From positions 2,232,001-2,296,000 of the forward strand of contig OZ004607.1 of assembly GCA_963924565.1 (NCBI GenBank): a stretch of 64,000 nt of DNA, given 5' to 3'. Under the pieces are notes generated by a model. That model had not been told where the DNA came from. It was given only the letters and a program-made list of their open reading frames with translations, and made no database searches. The stretch comes from Ascidiella aspersa. Taxonomy: Eukaryota. Positions 1 through 64,000 of this stretch are shown one piece after another (the stretch's first letter is position 1; each line of letters opens with the position of its first letter). The position numbers were made by a program, and so were the translations under genes.

Positions 1-90
1 GCACTTTGTGACCGAACAATGCTCCTTTGCGCGCTGCCAACGTCAAAGGCGGCCTAACGCGCGATGTTCGGTGTAAAAGCGCTATTTATG

Positions 91-310
91 GAGCTGGCAT
101 CGTTTTGTAAGAATGGCGAATTGTTTTGGATACGGTTCCCTTTGCATAAACTTTGCTAAGACAATGGCTTTATGCGTGCTCTTCCGCCAAAGCACATTCG
201 CTAGGAAAATGTTGTCGTTGAAATATCATAAAGAATGCTGCAGTGAGTTGGCATCGTTTTTGTAGAAATGGTGATTTTTGGTTAAAGACATCGGATTCCT
301 TTGTATAATG
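91..310 (+). repeat. Local diverged duplication of ~60 bp (91-150 and 246-310)
   Basis: gag.tggcatcgtttt..gta..aatgg.ga...cgg.t.cctttg.ataa occurs twice. Confidence 0.65.
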
Positions 311-2343
311 CGCTTGGAAATAAAGTAGCTTTCAGTTGCCTTTTTATATATCAAAGCTAGTAAGTAAGTATAAAGTTGCAAAAACTTTACAGACACATCA
401 TGCTGTTTTACGCATTTGCCAGTAATTGTTTAAAAGTTGAAAATGACCCTTTTTTATTAAAAAACGTGAGTTCAATTTTAAATCGGCCTCGATCAATTTG
501 ATTATTTTGTTAGTTTAGTTTGGGTGCCGGTTTGCAGTTGGCAGGACCTCGGTTGACAAACTATTGCTAGTGCCCATGCATTACCAACCATCTGTAGTCT
601 TAACCATGTGTTTCCCGTAACACGCGTACATTGGCGTTCAGCATCGCACACGTGCCTAAATATTATGAAAGCCTCAATTCACACAATTCGTCGCCGAAAA
701 ACAACTTTCAAGTTTGTAAGCTTTTTGCCTTTGTGACTGAACGAAAACTTTGGGTTCCACGAAAGCTTTCGGAGTGAACTTGGGGTTTGGCCGATTGAAA
801 ACTTTTAAAGAAGCACACTGCGGCCTATACCGACGCCGCAACCTTGAAAATTAAGCGTAGGCGAAAAGTTGTAATTTTTTGGCGAATATTTAAAATCTTA
901 TATTCTAATTTTATATATTAGCTTACTAAGCCCATAAACACATTTCCGTACCCCCTCAAAGGGGTACACATGTGGCCTTGATTAACAAACCCTGTTCCAG
1001 ACCTGGTTACCCATAGCTGTAGCCTTCGAAAAGCGACCAAAATATTCGCCATCTGTTTCCATAGCACGCGTACGCTGGCATCCATGATCGCACAATGCAC
1101 ATATGCCTTAAACTCGTTGCGCAAAACCAGCGTAAGGCAAGCTGCGGAAGCCTATGTGTGACTTAATCGACGTGACTTGGCAGCCCAAGTGAAAATAGCG
1201 CCAATAATCGCCAAATACTTCCTTGCAACAAGCAAAACCAGCGTGGGAACGCTTCGACGGGTCGGTCACGTGTTTCCCGGCCTACGTCAGAGCGCTATGA
1301 CGTCACGCGCGCTGGGAATTGCCAAATTTGACCTTTCGGGTTTGGAGAATGACTTGAGCGCGAAACGACAAGGATTCCATTTTTTTCCTTTTTTGCTAAA
1401 CTTTCGAATTTCCCCCAAAGTATTAATTTGGAAAAGAAACCAATTTTGCGCGACCAAATAATATTTTACGGTATGTGACGAATCTAAGGATCTATTATTA
1501 AATAGTAGTGACCTGCGAATTTAAGATTAAAATTTTCCGATTTTTAAACATTATATTTACAAGCGAAATTACCTATTTTTGTTTTACTTTTTAAATTTAA
1601 ACCGCAAAATGCTTTTTTATCTCAACAATTTACTAATTAGTCTAATTAATCTGATTTAATTGCGGTTTAGGGAATAGAATTACCTTTACTAAATAATTAA
1701 TCTTGACCGGATAACATGAGAATCTGAACATCTGCTTAGTAATTACACGCACACCATTAAATTGAGTGTTTCCCGTTTCCGTCAAATTTTCATGCATACT
1801 TACCTCAACTTATTCCAACAACACGTCTGCCAACTGCAAACCGGTATCCTAACTCAAAATTTAAACTGATCGAATTTACTGAATCGGATTCAAATGTGAA
1901 TTGATGTTAGTTTTGAGCAAAGACCGGCTGCTATCACACTACAATTGCTTTATCGCTGAACGAATTTGCTTAGGTCTTGGCAAGCTTATGATGCATTTGT
2001 CGCTTTGGCTTGGATTTCAATTGAGTTGTCGGTTGCAGAAACACAAATAAACACGGAAATGGATTTGAAAGCTCTTGTTTATCGTTTGCAAATCGCGTCC
2101 AAGTGCTAAATATACACCACCCTGCTTAAAACGTATACACTGTGCATGCGCCAGCCAATCTGCTTGACTACCGGTGTATTGAGAGGTTGAGCCAAATACA
2201 CGCGAATTCTCTTAACTGTGCTTTACTCCCAAATATACTTGACCACTTTGGTTATTTTAATTCTACATCATGGCAAAATATTTGTTGATACCGCATCCTA
2301 ATTTAAATTGCTGTTTTGTGAGTTTGTGTTAATCCCATACAAA

Positions 2344-4760
2344 CCTGTATTAAACCGAAAAAATGCATTGCAATTTGTAAATGTACACCTCTTTTACTAA
2401 CTTAGGATTATAGCAAAAATATTTATAAATACATTTTTTTAGTAGCAAGTAATACTAAGGATTTAAAAAGTTCCATTTCTCTAATTTAAACAGCGCAATT
2501 TTTACTTTTTCCATATTGTAACGTGAACATTGCGAATTAAAGATTTTGGAGCATATGGCTGCGGAGGTTGTAGTAAGTTAGAATAAAGAATTTTAAAAGC
2601 CCATACGGTAGTCAAATATTCATAATATGATGAATAAAGAGATGTTCAACACGTTGAAATTTATATGATTGAGGATGTTTTGCTTTATAACTGTTTTAGC
2701 TGGAAATGTTTCCGAATTGCCGTTCATCGCTAAAAGGTATCGATTTCTTTTGACTCGTGGCACTGAGGATGGCCGATTAGCGCTCACATCGCCAACTGTT
2801 GTCAATTAATGCGGATCAATGTTTACGTTTAATGCATTCCCACATGACCGACATTTGGTCGTTCAACGGCCCTGTCATGCAGTGGTTTTGTCCCCTGTGG
2901 AGACATTTCGCGAACGTTGTTTGTAGGATTTGTAAGTGAATTGCCTTAGGTTGCAGCAAATAGTGGATTTTTTCACGCTGTTAAAGGATTATAATTTACA
3001 TTGTTAAAACTGGGCAGAATATTTAGCCTAAACTAATAATTTTCTAATAATATTGTAAATTGTCCTCAATGTGTAATTTTTACGTAAAGTTACGAGCATT
3101 AGGTGTTTTTATCTTAATTTAAATTAAAAATTAGAAAAAAATATTGAATGTACGAAATTTCACCCCAACCTCACTAATAGGTTTGGTAAGCGTTCAGACC
3201 AGCTTATTTAAGTTAATTTGTTTATTTTTTCTATAGTTAGAGTCTTTAATATAGAATATTAACATATAGATGCATAACAACACCTCTTATGTAGTTTAGG
3301 ATTTTTTTTTTTTTTTTTTAAATTAAAAGTCATCAAACATGATATTTTAGTAAAAATCAAACATTATTTTTGTGAAAAAACCTTGGTCAGACCTTCTCAC
3401 AAAGTTAAGTTTCTTGAATCTTCTTTATTTTCGTATTTAGTGTCTTTAATGTCGTATGTTAACTGTTTAAGCCACATTTTAGTACGTCATAAATAGATGC
3501 TTAGAACCAGCTCATATGCAGTTCATTCCTGAATACTTTACTTTAAAATTGTGTTTTATTTTCAAACATTATCTGAGTGAATCAAGTACCATTTACTTTT
3601 AATCTCCACACGATAATCCATCCGCGCTACAGCACGATATAACAAACCCGCTGGTTAATAATTGAAAAGCTCGTCTACGTTTGCTCACGATCTGAGATGT
3701 TTATCACAGAGGCATAATGACGTCACTTGTTTTTACCCCTCGTAAAGTCCACCCCCTCACGTCCTGCCTAACCTTTGTACCTTCCTCAAGAATTGGAAGA
3801 AATCCACGAAGTTCTAGCTTATCTATAGTTGTATTTATATTTATTAGTGCAAAGCGGGAAGTGTCAATCTTACGCGCTAAATTCGACTTTGACTTTTCCT
3901 TTTATGCCAGAAGTGGCGGTCATCTGACGAATAAACTAAATTTTTATTCGATATTAAATAGTGCTTTAACCTCGGTAAGGATGTCTTTGGTGGAAGCCGC
4001 TTTTAGATGTATTTTTCTCCGAAAGATGTTAGTTTAAATTGCAGTTGCGAACTGGGTTACCGTTTTAAGTATATCCAGTTTACTGGATTTTTGTTGAATT
4101 TTAGTAGTGTTTGTCCTACTAGAAATTCTATAGGGATGACTTGGTGTTATTCTGTAAGGCCGTATAAAATATATTGCGATTAGATGTTTTATTATAAATG
4201 TTAAATAAAGATCAGTTTATAAACATTTGTGGGATGTCAAGCATTGGTGAAAATAAATGGAGGGTGCTTTTGTTGGTTCAAAGATATCATACTTATTTTA
4301 TACAAATAGTGATGTCGGTAGCATACTGTACGTGTTGATCCTTGGTGTAACAATAAAAAAGTAAGACATTTTATATGGTATCAACTCTTTCTTTAGGCAA
4401 GAAAAATCAATTGCAACATTATAATCAGAATAAAAAAATCCTATTTTATCGGAAATATTTCATGTGCGTAACGATTACGTAACGATAGCACATCATTCTG
4501 TTTCGAATTGCCCTTTTGTGATTGTTTTGTGACTTTGTGTTTGTCTGACAAGCCTGAATTAAACCAAAAATATATACTTGAAATTAGCAAATGTACACCA
4601 ATTTACTACCCTAAAGCAGTAATATAATTTTTTTGCTAAATTTTTTACTCAGTTTTTTTACGTGCTTTGTTCCAACCAAAACTAAAAAAAATCCTTACTT
4701 TACTTCTTAACGCGCTTATTTTTCGGTATAATTGACGTATATTGTAAACATTTGCAATTT
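2344..4760 (+). repeat. Pair of diverged ~200-bp direct repeats (2344-2540 and 4553-4760)
   Basis: cctg.attaaacc.aaaa...aatgtacacc..tttacta shared, with collinear downstream blocks. Confidence 0.55.
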
Positions 4761-7700
4761 TCAAAGTTACACGTTTTCGCTGGAATGTGTTTTTGTTGAT
4801 TTCACTTGAAGCTTGTTTTGAAGCTCGCCGTATAACTCCCGTCCATCATTTCCCCGCATACTTGCATTCAAGTGACAATATGCCGCTATGACGTCACAAA
4901 AACCTCCCACTATTGACGTCACACAGGGTGTCGCGGCGGGTTGCAACGCGCAGAAAAACATCTCAAATATTTGACTTTGGTCGCACGACAGTGAGAATTA
5001 CCTCACCTTCCTACGCGAGAAATGATCTCCAAACCTTCCCAAGATTTTTTCATCATTGTAAGCCCCTTTAAGATTTTGTAAGATTTGATGTTCGCTGTAA
5101 AATAAGAACTTTATGCAATTTTAGGTTCAGATTTATTGTAAAGTAGTGCAGATATTAATAAAGCGAAAGTTGTTTCAAAGCCTGTGTTGTGTATTGCAAC
5201 ATTGGTTAGTTCTAAAAAGTAATGGAAATAAATGTGATAGCCTGCTTAAAGTTTGTTACTGTTATGAGGTCTAAAAACCAAAATCTGTAGTTTGCGCGAT
5301 ATCTAAAGGTTCAAACATAGATCAGCATTTTTCCAAAGCTTTTGACAGATTGTAAATTCTTAAAAAAAAGATTAATATAGAAATAGCAAAAATATATAGA
5401 GTTTATTATTATATTTGTATTGATTTTGACAGGTATTATTTCCACAATTATGTAATGTATAGTTAAATAATTTACTTTGCAAGGCTCGATATCTGTGAAT
5501 GACTAAATGTGTTGAATTTACAAATTTGGAGAAAATAGGACATAATTTAGTAAGTTTAGTAAACTGTGGCTTGCATTTTCTTGGAAAACCCATTTTTTTC
5601 TTTTAATTGAAAGTGTTGTAATTTTACTTCGTGATCTGAACTATCATAGTGAAATTTGTAGTTTAAAGTTTTCACACAATGATTTTCAAAAGCAACCAAA
5701 TAACCGCTGCTGTTATATACTATATGCAACAATTACTAGCTATATATTGGAAAACAATAATTGGACTGGGTATGGGGGAACCACGAAAATGACCTTGATA
5801 TACATTGTATGTTATACAATCCAGATTGGGATTCGCACTTGACTTAATCAAGTGAAACACGACAGTGAAGAGACACCCTAACAAAGGCTTAACATTTTGA
5901 AAAGTTTGTCCTTTGACGCCAAACAGCGTGTACATAACATATGACGTAATATACTGTGGGAAAATGGATTTTAATTCGAATCTTGATACTTACGTTTGGA
6001 CGGGCAATTTAGATATTTCACATGGGAATTAAAGCTATCAGCGCCTAAGTTTACATTTTTGTTGAATTTCGAGTAGAAGGTTCTGAATAGGCCTTGGATT
6101 TTTGAGGGTAATAGCCTTCAAACGGTCAAATTTGATGTTTTATGGAGACATGTCAAAACTAATATAAAATCTGCTGTATTGACAAGTCGGTAGTTATTAC
6201 TATTAACATCATAATTTTATTAAATTTTCTCGGACAAAAGTTGTGGTGCATGTCGTAACGTCATTTTGTCTTGTTTTAACAATACTGATGTGTTTTTTAC
6301 CTTTGCTATTTTAAAGAGTAAAATTAATAATACTATAGGTAACCCCACACGGTTTGTAGCATGGAGAACCACATGGGTGTTATTTTTGTTTCAGATGTAA
6401 GGTTGTCAGCCAGTTTTGAATTTTGTAAAAAACGTATTTTGTTCTTACTTACGTCATGCTTGTTTAAAACTTGAGCCTTGGTATTTATGGCGCAACCTCA
6501 TGTATATTCGATTTGGTAAAACGGTGAAGATTAAGACATAAGCTTCTCATTGTGCAAAGCAGTGGAACGACATTTTGAGTTTGTATAATATAAAGACCGC
6601 GATATCTTATATCAGATTTGGTAGCCCCGGTTTAAAAGTAACACGCTACAGATTGTAACAAAAAGCTCTTTATGTTACAACGCTGCTTGCAACTCTTTTG
6701 GGTGGTGCAAATGCCCTTATATCTCATATCAGGTTCAACTTTGCGAACACCCTTATAAAAGGCCAATAAAGCGTAAGGCAAGTAGTCGGTGGCTGGGAAG
6801 CAAAACAGCGACAGTCCTTGTGTTTTAAGGCTGCAGGTATCAATTATCCGAGACCTGAGCCAGCAATTGAGCTTTTCCTTTTCAAACCAAATGTCGTCCA
6901 TGGCTCCAGCGCCAGATTCGGCCCGATTTGGACACAGGCTGGCTTTGTATTTGAACCGGAAACCTGGCCTTACTTCGCTGCCTAGCTTCCTTGCCAGCTG
7001 GTTACGGCGAAATATATTTTTACGCCTAATCTCGACAACAGATGTAGGTCGCTGTTGCTTAAATGGGACATTATTAAGCGGAAACTGATTTAAAAAATCA
7101 TACAAGTGTTTTGGAGGGTAACATTTTGTTTATGTTTAATTTTAGCACAGGCTTACCAAAATACCTATAAATTCTGTATATTGTCCCGTGTCGTGAAATG
7201 TGTGTTATGTGAGAAACGTTTTAAACGGCAATTCCTTTCTGTACGTTCTTAATAGGGGCGGAACTAAAAACTGACAGTAAATTTAAAGAAATGACGTGAA
7301 AGCGCAATAGCCTTATGTCGTGGCTAGACCCTAAAATAAAACCTTATAGCAGTTTTTCCTATACATTGTTTCTTCTTTTTATTAGTATAATGGGCATTAT
7401 TGGCGTCACAACGCTCGTAGATCGTAAGCCCATACAGTAGTATGTAACAATGCGGTTCCAACGTTCCAATAATGCGCATTAATGACGTCACAATCATTCG
7501 AAATAACAGTAAGACGTAAAGGAAATATTAAAACCTTAAAGTAACTATAGGTATCGTTCTAATAATACCTTGTACTTTTTCGACTTCGCAATCCTGGCAT
7601 TGCTCTTAGTCTCAAAAATGCACATTGTCACGTTGCAATGGGAGCGGTAAGACGTAGAGTCGTAGAGGATGTATTAAATATCTAAAATAAATGTATGTAA

Positions 7701-8191
7701 AACGTAAGAATAAATGTCCACTTCCTATATTGAGTATATATATATTTGAGTGCCTATGGTTACTGACTCCGTTTAGCCGTTTTGAAGGTTCCCAGTTTAT
7801 AGGTACCTATTGTCCTGATATTCTGTTGCGCATTATTGCGAACAATGATTTGAGTCTGTTGTGTGACGTGAATAATTTCCCAAGAACATGTGAAAGTAGG
7901 TAAAAGTTTTGTTTTCAACAAGGTGCATTATTTAGCAGTATGCAACCTACTTCTGTTGATGTTTTAACGTGACTTTTTTGTGTGTTAAGTTGTAAAACAA
8001 ATCAGACAATCCCATTAAACTTGACGGTTTTACTGTTGATTATTGTTTCTTTCGCGTTTCCCTTCGGTTGTAAATTGGGTTAAAACCACAATCTGGCGTT
8101 CACCAACTATTGTTTACAAAACGTACATCACCTTAATTGAGCAGTGTTTTTTCTTGCGTATCCTACTTAGTTGAACATTGTAGTGTTGCAA

Positions 8192-8297
8192 TGACTTGAC
8201 TTAAGTTAACTTAAGTCACTGTTTTTATATGACTTGACTTGACTCAAGTTTTTTGGGCAAATTGGCTTTACTTTACTTAGTTTTTTTAGGCAAATGA
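8192..8297. repeat. GACTT-type sub-repeat cluster containing a perfect 22-bp palindrome
   Basis: tgacttaagttaacttaagtca at 8197-8218 is its own reverse complement; further gacttgactt units follow. Confidence 0.7.
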
Positions 8298-9308
8298 AAG
8301 TGTATTCCTTAAGCATACTGTTTATAAAATTGGATTATTTAAACAATTTGCTAATTTTTGTAGCACAGGAACATTATCTTAAAGTTGTAGCTTAAAGCCC
8401 AAAAGCATACAGCACTTGTACAGGTTTTGAATGAGGAAACGATTACAATTGGAGATAGACCTGCGGAAATACGGGGATTTTTCCTATTGTTCGCTCACCA
8501 TTAGTTTACTTTACTCAACGTGGCAATCTGTTCAGCATCTCCGCGTAAATTTCAATTTTGTGTAAACCTTCCTTTGTTAGACAAACAATGGCGACCAAAT
8601 CGACAATGCCGCATGGCCAATGCGTTGTGCCCGATTCTTCAATTGCTCAATGCTATAGCGTGCGAAAAAAGCTGCCAAATCGTTTTCCTCAAAAGAAACA
8701 ATTACCACCTCGGCATTGAAAGTGCCTTAGATATAAGGGAGTTCTGTAAGGCTGCGATTACTGTCTCACCAAATCCAACAATAGAGTTTGACGTTGCCTT
8801 AGGATTAGCAGCCTCGGTTTGAAGGTAGAATTGTAAACATAGGCTGAATAGCGGCACGGTTAGGCCAGGCTGGGATGTAATTTGGCGCACAAAGTACCAA
8901 TGTCGGGTCTCATTTGGGCCATTGGACCGGACGCTTGTAATCTGCCGTTTTGAACCTTGTCATTACGATGCGCTTTCAAATACTACTTCTGCACAGTTTT
9001 GTCGTTTCCAACTGGCTTTTGTACAACTGTACGGTAAAATTGTAGAGCCTTGCTACTCAGTACACGGATATATCTTGCATTTAGCGAATTTTATTTAACC
9101 AATAAATGTCGCATATTGTCTTTTTTTCTAACCCATTTAAACCGTAGTTTTTAATTTGCTATTATAGACAGAAAAAAGTATCGCATTTCTTGTGCTTTAA
9201 TATCTACCGTGCCTATGTTTCAGATTTCTGAAACCAACATTAGGATTAATTCTCTTTACGGTTAGAAACTCCGAATAATAAGACTTGCGTTCCACCTTTC
9301 AAAGGTAC

Positions 9309-9418
9309 GGTTCGGATATGTTTCTGTCACATTAACTGATGGTGAAACAAGTGCGTATCAAAATGTCTTTATTAAGATGATATCGATTTACTCGACCTTT
9401 TTGGCTTTGAGATTTCTA
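9309..9418 (+). repeat. Dispersed degenerate copy of the hammerhead-containing repeat
   Basis: gtcacattaactgatggtgaaacaagtgcgtatcaaaatgtc...aagatga...tactcgacctttttggcttt aligns with the copies at 58.2-58.5 kb and 62.4 kb. Confidence 0.65.
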
Positions 9419-12049
9419 AAAATTGTAAGGTTTTCTAATAACTTTTATAATTTTTAACTTACTTCAAAACATGAAAGCGCTCTATCTAGGTCACTATTGA
9501 ACGCAAATGCTGTTAAGATGAAATTAAATCTTTCTAATTCGGTAACCTTTAAAGCTTTAAGTCATGCATATTATTAGCAGCAGCTGGTTTAACTTTACGC
9601 CATCGTGATTTGGTTTGACCGACTTTGCCGCGCGACCTTGGGCGCAATTTTTGACCTTGGTTTGTGCTTTTCGCACGCACTTTGTCCCCAGGGGGTGTAC
9701 AGTTACCCCTGTACATGAAAATCGTGACACCCACCCCCGGGTTAGGGGTCACTGCCATACCCCAGGGGTGGGATAATAAGGGGGGTGACTTGTATCCAGG
9801 ACACCCGAGATCAACACGTTTTAGCTGATTGAAAATAAAGCGAAATATTTGTTTATCTGTTTTAACGAACTGTCTTATGTTCGAAGGATTCCAAAATGCA
9901 AAATTAAATATAATTGTTTAAACTCTTACAAGTGTGTCGTGTTTATTATATGCTACAAAACGGAATTTAGTACTTCGAAATTGTTTATTATGCTCTTAAA
10001 GTTACTTTTGTATTGAATTTTATTACTACTCTGACATCCAATTTACGCAACTATTGAAACGAAAAACGAAAGTCTAAAAATATCTTCCATTTCAGTTATC
10101 CTATTCACAATATAAGATTTGTTTTATTCTAAGCATTGCATACTGATTTTTGTTAACCGATTAAATTTTGAGTCACTTCTTTCAATTTTTTAATTTAAGA
10201 AAAAAGTATTTACATGTTTTCAACAAGACCTACAACAGCGTTTGTTTGGTGACAATATCTACGAAATTTCAGTTAAATTTGACTCATTTGCCGAAATTCG
10301 TCAAAACCCCAAATCTACCTCCATTTCCTTAAACCTCTTATATCATGAGTCACGATGGGATGTTTTTCTCGCACAGTTTGTCGCAACGGGGGGTAACTTG
10401 GGTAGGGGGTGTCTTGGGTCGTTGTTGGGGGCTTATGGGGCTGACCCGTCGCGATGCCCACTGGGGCGTAACGACACTTATTCTTGGAGACACGACGTCA
10501 TGTTTTGCTGGTCGCGTATATTTAGAGCAAATCGTAGTCGACTTTTATTAGGTCCTTGACGATATTGGGGAGACAAGTCGTGAAGTGAATGGGATTGAGC
10601 TTTTTCAAGTTGCCGAAATTGTATTTTAACGGCGTTTACGTAAATTTTGTAATAGCCACTCCAGGAATGATTTGTTTTGTGGCCTGGCTTCAGTTGGAAA
10701 TTTTGTCAGGGCGTCTGCGTTTTAACCAACAAAGTACATTACCGAGCGCTGTGTATACTCAGTAAAGTGTTTTTTAAACTTTGTATTACCTTGGCAATTA
10801 CTCTTACTACACAACAGACCAGTTGGTGAAAACCACAATATTATTAGTTATCCAATGGATGACGTGCTTTTAGTTTTTAATGCGTGTCTATACATCTCTA
10901 TTTCAACATAACACACAGTTTATGAACCACTGCTATATAGGCTTCCTCAAAGCAGCTAGATATACAGCATTTGAAATAAAGAAAGATTCGTCATCTGTTG
11001 AATTATTAAGGCTCTGCGACTATTTACATTGTTTCGCTTTTACATCGAGTTGAAATTATTACATTGGCTTCACAAAAGTCTGATTACCCCTTCAATTATT
11101 TAGTGATTCGTTTCTTGAGTGAGTCTTGTGGTCTTGAAATTGATGCAAACCAGTACTTAGAGTTCGTTTTAAATATTCTCGTTCAAGTAATATTGCCTTG
11201 GTAAGGTTTATTATTTCATCTGATGTTAGCAAATTGAAATTTAACAAACGTTCAATTAACACAAATTGAGATAGATATGTTTCGTAATTCACATACCTTA
11301 TAAAGACGATTTGGATACTTTCAGTTTATAGTTAGACGTGGGAAACATATCTAAGCTCTTATAATGTTCAAAAAAGTATTAGGATTTATTCTCAAGGTCC
11401 AAACCTGTTACTTTCCCATGTACTGTTTTTGATATTTATCTGATGTATCATTGCATAGATTTAAGCATTACTACGTCGATAATGGTCATTGTTTTATTCA
11501 AACTTTAAAACAATGTTTAGTATTCTGTATGGCTTTGGTGTTTTCGTTGTTTAAAAGATGTTAGATTTATTGCTTTGGTATGGTTACTGCTTTAGCCCAA
11601 ACGTTTAAGTTGCTTTCTTCATGGAACTCATATTTATTTTTAAAAAACTCCCCGCCTTGTTACGTCACAGCTGTGAATTAGCTTCCTTTGTGACGAGACA
11701 GCGCAGCAAATTGAATATGTCCGAAAGTCATTTACAAGTGCGAGAAACAAACTAAAAACAGCAAACCCCCGTGGCTGCTTTAATTAAATCGCAGCAGTTC
11801 GAGTCATTTAGGTTCGAGGCCTGCCAGTCGGTGCAAAGGGAGCTGCCAATGCGTCACACGCGCTTTGTAAAGGTCGTAAAAATACTTTTCCATTATCATG
11901 GTGTGGGATACTGCCCGGCGAACTTGCAATCTTGACCTCAAAGTGCCGAAATTTTGCTTCCAACTTGACCTGGAGGGACCAGGTGGTTAAAACAGTGGCC
12001 TGGAAATGCTGGAGAAAAGTCGACATTTCATGCGTATTGAAGCCGCCCG

Positions 12050-12445
12050 GTTTCAAGATGGCGGGTCGCCGGTGCGGGCTTCTCTCACGACCCGCCGATT
12101 GCCTTTTTCCTTTTTTCGCCGATAGACTCTCGCGCCGCTCGGTCCTTCACTTCATTCGCGAAGTTTGCTTGGGTCGTCAAGTGAGCTGCGCTCGGCTGCG
12201 AAACTTGGAAGTTTTGCCGGATTTTAAGCTCACAATTCCGGCAGAATAAAAGCTTAGCGGTCGATGTATTTGCGGGTAGTTCGGAAGCCGAATAGCGCGG
12301 ATTTAACGGGGTTTTGCGGTCGCTTACCCCGCGCGCGCCCTGCAGCAGCTAGTTACACCTTAGCAATGCAATAGCAGGTTGTTTAGCCAGGCTGTAAAGT
12401 TTTACGATCGAACTGCCTCGAATTGCTAGCCGTAAAGCAAATAAG
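12050..12445 (+). promoter_or_regulatory. GC/CpG-rich candidate promoter and non-coding first exon of the semaphorin
   Basis: GC-rich island about 1.4-1.8 kb upstream of the ATG; Inr-like TCATTC at 12152-12157; donor-like AAG|GTACGA at 12445/12446; downstream acceptor cttccacAG at 13648-13649. No transcript evidence. Confidence 0.4.
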
Positions 12446-13842
12446 GTACGACTGGCTGCCCACAGCAGTAAAGCTTATGTTACCGGAAGTTAAGTTACTT
12501 AGAAATGACTCTGCGCTTTACAAAAAGCTTAACGCATTAGAAGGTTTTAAATCGATATTTTACATGAAATCGAAATGTTTTTACAGGCTTGGCGTTGATA
12601 CGAAGGTGAGCCTTAATTGCAGTATCAATTACAACAGTTGACATTAAACTAATTTCATTTTAAAAACTGTAGATTTCCTGGTTTAACAGTTGTAGGTTTT
12701 TTGAAAGTAATTTCTAAATATGAAGTTATTTGCCGCAAAATCGTCACAGTTTTCTAGTTTTACAGGCGCCTAAAAAAATCGAAAATACATATTCGCGCTT
12801 CACCTGTGTTTTATTACTGAACGTTATTGCATTGTTATTCAGCTAACATTCGTTGCTATTTATTTAGTCTACGGCCGGTAAAAACAAACACCTAATGCGA
12901 TATCAGAGGTTTAGCGTTGGGCTAGCAGGTGTAGTGCACTTATAACATACGCAGACAGGTCGATATCACTATGTGTTCTGCAGGTGTTGTTAAAACAAAA
13001 ACATCTGCTCACTATTAACTGTGATTTGCCACATGTTGTACATGTTTGTTGACCGTAACATTACACCGGTGTAATTTCGAGTCTAGAAATTCCAAACCAT
13101 TTGAAAACATTTACATTATTATTAAACAAAATGCAGGCAACCCATTATCTTTAGTAAGATAGGTTTTGAAACATTAATTTCAATATTTGAATTGTTGGTA
13201 GTTGGAAAAAACCGTGCCTACTGTAAACCCTCATACGGAGTTTCTCTTATTGACATAGCTGTTGTATTGTATACGTGCAGTTTATCAGGCGGCCTAAACT
13301 GCATTCCTATAGCTGTATCTTTTTCATTGCATATTATTACTTACAGTAGCAGACAATTGCTGCCATAGTGTTTCCAGATGCGTCGAGGAAATAAACAGCT
13401 ACAGAGCTGGCGTATGATTCGATTGTTTGGTCACAATGGAAGGTTCCGCTTGTCGAACGTGCTTTGTCACCAGGACAATGCCATTTGGATTGTTTAACTT
13501 TGCTTCCTTTATTACCTTGCGGAGTTTATTTAACTGGTGGAGAAGTATTGCCAGGAAAATTGCAACATTTGTCAAATAGTAACCAAGTTTTATATCTTGT
13601 GTCGCTTTTGTTTTGCGCTTAACAATGTTTTATGATGTCGCTTCCACAGAAATAGTGAAAACAAGAATGCTTTGCTTTTTACTCGCGAATTGATTATACC
13701 CTGGAAATGTCAAACTCCAAAACGGGATAACTTGAACGAATTTCGCGGATTTACAAAAAGAAGAATCCAGCAAGCAAGCAAAAAAACAAGCTGATAAGTG
13801 GAATTACAGCACAGAACAGAAACAACGTCAAAAACGACAAAA

Positions 13843-14251
13843 ATGGACCAAGTTTCGAGTTTGCGGCAAGACAGGGGCGTCACAGTTCGCACCCTGGCCA
13901 CAATAAGAGCCCTACGGGCCACCGAGGCCAAACCGGCCCACGACCAACCACGATTTCCAGCCGGGGACGGTCAGGAAAAGCGATCAACTAGCTGCCAGCT
14001 GCGTGGAAGCCTCACACACCCAAGTGTTGACGCAAAGGTGTCGCTTCGAGCTTCTAATCGGCTTTGTCGCCGATTTCAATTAAGCCCTTTGATCCGCGGC
14101 GGATTAACGACGGCGCCGCGGCTCGCTGGCCCCTCCCACCCGAGCCCCCCTAGGCCGGGGGTGCTATGGGCCCTGTTCCTGGCCACCCTGGCACTCCTGG
14201 TGCTTCAAACCACGGCGAGCGCCAATAAGCTGCCGTTAGTCAGAACTCGAG
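13843..14251 (+). CDS. SEMA6: Semaphorin coding exon 1 (ATG, long N-terminal extension, signal peptide [21 protein letters not shown])
   Basis: ATG at 13843 (AAAATGG); hydrophobic core at aa 107-121 followed by A-S-A; donor G|GTATTT, phase 1, matches exon 2. Confidence 0.8.
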
Positions 14252-17200
14252 GTATTTCTTAAGCTTGTTTAGCCTAATTTTGTTGGATTATTATGTTTGT
14301 TTCAATTCTATTGTAAGGAAAAATTGATAAAACTAGACATTGATAAGTTTGGCAAAACCTAATACAAAGATTTTAGGTATTTTTTGCCATTTTACTCAAT
14401 TAGGCAATAATAGTCCCTTGTAAAGAGTGTAAAGGGGTTGTTTCTTATATTTCCAATGTGAGTTCTTAATCTCATGTAGTATATTTCTTGCGTAAGCACC
14501 TCAAATATTTCAATTAATATCCTGATTTACACTGCTTCAAATATATCAGTAGTTTTAAATGCCGCGTTTTCGTTGGTTGCCTTACATTCCTGAGCAACTT
14601 GTGCTGAAGCATTGGGCGGAGAATGGTTCGCTCAAACCAGGCGAAGTTTCAATCAATAAATCGATCGTCAATAATGTGTCCTTTCCCCTTGTGTAGATTG
14701 TAGACGGTAGTTCCCTTTTCAAAAGGAAACCAATCCGCCTCTGCAAAACCGAATACTTTTCCAGTTCTTTAACTATTTTAGTCCAGTTAACCCCCTGAAA
14801 TCAGAATCTGGTTTCAGAACGTACTTTTAATGATTCGTGTCGTGCAAAAAACAGACAGTTAATACAATTAAAATCTAAAAACAACTTATTATTTCTCGGA
14901 AATCTCAACCTTTATAGTTTCGAAACGAATGATTATACTAATCCGCCGTAAAAAATAACTTTTTTGTCCCAGACAGCAACTATTTGACACTTAATTAATA
15001 TATTTTCCCTAAACGTCATTTTTCATACATTTTTCATTTTTTGAAAAACAAAATTTCCTGAAAATTCAGACTTTTGCTAACCTTCCAAAACTTAACATTT
15101 TTTCTCTTAGTAACGAGCCAGCGCACCTTTCGCGGTAGCAAAACGTCCGCAGCAATGCCGAGTTCCAAGGCCATGATCCTGCCCCGTGGCGCCATGTTCC
15201 AAACCGCCCCAAGGACCCAGGAATTGACCCAGGAACCCCTGGACTTCCAGACGATGAAGGTGATCGAAAACTGGGGCGGCCAGTTCATCGATGTACTACT
15301 GGTCAGCGGAAGGTTAGTTGTTTGACCGTTGTGTTGAAAACGGTTGATGTTTTGATTACATTTTATCGCTGAAAACCTGGAAGAGATAAAACTGGTTAAA
15401 CATTTTCCTATACGGGTTGTTACTGGTTCTGTGGTCTTAGAAAATGGTTAATTTGAGTTTTTCTTTTCATCAAAGTCTGTAAAAATCACTTAGCACTGAT
15501 TATGGTTAAAACACCATCTAGGTAGTTTGTTATTATATAGGTTCAACCATATTCCTTATTTCCATGGCTTGAAAACATTTAAGGTAATTCCAATTTTGTG
15601 TTTTATTATTGAGTATATTTTATACAATTTGCTTGGAGCATTGGATGCGAATAACACTCTGATTGTCAGGGTTGTTAGTATCAGGTTGTCATGCTAAATG
15701 CATTGCAAATGGATTTTAAAGATAGTATGGACTTCATGCTATGGTGAATGCACATTGCAACCTAAGTTACCCAGCGTTTGGATTTTCACCAGCAATTCAC
15801 TTACAATGTGCCTTTAAAGGTCAGCAAAGTATTTTGGAAAGTTGGACAACTTTAACTTTGGCACTTAGCAGTTACATTTGCGCGCTAATCCTTTCCAAGT
15901 ATGTTTGTGTGCCCTTGAAACGCAAACTACACTCGCAAAGCCCCTAATACCAGGCTTTAACACCCGTGTCGTATTTTCATAACGCTACACGCGCCTCTAA
16001 TGGTTGAACCATCACGCGGCGACACGTGTCGGTGTGAAATGTGATCCCTCAAGTTTTACGAAGGGTGTGAAACGAACTCAAACGAACCTAACACTACGAG
16101 TATATATATACTGTTGACATCCAAGAAGCCCTATAACATTAGTTTTTTTTCTCATATTGCCAAATTAGGTTCGAGTGCGCACTTTTTGGTATTAGGATAT
16201 AATATATTTTTAATGCTTTTATCTCCATGCAACCCGAATTTATTTCGCAGCAGGTTTTTCTTACGACTTAAATCTTAAACAAACGACTAATTCTGTACCT
16301 AGTTTGGTTAATGCTTTTTTGCAATTTTAAAATCACTTGTTTTATAACAAAATGTGGTTTTAGAAGAACATTTGCCAATAGAAAAAAAATAGTATAAATT
16401 TTACGAATAGCAGCAACTTTTCCAACATTGAACACACACCTGATAAATTCTATCACGAATTGCTCAAAAATACCTCTGATATTTCAGCGCATGATTCACA
16501 AAGCTCTATTTTCGCCGCGTCACATCGCCTGTAGTTTTAGCGCCGGCGAATTCCAACGCGAAAAAGCGCGCGCGCTCAGGTGTGTTACGTCACAATGAGC
16601 TAATGGAATCGCGCTTGCGAGACGTTTACTTTTCGCTCTGATGAAAAGTTTTGCACGGAGCTGACGCGTGTATTGTTTTTGCGAGTGTTTGTGCAAAGAG
16701 AAGTGCTTTTCCTTTTGTGTGGCGACAGGTTACAGGTTGTATGTGTTAATGGGGCCTAATGGCCGCTGTAGAAACGCGTCAAAGCGCGTCGCAGTTTTGC
16801 CTTTTCTCTTTTCCCCTGTGTTTTGTGTCCGCCGTTTTTCTCCGCGCCGAAAGCCATTACACGCGCGCTTGTACAAATAGAAGAGCAACTTTTTGACCCC
16901 CGTGACGTAGTTAGGGGGTTAGGGGTTGCCCCCTTCGAGGAGTTGGGTCAAGGGGCTGCGTGAGATATGAAAGCGACTTTTACCCCGTTTTCTTCGCGCC
17001 CCATTTGCGTTTATTTGAAATCGTGTAAACGCAAGAAGCATAGACGTGTATGTATTAACAGGCAATTAGCGTTGTACTCTTAACGAAAAAACAACGTGTA
17101 GGAATTTGACGTTTACAAATTGTCACACACATTCATTCTACGCCCTAAGTACAAGTCATCTTAAAATTTATGTAAAATGTATACTAAATGCTATCTATTT

Positions 17201-20200
17201 ACATACGGATTAGGTATTTGTACTACTTCTAACCACAACCTCCAGCCATTATACTCTAAAGATATCGTTTAAATTCTTGCAAGTATTGCAATGACGTTAG
17301 TGCAAGTGCGTGTCTGTTTCAATAAGCAGCGCGTTGCAATTTTGTACTTCAAAGTAGCCTTACAACACTGAAAATCTTTGCAGTTTTAAGCGACTGGGTT
17401 TGGCTCTAAATGCCTAATTAAGACGTAAGTGAACATGTTTGTCAAACGGAATTTCCAGTGGTCGCAAGAAGGTATACATTAGCCTTAAAATCGTGAATAT
17501 AATTATTAAAAATTCGGTTTTCGTTTAATTGCGCTTGCGCGACTTTAAACAGCAGTTTCATTTGTTAAAATATCTGCCTCCCTTTTGAATACCTTATGTG
17601 GAGAAACAAACTGTTTTTTCCGTTGAAAATTGATTTGAATCGTTCACACATTGCAAACGCAAAAGCAACAGTCGAAAATATGATTGTTTTGAATAGTTTA
17701 AAAGTAAAAAAACGAAACAGTTTTGTCAAAGTTAAAACGCTTCAAACTTCTCGCTTCGATACCCGGCCCAGCGTTTAGGTCTAGGTCTAAGGAAATACTA
17801 TTGTGTATGCTAAGGAAGTTTTGAATCTTCTGTTTGAGCAGAACTCCGTAAAATTCTCTGAATTGTTTACTAGTAAAAACGACACAGTTTTCTCAAAGTT
17901 TGTTGAAAAAACGCTCTCGCTTCGATACCCGGCTCCAGTGTTCTTATCTTGGTCTGTGCAGGAAATTAAGGATTACGCGCGGGCCGCTTTAGGGAGCCCC
18001 TTGCAACCTGGTAACACACCAACTTCAAAGCGCAATTAGCCCGTGTTTACTGAAGCCAGAGGCAGCCAGGAGACTGCAATGGCGACGGTGGCCCTCTGGG
18101 ACTCTTCCTCAGTGGAGCGATTCCCATATTTAGTCCAGGCGCTGGCTTTGCGTAAGGCGATACACTCAATTACGCAGTGGTCTCTTTAGGGTCGCAAGCA
18201 ACGCAAAGGTAAGCCCAGTCAGTGGTTGCTTGCTGCTGTGAAATGCTGCTTAAGACAGCTGTCGCATTCGGGTCTTTTTGCTTAGTGTAGTCGTCTTTAA
18301 CCGCTTTGCTGCTTTTACGTATAACTGTGAACGCAGAATTTTGGAAAATTTTAGTAACTTATTTAAAACACTGCCATATTACTTAAATAGTGCTTAGAAC
18401 AAACCGAGTTATCAATGGTTTGGTACTAGCGCATAATCCCTTAGTTTGTGCTTTAACAATTGAAATGTACATTTGCCCTGAAAAAGTTGTACTTTCATCA
18501 AATGTTTCACAACCTTGTCTAACTAGTGAAAAATATTTTGCCCTTTTTGCAACATTAACCGTGATGTACTTGTATTACAACAGCGGTTTGTTATAATGGA
18601 AATGTCCCAGGGGGTTTAAACTGTCAGGTGAAACCTGTAAACTCTAACAGCCGCCCGCATTAATACATATAAAAGGGACGGACGAAATAATTTATAACAA
18701 CGCATTTTATATTTTTATTTTTATAATTCGCTACATTTAACAAACCAAGGGCGAAAAGAAGATAATAAAATCAGCGCCTTTATAACTAAAAAATAATTTT
18801 TATAGGTTTTCGCACCAAAAACTTCTTATTTTAACAATAAGACCTTAAAAATATCAACATTTTGCTTTTAAAATTTTATTAATGGTCAGAAGTCTCATTA
18901 TTAAACGTGGATGTTTTTAAGTTTGAATTAACAGACATCACGTTCACACGCTCAATTCTTGATAGACTCTCAAACCACAGCCACACAGTTCGTTATTAAT
19001 AATTCAAGCAAACAGCCTCACCCCTCTCAGCAGCGCACACAGGCTTATCTTGCACTTGAGCACCTCACGATAGTTGCGTGACCAATCTCGGGTCGGAAGC
19101 ACCCTCGCGTTACGTCACAATCGCGCGTGTGACGTCACAAGGAGCGAGACAAATCGCTTCAAACGTCACAGAGTTTCTTGATTAGAAATCGAAGAGAAAA
19201 GAAAGCTTAGTCTGAATTACCACCCAGGTCGATTTGTCGTCTGTTTATCCTGATATACGAGCCGGCCTCTGTTGGAATGCACGGCTCTAGGCCCACCTCA
19301 GTTGCTCTTAATGCTGTTGCGTCCATTTCCGATTGACAACTTCATCCGATTTTCGCATTTCGCCGGCTACAGTTTGTTGTAGGCGGGATGCTTGCCATTA
19401 TTTGCGCGCCGTGAATACTTAGTGATTTGGCTTTTTCGCACCTGAGCTTACCCCGGTTGTCACGTTTCAATTCGGGTAATTTTTTTTAATAAAGTTTGGG
19501 GAAATCATTTTACACCAGGTTTACGATTTTTAATTTTGTCTATTTGTTAGTAATTAATAAGTGTATATTGCAGTCGTTCAGGCAAAGTAATTCCATTTTC
19601 GATTAAAAAAAAAACAAAAAAAAAATACTTAAATTTTGCATTTAATGTATAAACATTTTATAAATAATTTAAATATTTTTAAGGCAATATTTTAACTTAT
19701 TTATTACATGTTTATTCTTCAAACACAGTTAAATGTGATACCAAAGGTAAATCTACTACTTTGACCCACAAAATTAGCATAAAAAAATTAATCTGTTAAA
19801 TTAATCTGTTAAATTAATCTGTTAAAACTGGATTTAAAAGACTGTTTGCCCCAATATTCGAACTCCCAGTCGGTATATTGTGACGAAACAGTAGTTTTCG
19901 AAAATACGATTGTGTTTCGGCTTTATTCCGGTCCCACGAACCCCGGGTGGCAGTCTTCATTTGATGTTGACGTTTTTATTTGCTCTGCTGACCGCAAGTA
20001 ACCCCTGTCATTAGGGGTCAATGACCAGCAAACGTCACGCAAAATGTCGGCGTCTCGCTGCGGTAATTTTCAATTTCCAGTGCATTGTTGTCTGCATTGT
20101 CTCTCGTATTGTCACGGTTATTGTTTGATTGTTGATATATGGAAGGTTGAAACAATGCCTTCATTTATTCAGACGATCGTAAATGCCGGTTTTCGGAATT

Positions 20201-23200
20201 GATGCCGGGCGTGGAAAATTGATTCGTAGATATGGAAATCGCGCTGGAACAGCTAAGCCCCCCAACAAAACGGAGCTGTTTATAACAATAGTGATTTCGC
20301 GGGATCAGAAGGGCGCCCTTAGCTTGCAAACTTTTGCCCCAACAGTTTTAACACGAACCCGACCATCGTAACGATATGCTAAGATTGATAGCAGATTTTA
20401 AGTTTGAACCATGTTGTTAACCCTTTGTAGCGCTGCTGATGGTGGTTCTCTATTACATTGTATTGTCTGTTGGAGATCCTTCTATACGCCAGTGTTTTAG
20501 CTGTTGTGTGTTGTGTGTTCTTTCCCGGTATTAACTTCTGTCGTTGCGGGTGTCTGATTAACGCGAAATACTCAAACCCGATTCACGTTTATTTTTCAGC
20601 ATTTTGTAAGACGACTTAACCTCTAATTGGGTTAAACCGGCCGAACTGGCACTGTAAACGTTAAACGTCTTAAAATCATGAAGTGAGAGCGGTTAACGTA
20701 GCGTTCCACCTCTAGTCAGTAATTGAAAGGTTAAAGATCGCTCACTTCGCTTGTAGCTAATCGAATTAACGCCACATCAATCTCCTTTGCTGGGCGATCA
20801 AAAAAAAACCTCCTCTAGAAGTTTGCGACCGGAAAAAATGCAGGAAAAAACCTCGAGGGTCGTTTATTTACATGCGAGTTAACCCGTCACGCTTCGTCGA
20901 AGCTACAGGTTCGCAGTTTTCTGTTCTAACTTAAAAGAAACGCGGCGCGGTTAAGGAAAGGCCGCTAATCTGGCCAGGAATCTGACTTCTTCCTAAAACT
21001 TCGTCTTCTAACGCGCGCGCTCTCATTGTTGACGAAACAATGTGACCCGATTGGGTTCGCGATCGCCCGAATGCCGCCTTCTTAAGCCTGTTTTCGACGC
21101 GATTAAGTTGATCTTCGACGGAAATTGGCCGCGTACTGATTAATTGCTTTGGTATCGTTGCTTGTGCGTCTTACTAACTTGCTCCCGACACGTTTTTGTC
21201 GTTTATTAAAGTATGTTCGTCATCTACCAGTTCTTAGCCACTTTTTGACTAATGTTCGATGGTTCTTTTCGTGTTTTTTTCACGTTCTGGTCGTCTATTA
21301 AAGCTATGTTCGTCATTACACAGTTCGTAGCGACTTTTCGACTAATGTTTGATGGTTCTTTACGTGTTCTTGTGACACGTTTAAGTCGTTTATTAAAGTA
21401 TGTTCGTCATTAACTAGTTCTTAGCGACTGTTTTCTTAGGTTTAATTTAATGATTCTTTACGTATTTTTACCACGTGTGACTCAAACGTCCATCTTTTTG
21501 TGGAACATCTTGTCTAGCATAGACATAGGCTTAATTAATATTACTCGTTCAGGCGTTGACGTGTAAAAAGCTTTGTACTACCAAGAATGGCGTGAAAATA
21601 ATGTAAATAATCCTCCAACTATTTTAAAACGAGGCCTCGTAAAAGTATTTTGCGTAAACCCATACGATTTAGGAAATAGAACATTTTAGGTGTTGTAAAT
21701 TGTTGCGAAATCGGTATTTCTGTGTGGTGCGTGGATTTCGACGGGAATGCGCGATTCTAGTTCCACATATGGTCATCCTCATGCTACAATACACACGAGA
21801 TATTTGCGCGACAAACCTTGATGACTTAAACGAAACTTACTCCAACCCACACGGTCCTCACTACTAAATTAACAAGTTGGTATTTTGAGAAAAAACATTT
21901 TGGCCACAAGCAGGGTTGTGCGGTTTCGTTTTTAAATTTCGACCGGTTTTACCAAAAACGTCAAATAAATTGCTGACGGCACCGAAATTGTTGTTGATGT
22001 TGTGAAACCGTCTCTCAAAAAAAAAATAATATGGCCCCTGACGACTTAGACACAACTTACCCCAACCTATATGATTTCTAATTTTTTTAGGCAAGGTTAA
22101 CATACTTTTTATGTAGTTTAAGGTGCTTTGAGGCACCATTTAAAACATAGCCTATAGTTCTGTAACTATAAAGCAGAGAGTTAATAGTTACATACTAAGA
22201 TGAAATATCTGCGGACTGCGGTCTCTTAAAATTTCCAAGCGGTCACGAAAGGCAAACCTAAAAAATCCTGCCTAAATTCATGAAAACTTATTGGAATTTT
22301 GTAAAATCGTAACAAAACGTCGAAACAAGACGAATATTTTAAGCCTTATACTGGATAAAGTATTTTGTAATCGATACATTTCCTGAGTCGGTGGTCACTG
22401 GTGGTCAGTTTCCTATCGACCTGTCACCCCCTACTCCTCACGTATTAGACAGAGCGACGCCGAATGTCAGCGTACGCTTGACGTCTAGTGTAAACTACTT
22501 GTTGTTGAGTGTTAGGGTGGCTTCAGTCTTTCGCAACCTTACAGTGAATGTCTTTAAGGCTTCAAACGAACCTCGTGATAAGGACAAATTGAGACAAAGT
22601 TTGCTGACCACATGTCACGTGATTAAAACTCTGTATGGGTTTTAAAACTTGGTTATTGTGCGAAGTTAAATTGTGTGTCTTAAGTTTTGTTAAAATGGTG
22701 TTTCAAATGCTTTTGTGGTACTAGTTAAACGGTGCGATACTGGAATAAAGCCGAACATCCCAAGTTCCAACAGCAAGTACAGATATCTTGACAATAAAAT
22801 ATTGGTGCGTTCTTTTCAAAGAGACTTTTGTCAAAAAAAAAACAGCAGTTAAAACCTTAATAAGTTTTACTTGTTTGATTTATATCAACGGGCAGCATTT
22901 TAATAAGGCATGTTCTACTTAATTAGCCGTTTCTTCCACAAACAGCAATATAAACAAACAACCAATTCTACAACAAACTCGGACAGCGAAATTGTTTGCT
23001 GATATTTGTTTCCGCTCGCAAAATTTCGGCAAAAAGTTTTCGCAAACGACCTCGAAAAAAAAGTTGACTCAAAGGCAAAGTCAGCGTCGTTAATCTTTGC
23101 TCGCCACGAGCTCTTCCGGATTTCGATGTTGTCCACACAAATAATCCCACGTTCCGTGCATTGCTCGAGTTTCTTGCCTTTTCGGGCAAAAAAACGCCTT

Positions 23201-26200
23201 TGCCTTCGCGCCATAATGAATCGCATTGTTTGCTACGGTTATGCTGGGCTCGAAAACTTTGCTTTTCTCGTCGAGAAGTATGCAATTTCTGTTGGCCAAA
23301 TAGCGGAACCGCGAAGTAACGCGCGCTGCATAATGCGTTGCTGGTTTTTCGTCAAAGGATGAAACCGTGGATGATTTGATGAATTGTGGAAATGAATTAA
23401 ACGAATCGGTTTCTCACATGTTTTCGAAACATATAATGTTCGCTATCAGCTTAAAATATTGATTATTATTTCGCTTTTATTATTTTGTCGCGTTTGTTTC
23501 TAAATTATTCTGCTTTTTTAAGCCATTCGTTTTATGCGGGGTTTAAAAGTTCTGAAAAAACTCAAAAAGTCAGCCATTTCCTTAAGATAACGTATACCGC
23601 GAAAACAAACCCACTGTTTGTTATTGAAACAGCATTTAGCTTTATTGCTACGAAAAATATTGGCCCACGACTAACCAGCGGATGTTTTTAATGAACTTCC
23701 AGGGTAAAAAAATCTCGTCCAAAAAAACGCGTTTTTTATCCAAAAACCTCGCTGTCTGTTGTTGTCATGCTCGGCCGCCATTCCCATGAAATACTGCGAA
23801 TCATCTCACCTCAATTCCATCTCACATAAAGAGATACAAACGCCAACATCTGTCTAATGCGCAAAGTACCGCTTGCTGGTTGCCCGGGCCGGATGTGTCT
23901 ACTTGCTTGGTCGGGGTCTAACAAGCCAGAGACAGCTCAACACCTGTTCTGCCGCTGTTTCTTACTGAATTACTGAATGCTGATTTCAAGTACTGCTACT
24001 TGACTGATGCTGTTTGACGCACAGCAAAGCCATTGATCTCACGTTTTGTGCTCGGCCTATAGGTCGAAATTTAGCCGATTTTCCGGTAATAGCCTCTTAA
24101 ATTTTGCGGGAAAAATGCAAAGCCGAAATGAAGATAGGCTGAGATTTGGGGTTTTGTTTCAAGGAATAGGAATCGCCTAACTTCTGATTAAAGTTCGACT
24201 GTCAGATTTCTGCTACTAATGGTTTTGGGTTTTTCAACATACCTCCGTATTATTTACAAAAGTGAATGATTTGTACGATTTAAGTTAATCTTTGGTAATA
24301 CACGCGACCTTTTATTTGTTGTACTGCATCGTTCAATTAACGTTTAACATATAAAGATTTTAACAGGGCGTCCAATACTTTACGATGTCATTTTAAGATA
24401 AATTCCATAGATGTCACTATTTAAGATCAAACGTGTTATAAAGCTTTATTAATTTGTGTTATTTACGAATTAGTATTCTTCTAAACTCTTTAAATGTCGT
24501 TATGCCTGAAAAAAAATCCGTTTAAATGTTTAAAACAGGTGAATTTACATAGTTTTAAATTCCACCGCAGGACAGGCCAGACTGAGGTAAAACAGTGTTA
24601 AGTGTTGAGTTGAATCCAACTTGAAGTGTTGTGCTTGAAACTTTGTACGCGCGAACAGCCTTTATCCGATTATAATCCCTTCCGACAGATTTTCGTCCTT
24701 GAACTGACCTTGAGAGCTTTGCATGTGCTATCACGTCGCCACGTGCTTCTTTATATGGTAAAGATGGCAGCGGGCAACGATTTCGTGTATTTCAGTGGTT
24801 TTCCAGTCACGAACCAAATTTAAAGAGGTTTCTCTAAGTTTGGCGATCGTTTTTTGGAATTTTTTTTTCCTGGATGTGTCATTCTTAAGTTATACCTTAT
24901 GGCGTTTTTTGTTTTGTCTTGAGGTTTAGTTTTCGAAACGAACTGATCTTATTTCTACCACCTTGTGGCTTAATGTAACTGACGGATATTTTAGCAAACG
25001 AAAAATAATCTGCGAAAGTTTTTTTCTATGTTTGCTAGTTAAAATCGTTTTGTAATAGAGTTAATGTGTTTTTGTCAGATTTGATTTTTATTTCCGCACA
25101 TTTAAATAATCCGTTTTATTTCAAGAAATCAGCAAATCCGCTCAAAATGGTTTTCGAAACATAAAAACTTGATCATTTTTATTCCAAACACTTTAACAAA
25201 AAATTGTGTGTATTCGCTCAATCATCTTCCAAGTTACTCAAAGCACAGCGAAACGACTGTTGCCCTACTTAAAGAGGCAACCTAACGCTCAATGTAGCCA
25301 CGCGTCTCGGTACAACAGGATATCCAATGCGGCAGGATTAGCCTCTCTCAAGACACGAAAGACCGTCTCTCTCGCGTATATCTTCCCCGTGTGCGCGCGA
25401 TTAGCGAGTTAATTCCTAAACAAGGAGCCTCGATGCGCCAAAAGCACCCGCGGCGTCAGTTTTTCTCGGATGTTTACGCGTCTTGCGGCGCGAGATGCGA
25501 GATTTGTTTATTTTCGGAGGAAGCCAGTGAAATTTCATCGCTCGTGAAAATGGTACCTGGCCTACAACATGTGAAATCTTGGCCGGGTTTTTTTTACATT
25601 GAACTAACCTGATTTTTTAGTCATTTCTGCGACTTTTTTTAAACCTTTTAAAACAGACTTCGCTTTAATTTTTTTTATTTTTTTGGGAAAAACGTTTGGT
25701 TGTTTTGCAATGCAACACCAGTACATCACCACAATATTTTTCACCACATTTTATTTTCTCGTACATATATATATACTTTTTTTTGTGTTAACGCGATGAA
25801 CGAATTGTTTGTAAAAAAGCAGGCTTTTGTAAAAAATAACAAAAACTTAGGAAAAAAATAAAACGGCCATTTCAATTAGCCAAGTCTGCTTTTTTAGCGC
25901 CATATAAGTTCCGGTCTTTTCCACAATCTGGCCAGCTTAAAAACCAAATTTTTTGTAGGTTTGTACATGGTATTGTCAGCAATAAGAAAACAGCCTAAAA
26001 ACACAGCCTTCTCATAAAACGGCCTTTTAAATCGTCCAGTGCGTTCCCTTACATTGCCTGAAGTGCTGTTGAGATCTTATCGCGTTTTGGTTGCTAAACG
26101 CGGCGCACAAATGGCGATTATTGCGCGAAGTTTGCTTCGGCCACTACCATACCCGCCTTCCCGATTTCTATCGAGGCTTAGTCCTAATTAACTCACCTTC

Positions 26201-29200
26201 CTCTATGTTTGTAGCTGTGACTACTTTTCTTTATGACAACAGATTGAGAAAGCGATTGTCGGTGGTCGTTAATCGAGGTTTTGATGTTTTCGAAAAAAAA
26301 AACCTATTTGATACGATCTTCGCCTTATGTGCGGTGGCCCTGACTTTAAAGTTCGATAGATTGGAGGACAACACGAATTGGAATTTCCGTTGGGCAATAT
26401 AATTGCGCGTAATTTCAATAAGATCAGTATACAGTTTGACTAGCTCTGTTTCGTCCTTTAAGTGAAAACTAACGATCGCTATTATGATAATGTCCAGGGA
26501 TTTACAAATACAAGACACCAAAGACAATGTTGCTGCTTCTTACAATACATTGGGGTCGTTCCGTAATGGATCTTGCCTTAACTATGATGAATTATTCATT
26601 CGATAGTGGATAAGGAGCTAATTAGGCTTGCTTGGTGGCTTTTAAAGAGGGTCCCATAACCAAGTGCTTGATATTTTCCAGCTAGCCGAAAAATAAATAA
26701 CGATTCGAATATCTCTTAATTCATTTTCAACAGGAAATTGGTTTATTATCGAAATCCTTCAAAATGCTACCCACTTTGTATAGACTTTGATATTCTTAGT
26801 ACATCGTACGACAACCTCCAACCTTTGGTTCAAATAGCGTTTAGTTTATTGAATGTTTTTGTTTAAAAACAAGATCTACTGGCGATCAATTTTAATATTT
26901 ACACGAAAAGACTTGTTCTCAATTTCCAGAACATATTATTACGACCGATGGGCTTTTACCGGCTTAAGGTATAATTGCTCAATTTTCACGCGGCATTTAT
27001 AACGCAGTGGACGCCGAACAAGTGATAATTCCCTATTTCCTGCAGAGGTTAATTGACTTTCAACCCAATGCGCTGGCAATACATTTGCAACTTTCCACGT
27101 GGTTGCAAGTGACGTGGACTGATCCGATTGGCTCTTTTTAGAGTTTGCCTCCATTTCATTGGTCGAAATAGTTTTTGTTGTCTAATGGATTGGCCTGGGA
27201 AAGTTTGCGTCAAAAAGAGCAAATTTACTGTTCAACGTCATAGAAAGATACCCGGAGGCTGATTAGTTGGATCTTTTGCCTAATTACAGCTGTATTGGAT
27301 AACAAGTTTAATGGAAAGCCGGACAGCTAAGTTAAGAGGTTGTGAAACAAGTTGTTGTTAATCTAATTGCTTCAAGAAACCGCGGAAAGCCGAACAAGTA
27401 AAACATCCAATTGAACTATTTCCCCAACACACGAAACAACTCAGTAATTGTTTGATGTTTATGTTTACCACGTTACAAAGCAAAGTAGTCTGACCTTAGT
27501 AAAACGTGACATTGAAGTACAGCTGTACAGTTCATGTTGTAATAAAGGTAGAATCATTTTGGCAAGCCGTTTTTGGTCGTGTTTTGGCATCAAAGGGCGT
27601 TTTGGTAAATTAGGTATTGTATGACGTTTTTGTTTTTAAAATCGTTTTTTTTGTCACTATTTTGGGGCAAATGGTGCTTGTTTTCTTTGTTTCTCGTTTT
27701 TTGACCCAGGATGAGTAGACCATTCGTTTCACACAGCAAATCTTGGTAAAATTGGACACTGACTGAAGTTTTATGGTTATTTTTTTGCATTATTTGACTT
27801 TCTTTGTAGGTATGTCATACCAAATGGTAAATCTAGTCGTTATTATATTTTGAAAGTGGCTATTTGTCCTTCAACTCAGCGAACCATTCTTTCGCAAAGC
27901 AAATTGAGCAACAGAAATATCGCATTACATTGTTCCGAAGGTTTACAACATATATACAAATCTATAACGACTGCGTTAACTCTGAAAATCTTCGCCCATC
28001 CTGGGTGTTCCGGTCCGAGTTCTGCTTGTAAAACAACCTTGACGGAATGATTGATCGATTGGCTTCTGACGTCAGTTCGCACGGAAGGGTTTTCATTCTA
28101 AAGCTCCCGAATTTTGCCCACTTCTAATAGTGGTTTAATCCAGAAAATGTTAAAAATGTGCCACTCCTCTGCGGAGTTTACCGCCTCGCATCAAAATGTC
28201 TGGTGTGGTGGCTTTCAAATCTAAAAGCAGAAGTTTGTTTGTGTTTGGAAAGCTTGCCAGCAATTCTCTTGGGGACGTTTGCTGCTGATGCTGCTGCAAT
28301 GCCAGCGAACAACTATATATAGTTCAATCACAACTGAACCTTGAGGTAAAACCCCTGCAAGATAATGATCTCACAGTCCTGGAGTGATTCACCATTGCTT
28401 CAATTCAAAGAAGGATTTTGATCCACAACTAGCCCGGATTTTGTGTAAGCATTTTAATAACAACATGCAATGCCAGGACTTTTATTTGCAACTTTTGGAA
28501 AAAATCAATCGTCTATTTTTTTAGAGTGGATAAGACGTTTTTAAGGATTCAAATAACAGTGTTTAATGCCTGGATATTATTTGCAACTTTGCATTTACCA
28601 CAAAAATAACAACACTCTTCAAAAGTTAATCGCCACGTTTAAATTTAGCGCTAGAGTTGGAGAGTGGGTTGGATTTTTCTCAAACATTCCAATAACAAAT
28701 TGTAATGCACGGAGATTAATTCCACCCTTTGATATCATTTAAACAGTCTCTGTAGTTTGTCGTTTGTCGTTTGAAGCCCACAGCAGCTCGTATAAAGCAA
28801 AAGTCCTTATCCTATCGTTGCGTTGACTTAAGCTTACGGCGTTAAGCTTGAAGCAAACAATCGATGAGCCTATTGCATTGATGGACGCGTCGAGCCTTGG
28901 AAGAAGCCAGAGATAATCACTTTCGTGGCCTACCTTGGCTCCCTGATCACTTCAAAGCAACCCCTTGCTTCCCAGAGCGACCAATCGGGCGTAACGACGG
29001 TTTGCTTAGGGCTTTAATAGCTGAGCGGCGAAGGCAGGCTTTGATGTTGCTCCTCGAAGCTCGACGCTTCTTACAGCTCTCTAAACTTCGTTTAAACCTA
29101 TTTGCGCTTTTTGTTTTTCGATGCAACTTTCCGTTTCCTGGTTGCAAAGAAAATAAGCGCGGTTCGGTCGCACTGCTACGCTTTAGCGTTTTGTCCACTT

Positions 29201-32200
29201 AAATAAGCTCGTCTGCTCCTGTGCGAAATATTCAAGTTGTTACTTTTAACAGAAGGCTACTATGGGCCTGTTTATGTTGCAAAGCGTCCTATTTCAACTG
29301 CGGAGTTTGTGTTTAAGTTGATATAAAGGCTCCTGGTTAAATATCTCGATTTTGACCCCATCAAAGTTGTTTATGTAAGCTGAACTAGGCCTTAAAGTTT
29401 AATTAAGGGCTCTTGGTTAAAACGTCTCAATTCCTTATGTAAATTCGCTTCTGAAAAGGTTCTGCTTTAAAAACTTCACCGGGTTGTTCACAATATGGCT
29501 TGTTTACATGCATTCAATAATGTATAAAGTTTATCTAAAGGATTTTGGCTAAAATATCTCTACTAATCACAGACAGCCGTTGTTTACATATATATGATAA
29601 CAATTGTGACTGTTTTTGCTATGGTGTGTGTATGTGTATATATGTATGATGGTGTCGCGTTATTTGAGTTGTGTCGACTCGCCCATTCATTCTTACAAAG
29701 CGCCAGCTGTGTGTGACATCACAGAGGCTCTGTGTTACGACAAAGTCGCGCCTTCATCATCGCCAGCCTCTCTTATTACGTGACAATCGAAGTCGCTCGT
29801 AATCCAGAAGACCCATTGTTTCCGTCACAATTCCAAGCGTTTGTCTACCAAATCGACGCGTGGGGGAGGGGGCCGCCAGGTGCGCTTCTACTATGACGTC
29901 ACAAGCAGTGTCACGCGTCAGTGCATTTTAGCAATCACGTGACATCAGAGTAAGCGTGTCGAAATTCCTGTCGAGACGCGAGATGCCGCATTGTTGCTTT
30001 TGCGGGCGGCTAGTAGGCTTTGTAATAGAGGGGTTATGACGTCAACCCCCTTGCTACGTCACGACGTTTTGTCTCGTCAAGTGGATTCGGAACATCGGCG
30101 AATTGGTTTCGGTCTTATGACTAAGTTGGCATAGATTTCGGCATTTTTCGCATGGTTATGAATACATTTTTAAAGAAAACTGAGATTTTAAAATTTCTAA
30201 AAAAAATTGAAAGTTTACAAGACTGTTAAAAAAAAACTAAATTGTTGCGTTACCAGTAAGATTTATCCGGCAACATTGTGTCACTTTTCATCGATTTCCC
30301 TCAAAAGCCGAGCTTTTGCCTCGTGACGCATAACTCATGTGGTCGTAATGCACAAGGGTATTACCCGGGCACACAGTGCTGTCGATTGTATTTCAGGGGC
30401 CATTACCGGATTATCTCGTGTAAGGGGACTCGGGAAAGTCGGACAAAAATGAAAGGAACTTTTATCTGACCAGAGTCGATAACTCTATGTTCCAGTTCCA
30501 TTTTTGTCCCGTAATTGCAACTGTGTTGTGTTGTGTTGTGTTACGTCATAGTGATCTCATAGTGGCCTGTGTTATGTAACAAGTGGATCAGGTTTACGTT
30601 TCAACTTCAATGAGCAGATAAATGTTGCATTCCTTTTTGGTTTTGAAGTGATTTATCTGTTTATACGTTTCACGATATCAGTTTGTAAATATTATTGGCA
30701 TTAATCCTACTTTGATGGCGAAGTGTTGAAAGCAGACAAATCTTTTTCATTCCAGTCGAATGTCTGTTGTTGCAATACCACGAGTCAACTTACAAAGCCG
30801 ACCGACTCAGTTCTGTCCACACCTTTGGACAAACCCTTGCAATAATTGACGACGATATGGGATTAATCGCTAATCCAGACCACTGGCGTCCTCTCTTGGT
30901 CTGCAATCTGTCACTCTCGCTCTATGTTTAAACCCCGCCTCTGGCCAACGCCCTTGTTTTCGAGAGATTTAACCAAGCCTTGTAACTAACCCCGCTACTG
31001 GTTTGACGATTAACAGACCCAAGGTTGAGATTACGCACTCTATCTTTACGTTTTTCAAGTTTGGAGAATCGCAGTTCTGTCTCTCTGATTGCTTTCTGAT
31101 CAGTCATGCTTGTTGTTTCGGGTTTTCGAGGATTGATTGAATATCGCGCAAAATATATGCTGAAAAATATTCGGTACCACCCCTGTACATTATACAGTAG
31201 TTGACATATAGAACAAATAATCTTTGTTCACACGTTAAAAAAAGTGGAACAAAGCGACATTTTACCTGCATATATCAGATGATGTGTTTGCTACAAATAA
31301 ATAAAATAAGGGATCTTGATTTAGTTGTAAAAACAAAGATGAATAAAAATGTCACATAAATTTATTTGTTTCATAATGATGTTACAGACTTTTCAAAATT
31401 AAACTAGAATTTTTTAGCGAGCCTTAAGAATAAATAGTTTCACCTCTCTAATTTTCTTCGACCTTTTCTAACAATTTCAAGCAGCTACTAATTCGGCGCC
31501 AAGCAGTTGTGCGTGGCAAGCTTGCCATGCTTGTTGCAAGAGCCAACCAACACAAGTAAAGTACAAGGATGCCACCCACGACCGACAATATCGTTGCCGT
31601 GTTTATGAAAACAAATACACTAGCAGTGCAAATCGGTTTAATGTCGGCACTTGCGTTACCTGGCAAAGATTTGCAACGAATATTTGCTTTTCTCCGTCTT
31701 CTAAACTATCTCAGGAAGGTTCACCTCGCTTAGCAATGACCAAATATGGCGTCCGATTTATTTTCCTGCAACGCGAAGTGGCCTGTTTTTTGTTCAACCT
31801 ATTGACCGCTCGTTGCAGCTAATTTCGGCATGCGTGTGCACTCGGGCGTGACTGTTCCGAGCGGATTATGTCGTCACAGTTGTATTTACCCACCGTGTTC
31901 CGGTCGACTGAACGCGCTTTGATCACGGCCGAGATTAGTTCGGAGAAGTTAAGGCTTTGTTTTTTGTGTTCTCCCACAAGTTGCCCTGCGCCAATTTGAG
32001 TGAAAATGTTCAAATGTATAGGCTCGAAAAGGCTGCTATTGTTTTTGCGAAAAAAAACAACTGAATTTTTATTTCGGAAAAAAGAACTTACGAGTTATAA
32101 ATAGTTCAAACAATACGATTTAAAGGCCTGGTCGTATTTTGGTTAGAAAATAAATATTAAATTTTGTTTTTTTAAAACAAAACGATTGGTTTTGCCCCCG

Positions 32201-35200
32201 AAAATTCTTAAACCTTAAATCCTTATTTTCTCACAATTCCTTCACATTTTGTTTACAACCGAAAAAAAATGACACTAAAACAACATCTGCAAAACTTGAA
32301 TTGTCGCCAAACCGCCTCATCGACGTTTTAGGCGCGGCTCAAAGTGACGTCACAATTCCAGTTTAACCGGCGCAATTGCGTACCCGGCATTGTAAGTCGG
32401 GGGTAATTCGGTGACATGCAAGGCAGGCAAGGGAGACCTTGGGTAATTTGAAGATAATTTGACCAATCTGTCCCTGTGCGTGACCGCATCACTGTGACCT
32501 GAATGTATCGTGTTCATGGCATTGCATCACTTGCCGCTTTGGTCGCTCTTCTATTTGTATCCCTTAGCGTATAGTAGTAGCGGTTGTTGGTAGCTGAAAC
32601 TAAGTCTATCGGGCTCATGTTCGCGCAATTAAGGTTTAATGTTGTAGTTTAAGATTTAATGCAATTTGTTTTCTTGCGGGCTTTTGAGTTCATAGACCAG
32701 GTTTACGAGCGTGATTTTTCATATTCAAGTTCAAATTTTTGTGCGCTTTTTAGGTTTAGTACAGAAACCATCATACATTGATCAACTTTGCTTAATGTGG
32801 TTTTATTTTTAAACCTCATCGACTTGCGTGTATCTTTTATTTGTCTGTCGTTTCTGGATTTTTTTGAAACGGTTAACCTATAAAGTGTATATACTAAAAG
32901 CTATCGCACATATATCAATAATGCCAACAGCCATCTTAGTCACCTATGGCCATGTATACCAAACTAGTCGATCTCTTAAGCGCTTATCGAATTTGTGTAA
33001 GCTACTTGCATCTCTGTCAGAAAACGCTAAAACGCTGTTCTAAAGAATTGTTTAAATTTTTTGAACATGTAATGTGAATAAATATGTGCGGTGTCTGAAG
33101 TGCTTCATTTTGGCCTAAACCTTTTGGATTGTTTGCCTTTTCGCGCCTTTTTGCAAACTGCTGACTCACCGCGGCAGCGTTTTGGCGCCAAACGTAAACC
33201 ACGTCACAAACGCTCTTCCTATAAGTTTGCTTGTGACGTCACAATAGCCACGGAAGTTCACGACTAAATGCCGGAGCCGTCGCCCTGGCAACGCAAAAAC
33301 AAACACGCGCGCACTGAAGCGTGAAGCTTGGTTGCTGAGTGGAGCTGAAGGTTGATAGACGAAAGAAAAGTGTTTTGTCTGCGAAATGTGAAAGTTTGTT
33401 TGGAATTTCTGTTGCGCATTTGCAACAACTGGCGTGAAATGGCCGACTTTGTGGTTGATTCTCGCCGAGTGCTTCCAAAAATAGATGTCATCGGCGAAGT
33501 TTTTACCGATTCTGTCAATGACACAGTATAAAAATCAAATGACTTTATCATAAGAAGGTGGGGAAATTATAACTTAGTTTTATTTGAGAAATAAAATCTT
33601 TTAAAAATAATTAAACTTCTCGACTAAATTCATCACCGACAATAAAATGATGAAATTGTTCTTAATTGGCCCAAACGTTCTGCGTTTCTACTCTTTTTTT
33701 GAGAAAAAATCGACTGATTTTTAAGAAAGTGAAAATTTAAGAACATTTATTTAAAAAAATAATCTATCGGAAAAAATATCACTCAAAAAAACTGATGAAA
33801 TCGATTTTTGTCTTTAATCTGACTACACTTGACGCCATACTGGCCAACATTGGTTAGACCTAAACCCAGCAATTGTTGACCCACAGTTTTCACAATTAAT
33901 CTTCTTTCAATTGACCGTAACGTTCCTAACCCTGCTCAAATCATATCCACTTCAGGGGAGTGTCAAAACACCCTTTTACCCCTCACAACCCCAACAATGA
34001 AGCCCTCAGCCCCTCTCCTGTCACAACTATCGAGATTAATCGGTTGACCCTTGACCTCCGTGAGGAAACGCTCGTCTCATCCACTCGAAACGATACTTCC
34101 GAGTCATCCGATAAATCGTGCCTTACTGAAATAAAACCCGCGGTTAAAGAGGCGAGATTGATGGTGTTTTGCCATTCTTGGATAAGCTGTCCACTTCTTC
34201 TTTCGTGTTAGATGTTTTCTGTAGCTTGTTGAAGCAAATTGATGGGCACACAGCCTTGTAAAGCAATTTAACAATGCCTATAGAATAATTTTATCTTGTG
34301 GTACAACAAATGCAGGAATAATGCCGCAAATGTTCAATGTAATAAAAGTTGAAGCATTATATAATTATGCTTACCTATGTTTTAAACAAGGTATTAAAGC
34401 AGGGCACAGTAAAATTTGAAATGGAGTTTATTCCTGTTTTTAAAAAGGCAAAATATTTTACAGCAATAGAACATTGTAAGCAGACTTACACGAAATCTCC
34501 AGCGAACTGTCGACATTTGTTTTTTCGGTTTTTCAGTATTTCGTCATTTATTGACTCTTTTAGATATCACTCATAGCACAGCACCTATTTTATTCGCATT
34601 AGCTCCCAGTTATTACGTCATACTCGGGCAATATTCACAGAAATCGAGTCAAATTTTCCCACTTTAACTCCCTTTGTCATTTCGAACGAGTTACAAAGCA
34701 CAATAATTGCGATTTCGTGACGCATTCGCGCTCTTTCAACCTTCTATTACGAAGCGTTCAAATGTGAAAAGTGAAATAACAAGATTAAATCACTTTGCAG
34801 TGTTGTGCTTGTGTGACTCTTATGGAAAACAATCGCTGTTTTAAGGTTGCGAATACATCTAAAGCTATCGTGAAAGTGTTTAACGCAATGTTTCGTACAC
34901 TTACGGAGTAAGAATATACAGAAGTAGGTATCATTTTAAACGTTTCGAATAACTTTTTATTCATTTTCATCATAGTACGTTAAACATGAATAAAGCGATA
35001 TTGAAAACGTTCAAAATTCTACCTACAGCTGTATGGGCTTTCATAGTATTACTTAGTCTTACTACAACCTTCAGCCATTATATATGCTCCAAAGTTTTAC
35101 TTAGACATTGATATTGGTGCAAATTTAACCACTATAAGAATGTCCAATTAACGTTAAAGGGTGGGTTTTAAAACAAAATGACGTCATGCATTATTATTTC

Positions 35201-38200
35201 GTCACAAAGAGCACAGGAATGCAGCGATGCAAGGAAACGTCGTTCCCATAGCATTCCAACCCTGAGCACACTTCAGTTAATTACAACCCACTTGTAGCGC
35301 ACCTTTGTAAACCGATCGCGCTTTGCAGTTGTTCGCACACAATCGGTTTCCCATACTTGGAGGTTCTATGACGTCACAGAAGGCCCGGCGAGCAATTCGC
35401 GATTCCCGATTGTCGCTGGTTCGAAAGCGATCGGGAGCAATAGAGGGGCCGTTGTGACGTAATAGGTGACGCCTTTGCAACACCTGCTCGGATTTGTCAG
35501 CGGGGACATTGGATTCAAAATTGTTGGTTTTCTTTAAAGAAAAATACAAAAAAATGCGAGATTGTTTGACATGGACCGACATATGTTTACATATAGGTGT
35601 TTTTTAGCAAAAGTTATATTGTTTTTATTTTTCTGCGGTAGAATTTGACTTGTAACTTGTTTTACTAAAACACTTCAATCTGTGGTTTATTAGCCAAATC
35701 CCAGCCCTGTGTAAACTACTCAGACCCTTGTACGAGCAACAGTAGCTTTGTCGTGTTTTTCTTTGAAGCTGCACCCGGTTTTTAGTCTTATCTTGCTAAC
35801 CCTTCACGCACACTTCCCAAAAAGCTCATTATTCTTGGGTTTCGCCCTTCTGCAAACTGCCCCTGTCCATCGAGCGCTCTACAGAGCTGTTTGACCAGCA
35901 CAAAAGCTCTTACTGCTGTATCTTGCAACTGAATCGCTTTAACATGTTGTTGGCTTGAGTTATTTTTAGACGCGACCGCTTTTCAACTGAATTCCGGTCA
36001 TATTCCTTATCCGCTATTTTTTACGGTTTCTTTTTAAAAATGAAACGTCTATTTTATAAACTGTCTAAAACTTGCAAATATTGTTTTTAAGTCCTGATAT
36101 CAATAAAGTTTCAATAGTTCGTATTAGCTACAGTTTAAATATAAAAAGGCAGTATTTTGTTGAATATTAAAGTGCCAAATTTTTATTGTTGTTTGTTTTT
36201 TAAATTTAACCGAAAAAATCTGTATTGTTAAACAAGTTGTTAAAATGTTGGGCCTTTTTGCAGCTTTAAATAACAGTTATACATTCTTGCAACTTGATTT
36301 AGAAAAAGTTTTATTTTATAAGAATGCAAGGTTTCGTTCCTAAACCCTGCAAACTCTGGCATTTTTCCAATCGAAAAAAATACCGGGGCTAGAACTGTTT
36401 ACCTATTTTGTTTGACCCCTCTAGGGTTACCCAAGGTACCCCATTCACCCCACTAAGCAGCCCCACTTATTTCACTTGAAAGAAAACGCGAGCCACGCCC
36501 CTCGCTAAGCTCATTAGCCAATTATCCTGTTGTTATGGCAACGCAACGCCGCACAAACCTGACGTTTTTTGTTTGACCTGTTTTTTACGGCTAGCCGTTT
36601 CACAAAGTTTCGTGCGCATTAAAAAAAATACAGATACAGCCAAGACCGTTTTTTAGCCAAAAAATTAAGGTTTTTTTTAATGTATTATGAAATTTGTGAT
36701 CGGCTTGACATTATATTTTCAATTTTTTAACTAGTATTATATTTCTCTTTGTGTTGACAGATGTTTGTATAAATACGAAATTTCCAATACTGAATACCTT
36801 TGTTTTGTTAGACCTCTTTAAACATTTTAATATGAATCGATTATGAGGCTTTATGAGGGCAGTTACCAACTACTAAGTTAACTGATACCAATTGCTAATG
36901 ATGACAAAACAGCGTTTTTGATGCTAATTTGATCTTGCATTTTCAGAAATTCTCTATGCGCATGCAAGTTTTTTGGCTACATTTAGGCATTCAGTAGCAA
37001 TAAAAGTTCCTAAAGTGAAAAATGGAGAAAAAAAGCTAAGCACAACTCACAAAAAAATGCTAAGCACAACTCACTCACTCCCCATAAACCACAACCTACC
37101 GACAGATTTGAACCAGTTTACCGCGCGCATTGTCAGCTACGCTTATTCAGTTCGTTTTCATGTTGATTCCAGCGTACAGTTATCCCACACAATTAGTGAA
37201 AGCTACGAAAAGCGGTTTACATCAGCCGCATCAAGTTTCACAGTTCTTAGGCCAAACCCAGATATTCTACACTCGCCAGCAACCTTAACCATTGGGCCAC
37301 CGCGTAGGGGAATCAATGGCTTCTTTGTACCGCAGAGGGGCGTTGGTCGTTGCCCCCCAAAGCCGCCACAACACTTGTGATGTAACAGTTGCGATTGTTG
37401 ACGAAACTTTCACTCGTTTGTGTCGTCACGGAGGTTGCATTTTGCCGAGTCGTACAGCTTGCAGGGGGGTTGCTGATTAAAGGGTTTTTTTCATGGGTTG
37501 GGGTTCGCCAATTTTTTTAGGAGAAGTGTTTGTTCTTACTTGTTTACTTTTAGGTGTGAGATCGCAACTTTTTCGCAGAAATTTCGACTGAAATTTTCTT
37601 TTTTTTTCTTGTTTAGCTGGAAATGTATTTTCTCTTGAGCGTAGATTTACTTTTAAACATATATTTTCAACGTTTACCCAACATTGTGACGTCAAATTGT
37701 CAATTGGCTTTTTAGAATATCTACACAATGCCACCTAATAAAGCTTTGCTACGTATCAAATCATTTCGGCCTGAAGGCAAATTTTCTGTAGAAATCAAGT
37801 TTTTTATTTAATTTGACGCACCTTCCTAATAAGCATACTACTGTCAAAAGAGACATTGCATATTTTGCTGATGATAGCATATCAGTTAGTTAAAATGGTC
37901 AAATTCACTATTTAACCCAGCATTTCTCGTTTTTTAGCAACGAACAAATAAAAAAAAATAGGATTTAACTGTTCTTTAAACGGCCCAGAGCTTAATAATA
38001 CTAAAAATATGCTCTATGGATTGGAAAAAATCAGCAAAGTCTACTTTAAAAAATGTGTTTTTGCACTTTAGTACAGGATCGTAAACTAAAGCCATTTTCA
38101 CTTATTTGCTTGCTTGTTCATGAGCGTGTCTATTTCTGTCCAAACACACCCAAGTAATGTCACGAAAATCTGCTTCAAGTAAGAGCTTTGCACGAGATGT

Positions 38201-41200
38201 TTAACGCTGGTTTCCCAGGCTGGAAGGCGCTTATTTGCGGCCTAATTGTGGTCACACTTTGCAATTACAAAGTCGCTCTATTTTAACCGAGTTTGGTTCT
38301 AAATGTACGGAAACAAGTGCAACTCTATCCTTGTGATTTGTTAAGGTTGGCTTTACGCGCTTTGAACAACCTAATTTGTTGTGAGAAGTTCTTCACTGAG
38401 TCTAAAAACAGATTTTCGAGTCGCTTTTGTCGCAGTTTGTTTTTCAACATTGCGTTTCGGCGCCTAATTGATTCGCAAAGCGATTGTGCGATATTATCGC
38501 AATAATGTGCGGACAAGTGGGCCATTGTCACGCGTAACAAAGCCCCTCTGTTATTTGCCACTGTCCTGTTTACTTTCGAAAGTCCGAAGCAACAAATGCG
38601 CGCCAAAAACAGGCTGCATTCACACAACGGTTGGAGGCAGCGAAAACAAACGGTGCGCCGAATCGTGGTGAAAACAGGGGTGTAGTATAGCGGTGGTCGA
38701 TTATTTGACGCCGGAAGTTTAGTGTTTTGCTAGCGGCACGCGGCATACGCGATAAGGGCGCTGTTCGTGACAGAGCACAAAGCGACTTGCGAAAAATCGA
38801 CCCAGGATTTATATAAACAGGGAAGTTTAAACACGACACCCACTGTGACAAGCAGAGGTCAGATCAATAACAAGGCCACAAAGCTAGGAAACGGCGGGCC
38901 GACGTCACACTATGACGTCATAATGGGCGTCGCGCGACGTGGGAACTTTGCGGTGGTCTCGCGCCGACACGCGATGTGTTTTGGGAAGAAACAAGCGAAA
39001 AAACGCGGGCTTTTTGTGGTGTGATGTTAATGTGTCGGTTACAAACCTGACCTGGTTCCCAGATTGTTTGGTTGACCTCGTTTACAAAAAGAAAAAACCT
39101 CGATCCCATAATGAATTAAACCTGGCTTCCAAAACTATTCAGCCTGGCATCCAAAACTAATTCAACCTGGGCCCAAAACTATTCCACCTGGCACCCAAAA
39201 AACAATTTTCAACTGTCATACGTATAGACAGTATGACCCTTGCATAAAAATATATTCAGTAATCCAGAAATGTTTTACTTGTCAACCACAAGGAAAAGAT
39301 TAAAGCAAATGAACGAAAAATAGGAAGAAAGAAAAAAACTTCCGGTGTATATAAAAATATTGTCAGTATTTCACAGTTCACAGCATTCAAATAAAATGAC
39401 ATTTTATCAAGAGAAATTATTAGAAAAAACCTAACCAACGCTTTTCAACTTTTAGGAAATTTATTCGTGTTTTTCCGGTCGTTTGACTTTTACGCTTTGT
39501 CGCTGCTTCCTCTGATAAGACTGATAACTGCCGGGAATTCTTGCACGATTTTCTCCGCCCATTGTTTGTGACACGCGCGCCCATTGTCGCGTAATTAGGC
39601 GCCAGACTTTCTCCGCTAAGGATAAACTATTTAAAGCGCTTTAACGGTAAAAAATCGCTGCAATTAGATCATAACACCAAAGCTTGTTTACTTTTAACTT
39701 GGTTGGAACAATGATGTGTTGTTATGTCACAATACACCTTTCTTAGAAATTTTTTTTTACCGGTTCTGTTATGGTTTAAATCGTCCTAAGCTGACTTGAA
39801 ACGTTAAGTTTCAAAGTCAAGACTTTCAAGATTTGTTTTTTCGGCGAAACATAAATCGTGATTAAATCGATTACGTCATGTCTTGACGTCATTTCACACA
39901 TTCTTAGAGTTATTTTCAGTATTTAACGGATCTAGTGCTTTTAAGCTGTTTAATTTGCACCAAAGCTGATTTACCTTTTTGTGGAAACATCAGTAATGTT
40001 GTCCCCAGCTGTTAACAACAGCTCACCTTACTATGTTAATATAAAACTCCTGTAAGATAAACAGATCGAATGAATGGGCATAAGAAGGTGTTAAGCTAAC
40101 CATTTGATTACATTTCCACTTTCATTTGAATTTTTCATATGACAGCAACTTCCAGCCAAACGTCTCAAATATACAGGCTATTAAACTAAAAGGACTGAAT
40201 CTTAACGTCTTCGTTTCTTATTTGACAGAAACTACGTATACATGATCAACGCAAGCTCAACAGGGTCGGGAGAAATCAGCTACATCAGAAAACTAAGATG
40301 GAAGTCACACGACAACATCCGAAAGAGCTGCATCCAGATGAGAAACGAACCGGTTAGTAGTAGAAGTTGTTGTTGTGAGTTTTTGTCCGCAGTTTAAAAC
40401 CTTTGGTTTTTTTGCTCGTTTTATGGCTGTTTTAGTGCCCTTTTATGGGACACGATCACATTAATCTTAATCTGGGAAAAAAGTCCAATATTATGTAGAA
40501 AAGCAAAACACAATAATGTTGAATTCAAATTACTAACCGCGTGGTCAGGTTTTGATGTTTGTCGATGTTTTTAAGCTTTTAGCGACTTTTTGCATTATAA
40601 TTGGTCATATAGCAGAGCTGAGTTGTTACGAATTAAAGTAACATTTTCTTGTTTGTACGAATTCCGCAAAGTTTGTCGTATGATAAAAAAGCACGTTTAA
40701 GGTTTTTAGTGTGTTGTGTTGTATTTCTGGTAATAGTTGAACGTTTTCCACCAAAATAAGATTTTATATTGTTGTACCTAAAAGTAAGGCTTATTAATTC
40801 TTTATCAAATCCTAACGATAAAGTCTGACCGAATATTGTAATAAATCCAAATCGCTTAAAACCCATCTCAACTGCGCTTTCGATTTCAAAAGTCAACAAC
40901 TCCGATCACGGTTCACTGAGCGCACATCAATAGGACCCTCACGTTTGATGGTCACTTTCCGGTTGGCTTTAATCACAAATTACGTCAGGCTCTGAAGTCG
41001 ATTTCCGAGTGTTTTCAACATTGGTTTAGACGCATGGGCGGCTATTTTAAGGTGTCATTGCTGGCAATTGTAAGATATACTGGCCTTAGTATAATTTCAA
41101 AATACCTAGAGTTGGTATTGTCACATAAACTTTTAGCAAAACTTATTCTATTGATATCCAATATTGTGTGTAAAATTTAGATATCTATGCTTTTCGGTAG

Positions 41201-44200
41201 CGTTAAGGTTTTTATGTATTTTATTTTTTTAGTCCAACTGCAATAACTACATTCGTATCGTGGAAATATTGGACAACGGCAAGCTTTACATTTGCGGGAC
41301 GAACGCCTACAACCCGAAGTGCAGATTGTACCTGGTAAGATTTGCAAAATAATACGGTTTTCTAAACTTTTTTTCAGAAGGTTATGAATTACTTCGAATT
41401 CACATGATTTAAATGTTGATTTGGGTTGAAAACGTCAATTACAGCTAGTTAAAAAATATAAAAAAAACAACCTAGATTTCCTAAAATGAATATTGCCAAA
41501 CTAACTAAAAATAACTAATAAACCTATGCTTTGGTTTGCAAAAATTACAAAACCATTGTACTCTTACACTCACAGTTATTTTTGTTTTAATTTTACCACT
41601 TTGCTTCAAATCCGTTTTAAGCCAGATAATTTATTTTATTTTATAGCGCCACCAGCTGGAATCGGGTCCAGGTCCGGACAGCTCACTGGCCGACACCCCC
41701 TTTGTAGGTGAAAGGTCATGCGAGGATACATGTGGGTGTCCCAGGATTCCAACGACAAGCAGCGCCCATCTTTACACCAACACGTGTAAGTGGAGGAAGG
41801 TTGCGATTTATAACGTTTAAGCTTCGTATGTGTTTCCACAACAGAATCTTGCCCTCCAACAGAACACGTAATACGCACGATAAAAGTCCCTGATTTTTTT
41901 TTAACTTAAAAAGCGCACCGCTTCGAACAACAAAGCTGATATTTGTAGCGGTGCGCTCTCCTAAGTTATAACTATCGTTTAAGTTTAAGCTTATGCCCTG
42001 GCACTATTTGAATGGCTTGTAGTTAACCATTTGGCAAATTTTATCCGACAACCGTGTAAAAATGTCAAATTCTGTTTGAGTCAAGGTAAAATTTGGACAA
42101 TTTTTTAAATCTCTTTCGGTGAAAACATATATACGCGTAAGGCAAAATACTGGGCAAGGCTCGTATAAATTTTATTGCGCTCAACAAGGCGGTTTTACAC
42201 CTGGTTTACGTTGAAATTTTGCTCATCAGCGTATCGACTGTGAACGCCCCTGCTTATAAAATCGAAATTATTCCCGGTAAAGCCGTTCCTTCCCAACCAA
42301 AACCGCAGCCTCGACCGGCAACAGCTGTTGTCACATTGCGGCCAAACCACGGGCGGCATCTGCCTTGTGATCTTAGAGCGGATGCCTCATCCACCTTCGC
42401 ACATCGGGGACCGCAATTCCAATCGGCGGGAATTTGATGACACGTCGCCCGCAGAATTTCGCGACCTACCTCATCTAAATCGCCCGCTCCGTTGGCTTAA
42501 TTGACGCTGCGGGACATTATAGAGAGGTTTAGGAGCGCCCGCGGCCTAGTTTTACTCAATTCCGTTTAAGTCTTTAGTGGCTTTTTTGTGGAATTTTTTG
42601 CGCGATTTCTCGCGGTTACAAGTACGTCGAAATGACGCCTATTGAATTCTATTTATCAGCCAAGTCTAGTGAACGAAGTACATTTCTTTCTTTTCTTAAA
42701 GTTGGCTTAAAGTTAAAGTTTCTCGATGAAGTGTGCATGTCTTTAAGGTGCAACGTTTTGACCGCAAAAACGAGAAAGATCCTAAACGCAGCTTAACCCT
42801 CAAGTTTATTTCGGCTACTCTTATCGTCAACTTGGGCAAAAATTAGATTTTAGGAAATAACCAACTGTCGCTTCATAGTTTGCTCTGAAACATATTTGGG
42901 GACGAGACGTTTGGAGAAATGTGATAAACTTCTTCCTGAAAGTCTTGTCAAACCCTTAAACGCATCTTCACACACTTTATTTTATCGTCAACCACTCAAT
43001 TGCTCCTTTTATTCCACAGCTGCTGGATACCTCCTCTTCTCAGGAGTAACTCCCGATTATCTCGGCAAGAAGTCCTTCCTCATGAGATCAGTCGACTACC
43101 TTCAGAGCGTTGAGGGCGTTTTAAACAGTAAGTTAGCTTTTTTAATCTTGTTCAAGAGTCACGGAAAGCGTATGTATTGATCGATAAATTATTGCTTAAT
43201 ATTTTTTTTCATTTTCTACACGTTTAGCTAAAATCTCCAACTAGTATACTCAACAGTTGTGTTCGTTAAATATTTTTTTTTTCAAGTTTCTTGATAGAAA
43301 TTGAACCTAATTGTTTTAATCGTTTATAGTATGATAAAAATTCTGACAGATTTTTTAATAATTTCCCTTATTTTTTACTTTTAGCCCCAACCTTCATTAA
43401 ACTGATCGAATACGAAGACAAGGTTTATCTGTTCTTTCGTGAAACTGCTTCAAGAGTCGAGACTGGGACAGATTCACTGGTGAGTGGTCAACGTTATTTA
43501 AATAGGTTTTGTGTTAAAACTTTAAAGCTGAATGTTCAAACTTTGAAAAAAATCTCATTTCTTAAAGAAAAATTTACATACTTTATTATATTAGGCATAT
43601 CAAAATTGTTTCTGACAAGCTAACCGAAGTAGATCATTATATTTTGGTAAATTTTCTTGAAAAATGAAAGCGTTAAGAAGCTTCTTCCAATAAATTGTTA
43701 CCACCAAGCGACCAAAAATATATAATTATTATCTTACTCAATTTCTTCCGTAAAAAAAAAACGAACAAGCAATCTTAAGTTTTTTAACAAATTTGTTCCC
43801 ACCTTTTAAAAAAACGTGGAACGCATGCTGCTTTAAGCTCAGCTAGCCTAAAAACTTAAAAAATACAAAACTTGAAAAGTATTTCTACAATCACCATCTT
43901 TATACAACAATTACTTCTATGAAACTTAAAAAATATTTTTGCCATTGCTCTCTAGCGCTTCTACGCTCGCGTGGCTCAAGTGTGCAAGGATGACATGGGG
44001 GGAAACACCATACTCGAGAACAAGTGGACAACCTTCATCAAGGCTCGTTTGGAATGTTCGATCCCAGGTTCCCACTATACAGAGGGTTTCACCTTTAACA
44101 ACCTCACCTCGGTCAGCGATATCACACAAGTGCAGATGGCAGACGGAAGTTCAATGGATGTCGTGTTTGCAACATTCACAACACCTTGGTAAGTTTAGAT

Positions 44201-47200
44201 TTTGTTATTTTTTGTTTGCTAGCTTGACATTTTTCTGGTGGTTTTAGCTAACTTCTACTTTTAGTGGTATGTTTTGTTTGTTAATGGTAGTTTAGCTAAC
44301 ATTACCCTGTTCGTATAACTGTTGCAAAATGTATCTTAATCCAAGACGAAATTAAATTACACAGTTATCTATAATTTCAAAAAATGTTGCTTTAATTATA
44401 ACTAGTAAATACTGAAAACAGAATTAAAAGTATTTTTTGCTAAAATTATTGATTTTACCAAAATGAAACTATTATGCGCAGTAAAACATTAAAAAAGCTA
44501 TTTATTAATGTTTGGAATATTTATTATGAGATACAAAGGCTCCTTTAAGTAAGTGTTTTCAAATAACAACGTCCCTTCGAACAACAGTTGATTGTTTCCT
44601 CCACAGGGGTTTAGACGGCGTGTCTATGTCATCTGTCTGTATGTTCTCGATGAGGGAGAGCATACAAACCTTGTTCGACACCGGATCCTTCCTTGGAAAA
44701 GCGGAATTTGAATCAAAGTGAGTTAAAACTTAAATCCTAGTATCACTAAAGTAACCTTATTGGTGAAGGATTTGTAGCTTGCTTGCAAAATTCCAATGTT
44801 GAAATAATCTAAAATAGTGATGTGTTTGGTAGTATAAGCAGTACATGCTAAAATACCGACACGAGCGTTTAATACTTATAAAAACCTACTATGCAAACAT
44901 TAATTTTACAGTCAAAATTTTTTCACTTGTAACATCGACAAAAGACAAATTCTAAGCAAATCTATTATTCCACAAATAATGAAAACTTTTTCGAGTTTAT
45001 TAAAGTTGTGTTTACAATTTTTTTAGGCCGGATTCCAACAACGGTTATTCTGGTCGTAGTGAGACAACCAAAGCAGTTCCAATTCCCGACGACTTTACAC
45101 CAAGTCCTCGTCCTGGGAGGTGGGTCGGTGTGTTTTTGATGGTTTAAGAAATAAAATACCACTTCAAACAACATTTTTGGGGTCACATCCTTCAGCGTCA
45201 TATTTTAGTATTATCAAATCGGAACCGATAACCGATACAAAAGAATATCGGTACTCGTCCAGTCGTCCGATACTAGAGTGGTCTCGATATGATTCTAAGT
45301 TAGTTTTGCATTACACCCATGTTTTGCGATCTAACTCACAGTTTTCTATCTTTAAACGCAAATTTTGGAGAATAATTATATTAAAATGGAAGATGAATAT
45401 GATTCATAGCGCAACAGACAATTTCCGACCTACACCCTAGAAATCATTATTAATGCGTTTATCATTTTTTTTTATCTTTTTTTAAAATCCCACAATTTAA
45501 ACTGACCTATATAATGCCGCGCTAAATAATTCATTCCTACACACTACATTCCATAAAGTTGCCCAACAGAGGTAAAAACGCCACGCTCCAGAAATTACAA
45601 AAACACTTTAAATATCGTAAATATTTACTCAGTCGCACAATACCTGTGTTAAGTCGGTAAACGTGCCCTGTGTTTTATGTACCTTGTTAACCTCATAATC
45701 CCAAAAGCCGTCGCGGCCACCTACTGTAAAATCGTCGACCGTCTGGCCCCGAGTAACCTTTAGACTTTGTCGTGACGATGCGAACTCTGGTAACCTTTGA
45801 AAGCACCGAACTGCCTTGCATTTTTAAAACGCAATAGTTGGATGTTGCATACTCACAAAATATAAAAAAACATGATTTTTATCTAAAGAATATATTCCCT
45901 GCCAACCCTGGTCCATACAAACCAAAAAAGTTGTTAGGGGTCCTCGAAAAAAGTTTTAATAACCTTCTTAATCTATCACATCACATAAATTTGCACCGCA
46001 TTTCAACTTAACGCACATTTTTGACTAAAATAAAATTGGTTGTTACATGTATGATTAATTAGTTAAATGCTGTAATGTTTTGATTTAGTTCTTAGTCACA
46101 TTAACTGAACATAATACAATTTTGTATAAAAACCTCGTTCTACTCGACCTTTTTGGCTTTAAAAAGCTACATTACACATACATAATAAACCAAATTATAA
46201 GCTACATTACAGATGCATAATGAACCAAATTATAAGCTACATTACAGATGCATAATGAACCAAATTATAAGCTACATTACAGATGCATAATGAACCAAAT
46301 TAATTGCCGTGTTGTTATTCCAGCTGCCACAGGCAAAAGAGTGACGAAGAGTTGGCCTTTATCAAGAAATACCCGCTCATGTACTCGTCAGTAAAGCCAA
46401 TCTACAACCAACCAATCTTCACAAGCGAGTCAGAGTGAGTTGCTTCAACTTGATTTATTGCCACAAACCGATTTAACATTGTACAGTGGCGACAACTAGG
46501 CCACATTATGACGGGCGATTTCGCGGCGATCAGCGAAATCATTTTGACGTCATTCATGAAAGCTAATGTTTTGCTTACGTAATGGGTGCTAAATATGTCA
46601 TCGAGTTTCAAATTGGTGGCGTTCTTTATCGGATTGTAGCGTTGGTTAATCATTTAAAAGCATGACTGTAGGAGATTTAAAAGTTATTAATATTACTAGC
46701 TTAAAATATTTAATGTTCTATTGTAATTAGTTTAAATAACTTTTAGGTTAGGTTTCTTACTTTAATCGCCATAAAGCCATACACCTAAATTTTACAAAAC
46801 ATGCTACAGTGTTATATTTTACAGTGAACACCGTTTACCACATTTTTAATATGACCTGTTTTTTCTTCAGTATTCGCGTTACTCAAATAGCGCTGGATAA
46901 TAACGCCGGGTACCACAACAAGAAGGTGCTGTACCTTGGAACTGAAAAGGGATCCATTCTTAGAGTGAGGACTCGTTTCGAGTACACAGAGGTAAGTTTG
47001 AGGAGGTATAAACATAACATACAGGATAAGCAGTAATACTAAAGATTAATGTAAATCACATTTCAGATATTTGTAACAGGGTTGCCACTAAGTGTTTGGA
47101 ATGTCTTTTATTGATTTGTGTATTCCAGAGTTTTGGAAAACCCTAAAAAAAGCCCCGAAAGGGATACTATGTCACATATAAAACAAACACTAAGTGCATT

Positions 47201-50200
47201 GGAACACAATGGTTAGAGGTGTAATAAGACGTAATAAGAATATAAAAGTTTTTTATTAAAAAAGTTCACAGAATAATACCTACTTCTGTATGGGCTTTTA
47301 TATTGCTACTATGTATTGTACAACTACAACCTCCATTCATTATCTTACATTTATTCTAAACTTTCACAAAATGTTGCTCGTTCTTCTGTATTGGCTGAGC
47401 TATTCGTACTACGACTGAGTGCATTCTTAACATTTTTTCTTACTTTAGGGTCCCAAGGCGATTTTGCTGGAGGAGATGGCATTTAGCGATTCCGATAAAT
47501 GCACGAATCTCGCGTGCACGGTTCGATCCCTGCATGTGACCAGACCGGCCGTCGGGAAACCAAAAGCGCGTAAATCGATGCCTGGAGGTCCTAACGTGTT
47601 TGTGGCATTCACTGACCGCATTACCATGGTCCCTGTGGCTGTGTGCATTTCATACGGAAAGGAAGAGTAAGTTTTGCTTGTTTAATATATACTTTAATAT
47701 TTGAGTTGACAGCTGAACTTTTAACACGGTCCGTAAATGTAAAGCATTTGGGCGTAATAGCTTAATGTTGCAGATCCGAAGCCTGTATGTAGTATTGTTT
47801 AAATGTTCCATTGAAACAATGCGCATTATTGACGTCATAATAGTTGGAGGTAGTAACTAAACTCCGGAGTTATTAAGTTACACAAAAGTGCGGGTAAAAT
47901 TGTATGTTTCGAATCTAAAAATTATGTGGTACTGTTTAACGACAAATGTATTAAGATCATGACAAGCTTTCGCACAATTGTGCTTTATCAGGTTAAAGTA
48001 GAAATGAATTAAACAAATACAGTTACCAACAAATAATTCTATGTTTGGGATATTTCTTTAGTATCCGCTTTGCTGAAATTTAACAATAATTATTCCCCAA
48101 CCTTTATAAATTCTGCACTGCCAAGCGTTAATGCTTTATTGCAAAGGACATTAAATTAAAACTTTTGTTTCAGTTGTTGCAACGCCGACCCAGATTGTGG
48201 TTGGGGAAGACAAGGATGTCAGCAAAGAAACGCAAGCAACTAGTAAGTTCTAACAAATCGTTGAGTATAGGCTCCCTTTAGACAATAGTATTACAGAGAC
48301 TTGCAGTCCAACTACAGTAATTTAAATAAAAAATATAAAGTAAAGATGTTCGGATATCATATGATCTTTTATATTTTTATAGGTTTAAAACAGTAACGTA
48401 CCTAAATACAAAAAAATGGAAGATCGCTTAAAGAGACGCTTTATAATTTCTATACACTGACACAAAAAACTGACAATGCTATGATACGTGTTTCAACAAT
48501 ATTGTAAAACAGCACAAACACATTGATAAATAGACTGATAAATTGAAACATACATAATTTCATAAACACACTGTGTATTCTGTGATTCAGCCCCTTTGAA
48601 CTGTACTTGTAGGCTAATAATTGTACGCTTATTTAAAATTAAAAGTACCCCATTTTCTATGCCATGTTGGCAGCAAGTAACGTTTACTTTTACCCCTCCA
48701 CAGCAATTCGCTTCCAGCCATCAACAACCTTGCTTTAGTTCCAAGCAAATGTGAGGTTCCACCAACACCACCTGGTAAGTGAAACCACCACTTGCTGTCG
48801 TAAAGCCTTCTGTCGTGGATCTGCCTTTGCAAGGCCAATAACTAGCACAGAATTGCAGTGTTCGAACTGCTAGCCGTCTTTATGTACCTAGCAACTCGAA
48901 AACTGTATTTTTGCACTGGTTTTTGGCTTTGTTAAGCACATCCACGATGTTATGTTGCTTTTTGTAAGGCCTATTGGTCGCTTTGCTTTTGAATGTGTAG
49001 AATCAGAACGCAGGTCTAGGATGTTGATCTAAATCTTTTCCGATCCCTGCGTTCGTTTTGTGCTATTTAGAAGCAGAGCGACCGGGAAAAAATGCTGTAT
49101 CTGCTTTTTGTTGTAAATGTCATTTATGTAAGAAGTTTTCTAAACCCACATTATGCCAGGTTTACGCGAGCAACAACATGGCCATAATTTGTCTCTCAAA
49201 ATGGCCTTCAGTCTAAAGTGGAATGTCCCCTTTTTTAAAAAAGGTTTTTTTTAATAGCAATATTAAACTAAGCCATTGAATTGCTATTTGAAAATGTCGC
49301 TTTAACCCTGGCATAATGTATAGGAGCACCAAAATCAAAGGCTGACATTTTGTGAAATGTAACAACTCTTACTTGAAAATATTTATGAACATAGATACAC
49401 GAACTCTATATTGTTTTAACCTAGCTAAAATGTTTCATGTTGATTCGCTATGTAGCGCCTTAACCTAACTCCCAAATAGCTTGTATTTATTGGTGAAAAT
49501 CCTAAATATCTTCAAGCATGTGTGTAATAAATGTATAGTGGTGCCTTTGCAAGCTGTTCTAGGTTTATTTGGTGAATGCATGAATCAAATCGACTGTAAT
49601 CTCGTCATACGTCATCAACTTTGCATGGTGCATGGTCACGTAATACTAATGACGTCACACTATGGTGTTCAAAAGTACCAAGATTGTTTGTGTAGCGTTT
49701 TAAATGTTTTAATTTTAAAGGAATACGTCATAATGGGTATTGTTCTAATAACATTGAATAGTTTTTTTGTTATGGTTTAAACTAAGAATAATACCATATA
49801 AAAATATTAAAAAATCGAAAAAAGATATAAAACTACAAAAAACAAAATATTTTTAAAAGCAAAAATTCACAAACATATTGAAAAATAAAAAAAAATGGAA
49901 AATTATTTTAAAACAAAATTAAAGAAAACAAATATTGAATAAAAAAAGGCATAAAGTCAGCTTATGATTGATAAAAAAGAAATAAATTGCATAAAAGTAT
50001 GTAATCTATTAGGAAATTGTGCATTCAGCGGTGTGTTGCGGTGGTAGAGTCGGAAAAACACAATTTGTGTTTCGTCATCGCTGTTGTGACGTAATATCAC
50101 GTAACAATCGTCTACATCACGTACTCAGAATTAGCGTTCCAACAACTTAAGCAACACACCGCTGACTGTATATTCGCTAAGGTTTTGTACAAAAAACGCG

Positions 50201-53200
50201 CGCGTTTCATAAAAAAGCGATTGTTTTACATCATTGTCATCACAAATAACAATGTCGCGCGAAAAATCGCTTTTCGCCATTTTCATTCTTTTAAGTTTTC
50301 GTCTTTTTTTCGCTCCGTCGCCGATTTTCGGTTGTGACCTTGAAAAACGGAAGCAGCTGAGTTTGCGACCTTTGTGACCCGGTGCCGCTGCCTAACCAAA
50401 AGCACCAGGTATGACGTAACAATGTGAGTTGCTAACAACAAACCTTGCACATCAAACACAACCCATATTTGGTGTAGTTTTCTTAGGCCTAGATATTGCA
50501 AGGCAGAATCAGGAAATGGCAGCTATAAGAAAGTTAACAAAGCAAGATAAGTTTTCAGTTTTTAAGCTCTTAAAATCAATAATATTTGCAGAATATTAAC
50601 TTCCGAGATTAAGAATATTTGTATCTGGAAAGCGAAAGATCTCTCAGTGAGTTTAGATAGCAATTATTTAAAGCAACATGTTTGCCAGTTGTAAGCTATT
50701 TTGCATATTCCAGAAGCGTTATATTTTTGTGCTTCCAATGCATGTTTTGGGTTTAAATTTTCCGCGGTGAAGTTGGTGAAAGCGCATGTGACCAGTCAAG
50801 TCAGCCAAGGTTACAAAAAACCTACAAAAGAACTATTTGAAGGTAAAAGAGCCGTATTTTTGCCAGGTTTGCATTCTAGTAGCCGCAACTACTGTATTTA
50901 TACCGAGTATACTTTTTGCATGTTTTGTAGAAACAGAATTTTCATTTTCCGATTCTGCTTTGCACATTATTAATCCGACTAATATCACCTTTTTAGTTCC
51001 TTACCATTTTTACAATCATAAACAAAACCCTAATAACTCTATAATAACTACAACTTGTGTTTTTATACAAACTTGAAATTCCGAATCGTTTTTTCACGCG
51101 CGCCTTTTTCTCTTCCAGTTATCAACTGTCCCAAGACGCCTCGCTGCGCCGACGTGGCCAAGCGTGACGCCAACCATAGTGACGTCACACAATCGACGAC
51201 GCCCCGGGTCGGATGCGCCCCAAAGTCCCCAGGACGCAAGAGACCCCAAGTGGACAGAAGAGCGACTCCAAGAAAGGATAGGACTCAGAAAGATGACCCG
51301 GGAGCCTCTCATAGTTGCCAGGATGCTTCCTCCAGAGAGGAGAAGACTGCTGTGATGCAGAGCGACGAGATGCTAATGGGGCTCTTTCGGGAGCGTATCC
51401 TTCCTCTTGTGTCCTCCTCCTTCCACGAGACCCTTCACTCACTGCCGGAGCAGTTCTCGGAGCGTCAGCGCCACAACTTGATGTACCAGTTGCAGGAAGC
51501 TTTGGCAATGACCACAAACCTTGTTCTCCGTAATCACAGGCAGGAAAGCTACCTGGGGACTTGCACAGTGAGCAGCTTGACACATGCCTACCCTCTTCTG
51601 ATGCGCGAAGTCGCTTTATGGCACGAGAAAGCCTTGGAAAGTATGGTGGCTGATGATATGATGAACGCTTGTTGGACTCGATCCACCAGCAGTGGATCTC
51701 CCTGCGTTGGAACGGTCTCCATCAGCATTCCACTTGCTCCTACTCTATGGGAGCCCCTCAAGAACTTGATGAGCCGCGATTTCGACGCCATTTGTGACGT
51801 CATACCGGGCGCGAGCGCTCAGGCGTCCAACTGCAGCCACCTGGGCGCCGTGGCTTCGTGCAAAGACGGACGATTCTCCAACTCGGCCAGCTGCCAGCCT
51901 AAGGAGTGTCAGTTCGTTGGGCTTCCAATGGACGTGATGGCCTTCTTCAGGCACGTGAACGATTGCCAGAAGTTCCTTAAACCAGGAGTCCAGCCGCTTT
52001 GGAAAGACGTTAACGTTACCTTGAGCCCAGTGAACGCCATACGCGGCCATTTGGAACTTTACCTGAGCCGCGACCATCCATTTCTCATACGTTACTCGCC
52101 TGTACCTGAGAAAGTGAAGATCTCTTTCCATTACAAAGCCGTTCGCGATTGCGACCTTAACAACGCGTTGTGTAATGGCAAGAGGAAGGGATGTAACCCG
52201 GATTTGGAGGACACAATGAACACCTGGTTTACAAAGGTTGTGGGAAGCCTTAAGTACAAAAAACCGAAGAAGTGCTCGCGTCAGCTCGCAAAGTACAAAC
52301 AACAGCTTCAGCAGAGCGACAGTCAACGCTCACAGATGACCGGGCAGACCTCCAGGATCAGAAACAGGGGGCAAGTATCAAGATCAGCATCCAGAAGCAG
52401 AAGACAGGCTTATGACGCTCGCGGGAGGCGGCAAACCTTCAGAAGACCCAACCAGGTTCATCCATCGATGCCTAAAAAATGCAGGTACATCAAGAAGTCC
52501 GCTCCTCGCTTAAAGAGCCGTCTCTGGCCGGATCTTGTCCTCAGAGCACAAAATAGAGGAGGAGAGTACAGAGGAGGAGAATACTCTGACCTTCCGCAAA
52601 GAATCAACTTCTACTCTCTGGAACACCTCCGGGACTTTTTCGACAACAGATGCTCAGTCGCTCCTCCACATCCAAGTTTCGCGACCTTCGGAAAAGCTGT
52701 TCGAAGGAAGAAGATAAAGAGTGAAGTGAGGGTTTTCGTGTCGCGCGACATGCCCTTTGTCATTGAGAGGATTCCCACTCGAAACCGCATCACTTTCAAG
52801 TATTTCACGCACAACGTGTGAAACTTTTAAACACTGAAACTCGTTTTTTCGTTTTTTGTTTTTCAAAAAAACAACTTTGCCCCTGGTAGTTTGCGCTTTT
52901 TTCACTTTCCAACTTGTTTTGGGAAGTTTTTCTTCGAAAACGCTAATTAGTTACTCATTTTTGAACAAGGTATTTAACTGAGATTAATATTATCTAAAAA
53001 TTAACAGTAAAACGCATTTCAAACTTCCAGGGGCGAAGCTGCTTTGAATATTAAGAGCAACATTTACCAACCAACTCATTCTTTTTCCTCTGTTATTTAT
53101 TTATTCTTTTTCTCTTTTTGTCGTTTTCTCTTTCTGTCAAGTTCCTGTCTTAAAGCGCCTTATGAAAGAAAAAAAGCCGCTAGTGTCTTCTCGTTTTTTT

Positions 53201-56200
53201 CTTCTCTTCCGCCGATAAATGTCCAATATATATTCACTCTATATATATGTTCTGCCACTGTGACGTCATAAAGTATTGCGGACTACTTGTTTTTGTTTGA
53301 ATTCAAACAAATACAAAAGAGGCCGACGATTTTTCTTTCTACCTCATCAAAATCAAAACAAGGACAGACACCACATCACTTTAGCTTAAATTATTGGAAA
53401 ATTTAATCATTTAAAATGAAGGATTACCCATAATGTTGAATTCAGTATAAAATGTAAAATTACATAAATTAAAGCAATTCATAAATTTATCAGTAATATT
53501 GGGGCTTAGAAAATACAAAAACTAGTCCCAGTTTGGAATTGAAACAAACTCAAATTTTTCTCCTAAATATTATAATGCTATAAATAAAACTATTTATGAA
53601 TTAGTCATTATTGGATCTTTGAAACATATCTCTATAAAATTTTCCAAAATCCTAACCTTCGTCAGAATAGGTTTGGGAAAATATAGAGATTTTGAATTTA
53701 CAGATCGGGATTTAAAAAACATTATATTGGACAAATATCGTAAGAAGTTATAAATCGCTTTCTGTCCTTTATATTACACCTTGCAGCACACTCTGCCTTT
53801 TTTACGATCACATTTTAACCTAGATATTATTTTACTTGCCAAACACATATTCTTACCTCGTTTTTAGTCATTCAAGGTCTGATAAAGCATTTGTAGCAAA
53901 AAATGTCTACTTTTTTAACAAACACGTTGCTGAACTGATTTTTTACACTGAAACCTTGAACATGCAGTACGAGGCCAATTTATTGCAGTTCTACATTATA
54001 TGAATTATCGTAATCGTTACTATTGTGTAGTGTTATCTCATACCTTTATCATGTCGTTCTGCATTTTGTTCTTATCATCGTTTTTAGCGTTATTCCGAGG
54101 GTCGCTAGTTCGATTCCCGGCCCTTACTTGCATCACACTTTATGACGTTTGCCAAACTTCTTCACCACCGCGGCGGTTGCCATGGTTACGCAGCATCGTG
54201 CGTCCACGTGCCTGTAGGGGATTCCCCTCCGCGAGTTATTATTATTGTTAGGTGTTGTGTTTTTTTCTCTTTTTACGTTGTTTTCATGCAAACGCGTGGT
54301 TTAATAAATCGCGAACGAGCTCAATTTTTTTGATGGTGTTTTATTAGCAAAGTTCAAGTTGAGTAAATAATATTATAGTGTTGTTGCCTGGAGAAAATGG
54401 CCAATTTCAATTAAAAGCGGCTGATTTTTTGTAAGAACTTAGGTAAGAAAATGGCAAACAGCTACTTACTGAAACGGGCATAAAACAAAACCAAATACCA
54501 ACATGGTTTAAGAGTTTTCACAATAAATCAAACTTCAATTAAAGAAAGTAATTAGGAAATGGCATTATCATTCTTATCACAATCAATTCTAAGATACATT
54601 TAATGCGAAATAGGACTTTTACAATCCCGTTACACTTTCTGATTGTCACTGTTTCAATGCTTTAAATATCTGACCTTTTCTCTTTAGATCAAGATTCAAA
54701 AGTGTGCAACAATGATTATAAAGCTCGTAAAATAATGGTTGTCAGAAAAACATGTTTTAGTAACATTTGTCTTTTTAAACCTTATCTTTTCATGTTTGGT
54801 CTAGCGAGTTCTCTGTTTGTCTCCATTTATAATCTATTTTCGTAATACATACACTTTTGGCATTTTGGGCAAAAAGTAGATTTACAATGCACGACGCCAT
54901 TTATCGGTAGTAATTGCAAAACCATTGTGTTTCCTTTAGATATATCCGATACTTTTATTCCGATACCAAGACCCGATATTTCAAACAAAAACCCGATACC
55001 AAGTTACGTCATTAATATGTCCTAACGAGCAATATAACTTAAATTGAAACGTTCAAAAGTCTTTGGTTATTAAAAAGGCAAAATTGGCTTTAGCGTTAAG
55101 AAGTTTAATTTTTATCCAATTAAGTTCATTCATGTTCACCTTTCAAGCTAAAAATCGCTGCGTTAGATCGCAAATCAATCTGGAATTTTGTATTAATTTG
55201 GTATCTTATCGGCGCCGATAACACAGAGTATCGGACGATACTACCACTTGGTATCGGGTATCGGCTCCGTTTCGATATTAATTCGGTATCGGATCGGCAC
55301 CAATTTCTCCGAAGTATCGGACGATAACTACCACTTAGCATCGACTGTCAATCCTCTACTATCGGACATCCTTAGTTTCTATACACGAAATCATTTCCAT
55401 TTCACAACTTACCAATAAAAAAACTGTCTACGAGTTTATAGGCGCTTAACGCCATGTAAAATAATTGCCCCTATTAAATTAAGGCTTGAGTTATTAAATT
55501 TTATCGCCATATTCAGCAATCGTCTCTTCGGCTTCGAGTAAGCCTAAACCAATTTCAAGTAAAGTCAAACCACCACCCGAAGTGGGTCAAAGTAAGTTGG
55601 TTTGTCGCTGAATCACAACTGCTAAGTGGCTTATTGATTTGAGTGGAGCTTTTCGCAATTCACCAGAGTCTTTAAATAAAATGCTAATTTCATTTTGTTG
55701 TTCGTTGCTGTGCGAATTTGGTTTGAAAACCTACATTGTTAGTTTCAGATAAAATATCGCCTTATCATTTTTACTAGCAACCGTTAACGTAACTAAGTTG
55801 GTAATATGATGTTATCAACAATCCATGTAAAGATTTTTTTTACATTTTTCTAAGTAATTAAATGTTTATTTTAAAGTTTAAAAAGCAACTGATCAAAACT
55901 AATGTGGGTAAAATTTAGCCAATTTGAGTTATGTTTTATAACAAACTTGTACAATCACATGGCATGAAGGTATTGCATGTTTTAGTAATTTTCCTTATTA
56001 GTAACTGTAGTTGGATGCCTATGTATTAAATATTAAATGAAGAAACCTAATCGTTTTTGCAACATTTTTAATTAAATTGCAAAAAAAAACTTTTTATAGA
56101 AGTTAGCATTTTTAATTATTTTCGTAAACTAATTATTCAATATTGAACGCCACCTAAAATGTCGGTCAAATTAACCCTCGGGCGTCGCAACCATATTGCG

Positions 56201-59200
56201 TATCCATGAATTGTAATGCAACAAGTTCAAGTGACCTAAAATTAAATTAGTTCAAGCGGTTCGCACAACCGTTGCTGAGCAACCATCTATACTCCCCTCC
56301 AAAACCTGCTTTTTTCTTCTTGCAGACGAGGAGGGCTCGACGCAGAGCCTAGCAACTGGATCCAGCAGCACTCTCGTGCTCGTGGTGGCTTGCGTCCTTA
56401 TGCTTCTACTCGGGATGGCTTTTGGTGCGCTTCTGATGCATTGCAGACAAAAGAGCAGAGGAGAAATGAGGTGAGATCAGGCATAAAATTTGCTGCCCGT
56501 GATATTTGCAGGCAAACTGAGCTCAAGTTTGCAATCCGTGATAGACACAGGCAACGCGTACATGAAGTGTTTGTTACAGCTCGATTTTATCAAGATTAAA
56601 TATAATTATTGTAATAACCCTAAACTTAATTATAAAAGCTAAAATTAAAATGTGGGTTTGGCACAATTTCACACCTAACTAGTGTTGCAATACCCAACAA
56701 TTTACAAAACCTGAATAATAAGAGTTTTGTTTCAAGGCATAATATATCAGCGTACGAGTCGAGCTTTTCAAAGGATCAAATCAGTTTTGGCCAGACCGCC
56801 ATTTGTATTTATTCCATTTGTACTCAATCTCTGTTCCTTGCTATTTGGCATAAACCAAGGTACCGCTGATCAAATGTGCCAAGCCTATAAACTGCGCTTA
56901 GCAAACAATTGGGTGAATTCCAGCAGTTAATTACAATCGTACGCACCAAAAACTAATCGACTCCCTGGATAAAAAAATGTTGAGTTTCTATGCTAAAAAA
57001 ATGCATTATCTCCACTATAGATGTCCAAAAATATCACATCGGAGTCGATACCCGATACCAACTGGAAGTATTATTACTTTCGATACTAGGGTGGTATCGG
57101 TGCCGATCCGATACCGAATTAATAAAGGAATTTCAGCCATAATTTGCGATATACAATATAGTTTACATTAAAAGGGTGATGGATTTATCAAAACATAGTA
57201 TAGGTTAACATTTGGAGGTAACTAAACGTCTTTGACGCCAAAGCAATTTTAATCTTATAACCTTAAAATGCCTCGAAACGTTTTGATTTTATTTAATTCG
57301 CTTGTTTAAGCATAACCAATTAATTATTTTTAAAACTCAATGTAATGTGCCTTAAAAGAGGAAAATTGAAACTAATTTGCCGTTTTTTTTTCAACATTGC
57401 TGCGCTTTCTAAGTGAGAAAAGCGGATTTCGGAAGTGGGTTTAAAAACGCATGTTGTTGTCGGCAAAGCTTTCTGAAAGATGAAAAACAATTCGAAATAA
57501 CAACGTTTTGTTTACATCGAGTTCCTTGCATCTTAAAGCTTGTCGTGTCGTTTAAAAACTGCTTTTTGTTGTTGAAAATATTGCCGAAAATGATCTTCTT
57601 TCTTCATAACGATAGCTTGATGTTTATTGCGTTTGCCTATTTGTTGTCGGGTATTCCCCCTGCTTACTATGCATGTCCGCTACAATGTTGTTATCAAATA
57701 AATAAGTATTACTATAATTATATCTCTTAAAAGGATTGATAAAGTAAAACAGTTGCGTTTAAGTCAGAATAACTCTTATATAAGTCAGCTATGAATAATA
57801 AAGTATTAGTATTCATTAAACGTTTAGTGTCATGTATATTTAAGTAACATATGTCAAGTGACGTATCGCTACACAAAATGGATTTAATGGATCAGTGCGA
57901 TGTTCGGCTATTTAATTTCTATTCGCAACGAAAGAGAAATGAGTAAGACCACAATGTCAAAAATCGCTTGATTTTTATAACAACTATACAAACCTTCCTG
58001 GCAGCAATAATTTGCGTTTTAAAACTGTTGTTATGTTCATTTTATTTAATATATTCTCAGTGTGGATGTTTTTTTGAACCAAGTAGAATAGTTAACATCA
58101 ATACAAAGCATAGCTTGAACTGTGTCTAAACTAAATCGAAACAACTAGTTTTATAACACTACAAAATTTAACAAACAAAATAAAGTACTTTTATAAGTGA
58201 GGTTTGGATATACCTCAGTCACATTAACTATTGAATATGCAGGAACATATCGAAAGCTCTCTTATCAAGATGATTTTGATCTACTTAAACTATTTGGCTT
58301 TCACATTTATTATCAAGCTGCATTGCAGATCCGCGCATAGTGCAAGTATATTGGTATCCATTACGGTATAACATTTAAATCAACTGAAGATGATACAAGT
58401 TCGTATCGAAACGTATTTATCAAGATGCTGTCGATCTTCTCCTTTTGGCTCTGAGATTCATTATTAAGCTATATTACAGATCCGTGCATAGTGTACCTCA
58501 TTCCATTTAAAATATTTAAAATATTTAAAAAAGCTGGTAGATTTGCGTGCTTGGCGCAATTAAGTAAATCTTTTTGCCGTTAGGTTGTTCACTTTTTTAT
58601 ATCCTTTTTTTATTTTTGCCTAAATTGATTTAAGTAAGACTAACTGATGATGATGATGCAAGTTTGTACCAAAATCGCCTTAAAATGTCGATTTCCTCTA
58701 ATTTTTCCGCTTTGGCATTCATTACTGGCTACTTTAAAAAAAAGCTACTTTACAGATCTGTGCATAGTATATGTAAAGCACTCTACTGGTGATTGTATAA
58801 TAGTGTTGAACTGCTCTTGGTGATTTTATAAGAAGAAAGATGAATTACAGTAGAAAAAGAGTGGCCTTCGCGTTTATCTCAACCTTATTTTACCGCACTG
58901 AAGATGGCATCAGCACTTGCCGAAACGTATGCAAATAAAAGAATGAATCTTTTATCATTTATTTGGGCCAATCTTTTTCTACTGAAGATTATGAACAGAT
59001 CCGTGTTACTGTTTTGTGTTCCAAAGTTGAACTAGTCTTCTGCTTTTATTCCAGGATGCCTGTCAAGGGAAGCTACCAGCCTGACAGCAGTTCCCGTGTC
59101 GAGTTAGAAACGCTCACTTCTCAAAACAAGTCGGGGACGAACACACAGATCGACTACCTCGAAATGGGACGGGGGCCTGGAAGGGTAGGAACTCTTATTT

Positions 59201-62200
59201 GTCTGTATTTAACAAATGAATGACTTTTTTGACAACTCAAATGTTTTGTAAATTGAAAAATGTCTTCCCTTCAATAAGTATGGATTACCAATTTTTTCCA
59301 GCATACCTAGTTGTTCAATCTACGCTGACAAAAGTTAAACATTACGACAACTGTAAAGTTTTTAAATTACAAGATTTTTTAAATTTTGTAATACAGAGGG
59401 ACTTGCAATTTCTCTCCGAGGGCCCTTAGATTTTACTCTTGCGCTGGCAAAAGGTATACATTTCTTACCAAGTTTTTTTGCGAATCTGCGCCGCCCAGAA
59501 TTTTGGAGCAAAATGAATTTCGTAGAATAGATAAAAGTAAACCTATAAAAACATATTTGTCAAGATTCTGCGAGAAAAACAAATTTAAGCCGGGTCAAAT
59601 AGGAATTGCAGCGACTTACTTTCAGTTAATTATTGTAAAAGTGGGTATTTGTATATAGGGCATATTTCTATTTTGAAAAAAAGGCAAGAAAATTTGATAA
59701 TTCCGGCATCTTTTTGTAAGCTTGCTCGCCGTAAACACACAATATACGCCTTTAACTTTTAAAATTGATTTTGTAGGAGTTAAAACCATTTTAAATAGCG
59801 ACAAAAAACTTTTCTCAGGTGTCGCCCAAACCGGGAATCCCCGATCGACCCACCACCCTGGTGCACCACCAAGTGGACATTGCCAACCAACCGTACGCCC
59901 CCCTCACACCCTCAAGCATGGAAGGTGAGAAACCCTCGTGACACGCATGATTTTTAACAGTTTTGTTAACAGCTATCTGTTTTAAACTCATAACGACAAG
60001 CAACATATGTTCAAAAGTCTTGGAAAGAATATGAAAGAAAATTTTAAGGCAGGTTGGGCAACCTACGGCCCGCGGGAAGGATCCCAATTTAAATCGTCCG
60101 GCCGCGCCCTCTTCACAAAATGCACACAAAGCAATGCCCCATATTTTTAACTAGTTTAAACATCTAAAAAAATTGAAAATTTGAAACAAATTGCATTTTC
60201 AACGCCGTTTGGTGGCTTTTGGCCCAATTGACTTTACAATTTTTGTCAAAAAATCTTATAAAAAAAATCTATAACTCTTTTTTAAGTCTGTTGATGTTTT
60301 TTGCTAGGTATAAATTGTGTAGCAATCCTGATTGTGTTTAATACTTAAGAATAGCAAAACTTACACTTAGATCTGATTTGAGTATTGTTTTTACATAACG
60401 TAGACGAAATGCCACATACATAAAACACTTAATTTCTTCTGATATTATCAGGTATTACTGTTGACAAATGTGGGATGTTAACAAACTGTGGCACACTGTG
60501 CCTTATTTGGTCCAATTAAACACATTTAATTCTGTCTTATCCTCCACATTATTCTCTATTTAGTAAAATTGATAAAGAAACGCGTATATTACCAAAGCAA
60601 CAGGCATTTTCTATTTGAAAATATTCAGACCTAATAACATAACACACGACGCCATATGGTCCTAATATACCACATATGCCTGTAGCTATAGAGACGTAAT
60701 CATTTTAATGACATGTTTGTGATAGATGTTGACGCACCTTCTGAGCCACCTACACCAAAGCAAGGTCAACAAAGGTCAGTTTGTTTTCTATAATTTGTCG
60801 TTTCAGTCGCATTAAAATTTAAAAAACTTTATTTTTAATGTGATTTCTAAAAGTATTGTCTCCTAATCAAATTTACTTACAACTACCGTTACAAACGTTA
60901 AGTTGTAAAGACAAAAACGCATATATCTTCCTGAATTGTTTTTAATGCCTCGCTATACGAAACAGTAAAGACTAGCTTATAATAATTTACAAAGCACTAA
61001 TAACAATGGCGGTTAAAGCTTTTATTAGTCGTAACAATTTGGGTCATTTACCTTCTAGCAAAGCTTTTTTTATTTATATAAACAGCTTGACGCGAAACCG
61101 CTTTATTTTACTATATTTCTTCAAAACAATCGCGTTAAGCAAAACTTCTTAATATAATTATTTTTGGTATTTATCTAGGCAAGGCGGGGGAAGTCCCTTG
61201 CATGGACAGACACTGGAGTCTTCGGTTTTCGACGAAATCGCTGAACGTTGCAAGTTGCTCACAGGTAGCTTTGTTTAAAGTTTAAACCTTGATATGCTGG
61301 CAATGATTAATTCCCACCCTTTGGTAATCGTGAGTATTATTAACCCAGAGTGCTAAACATACTCTAAGTCTACACAATGTCAGAAACTACGTTCAAGTGT
61401 TCAGATTCGAAGGGGTGAAAAAAGAATAATTTTCTTCCCGGGTGTTGAAAATTTTTCTTACGGTATGCATGATGACGTCACAAGTTACGTCATTACTGTT
61501 TTATTAAAATAATTGTTTTTTATTTATTTTTAGACGAGATAAATGAGGTTGAAGAGCGCCACCCACCGGCGGTCGGTTACAACTTCGAAGTTCCCAGTCG
61601 CAAAGAAGGTAAGAAGGTTGTTTTATCTAAAATATCAGTATTGTTAGGTTAAAAGTGTGTTACGCTTAGTCTTCTTCTTCTTTACACTTTTAAGTTATGT
61701 TTCAACCAGGCTATAAATAATCCTTGGCATTAAATTCATGGATTCGCCAAAAAGCAATGTAATGTAAAACTAGATTAAAAGAAACCTTCGTAGCTAAAGG
61801 TTTTTATAAAAAAACTTTTATCGAGTTAAAACACATGTCCATTAAAACAAGTTCAGATGCGAAGTTTAAAATACCAGTTGTAAACATTCTATTACATTGT
61901 TTGTATAAAATACAATGCATACATGTTTCAACAATACATGGAGCCTATTTTTTAAGTGACTTTTTAGTCACATTTAAACCTTCGTATAAATTACCAGTTT
62001 ATTTCACAGCTGTCTTAATTGCAGATGAGAAATGTCGTCACTAAGGTGATTTATTCTCTTCTCAACAGAGTGGTTTATTCATATTTTAACTTAAAAGCAT
62101 CGCATTGTGTGCGAATTCAGTTTTGAACATTCATTCTTCCTTTGCCTTTTTTGTTCGTTTGCAAACTTTAGAAAAACATTAGCATGAAAATATATAAACG

Positions 62201-63298
62201 TTGTTAAATTGAAAACTCAAAAATATATACTGACATATTCATGTGTGAATCTCACAATTTTAGTTTAAATTCACAAACTGGTCAAAGCATATAAGCATGG
62301 TTTAATTTAATAACTCCGTAATATTATTTGGAAAATCTTTTAGACATCATATTGATAATTAAGACGTTTCGATACGAGCTTGTATCATCTTTAGTTAATG
62401 TTATACAAGCTCGTTTTGAAACGTCTTAATTATCAAGATGATGTCGATCTACTCGACCTTTTTGGCTTTAAATTTATTTTCAAGCTACGTGTTTAGTTTA
62501 TTTTAAAATCTTCGCCTAAAAACGCAATTTTTTTTTTGTTTTTAGTGTAGCTTTCTAGTTAACTAAACCGTACTTTAACACGTGTTCTCCTCCCCCAACA
62601 TAAGCATGACAACTTACCTTGCAGATCCCCGCTCTATCACTCCTCCTCCTCTTCCGATCAAGCAGAAGAGCATCCGACTTCCTCCTGTGCTCCCACCTCC
62701 ACCAGTTCTCGCTCCTAAACTCCCTCCTGCTCCTGGAGGACCCAAGGATCAGAGCAACTCAAACAACAACAATGCTTTTCCATCTCCTCCAGCATCAATG
62801 CTACTGAGGTCATCTTCAGCAGAGATCAACTTCCCTCCTCCGCCTAAACAAGACCCTGAAGAAAAGAGTCCTCCGTCCTCTGCAAGATCCCCGCCTCCGT
62901 ATCGGCCACCTCCTCCAAGAAGAGGATCTAAATCTTCCTCCGTATCTGACTCGCCAACGATCTTGTCACCGCGCTCACCTCCTCCGTTTAAACCGCCTCC
63001 TCCTAGAGCAAAGGGAATCAAGAAGTATCCCACCTTCTCCGATCCACACGGCCAAAGGATGAAGCCTCCAGTCCTTCCGAAGTCCAGAGCTGCTCTTGCT
63101 AGATCCGCATCACTTAGATCTCCTCCTGCTCACGCGAACGACCCCGGAACAAACACGCTTCCTCTTCGTCACGAAGGCATCCCGGAGAGGATCGTGACTC
63201 CACGACAGCGTCCTCCGTCGTTCCGACACAACAGTAACGTGAAGACTCCCACCAAGAATCCAGTCCCTGTAAAATCCCCCATTGTTCCCGGACTTTGA
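13843..63298 (+). CDS. SEMA6: Class 6-type transmembrane semaphorin, 22 coding exons, 1156 aa predicted (signal, Sema, PSI, TM, Pro-rich cytoplasmic tail)
   Basis: Hand-spliced exons are all bounded by AG/GT with consistent phases. Sema hallmarks: [96 protein letters not shown] motif [10 protein letters not shown]. One TM segment and no Ig domain. The paralogue/class label is inferred from architecture only. Confidence 0.9.
15111..15312 (+). CDS. SEMA6: Semaphorin exon 2 (VTSQRTF...[27 protein letters not shown])
   Basis: tttctcttAG acceptor, AG|GTTAGT donor (phase 2); LDFQ and LLVSGR motifs mark the start of the Sema domain. Confidence 0.88.
17706..17967 (+). repeat. Local duplication of ~90 bp (17706-17796 and 17874-17967)
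   Basis: aaaaacga.acagtttt.tcaaagtt...tctcgcttcgatacccggc...ggtct..ggaaat occurs twice. Confidence 0.7.
19785..19823 (+). repeat. Tandem repeat, 3 x 13 bp (aaattaatctgtt)
   Basis: Perfect copies. Confidence 0.9.
21189..21476 (+). repeat. Tandem repeat, 3 x ~92-96 bp
   Basis: cacgtt..gtcgtttattaaagtatgttcgtcat..agttcttagcgact..gatggttcttt recurs from 21189, 21281 and 21376. Confidence 0.9.
35029..35094 (+). repeat. Short dispersed repeat (ctgtatgggcttt...actacaacct.cagccat)
   Basis: Related copies at ~17222-17260, ~47286-47345 and, inverted, ~2545-2611. Confidence 0.6.
39113..39200 (+). repeat. Tandem repeat, 4 x ~21-22 bp (att.aacctgg...ccaaaact)
   Basis: Visible directly in the sequence. 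Confidence 0.8.
40229..40352 (+). CDS. SEMA6: Semaphorin exon 3 ([10 protein letters not shown]...[21 protein letters not shown])
   Basis: tttgacAG acceptor completes the AG|A Arg codon; donor CCG|GTTAGT; conserved L-x-W...C pattern. Confidence 0.9.
41233..41334 (+). CDS. SEMA6: Semaphorin exon 4 ([34 protein letters not shown])
   Basis: Diagnostic CxNYIR and [10 protein letters not shown] motifs; AG / GTAAGA boundaries, phase 0-0. Confidence 0.95.
41647..41785 (+). CDS. SEMA6: Semaphorin exon 5 (RHQLESGPG...[26 protein letters not shown])
   Basis: ttttatAG acceptor, T|GTAAGT donor; open frame, phase 0-1, bridges exons 4 and 6. Confidence 0.85.
43020..43127 (+). CDS. SEMA6: Semaphorin exon 6 ([35 protein letters not shown])
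   Basis: ccacAG / A|GTAAGT, phase 1-1; LFSG..D.LG motif. Confidence 0.9.
43385..43479 (+). CDS. SEMA6: Semaphorin exon 7 ([31 protein letters not shown])
   Basis: DKVYxFFRE motif; AG / GTGAGT, phase 1-0. Confidence 0.95.
43956..44188 (+). CDS. SEMA6: Semaphorin exon 8 ([16 protein letters not shown]...[16 protein letters not shown]...FATFTTP)
   Basis: Most conserved Sema block; ctctAG / TG|GTAAGT, phase 0-2. Confidence 0.97.
44607..44717 (+). CDS. SEMA6: Semaphorin exon 9 ([36 protein letters not shown])
   Basis: SxVCxF motif; ccacAG / AA|GTGAGT, phase 2-2. Confidence 0.92.
45027..45119 (+). CDS. SEMA6: Semaphorin exon 10 ([30 protein letters not shown])
   Basis: PxPRPG motif; ttttAG / AG|GTGGGT, phase 2-2. 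Confidence 0.92.
46094..46175 (+). repeat. Dispersed degenerate copy of the hammerhead-containing repeat, internally deleted
   Basis: agtcacattaactgaacataatacaattttgtataaaaac...tctactcgacctttttggcttt..aagctacattac. Confidence 0.6.
46164..46302 (+). repeat. Tandem repeat, 4 x 35 bp (aagctacattacagatgcataatgaaccaaattat)
   Basis: Copies start at 46164, 46199, 46234 and 46269; the last three are essentially identical. Confidence 0.95.
46324..46434 (+). CDS. SEMA6: Semaphorin exon 11 ([36 protein letters not shown])
   Basis: LxFIKxxPLM motif; ccAG / GA|GTGAGT, phase 2-2. Confidence 0.94.
46871..46991 (+). CDS. SEMA6: Semaphorin exon 12 ([40 protein letters not shown])
   Basis: TQIAxD..VLxLGTExG motif; cttcAG / GAG|GTAAGT, phase 2-0. 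Confidence 0.94.
47449..47666 (+). CDS. SEMA6: Semaphorin exon 13 ([10 protein letters not shown]...[23 protein letters not shown])
   Basis: LLEE and VP..C motifs at the end of the Sema domain; ctttAG / GA|GTAAGT, phase 0-2. Confidence 0.92.
48174..48242 (+). CDS. SEMA6: Semaphorin exon 14, PSI domain ([22 protein letters not shown])
   Basis: DPxCGW PSI motif; tttcAG / TA|GTAAGT, phase 2-2. Confidence 0.93.
48704..48774 (+). CDS. SEMA6: Semaphorin exon 15 ([23 protein letters not shown]), last exon shared by both predicted isoforms
   Basis: ccacAG / G|GTAAGT, phase 2-1; open frame containing a Cys that may close the PSI domain. Confidence 0.85.
51119..52821 (+). CDS. Large intronic coding exon (567 aa, unknown domain, basic C-terminal third); probably an alternative terminal exon of the semaphorin, otherwise a nested gene
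   Basis: 588-codon stop-free frame, GC-rich relative to its flanks. Strong acceptor ctttttctcttccAG at 51117-51118 is in phase 1, in frame with exon 15 (G|TT = Val). TGA at 52819-52821. Confidence 0.75.
54938..55371. mobile_element. MITE-like element rich in CCGATAC/GTATCGG sub-repeats
   Basis: Left end has ccgatac repeats and right end has gtatcgg repeats ending in tatcggacatc, i.e. imperfect terminal inverted repeats; no ORF. Confidence 0.6.
56326..56470 (+). CDS. SEMA6: Semaphorin exon 16, transmembrane exon (…[34 protein letters not shown])
   Basis: About 22 hydrophobic residues followed by basic residues; ttcttgcAG / AG|GTGAGA, phase 1-2. Confidence 0.9.
57017..57315. mobile_element. 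Second copy of the CCGATAC MITE-like family, inverted relative to 55015-55280
   Basis: Its reverse complement aligns with 55015-55280 (e.g. tattaatt.ggtatc..atcggc.ccgata, ttggtatcgggtatcg.ctccg). A short fragment also occurs at ~45218-45290. Confidence 0.6.
58201..58770 (+). mobile_element. Three degenerate tandem units of a ~150-bp hammerhead-containing repeat (Penelope-like/retrozyme-like, non-autonomous)
   Basis: Shared blocks cacattaact, gtatcgaaa, tatcaagatg, tttggctt, acagatccgtgcatagt recur at ~58201-58345, ~58375-58495 and ~58640-58770. Confidence 0.6.
58382..58417 (+). ncRNA. Minimal type-I hammerhead ribozyme motif, intact core, weak stem I
   Basis: AA-CTGAAGA-T-GATAC(aagttc)GTATC-GAAA-C-GTA-TT: 5-bp stem II and all core nucleotides present; stem I reduced to 2 bp. 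Confidence 0.55.
58885..58938 (+). ncRNA. Minimal type-I hammerhead ribozyme motif, intact core
   Basis: GCA-CTGAAGA-T-GGCA(tcagcact)TGCC-GAAA-C-GTA-TGC. Stem I GCA/TGC extends to TTATTT/AAATAA across a 4-nt bulge; stem II is 4 bp; stem III is the palindrome ACGT; cleavage triplet GUA at 58927-58929. Confidence 0.7.
59055..59184 (+). CDS. SEMA6: Semaphorin exon 17, cytoplasmic ([10 protein letters not shown]...[12 protein letters not shown])
   Basis: ttccAG / AGG|GTAGGA, phase 2-0; GC-rich open frame. Confidence 0.83.
59819..59924 (+). CDS. SEMA6: Semaphorin exon 18 ([35 protein letters not shown])
   Basis: ttctcAG / G|GTGAGA, phase 0-1. Confidence 0.83.
60726..60774 (+). CDS. SEMA6: Semaphorin exon 19 ([16 protein letters not shown])
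   Basis: gatAG / AG|GTCAGT; 49 nt, phase 1-2, exactly what is needed to join exons 18 and 20. The acceptor is weak. Confidence 0.7.
61179..61264 (+). CDS. SEMA6: Semaphorin exon 20 ([28 protein letters not shown])
   Basis: tatctAG / G|GTAGCT, phase 2-1. Confidence 0.78.
61534..61608 (+). CDS. SEMA6: Semaphorin exon 21 ([25 protein letters not shown])
   Basis: Long T tract then AG / G|GTAAGA, phase 1-1. Confidence 0.82.
62343..62488. repeat. Head-to-head inverted pair of the hammerhead-containing repeat (43-bp stem, 17-nt loop)
   Basis: 62343-62385 is the reverse complement of 62403-62445 with 3 differences; the plus-strand copy continues to ~62488. Confidence 0.85.
62358..62399 (-). ncRNA. 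Minimal hammerhead motif with a G5A core substitution (predicted inactive)
   Basis: Minus strand reads ATTAA-CTAAAGA-T-GATAC(aagctc)GTATC-GAAA-C-GTC-TTAAT: perfect 5-bp stems I and II, GUC triplet, one core change. Confidence 0.55.
62625..63298 (+). CDS. SEMA6: Semaphorin exon 22, terminal proline-rich cytoplasmic exon
   Basis: ccttgcAG acceptor in phase 1 (G|AT = Asp) into the 238-aa ORF; FPPPP, LPPPP and PPPY motifs; TGA at 63296-63298. Confidence 0.87.
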
Positions 63299-63733
63299 AC
63301 CTAGATTCAGGAGTCTCCTAAATCAGCGTTTTCTCTCAATTAAACGATCGATTAAGAGCTTTTGAAAAAGGATTCCCTTAAAATTGAACCCTGGAACACA
63401 ACAAGCAACGAAAGTAATGTTCAAGTGAAATTTCCATTGTTCAGGAGTCTGATCCAAGAAGATTCAAGAATCGCCGAAATGATAGCTCTTTCTCTCAATT
63501 AAACTCCCTGATAAAAAGCTTTTTAAGAAGGATTCCCTTGAAATTTAACCCTGGAAACCAACAAGAAAAGAAAACAATAGTAGAGTGAGATTTGAATTGT
63601 TTCCGGGCTTTGATCCTAGAAGATTATGGAGTTGCTAAAATAATGGCGCTTTTCCTCAATCAAACCCACTATAGAGAGATTTTTAAAAAGTATTCACTGA
63701 TAATTCAACCCTGAAAAACAACAAGCACGAAAC
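63269..63733 (+). repeat. Diverged tandem repeat, 3 x ~156-160 bp, spanning the stop codon and 3' UTR
   Basis: attgt..gg..tga..aga..ctcaat.aaac..aag.attc..aaccctg.aa..caacaag recurs from ~63269, ~63425 and ~63585. Confidence 0.85.
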
Positions 63734-64000
63734 TAAATTGGCCTGGTCTTCGAAACTTCGGACGCTGGCCATTAATGATGCATATAAGGCATACTTTAGT
63801 TTTAGACTGTTTTTTTATCGAACGGAAAAAGTCTATTAAAGTGTTATTTAAGGATGCGTTAATCTAACTTTAAACCTAGAAAATCATAGTTGTCCTAATT
63901 CTAAAAACCGTTTGCAACTGACTTCTAGGATCAGAAAGAAGCAGGTTTAAAACGAAACCCGGTGATAAATCTGGAGAGCTTTACATTTTTCATCTAGACA

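Follow-up and report, generated by a model that had tools for sequence, protein, structure and literature searches.

The repeat dispersed through the window, that is, the whole stretch of 64,000 nt of Ascidiella aspersa DNA analyzed here, is, as read from its sequence features, the pseudo-LTR (pLTR) plus tail of a Penelope/Poseidon-type retroelement, an endonuclease-positive (EN+) Penelope-like element (PLE). With a probability of roughly 0.7, we propose that most of its short copies are dead-end run-off cDNAs that were made from the 5′ end of an uncleaved, probably capped mRNA. The element class, minimal hammerheads, the tail, and the inverted arms have all been described already, and therefore, the repeat is ordinary mobile DNA. 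Within the known PLE class, it is a new sequence family (family A) by protein identity among the matches listed: the length class searched yielded 183 matches, and among the 120 listed, the best had 28–39% identity and none exceeded 39%.

A sequence-only reading of the window had expected the repeat to be abundant in the genome, and the genome-wide search agreed. The 32-nt core pattern had 435 exact matches and the 28-nt tail pattern 405, and the reversed-pattern controls had none for either. That reading had also suggested looking for copies adjoining reverse transcriptase (RT) and GIY-YIG open reading frames, and longer copies indeed run upstream into both coding sequences. RT frames of 433 and 419 aa (RVT_1, E 1.2e-7) were found upstream of the repeat, as was a GIY-YIG frame, the ORF stop of which is located 95–107 nt before position C3 of the hammerhead, the reference for all element positions below. 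The EN of family A was recognized by motif, and Pfam gave no GIY-YIG match on the 113-aa piece; a sister ORF had a GIY-YIG Pfam match with an E of 0.00075, which is under the cut-off. The 3′ half of the repeat encodes a 27-residue peptide that aligns to the N-terminus of an intact sister ORF with a score of 50, which was reached by 0 of 2000 shuffles. The order is ORF stop, a UTR of about 100 nt with a TATA-like box (−38), an Inr-like site (−7), minimal hammerhead (0 to +31), AUG (+41), and the first 26 codons. This continuity, together with a PLE layout of tail, inverted arms, and target site duplications (TSDs), decided for a Penelope terminus, one of the options considered from the sequence alone. 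Neptune and Nematis carry a CX2-5CxxC zinc finger in the linker from RT to EN; the linkers of families A, B, and C were searched for it and contain no CxxC. An intact family A ORF was not present among the 97 scored of 434 candidates, and DNA and protein searches gave only pieces. Intact masters are present in the sister families B and C, with frames of 843–880 aa and one five-unit tandem array; the open frames of family B elsewhere in the genome comprise 848 and 880 aa.

The copies in the window are compiled in the table. All seven segments that had been listed before turned out to be real, with 66–90% identity to genomic copies. The repeat unit had been given as about 150 bp; the repeat exists, but the unit comprises about 95–130 nt. 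Of the arrangements described, the inverted one was found (62343/62403), but not a regular array, because the end points of the near-tandem copies at 58188, 58379, and 58629 differ. The whole hammerhead core has been kept in only one of the seven copies. In accordance with the earlier statement that the window lacks RT and EN coding sequences, tblastn matched only N-terminal stubs of two sister families. Around 10 window intervals no convincing TSDs were found, with two weak candidates, and a 594-aa frame (51037–52821) had no Pfam or Atlas match. Rfam miRNA-precursor models on the hairpin at 62341–62447 all remained below the gathering score, and these matches are explained by the inverted arms.

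Table. Family A copies and sister-family copies in the window (element positions relative to the hammerhead C3)
Feature	Coordinates	Strand	Description
Other family C pieces	2545-2665, 17207-17261, 47199-47416
Family A pLTR stub	9263..9415	+	−74..+79; core decayed; 75–77% to genomic copies
Family C head-to-head stub	26700..26826	26700-26732 minus, 26749-26826 plus
Sister PLE family C head-to-head insertion	34916..35097	34916-34975 minus, 34976-35097 plus	U3-A8 core variant; both arms start at −5/−4
Family A pLTR stub	46072..46164	+	−33..+76; internal 17-nt deletion; core decayed
35-bp tail-segment tandem, 4.0 head-to-tail copies	46164..46302	+	about +85..+120, which separates the two 3′ end points
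Family A stub	58188..58367	+	−42..+113 (58188-58342); core decayed; continues beyond the usual tail end with the ORF codons KYIGIHYG (58344-58367)
Best window copy of family A	58379..58497	+	−5..+117; 88–89% to genomic copies; starts inside the start-site cluster and ends at the tail
Putative minimal hammerhead core	58384..58415	+	CUGAAGA, one unpaired U, 5-bp stem II, GAAA, CGU-A; stem I 4/5 pairs; GUA site, putative cut after 58415
Old family A stub	58629..58771	+	−15..+115; core decayed; 66–67% to genomic copies
Sister PLE family B stub	58848..59027	+	58873-59027 = −24..+123; hammerhead core from 58898; 19-bp inverted arm at 58848-58866; absent from the earlier list
Inverted arm of head-to-head family A insertion	62343..62401	-	−7..+48; core G5 changed; 5′ end exactly on the modal −7 site; 43-bp hairpin together with the next arm
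Second arm of the same insertion	62403..62488	+	+9..+92; stops at the short (tail-less) 3′ end

The hammerhead had been called perfect from its consensus. The core stood up to inspection, as the sequence of intact copies is CUGAAGA-U-5-bp stem II-GAAA-CGUC and a 5-bp stem I is possible, but the motif is not perfect, because helix III is replaced by a palindromic ACGU only, as in the minimal dimer-type motif. It is thus no canonical type I hammerhead, which has a helix III with a loop, a 6-bp helix I, and a loop 1-loop 2 contact. By sequence, the features of a minimal hammerhead (min-HHR) are present, i.e., the CUGANGA/GAAA/UH core, an unpaired base after A9, G10.1-C11.1, the palindromic ACGU, and apparently paired stems I and II; the search pattern itself had, in part, required the first pair of stem II. 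Rfam reported no hammerhead in the window and no match at E<=1. Folding of the monomer predicted stem II but, in place of stem I, a competing hairpin that spans the cut site (z +0.5 to −1.0). The proposed check for covariation was positive over 7 PLE families, for stem II with 32 of 35 pairs (permutation P 0.0002) and for stem I with 23 of 28 pairs (P 0.003). The pairs were counted by script over 10 motifs, as the MAFFT alignment had put the cores out of register. This conservation with covariation suggests that the hammerhead is likely functional in the master elements.

The 5′ ends of family A copies cluster at −5 to −13, and not at the cut site, with about 12 ends per 100 nt versus 0.4–2 elsewhere. 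The mode at −7 is an Inr-like A, which is located 31 nt below an imperfect TATA-like box (TATAAG). For 89 tail-anchored arms, the ends per nt at risk were 14/114 at −5 to −9 and 6/55 at −10 to −13, compared with 3/420 around the cut site and 1/262 at −14 to −40. The sequences preceding the −7 ends are unrelated between loci. As the first reference carried a 2-nt insertion at this site, an alignment artefact was considered, but the spike persisted with three other copies and after inspection of the junctions. An extra G before the ends was weak in family A (10/24 versus 18/84, P 0.045, for positions that were chosen after the data had been seen). One RNA run with the same species label contained pLTR reads from many embedded copies and from both strands, and the molecule ends did not pile up at the start site or at the cut site.

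The sister families did not yield uniform results. For family C, 1990 matches were counted in the genome, and 34 of 48 5′ ends fell on two bases (−3/−5), 30–32 nt below a TATA box. A G preceded 26 of these 34 ends at a site where the element has a T, versus 1 of the 14 other ends (Fisher 1.2e-5), and when 7 Gs with a possible origin in the other arm were left out, 19 of 27 remained (P 3e-6). In family B, the extra G was found at 4 of 6 ends, and the ends were spread over −13 to 0. For families D and E, which are more distant than B and C, a start-site prediction had been set beforehand, and it failed in both cases. In family D, 5 of 30 ends were spread over −8 to −15, with one G; 12 apparent ends at −54 are artefacts, because the reference reaches only that far. 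The 33 arms of family E showed no pile-up.

The layout of the insertions was analyzed at 140 loci. Two 3′ end points prevail in family A, at about +120 (127 of 243 arms at +115 to +120) and at about +88 (86 of 243 at +85 to +95). Inverted insertions were found at 98 of the 140 loci, and 95 of these 98 combine one tailed with one short arm. TSDs of at least 8 bp flank 81 of the 140 loci, versus 14 of 416 mismatched-flank controls, and their length is variable, mostly 10–16 bp. The inversion junctions form 100 distinct pairs, only one of which is common to two loci, and therefore, the short copies have not been amplified as a lineage of their own. Of the tail-anchored arms, 5 of 89 reach beyond −86, and of the 104 arms long enough to include C3, about half (50) extend past −13, which speaks against the run-off reading below.

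The pile-up at a start-like site and the extra G, which resembles a copied cap, argue that the stubs are likely run-off cDNAs of uncleaved capped 5′ leaders. The GIY-YIG domain would nick both strands of AT-rich DNA, and the RT would begin internally on the RNA at two sites, as for the anole Poseidon element in vitro, and run only 95–130 nt until it reaches the RNA 5′ end. A hairpin insertion would arise when two of these cDNAs are joined by their far ends, and long copies would need read-through of a tandem master. Without the TATA-like box and the ORF region further downstream, the stubs would be unable to transpose again. Any hammerhead activity would be confined to the transcript of the master, where the motif would work as a dimer or be assisted by a protein. 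Neither the way in which PLEs replicate nor what the hammerhead does in them has been settled in the literature (PMC11167929, PMC4209133). We give even odds to a wider reading, in which the Penelope RT would routinely prime on its own uncleaved mRNA, about 90–125 nt below the cap, and copy through the cap. Most PLE stubs would then be run-offs of a “strong-stop” type that map the transcription start, and the hammerhead in the first 40 nt of the mRNA would be a switch for decapping or translation instead of a monomer-releasing cut, because a cut there would take off the capped leader immediately ahead of the AUG. Such a reading of PLE stubs was not found in print in the open-licence literature. 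If the pile-up with the extra G represents the copied cap, stubs give base-level maps of PLE start sites that require no RNA data; the template would be uncleaved in vivo, and the excess of short over long copies would be explained. The intact sister masters in this genome would allow a test of this.

A more conventional explanation is that the copies are ordinary 5′-truncated PLE insertions primed at the 3′ pLTR, and that the folded hammerhead, at the edge of stem I, makes the RT stall or change template. We regard this as unlikely, but it has several points in its favor. It needs no new assumption, as 5′ truncation is a textbook PLE trait (PMC8557442). The cluster of family A is 9 nt wide and lies on or next to the 5′ strand of stem I; in this family, a structural barrier may thus be at work. 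Ends are also raised within the motif (27 per 1328 nt at +1 to +28), fold-back junctions occur at the stem II hairpin, and the spike is missing in families D and E. However, stalling leaves the extra G and the single-base sharpness in family C unexplained, where stem I has 2 contiguous pairs only, and the monomer is not predicted to form stem I. In addition, an RT moving 3′ to 5′ would be expected to stop at the 3′ side of a stem, not beyond it.

The sequence-only reading had also considered a non-autonomous, retrozyme-like element. In this case, the short unit would be transcribed, cleaved, and circularized by its hammerhead, and re-inserted in trans. Hundreds of short copies next to few long ones, the occurrence of pLTR sequence in RNA reads, and a report that retrozymes derive from PLE pLTRs (bioRxiv 10.64898/2026.07.22.740005) would fit this. 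Nevertheless, it is very improbable, as the 140 loci contain no tandem monomer arrays, the 5′ ends do not coincide with the cut site, the junctions are almost all distinct, and the motif is minimal. Only 13 of 30 arms carry an intact core, and the core has decayed like its flanks (9.7% versus 8.1% in neighboring sequence). Even less credible is that the hammerhead cuts the template and fixes the copy boundary. The conservation with covariation speaks for a motif that is likely functional in the masters, but ends at +29 to +35 occur at background rate (0.71 versus 0.73 per 100 nt), most stubs span both sides of the cut site, and the main substrate of the anole element is uncleaved RNA (PMC11167929). 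A MITE or DNA transposon with terminal inverted repeats comes last and has next to no probability. Many insertions are indeed inverted repeats between TSDs, but one end has the 30-bp tail and the other has not, the arms are of freely varying length, the TSDs comprise a variable 10–16 bp, and the sequence continuity with the RT and GIY-YIG ORF refutes it.

Family A resembles EN+ PLEs of the Penelope/Poseidon clade, i.e., D. virilis Penelope, Adineta Pen2a, and Anolis Poseidon PAc, as far as the available parts of the sources describe them (PMC3846280, PMC8557442, PMC2377424). Shared traits are an RT followed by a C-terminal GIY-YIG, a pLTR that holds the first codons and a promoter or start site, an optional tail of 30–40 bp at one end, an adjacent inverted 5′-truncated arm, and TSDs of about 10 bp. 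In contrast to PAc, which has the AUG inside stem II, the AUG of family A lies 10 nt past the cut site, and a sharp 5′ pile-up at a start-like site, as seen here, is not described in those parts. Animal non-LTR retrozymes (PMC7229834; bioRxiv 10.64898/2026.07.22.740005) are likewise short and AT-rich, with a hammerhead of type I topology and kinship to PLE pLTRs, but family A lacks arrays of head-to-tail units that each have a hammerhead, its motif is not canonical, and its ends are not set by cleavage. With the min-HHR of metazoan PLEs (Cervera and De la Pena 2014, PMC4209133) the motif shares the lack of helix III, the palindromic 15.2-16.2, a helix I of 4–5 bp, one unpaired base between 9 and 10.1, G10.1-C11.1, and, in family C, the U3-A8 variant. 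Dual motifs on opposite strands 100–700 bp apart and a majority of single motifs on truncated PLEs are also common to both, whereas stem II has 7–8 bp there and 5 bp in the motif deduced here. Frangieh et al. 2024 (PMC11167929) described internal RT initiation at two sites. Its counterparts here are two 3′ end points that lie within the first ORF codons and are separated by about 32 nt, the extension of both strands, and the lack of ends at the hammerhead cut. That study was performed in vitro with truncated templates, and the genomic copies analyzed here suggest that the in vivo product often runs off to the capped 5′ end.

All seven segments that the sequence-only reading had grouped together could be located and aligned to genomic copies, and they are real and mutually related. 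They belong to a repeat, named family A, which comprises the pseudo-LTR (pLTR) and the 'tail' of a Penelope-like element (PLE); we put the probability that the repeat is part of a PLE at about 0.95. Genome-wide, exact matches numbered 435 for a 32-nt core pattern and 405 for a 28-nt tail pattern (0 for the reversed-pattern controls), and a BLAST-type search yielded 1893 candidates. These counts are lower bounds, and the expected abundance was borne out, with at least 435 core-pattern matches.

Repeat-related features in the window (1-based window positions; spans in nt from hammerhead position C3 = 0)
Feature	Position	Strand	Span or remark
Family A copy	9263-9415		-74..+79
Family A copy	46072-46164		-33..+76
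Tail segment, 35 bp, four head to tail	46164-46302		directly after the 46072-46164 copy
Family A copy	58188-58342		-42..+113
Family A copy	58379-58497		-5..+117
Family A copy	58629-58771		-15..+115
Head-to-head pair, first arm	62343-62401	minus	-7..+48
Head-to-head pair, second arm	62403-62488		+9..+92
Family B pLTR stub	58848-59027		own minimal hammerhead at 58898
Family C stubs	2545-2665, 17207-17261, 26700-26826, 34916-35097, 47199-47416		U3-A8 hammerhead core variant

The assignment to PLEs rests on coding continuity. Upstream of the repeat, longer copies enter the frame VVYKL.CSCGASYIGQT...EH...RH, which stops 95-107 nt before C3, and farther upstream they contain two reverse transcriptase (RT) frames, 433 and 419 aa long (RVT_1 32.1 bits, cut-off 29.6). 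The suspected continuation of copies into RT and GIY-YIG endonuclease (EN) frames was thus found, the latter recognized by its motif; the 113-aa EN piece gave no Pfam match. The repeat is also coding in its 3′ half: an AUG at +41 opens the reading [27 protein letters not shown]. These residues align with the N-terminal end of a sister ORF that is intact, with a score that 0/2000 shuffles reach. The 58188 copy extends into KYIGIHYG (58344-58367), matching KYVGNHYG of the sister ORF. This copy, like those at 2 or 3 other loci, passes the usual tail end by about 25 nt, which hints at a third start site of minor use. Among 97 scored of 434 candidates, none held an intact family A ORF. The CxxC finger between RT and EN is absent in families A, B and C, which fits the definition of Penelope/Poseidon in PMC8557442. 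The nearest outside proteins, among 120 listed of 183 matches with lengths of 759-2165, have about 830 aa and are 28-39% identical; related DNA also occurs in sequencing runs labelled as two other organisms. Family A is a new family of an already known element class, and the retrozyme reading failed its defining tests.

The anatomy of the insertions was analyzed at 140 loci, which remained of 159 (29 best matches, 60 core-anchored and 70 tail-anchored) after removal of 19 that were the same locus or segmental duplicates. The 3′ ends of 243 arms, i.e. single copies within insertions, that end at +70 or later fell into two groups, with 127 at +115..+120 (tailed) and 86 at +85..+95 (short). Head-to-head inverted pairs made up 98 of the 140 insertions, and in 95 of them a tailed arm was joined to a short arm; the other 42 comprised 31 single tailed arms, 10 single short arms and 1 other. 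Direct repeats of at least 8 bp (mode 12 bp) flanked 81/140 loci, compared with 14/416 mismatched-flank controls. The layout of tail, inverted pLTR and target-site duplication (TSD) is shared with PLE insertions described in PMC3846280 and PMC8557442. The two 3′ end points recur in families B, C, D and E. They correspond to the two internal sites at which the RT of the anole Poseidon element was shown to start in vitro (PMC11167929). The array of four 35-bp tails could reflect repeated priming or jumping between the two start sites, or later slippage. The head-to-head insertion at 62341-62447 forms a hairpin with weak matches to miRNA-precursor models, and a proline-rich frame of 239 aa (62579-63298; no Pfam match) follows about 90 bp later.

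The consensus of the repeat had been described as a perfect hammerhead. The core and pairing stems stood, and the motif matches the minimal PLE hammerhead described in PMC4209133, having no helix III, a palindromic ACGU, one unpaired base after A9, and G10.1-C11.1. A scan of the window found 2 CUGANGA-stem-GAAA sites, against an expectation of 0.26 in each of 50 shuffles; the 58379 copy accounts for one and family B for the other, and core bases are lost or absent in the six other family A copies. Across seven PLE families found in this genome, stem II pairs at 32/35 positions (mean under permutation 21.6, P 0.0002) and stem I at 23/28 (mean 14.9, P 0.003), with the core, and in part the first pair of stem II, fixed by the search pattern. 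Because the stems differ in sequence between the families and yet pair, the motif is likely to be selected in the masters, i.e. intact source elements. It is not under selection in the stubs, the short pLTR-derived copies, where 13/30 arms have an intact core and divergence is 32/330 in the core versus 73/900 downstream (one row unaligned over the core). In the predicted monomer fold, stem II is present but stem I is not, and a competing hairpin covers the cut site. Given the absent helix III, the core decay in stubs and this predicted fold, "perfect" is too strong for the putative ribozyme.

The 5′ ends pile up ahead of the motif. In 89 tail-anchored arms, ends per 100 nt at risk were 0.73 at +60..+36, 0.71 at the cut site (+35..+29), 2.0 at +28..+1, 1.3 at 0..-4, 12.3 at -5..-9, 10.9 at -10..-13, 0.38 at -14..-40 and 1.2 at -41..-150; 102 core-anchored arms gave 6.9 at -5..-9 versus 1.4-1.7 at 0..-4 and beyond -13. 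The modal end, -7 (18/138, strict walk), lies 31 nt below TATAAG at -38 and is the A of a YYANWYY-type initiator; the sequences preceding -7 ends are unrelated between loci. Family C showed the sharpest pile-up and extra-G signal: 34/48 ends lie at -3 or -5, with a TATA box (at -35) 30-32 nt upstream of them; a G where the element has T precedes 26/34 of these ends versus 1/14 of others. When seven Gs suppliable by the adjoining arm were dropped, 19/27 were left (P 3e-6 against 0.27). For L1, an untemplated 5′ G is treated in PMC9341517 as an accepted sign of a reverse-transcribed cap. Counting against this reading, the extra G was found at only 10/24 versus 18/84 in family A (P 0.045) and at 4/6 in family B, with ends spread over -13..0. 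Families D and E share the two 3′ ends but not the pile-up, which had been predicted beforehand and failed in both (30 and 33 arms). In about 6% of one RNA run, 985 reads covered the pLTR on both strands, and their ends were not concentrated at either the start or the cut site. Of these reads, 93% continue into other sequence; they reflect copies embedded in host transcripts and decide neither start nor cleavage.

The coding continuity, the two 3′ ends, the inverted arms, the TSDs and the pile-up ahead of the motif rather than at the cut are observed parts of a mechanism that may be proposed for the stubs. A PLE start site within the pLTR is reported in PMC2377424 and PMC8557442. The 5′ end of each transcript would itself include such an RT start region. 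Priming there would hence yield cDNAs that run off at the cap, with maximum lengths of about 95 and 127 nt. Two such cDNAs, one per nick, would then join into hairpin insertions. The anole Poseidon protein nicks and extends both strands and starts internally; it depends on ORF RNA lying past the start sites, and hammerhead cleavage is dispensable (PMC11167929). Longer copies would arise in a tandem master, by priming where a downstream pLTR joins the ORF; 50/104 arms reaching C3 pass -13, and only 5/89 tail-anchored arms extend past -86. The run-off step from the transcript 5′ end is rather probable, more so for family C than for family A. The stubs are likely dead on arrival, because they lack the TATA-like box and downstream ORF region and their junction pairs are nearly all distinct (100 distinct pairs, one shared). 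This run-off and copied-cap pattern, not found in searches of open-licence literature, is the interesting part.

Sister families B and C (about 50% and 47% identical) have open frames of 843-880 aa. The family B pattern matched 284 times across the genome, and open frames of 848 and 880 aa lie at G000:C3:20.86 Mb and C7:11.30 Mb. Family C, with a U3-A8 instead of a C3-G8 core, has 1990 matches, and five of its pLTRs form a tandem array at 2669-2671-bp spacing with 816-aa frames (G000:C9:23483000-23500000; loci L367, L368), a candidate source of long copies. At least 4 more distant families (D-G) with minimal hammerheads occur at loci L352-L366. One long family A copy (L065, G000:C7:14683000-14691000) is split by another element, whose 640-aa frame resembles, by eye, a hAT transposase. 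The window also contains a 594-aa open frame (51037-52821, plus strand) with no Pfam and no usable Atlas match. Inverted-repeat pairs about 1.3-1.8 kb apart (55238-55319 and 57030-57124; 463-544 and 1827-1908) are probably other MITE-like repeats.

What the first reader, a model, noticed from the sequence alone, without database searches (positions are those of the whole stretch)
51119..52821. 1.7-kb in-frame alternative terminal exon would turn a class-6 transmembrane semaphorin into a secreted protein with an unrecognised 567-aa C-terminus
Seen: exon 15 ends in phase 1 and has two phase-1 acceptors downstream, 51119 (this exon) and 56326 (the TM exon). The stop-free frame starts only ~60 nt before the 51119 acceptor and runs 78 codons before its first Met (51355). 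It ends at TGA 52821, with ATTAAA (53468) and AATAAA (53583) downstream. The 567 aa contain 19 Cys, sequons NHS, NCS and NVT, and no TM segment, and match no domain I recognise. Established: class 6 semaphorins are Sema-PSI-TM proteins; the secreted classes (2, 3) carry an Ig domain. Inference: one locus makes both a 1156-aa membrane form and a 1302-aa secreted Sema-PSI-X form whose architecture fits no standard class.
Basis: partly seen in the sequence, partly recalled or inferred. Interest (0 to 1): 0.85.

Follow-up and report, generated by a model that had tools for sequence, protein, structure and literature searches.

The report
Tunicate semaphorin's alternative last exon
A sea-squirt semaphorin gene can end either in a membrane anchor or in one large extra exon that replaces the anchor with a 567-residue cysteine-rich module found only in tunicates; related species' transcripts show both endings, but nobody has studied the module.

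Summary
The exon runs 51119-52821, has a phase-1 acceptor that matches exon 15's phase-1 donor, and has 78 open codons before its first Met. It has 19 Cys, three sequons and no TM segment.

- The exon is single-copy in its 309-Mb tunicate genome.
- It lies in the same intron, between exon 15 and the TM exon, in a second ascidian, with the same acceptor phase.
- In Ciona, Clavelina, Styela and a pair of transcript contigs, two isoforms are identical up to the exon-15 homologue. One then continues into this module ("X") and the other into a TM helix and tail.
- Contigs of 4.2-5.1 kb carry Sema and X in one ORF, so spliced mRNAs of that form exist.

X has about 20 relatives among 1.84 billion representative proteins. 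All the named ones are tunicate, and X has no match in PDB or BFVD. The model shows a disordered linker, a helical region, two homologous alpha/beta units with 8 invariant Cys, and a polybasic linker.

"Secreted" is unproven, because a conserved N-terminal extension of about 115 aa precedes the hydrophobic signal.

The isoform is already modelled in RefSeq as an "uncharacterized protein" and is covered by a Pfam accession. It is therefore a new member of a database-known but unstudied kind.

The parts
13843..14259 (+). First coding region of the semaphorin gene. The only ATG is at 13843. A conserved N-terminal motif ([14 protein letters not shown]) is followed, about 115 aa later, by the hydrophobic signal-like segment ([20 protein letters not shown]).
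15062..48252 (+). Sema-domain and Cys-rich (PSI-like) exons shared by both isoforms. Exon-bearing open stretches lie near 15062-15322, 40206-40394, 41233-41349, 41647-41817, 42854-43177, 43330-43620, 43956-44189, 44530-44718, 45004-45144, 46304-46435, 46752-47033, 47449-47667 and 48160-48252.
   Evidence: These stretches are collinear with Ciona, Clavelina, Phallusia and Logan proteins and with the second ascidian locus L004. Pfam Sema matches exon 46752-47033 at 22.4 bits.
48704..48774 (+). Exon 15, the last shared exon ([23 protein letters not shown] plus G). Its donor G|gtaagt is in phase 1.
   Evidence: Its homologue in L004 (7074-7139) also ends in phase 1.
50379..50411 (+). The only conserved piece of the intron. 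It is a 33-nt element ending in a donor-like CACCAG|GTA (GT at 50410), about 100-350 nt downstream of CRE-, E2F- and YY1-like motifs. Its role is unknown; it could be an internal promoter with a non-coding first exon, or a splicing control element.
   Evidence: It matches L004 8539-8571 at 83% identity, blastn E 0.012, in the collinear position.
51119..52821 (+). Alternative terminal coding exon X. It encodes 567 aa counting the split codon, and stops at TGA 52819-52821.
   Evidence: Single copy in the genome. Homologues.
51119..51354 (+). Part of exon X upstream of its first Met: 78 codons forming a disordered, basic, Cys-bearing linker. The column of Cys32 (GCAPK) is Cys in all 8 sequences that align there. 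Three out-of-frame ATGs (51213, 51293, 51323) precede ATG 51355.
51319..51642 (+). Helical region of X (residues 67-174), modelled as three long helices.
   Evidence: AF2 model m272a548262e0. Only generic helical matches, best Z 6.0.
51706..52155 (+). Alpha/beta unit 1 of X (residues 196-345). It holds invariant Cys184, Cys195, Cys225 and Cys263 and near-invariant Cys247 (21 of 22), and the motifs AFFRH and EKVKISFHY.
52273..52470 (+). Helical, polybasic linker (residues 385-450). It has R-x-[KR]-R furin-like motifs at residues 425 and 434.
52477..52815 (+). Alpha/beta unit 2 of X (residues 453-565), homologous to unit 1.
   Evidence: hhalign probability 95%, E 2.7e-8. Model m35d0220000cc has pLDDT 86.8.
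52822..53588 (+). Candidate 3' UTR of the X isoform, with ATTAAA at 53468 and AATAAA at 53583. The cleavage site is not mapped.
   Evidence: The hexamers occur at chance density.
56326..56470 (+). TM exon of the membrane isoform ([48 protein letters not shown]), with a phase-1 acceptor.
   Evidence: A TM-like exon lies about 8.4 kb downstream of X in L004.
62579..63298 (+). Proline-rich cytoplasmic tail exon of the membrane isoform. This is an open stretch; its acceptor was not mapped.
   Evidence: It is homologous to the C-termini of Ciona 'semaphorin-6D-like isoform X3' and Clavelina isoform X4.

Best explanation
The 1.7-kb block is an alternative last exon of a tunicate class-1/6-type transmembrane semaphorin gene.

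Splicing choice:
- The donor of exon 15 (48774, phase 1) can join the proximal acceptor at 51119. The transcript then presumably ends at a poly(A) site inside the intron.
- Alternatively the same donor joins the distal acceptor at 56326, which leads into the TM exon and the cytoplasmic tail exons.
- The proximal choice gives a protein with the same Sema and Cys-rich ectodomain, no membrane helix and no cytoplasmic tail. It ends instead in a 567-aa tunicate-specific module, X.

Layout of X: a disordered Cys-bearing linker, a three-helix region, and two homologous alpha/beta units that carry 8 invariant cysteines. The units are separated by a polybasic linker that often holds furin-like sites.

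Shown here:
- the exon anatomy and its phase;
- single copy in the genome;
- the same position and phase in a second ascidian;
- both isoforms and spliced Sema-X mRNAs in other tunicates;
- the internal duplication in X, and the absence of any known domain or fold.

Inferred:
- that this species splices the same way;
- that the product leaves the cell;
- that X's conserved cysteines form disulfides;
- that X changes the range, oligomeric state or partners of the semaphorin signal, by removing reverse signalling through the tail and freeing the ligand from the membrane.
For: - Anatomy and phase.
- GC island.
- Single copy in the 309-Mb genome.
- No flanking repeats and no PHROGs or BFVD match.
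- Locus L004, from another ascidian, has the semaphorin exons, then the exon-15 homologue ending in phase 1. X follows behind a ...tttttcag| acceptor in phase 1, and a TM-like exon lies downstream.
- A profile search finds 20 relatives among 1.84e9 representatives. Four are 1090-1279 aa with Pfam Sema upstream of X. They include Ciona XP_018669347.2 and Clavelina XP_076799945.1, both 'isoform X1'.
- The Styela X1 model and a 1265-aa Phallusia entry also carry X.
- Two Logan contigs (4504 and 4216 nt) and one JGI contig (5073 nt) hold Sema+X as one ORF. They are therefore spliced transcripts.
- X and TM isoform pairs are 100% identical (Ciona 97%) up to one point just after the exon-15 homologue, in four species.
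- Only the TM isoforms have a late hydrophobic segment.
- The frame is coding upstream of the first Met. The alignment to Ciona starts at the second residue after the acceptor. The Cys32 column is Cys in 8 of 8 aligned sequences. Three out-of-frame ATGs precede ATG 51355.
Against:
- The poly(A) hexamers downstream are at chance density.
- RefSeq 'X' isoforms are computed models.
- A conserved donor-like element with promoter-like motifs lies inside the intron upstream of X. It leaves room for an additional X-only transcript.
- The hydrophobic signal-like segment sits about 115 aa from the only start codon, behind a conserved motif. The product may therefore be anchored rather than secreted.
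Confidence: 0.8

Rival explanations
1. X is an independent nested gene. A promoter inside the intron, near 50.1-50.3 kb, makes a non-coding first exon ending at the donor-like site 50409|50410, or the 51119 acceptor takes a trans-spliced leader. X would then be translated alone from ATG 51355.
For: - The only conserved piece of the intron ends in CACCAG|GTA in both ascidians and lies in the collinear position.
- CRE-, E2F- and YY1-like motifs lie just upstream of it in both species.
- The stop of the upstream ORF that starts at 51293 overlaps ATG 51355 as TGATG, which would allow re-initiation.
- From my own knowledge: tunicates trans-splice many mRNAs.
Against: - Spliced Sema-X mRNAs and isoform pairs exist in four or more relatives.
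- The 78 codons before the first Met are conserved as protein, including their cysteines.
- In the window, the frame that would run from the 50409 donor into X has a TAA five codons before that donor.
- An X-only product would lack a signal peptide yet carry 8 invariant cysteines.
- No annotated X-only protein was found, but those searches have low sensitivity.
Confidence: 0.08
2. The splicing is as proposed, but the X isoform is not secreted. The hydrophobic segment about 115 aa from the start acts as an uncleaved signal anchor. The X isoform would then be a type II membrane protein with Sema-PSI-X outside the cell, and the 'TM' isoform would span the membrane twice.
For: - The window's first coding stretch has a single ATG (13843).
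- A motif conserved in Ciona, Clavelina, Phallusia and a Logan transcript ([VD]E.[IV]..LR..RG.TV) precedes the hydrophobic segment.
- A conserved N-terminal part suggests a retained cytoplasmic tail.
Against: - The hydrophobic core is short, about 20 aa, and is followed by a signal-peptidase-like A-S-A|N.
- More distant relatives (P0029, P0030) have the hydrophobic segment at the very N-terminus, like an ordinary signal peptide.
- No topology predictor or experiment was available.
Confidence: 0.3
3. The ORF is a transposon, retroviral or viral remnant, or a chance open frame, that gene predictors merely string onto the semaphorin.
For: It is a long intronless ORF inside an intron with a base composition unlike its surroundings.
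Against: - It is single-copy in the genome with no terminal or inverted repeats.
- It has no Pfam, PHROGs or BFVD match.
- It is syntenic and open in about 20 diverged sequences.
- Transcript contigs join it to Sema exons.
Confidence: 0.01

Closest known systems
Predicted 'isoform X1' proteins of the orthologous tunicate loci: Ciona intestinalis LOC100176831 (XP_018669347.2), Clavelina lepadiformis LOC143445033 (XP_076799945.1), Styela clava LOC120346291, and the Phallusia mammillata UniProt entry named after LOC100176831
   Same: They share the Sema part, the same split point after the exon-15 homologue, and the same C-terminal X module. X is 33-45% identical over about 500 aa and keeps the same invariant cysteines. 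Sister isoforms carry a TM helix and a proline-rich tail.
   Different: They come from other species, and X evolves fast: the best match is only 45% identical. All are named 'uncharacterized'. None of the three literature searches turned up a paper on the X isoform; the two papers opened do not mention it.
Class 6 (vertebrate) and class 1 (invertebrate) transmembrane semaphorins
   Same: The distal isoform has Sema, a Cys-rich region, a TM helix and a proline-rich cytoplasmic tail, and no Ig domain. NCBI names the Ciona TM isoform 'semaphorin-6D-like'. The nearest non-tunicate hits include 'semaphorin-1A-like' of Lineus and Branchiostoma.
   Different: From my own knowledge, no class 1 or class 6 semaphorin is described with a large alternative C-terminal domain in place of the TM helix. 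There is also a conserved N-terminal extension before the signal segment. Pfam did not call a PSI domain in the proteins scanned.
Secreted semaphorins of classes 2 and 3 (Sema-PSI-Ig, plus a basic tail with furin sites in class 3)
   Same: Like them, the X isoform has a Sema ectodomain without a membrane helix. It has a polybasic stretch with R-x-[KR]-R motifs in the window and 14 of 21 homologues, which recalls the class 3 basic tail.
   Different: It has no Ig domain. X is about 490 aa of helical and alpha/beta structure unrelated to Ig. The soluble form arises by alternative splicing of a TM-type gene, not from a separate gene.
Membrane-versus-secreted switches by alternative last exon with intronic polyadenylation (for example immunoglobulin mu heavy chain)
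   Same: From my own knowledge, this has the same logic: shared upstream exons, a proximal terminal exon with its own stop, and distal exons that encode the membrane anchor.
   Different: Here the proximal exon adds a whole 567-aa multi-domain module rather than a short tail. Poly(A) site use was not observed.

Membership tests
Semaphorin (Sema-domain protein) | A Sema beta-propeller domain encoded upstream on the same strand | tested here: met
   The window's exons are collinear with proteins that carry Pfam Sema PF01403 at 71-106 bits. One window exon alone scores 22.4 bits against a cutoff of 23.7. The joined protein was not built.
Class 1/6 transmembrane semaphorin | A TM helix and cytoplasmic tail after Sema-PSI, with no Ig domain | tested here: met
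   The TM exon 56326-56470 has a hydrophobic core. The tail exon is homologous to the C-terminus of the Ciona 'semaphorin-6D-like isoform X3'. The Pfam scans of the tunicate X-form orthologues (P0004, P0005, P0009, P0020, P0026, P0028) returned only Sema and no Ig family; the TM-form proteins (P0024, P0025, P0027) were not scanned, and their precomputed Pfam field lists only PF01403.
Class 1/6 transmembrane semaphorin | A PSI domain after the Sema domain | tested here: inconclusive
   A Cys-rich stretch follows Sema (Ciona: CDRYPNAACCNFDPECGW). Pfam PSI was not reported at E<=0.01 (P0004, P0005, P0009, P0020) or E<=0.1 (P0026, P0028).
Tunicate Sema-X isoform (RefSeq 'isoform X1' models; precomputed Pfam PF26709.1) | The X module is homologous over its full length | tested here: met
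   BLASTP E values range from 1e-78 to 1e-133 against Phallusia, Ciona, Styela, Clavelina and Logan or ENA proteins. PF26709 is absent from the local Pfam copy, so its name and model could not be checked.
Tunicate Sema-X isoform (RefSeq 'isoform X1' models; precomputed Pfam PF26709.1) | X is joined in frame to the last shared exon, at the point where the TM isoform diverges | tested here: met
   Phase-1 donor and acceptor are present in the window and in L004. The divergence point lies right after the exon-15 homologue in four isoform pairs.
Tunicate Sema-X isoform (RefSeq 'isoform X1' models; precomputed Pfam PF26709.1) | The junction is present in RNA of this species | not testable with these tools
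Secreted semaphorins, classes 2/3 | An Ig domain after PSI | tested here: not met
   Exon X has no Pfam family. The models are helical and alpha/beta, not an Ig sandwich. No Ig family was reported for the homologues.
Transposon or viral ORF | Multiple copies, terminal repeats, or homology to transposase, RT or capsid proteins | tested here: not met
   Single copy. No repeats. No Pfam, PHROGs or BFVD hit.

The most novel reading that the evidence does not exclude
Tunicates have a semaphorin architecture of their own, outside classes 1-7 and V. One class-1/6-type gene switches, through an alternative last exon, between a membrane form capable of reverse signalling and a released Sema-PSI-X form. 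X would be a new extracellular fold: two duplicated disulfide-bonded alpha/beta units on a helical stalk. The X module would then set oligomer state, matrix retention or a new receptor, and furin-type cleavage in its polybasic linker would tune activity as in class 3. In addition, the conserved promoter-like and donor-like element in the intron could control the switch or give an X-only RNA.
Probability: 0.3. Interest if true: 0.65.

Novelty: new member of a known kind. Interest (0 to 1): 0.5.

Why it matters
Semaphorin classes are defined by what follows the Sema-PSI core, and the published classification has no place for this ending. Tunicates are the sister group of vertebrates. A tunicate-wide switch between a membrane and a probably released form of a class-1/6-type semaphorin would be a lineage-specific way of turning a contact cue into a diffusible or matrix-bound one. 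The released form would carry a roughly 500-aa module with no known fold. This is directly testable in Ciona embryos, where a gene annotated Sema6a is expressed in nerve cord and notochord (PMC11728170). I did not show that this gene is the same locus. For annotation, the result shows that the long intronic ORF is a genuine coding exon of the host gene and not a nested gene or a mobile element.

Tried and rejected

**Searches that found nothing useful**
- Pfam on exon X: no hit.
- ESM Atlas: no usable hit.
- PF26709 is not in the local Pfam copy and appears in no paper.
- A PDB sequence profile search gave only noise, E 0.079.
- Foldseek against PDB, with the full model and with unit 2: nothing at E<=1e-3. 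There were only weak hot-dog, START, Bet v1 and BamC-like rows.
- VIA-align wide search: best Z 6.0 (generic helices) and Z 5.5 (N-terminal domains of RNase H3 and RnlA, Vtc4). Both are below the tool's own noise guide of 7-8.
- BFVD viral library: none. PHROGs: none.
- Rfam on the intron: none.

**Analyses that were uninformative**
- dN/dS between L002, L003 and L004: there are only 2 differences per pair.
- A third word-based protein search, restricted to residues 96-400, returned only P0001. It therefore says nothing about X-only annotated proteins.
- MAFFT on full-length proteins misplaced the first residue of X. I replaced it with a local alignment.
- tblastx and blastn of the two introns against L004 found nothing except the 33-nt element.

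**Readings rejected**
- Transposon or viral remnant.
- Chance ORF.
- Nuclear protein. The basic stretches first suggested nuclear localisation signals, but the conserved cysteines and the Sema fusion argue for an extracellular role.

- The joined, spliced protein of this gene was not assembled or searched. Exons were searched one by one, by reference.
Full report

Yes. A stop-free frame runs from 51037 to 52818 and ends at TGA 52819-52821. A strong acceptor, cgcgcctttttctcttccag|TT, places an exon start at 51119. The codon frame begins at 51121, so the exon needs one base from the preceding exon (phase 1).

Exon 15 (48704-48774) encodes [23 protein letters not shown] and ends ...CCTG|gtaagt in phase 1. 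The TM exon acceptor at 56326 has the same phase.

The first in-frame ATG is at 51355, 78 codons into the exon. The exon has 19 Cys, three sequons and no hydrophobic segment. It is a GC island of 0.50-0.55 in an intron of about 0.33.

Such hexamers occur 2.3 times per kb in this window, so they prove nothing.

**2. What is the ORF not?**

- It is single-copy in its own 309-Mb genome.
- It has no flanking direct or inverted repeats.
- It hits no Pfam or PHROGs family.
- Its predicted structure matches nothing in the viral structure library.

A mobile-element or viral origin is therefore rejected.

**3. Relatives and synteny**

A word-based search found two stand-alone ORFs, P0001 and P0002, at 35-40% identity.

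Three JGI 'metagenome' contigs that encode P0001 were fetched. They are near-identical to one another, with 2 differences in 1565 nt. They are clearly animal DNA. In L004 the semaphorin exons lie upstream on the same strand and in the same order as in the window, and X follows them.

The L004 homologue of exon 15 ends ...ccc g|gtatgt in phase 1. X begins behind gtttttctttttcag| at 9746/9747, again in phase 1, and is open from the acceptor. An exon with a TM-like segment lies about 8.4 kb further on.

So two ascidians whose X modules are only 40% identical keep the exon in the same intron, with the same acceptor phase.

**4. Direct support for the Sema-X fusion**

A full HMMER profile search of 1.84 billion representatives gave only 20 relatives. 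Four of them are 1090-1279 aa and carry a Pfam Sema domain upstream of X.
- Two are RefSeq models: Ciona intestinalis XP_018669347.2 and Clavelina lepadiformis XP_076799945.1. Both are named 'uncharacterized protein ... isoform X1'.
- Two sit on Logan contigs of only 4504 and 4216 nt. In the window and in L004 the Sema part is split into a dozen or more exons over many kb. A 4-5 kb contig with one 1090-1101-aa ORF must therefore be a spliced transcript. This step is inference, but a strong one.

A search with the Sema part of the Ciona protein added more:
- the sister isoforms with a membrane helix: Ciona 'semaphorin-6D-like isoform X3', Clavelina X4 and Styela clava X3;
- the Styela X1 model and a 1265-aa Phallusia mammillata entry that carry X. 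The Phallusia entry is the best match to the window, 45% over 535 aa;
- a JGI contig pair, P0032 (X form, 5073-nt contig) and P0031 (TM form).

In all four pairs the two isoforms are identical up to a single point, and then one continues into X and the other into the TM segment. The identities are 768/768, 724/724, 653/653, and 737/759 for Ciona. That point lies directly after the homologue of exon 15 (IPSNCQKQPVV| in Ciona, against [12 protein letters not shown]| in the window). Only the TM isoforms have a late hydrophobic segment.

**5. Is the stretch before the first Met coding?**

Yes, for four reasons.
- The BLASTP alignment of the window's open stretch to the Ciona X1 protein starts at the second residue after the acceptor.
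- A local alignment shows the cysteines of this linker recurring in L004, Ciona and others.
- In the 22-sequence alignment, the column of Cys32 is Cys in all 8 sequences that reach it.
- Three out-of-frame ATGs (51213, 51293, 51323) precede ATG 51355. They would hamper translation of an X-only mRNA that started at or before the acceptor.

**6. What is X?**

AlphaFold2 on a 19-sequence alignment gave mean pLDDT 73.9. The layout is:
- residues 1-71: disordered;
- residues 67-174: three long helices;
- residues 196-345: an alpha/beta unit;
- roughly residues 385-450: a helical, then disordered, polybasic stretch;
- residues 453-565: a second alpha/beta unit.

The two units are homologous (hhalign probability 95%, E 2.7e-8). 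They share the pattern FF(R/x)..(N/C) ... V(S)..PF.I ... (K)I.F.(Y/F).

Eight cysteines are invariant or nearly so in 22 sequences: residues 184, 195, 225, 247, 263, 385, 454 and 511. Several more are mostly conserved. That suits a disulfide-bonded extracellular module, though this is inference.

R-x-[KR]-R motifs occur in the window (residues 425 and 434) and in 14 of the 21 homologues, most of them within the linker.

Unit 2 modelled alone reaches pLDDT 86.8. Neither Foldseek nor the Foldseek-independent aligner finds a convincing solved relative. There is no Foldseek hit at E<=1e-3, and the best Z values are 5.5-6.0, below the tool's stated background of 7-8. The weak rows (helix-grip/START-like, TBP-like N-terminal domains) are leads only.

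A Pfam accession, PF26709.1, is precomputed on X in three homologues. It is missing from the local Pfam copy, so I could not read its name.

**7. Most likely mechanism**

This is an alternative last exon. Exon 15 joins either 51119, followed by cleavage and polyadenylation inside the intron, or 56326, leading into the TM and tail exons.

The proximal choice removes the membrane helix and the proline-rich cytoplasmic tail, and adds X. I put 0.8 on this for the present species. The remaining doubt is that no RNA of this species could be inspected.

**8. Caveat on 'secreted'**

The window's first coding stretch has a single ATG (13843). About 115 residues lie between it and the hydrophobic segment [20 protein letters not shown]. 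Those residues start with a motif conserved in Ciona, Clavelina, Phallusia and a Logan transcript.

The segment may be a cleaved internal signal, since A-S-A|N follows it. It may instead be a signal anchor, in which case the X isoform would be a type II membrane protein. I rate secretion at roughly 0.55-0.7.

**9. Rival: a nested gene**

Only one piece of the exon 15-to-X intron is conserved between the two ascidians. It is a 33-nt element at 50379-50411, matching L004 8539-8571 at 83% (E 0.012) in the collinear position. It ends in CACCAG|GTA.

CRE-, E2F- and YY1-like motifs lie just upstream of it in both species. This could be an internal promoter with a non-coding first exon, or a splicing control element.

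In the window, the frame that would lead from this donor into X contains a TAA five codons before the donor. It cannot supply a start codon for X.

Given sections 4 and 5, a nested gene as the sole explanation gets 0.08. An additional X-only RNA is not excluded.

**10. Comparison with what is known, and novelty**

The distal isoform is a class-1/6-type semaphorin: Sema, a Cys-rich region, a TM helix and a tail, with no Ig domain. The proximal isoform fits no published class, because classes 2 and 3 carry an Ig domain.

The papers I opened mention Ciona Sema6a and Sema3a expression but no such isoform (PMC11728170; PMC10084454; searches).

Databases already hold it, however, as RefSeq 'isoform X1' models in three ascidians, a Phallusia entry and a Pfam accession. 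For this genome it is therefore a new member of a database-known but uncharacterised kind.

Notes from other agents on this genome also call it a tunicate, in agreement with the named homologues found here.

**11. Limits**

Exons were handled one by one, by reference.

Noticed in passing
window 50379-50411 (context 50040-50440); L004 8539-8571: This is the only conserved piece of the intron between exon 15 and exon X. It is 33 nt, 83% identical between two distant ascidians, and ends in a donor-like CACCAG|GTA. CRE-like (TGACGTAA), E2F-like (GCGCGAAA) and YY1-like (CGCCATTTT) motifs lie upstream of it in both species. It may be an internal promoter with a non-coding first exon, or a splicing control element.
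   Followed up: partly
window 13843-14259: The semaphorin starts with an extension of about 115 aa before its hydrophobic signal-like segment. The stretch has a single ATG and an N-terminal motif ([14 protein letters not shown]) conserved in Ciona, Clavelina, Phallusia and a Logan transcript. This is unusual for a semaphorin and bears on whether the segment is a cleaved signal or a type II anchor.
   Followed up: partly
window 51293-51357: An out-of-frame upstream ORF starting at ATG 51293 stops at TGA 51353-51355, overlapping the first in-frame ATG of exon X (51355) as TGATG. This is the layout of a termination-reinitiation site, but it may be coincidence.
   Followed up: no
window 50134-50286, minus strand: A 51-codon minus-strand ORF ([20 protein letters not shown]...) starts at the YY1-like motif in the promoter-like region of the intron. 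tblastx found no counterpart in L004.
   Followed up: partly
I did not examine them.
   Followed up: no
L002, L003, L004 (JGI contigs JGI24158J21664_10000405, JGI24021J15306_10003902, Ga0210059_1000536): Contigs filed under JGI metagenomes are host ascidian DNA that carries the orthologous semaphorin locus. The three differ by only 2 of 1565 nt across exon X, so they come from one species.
   Followed up: partly
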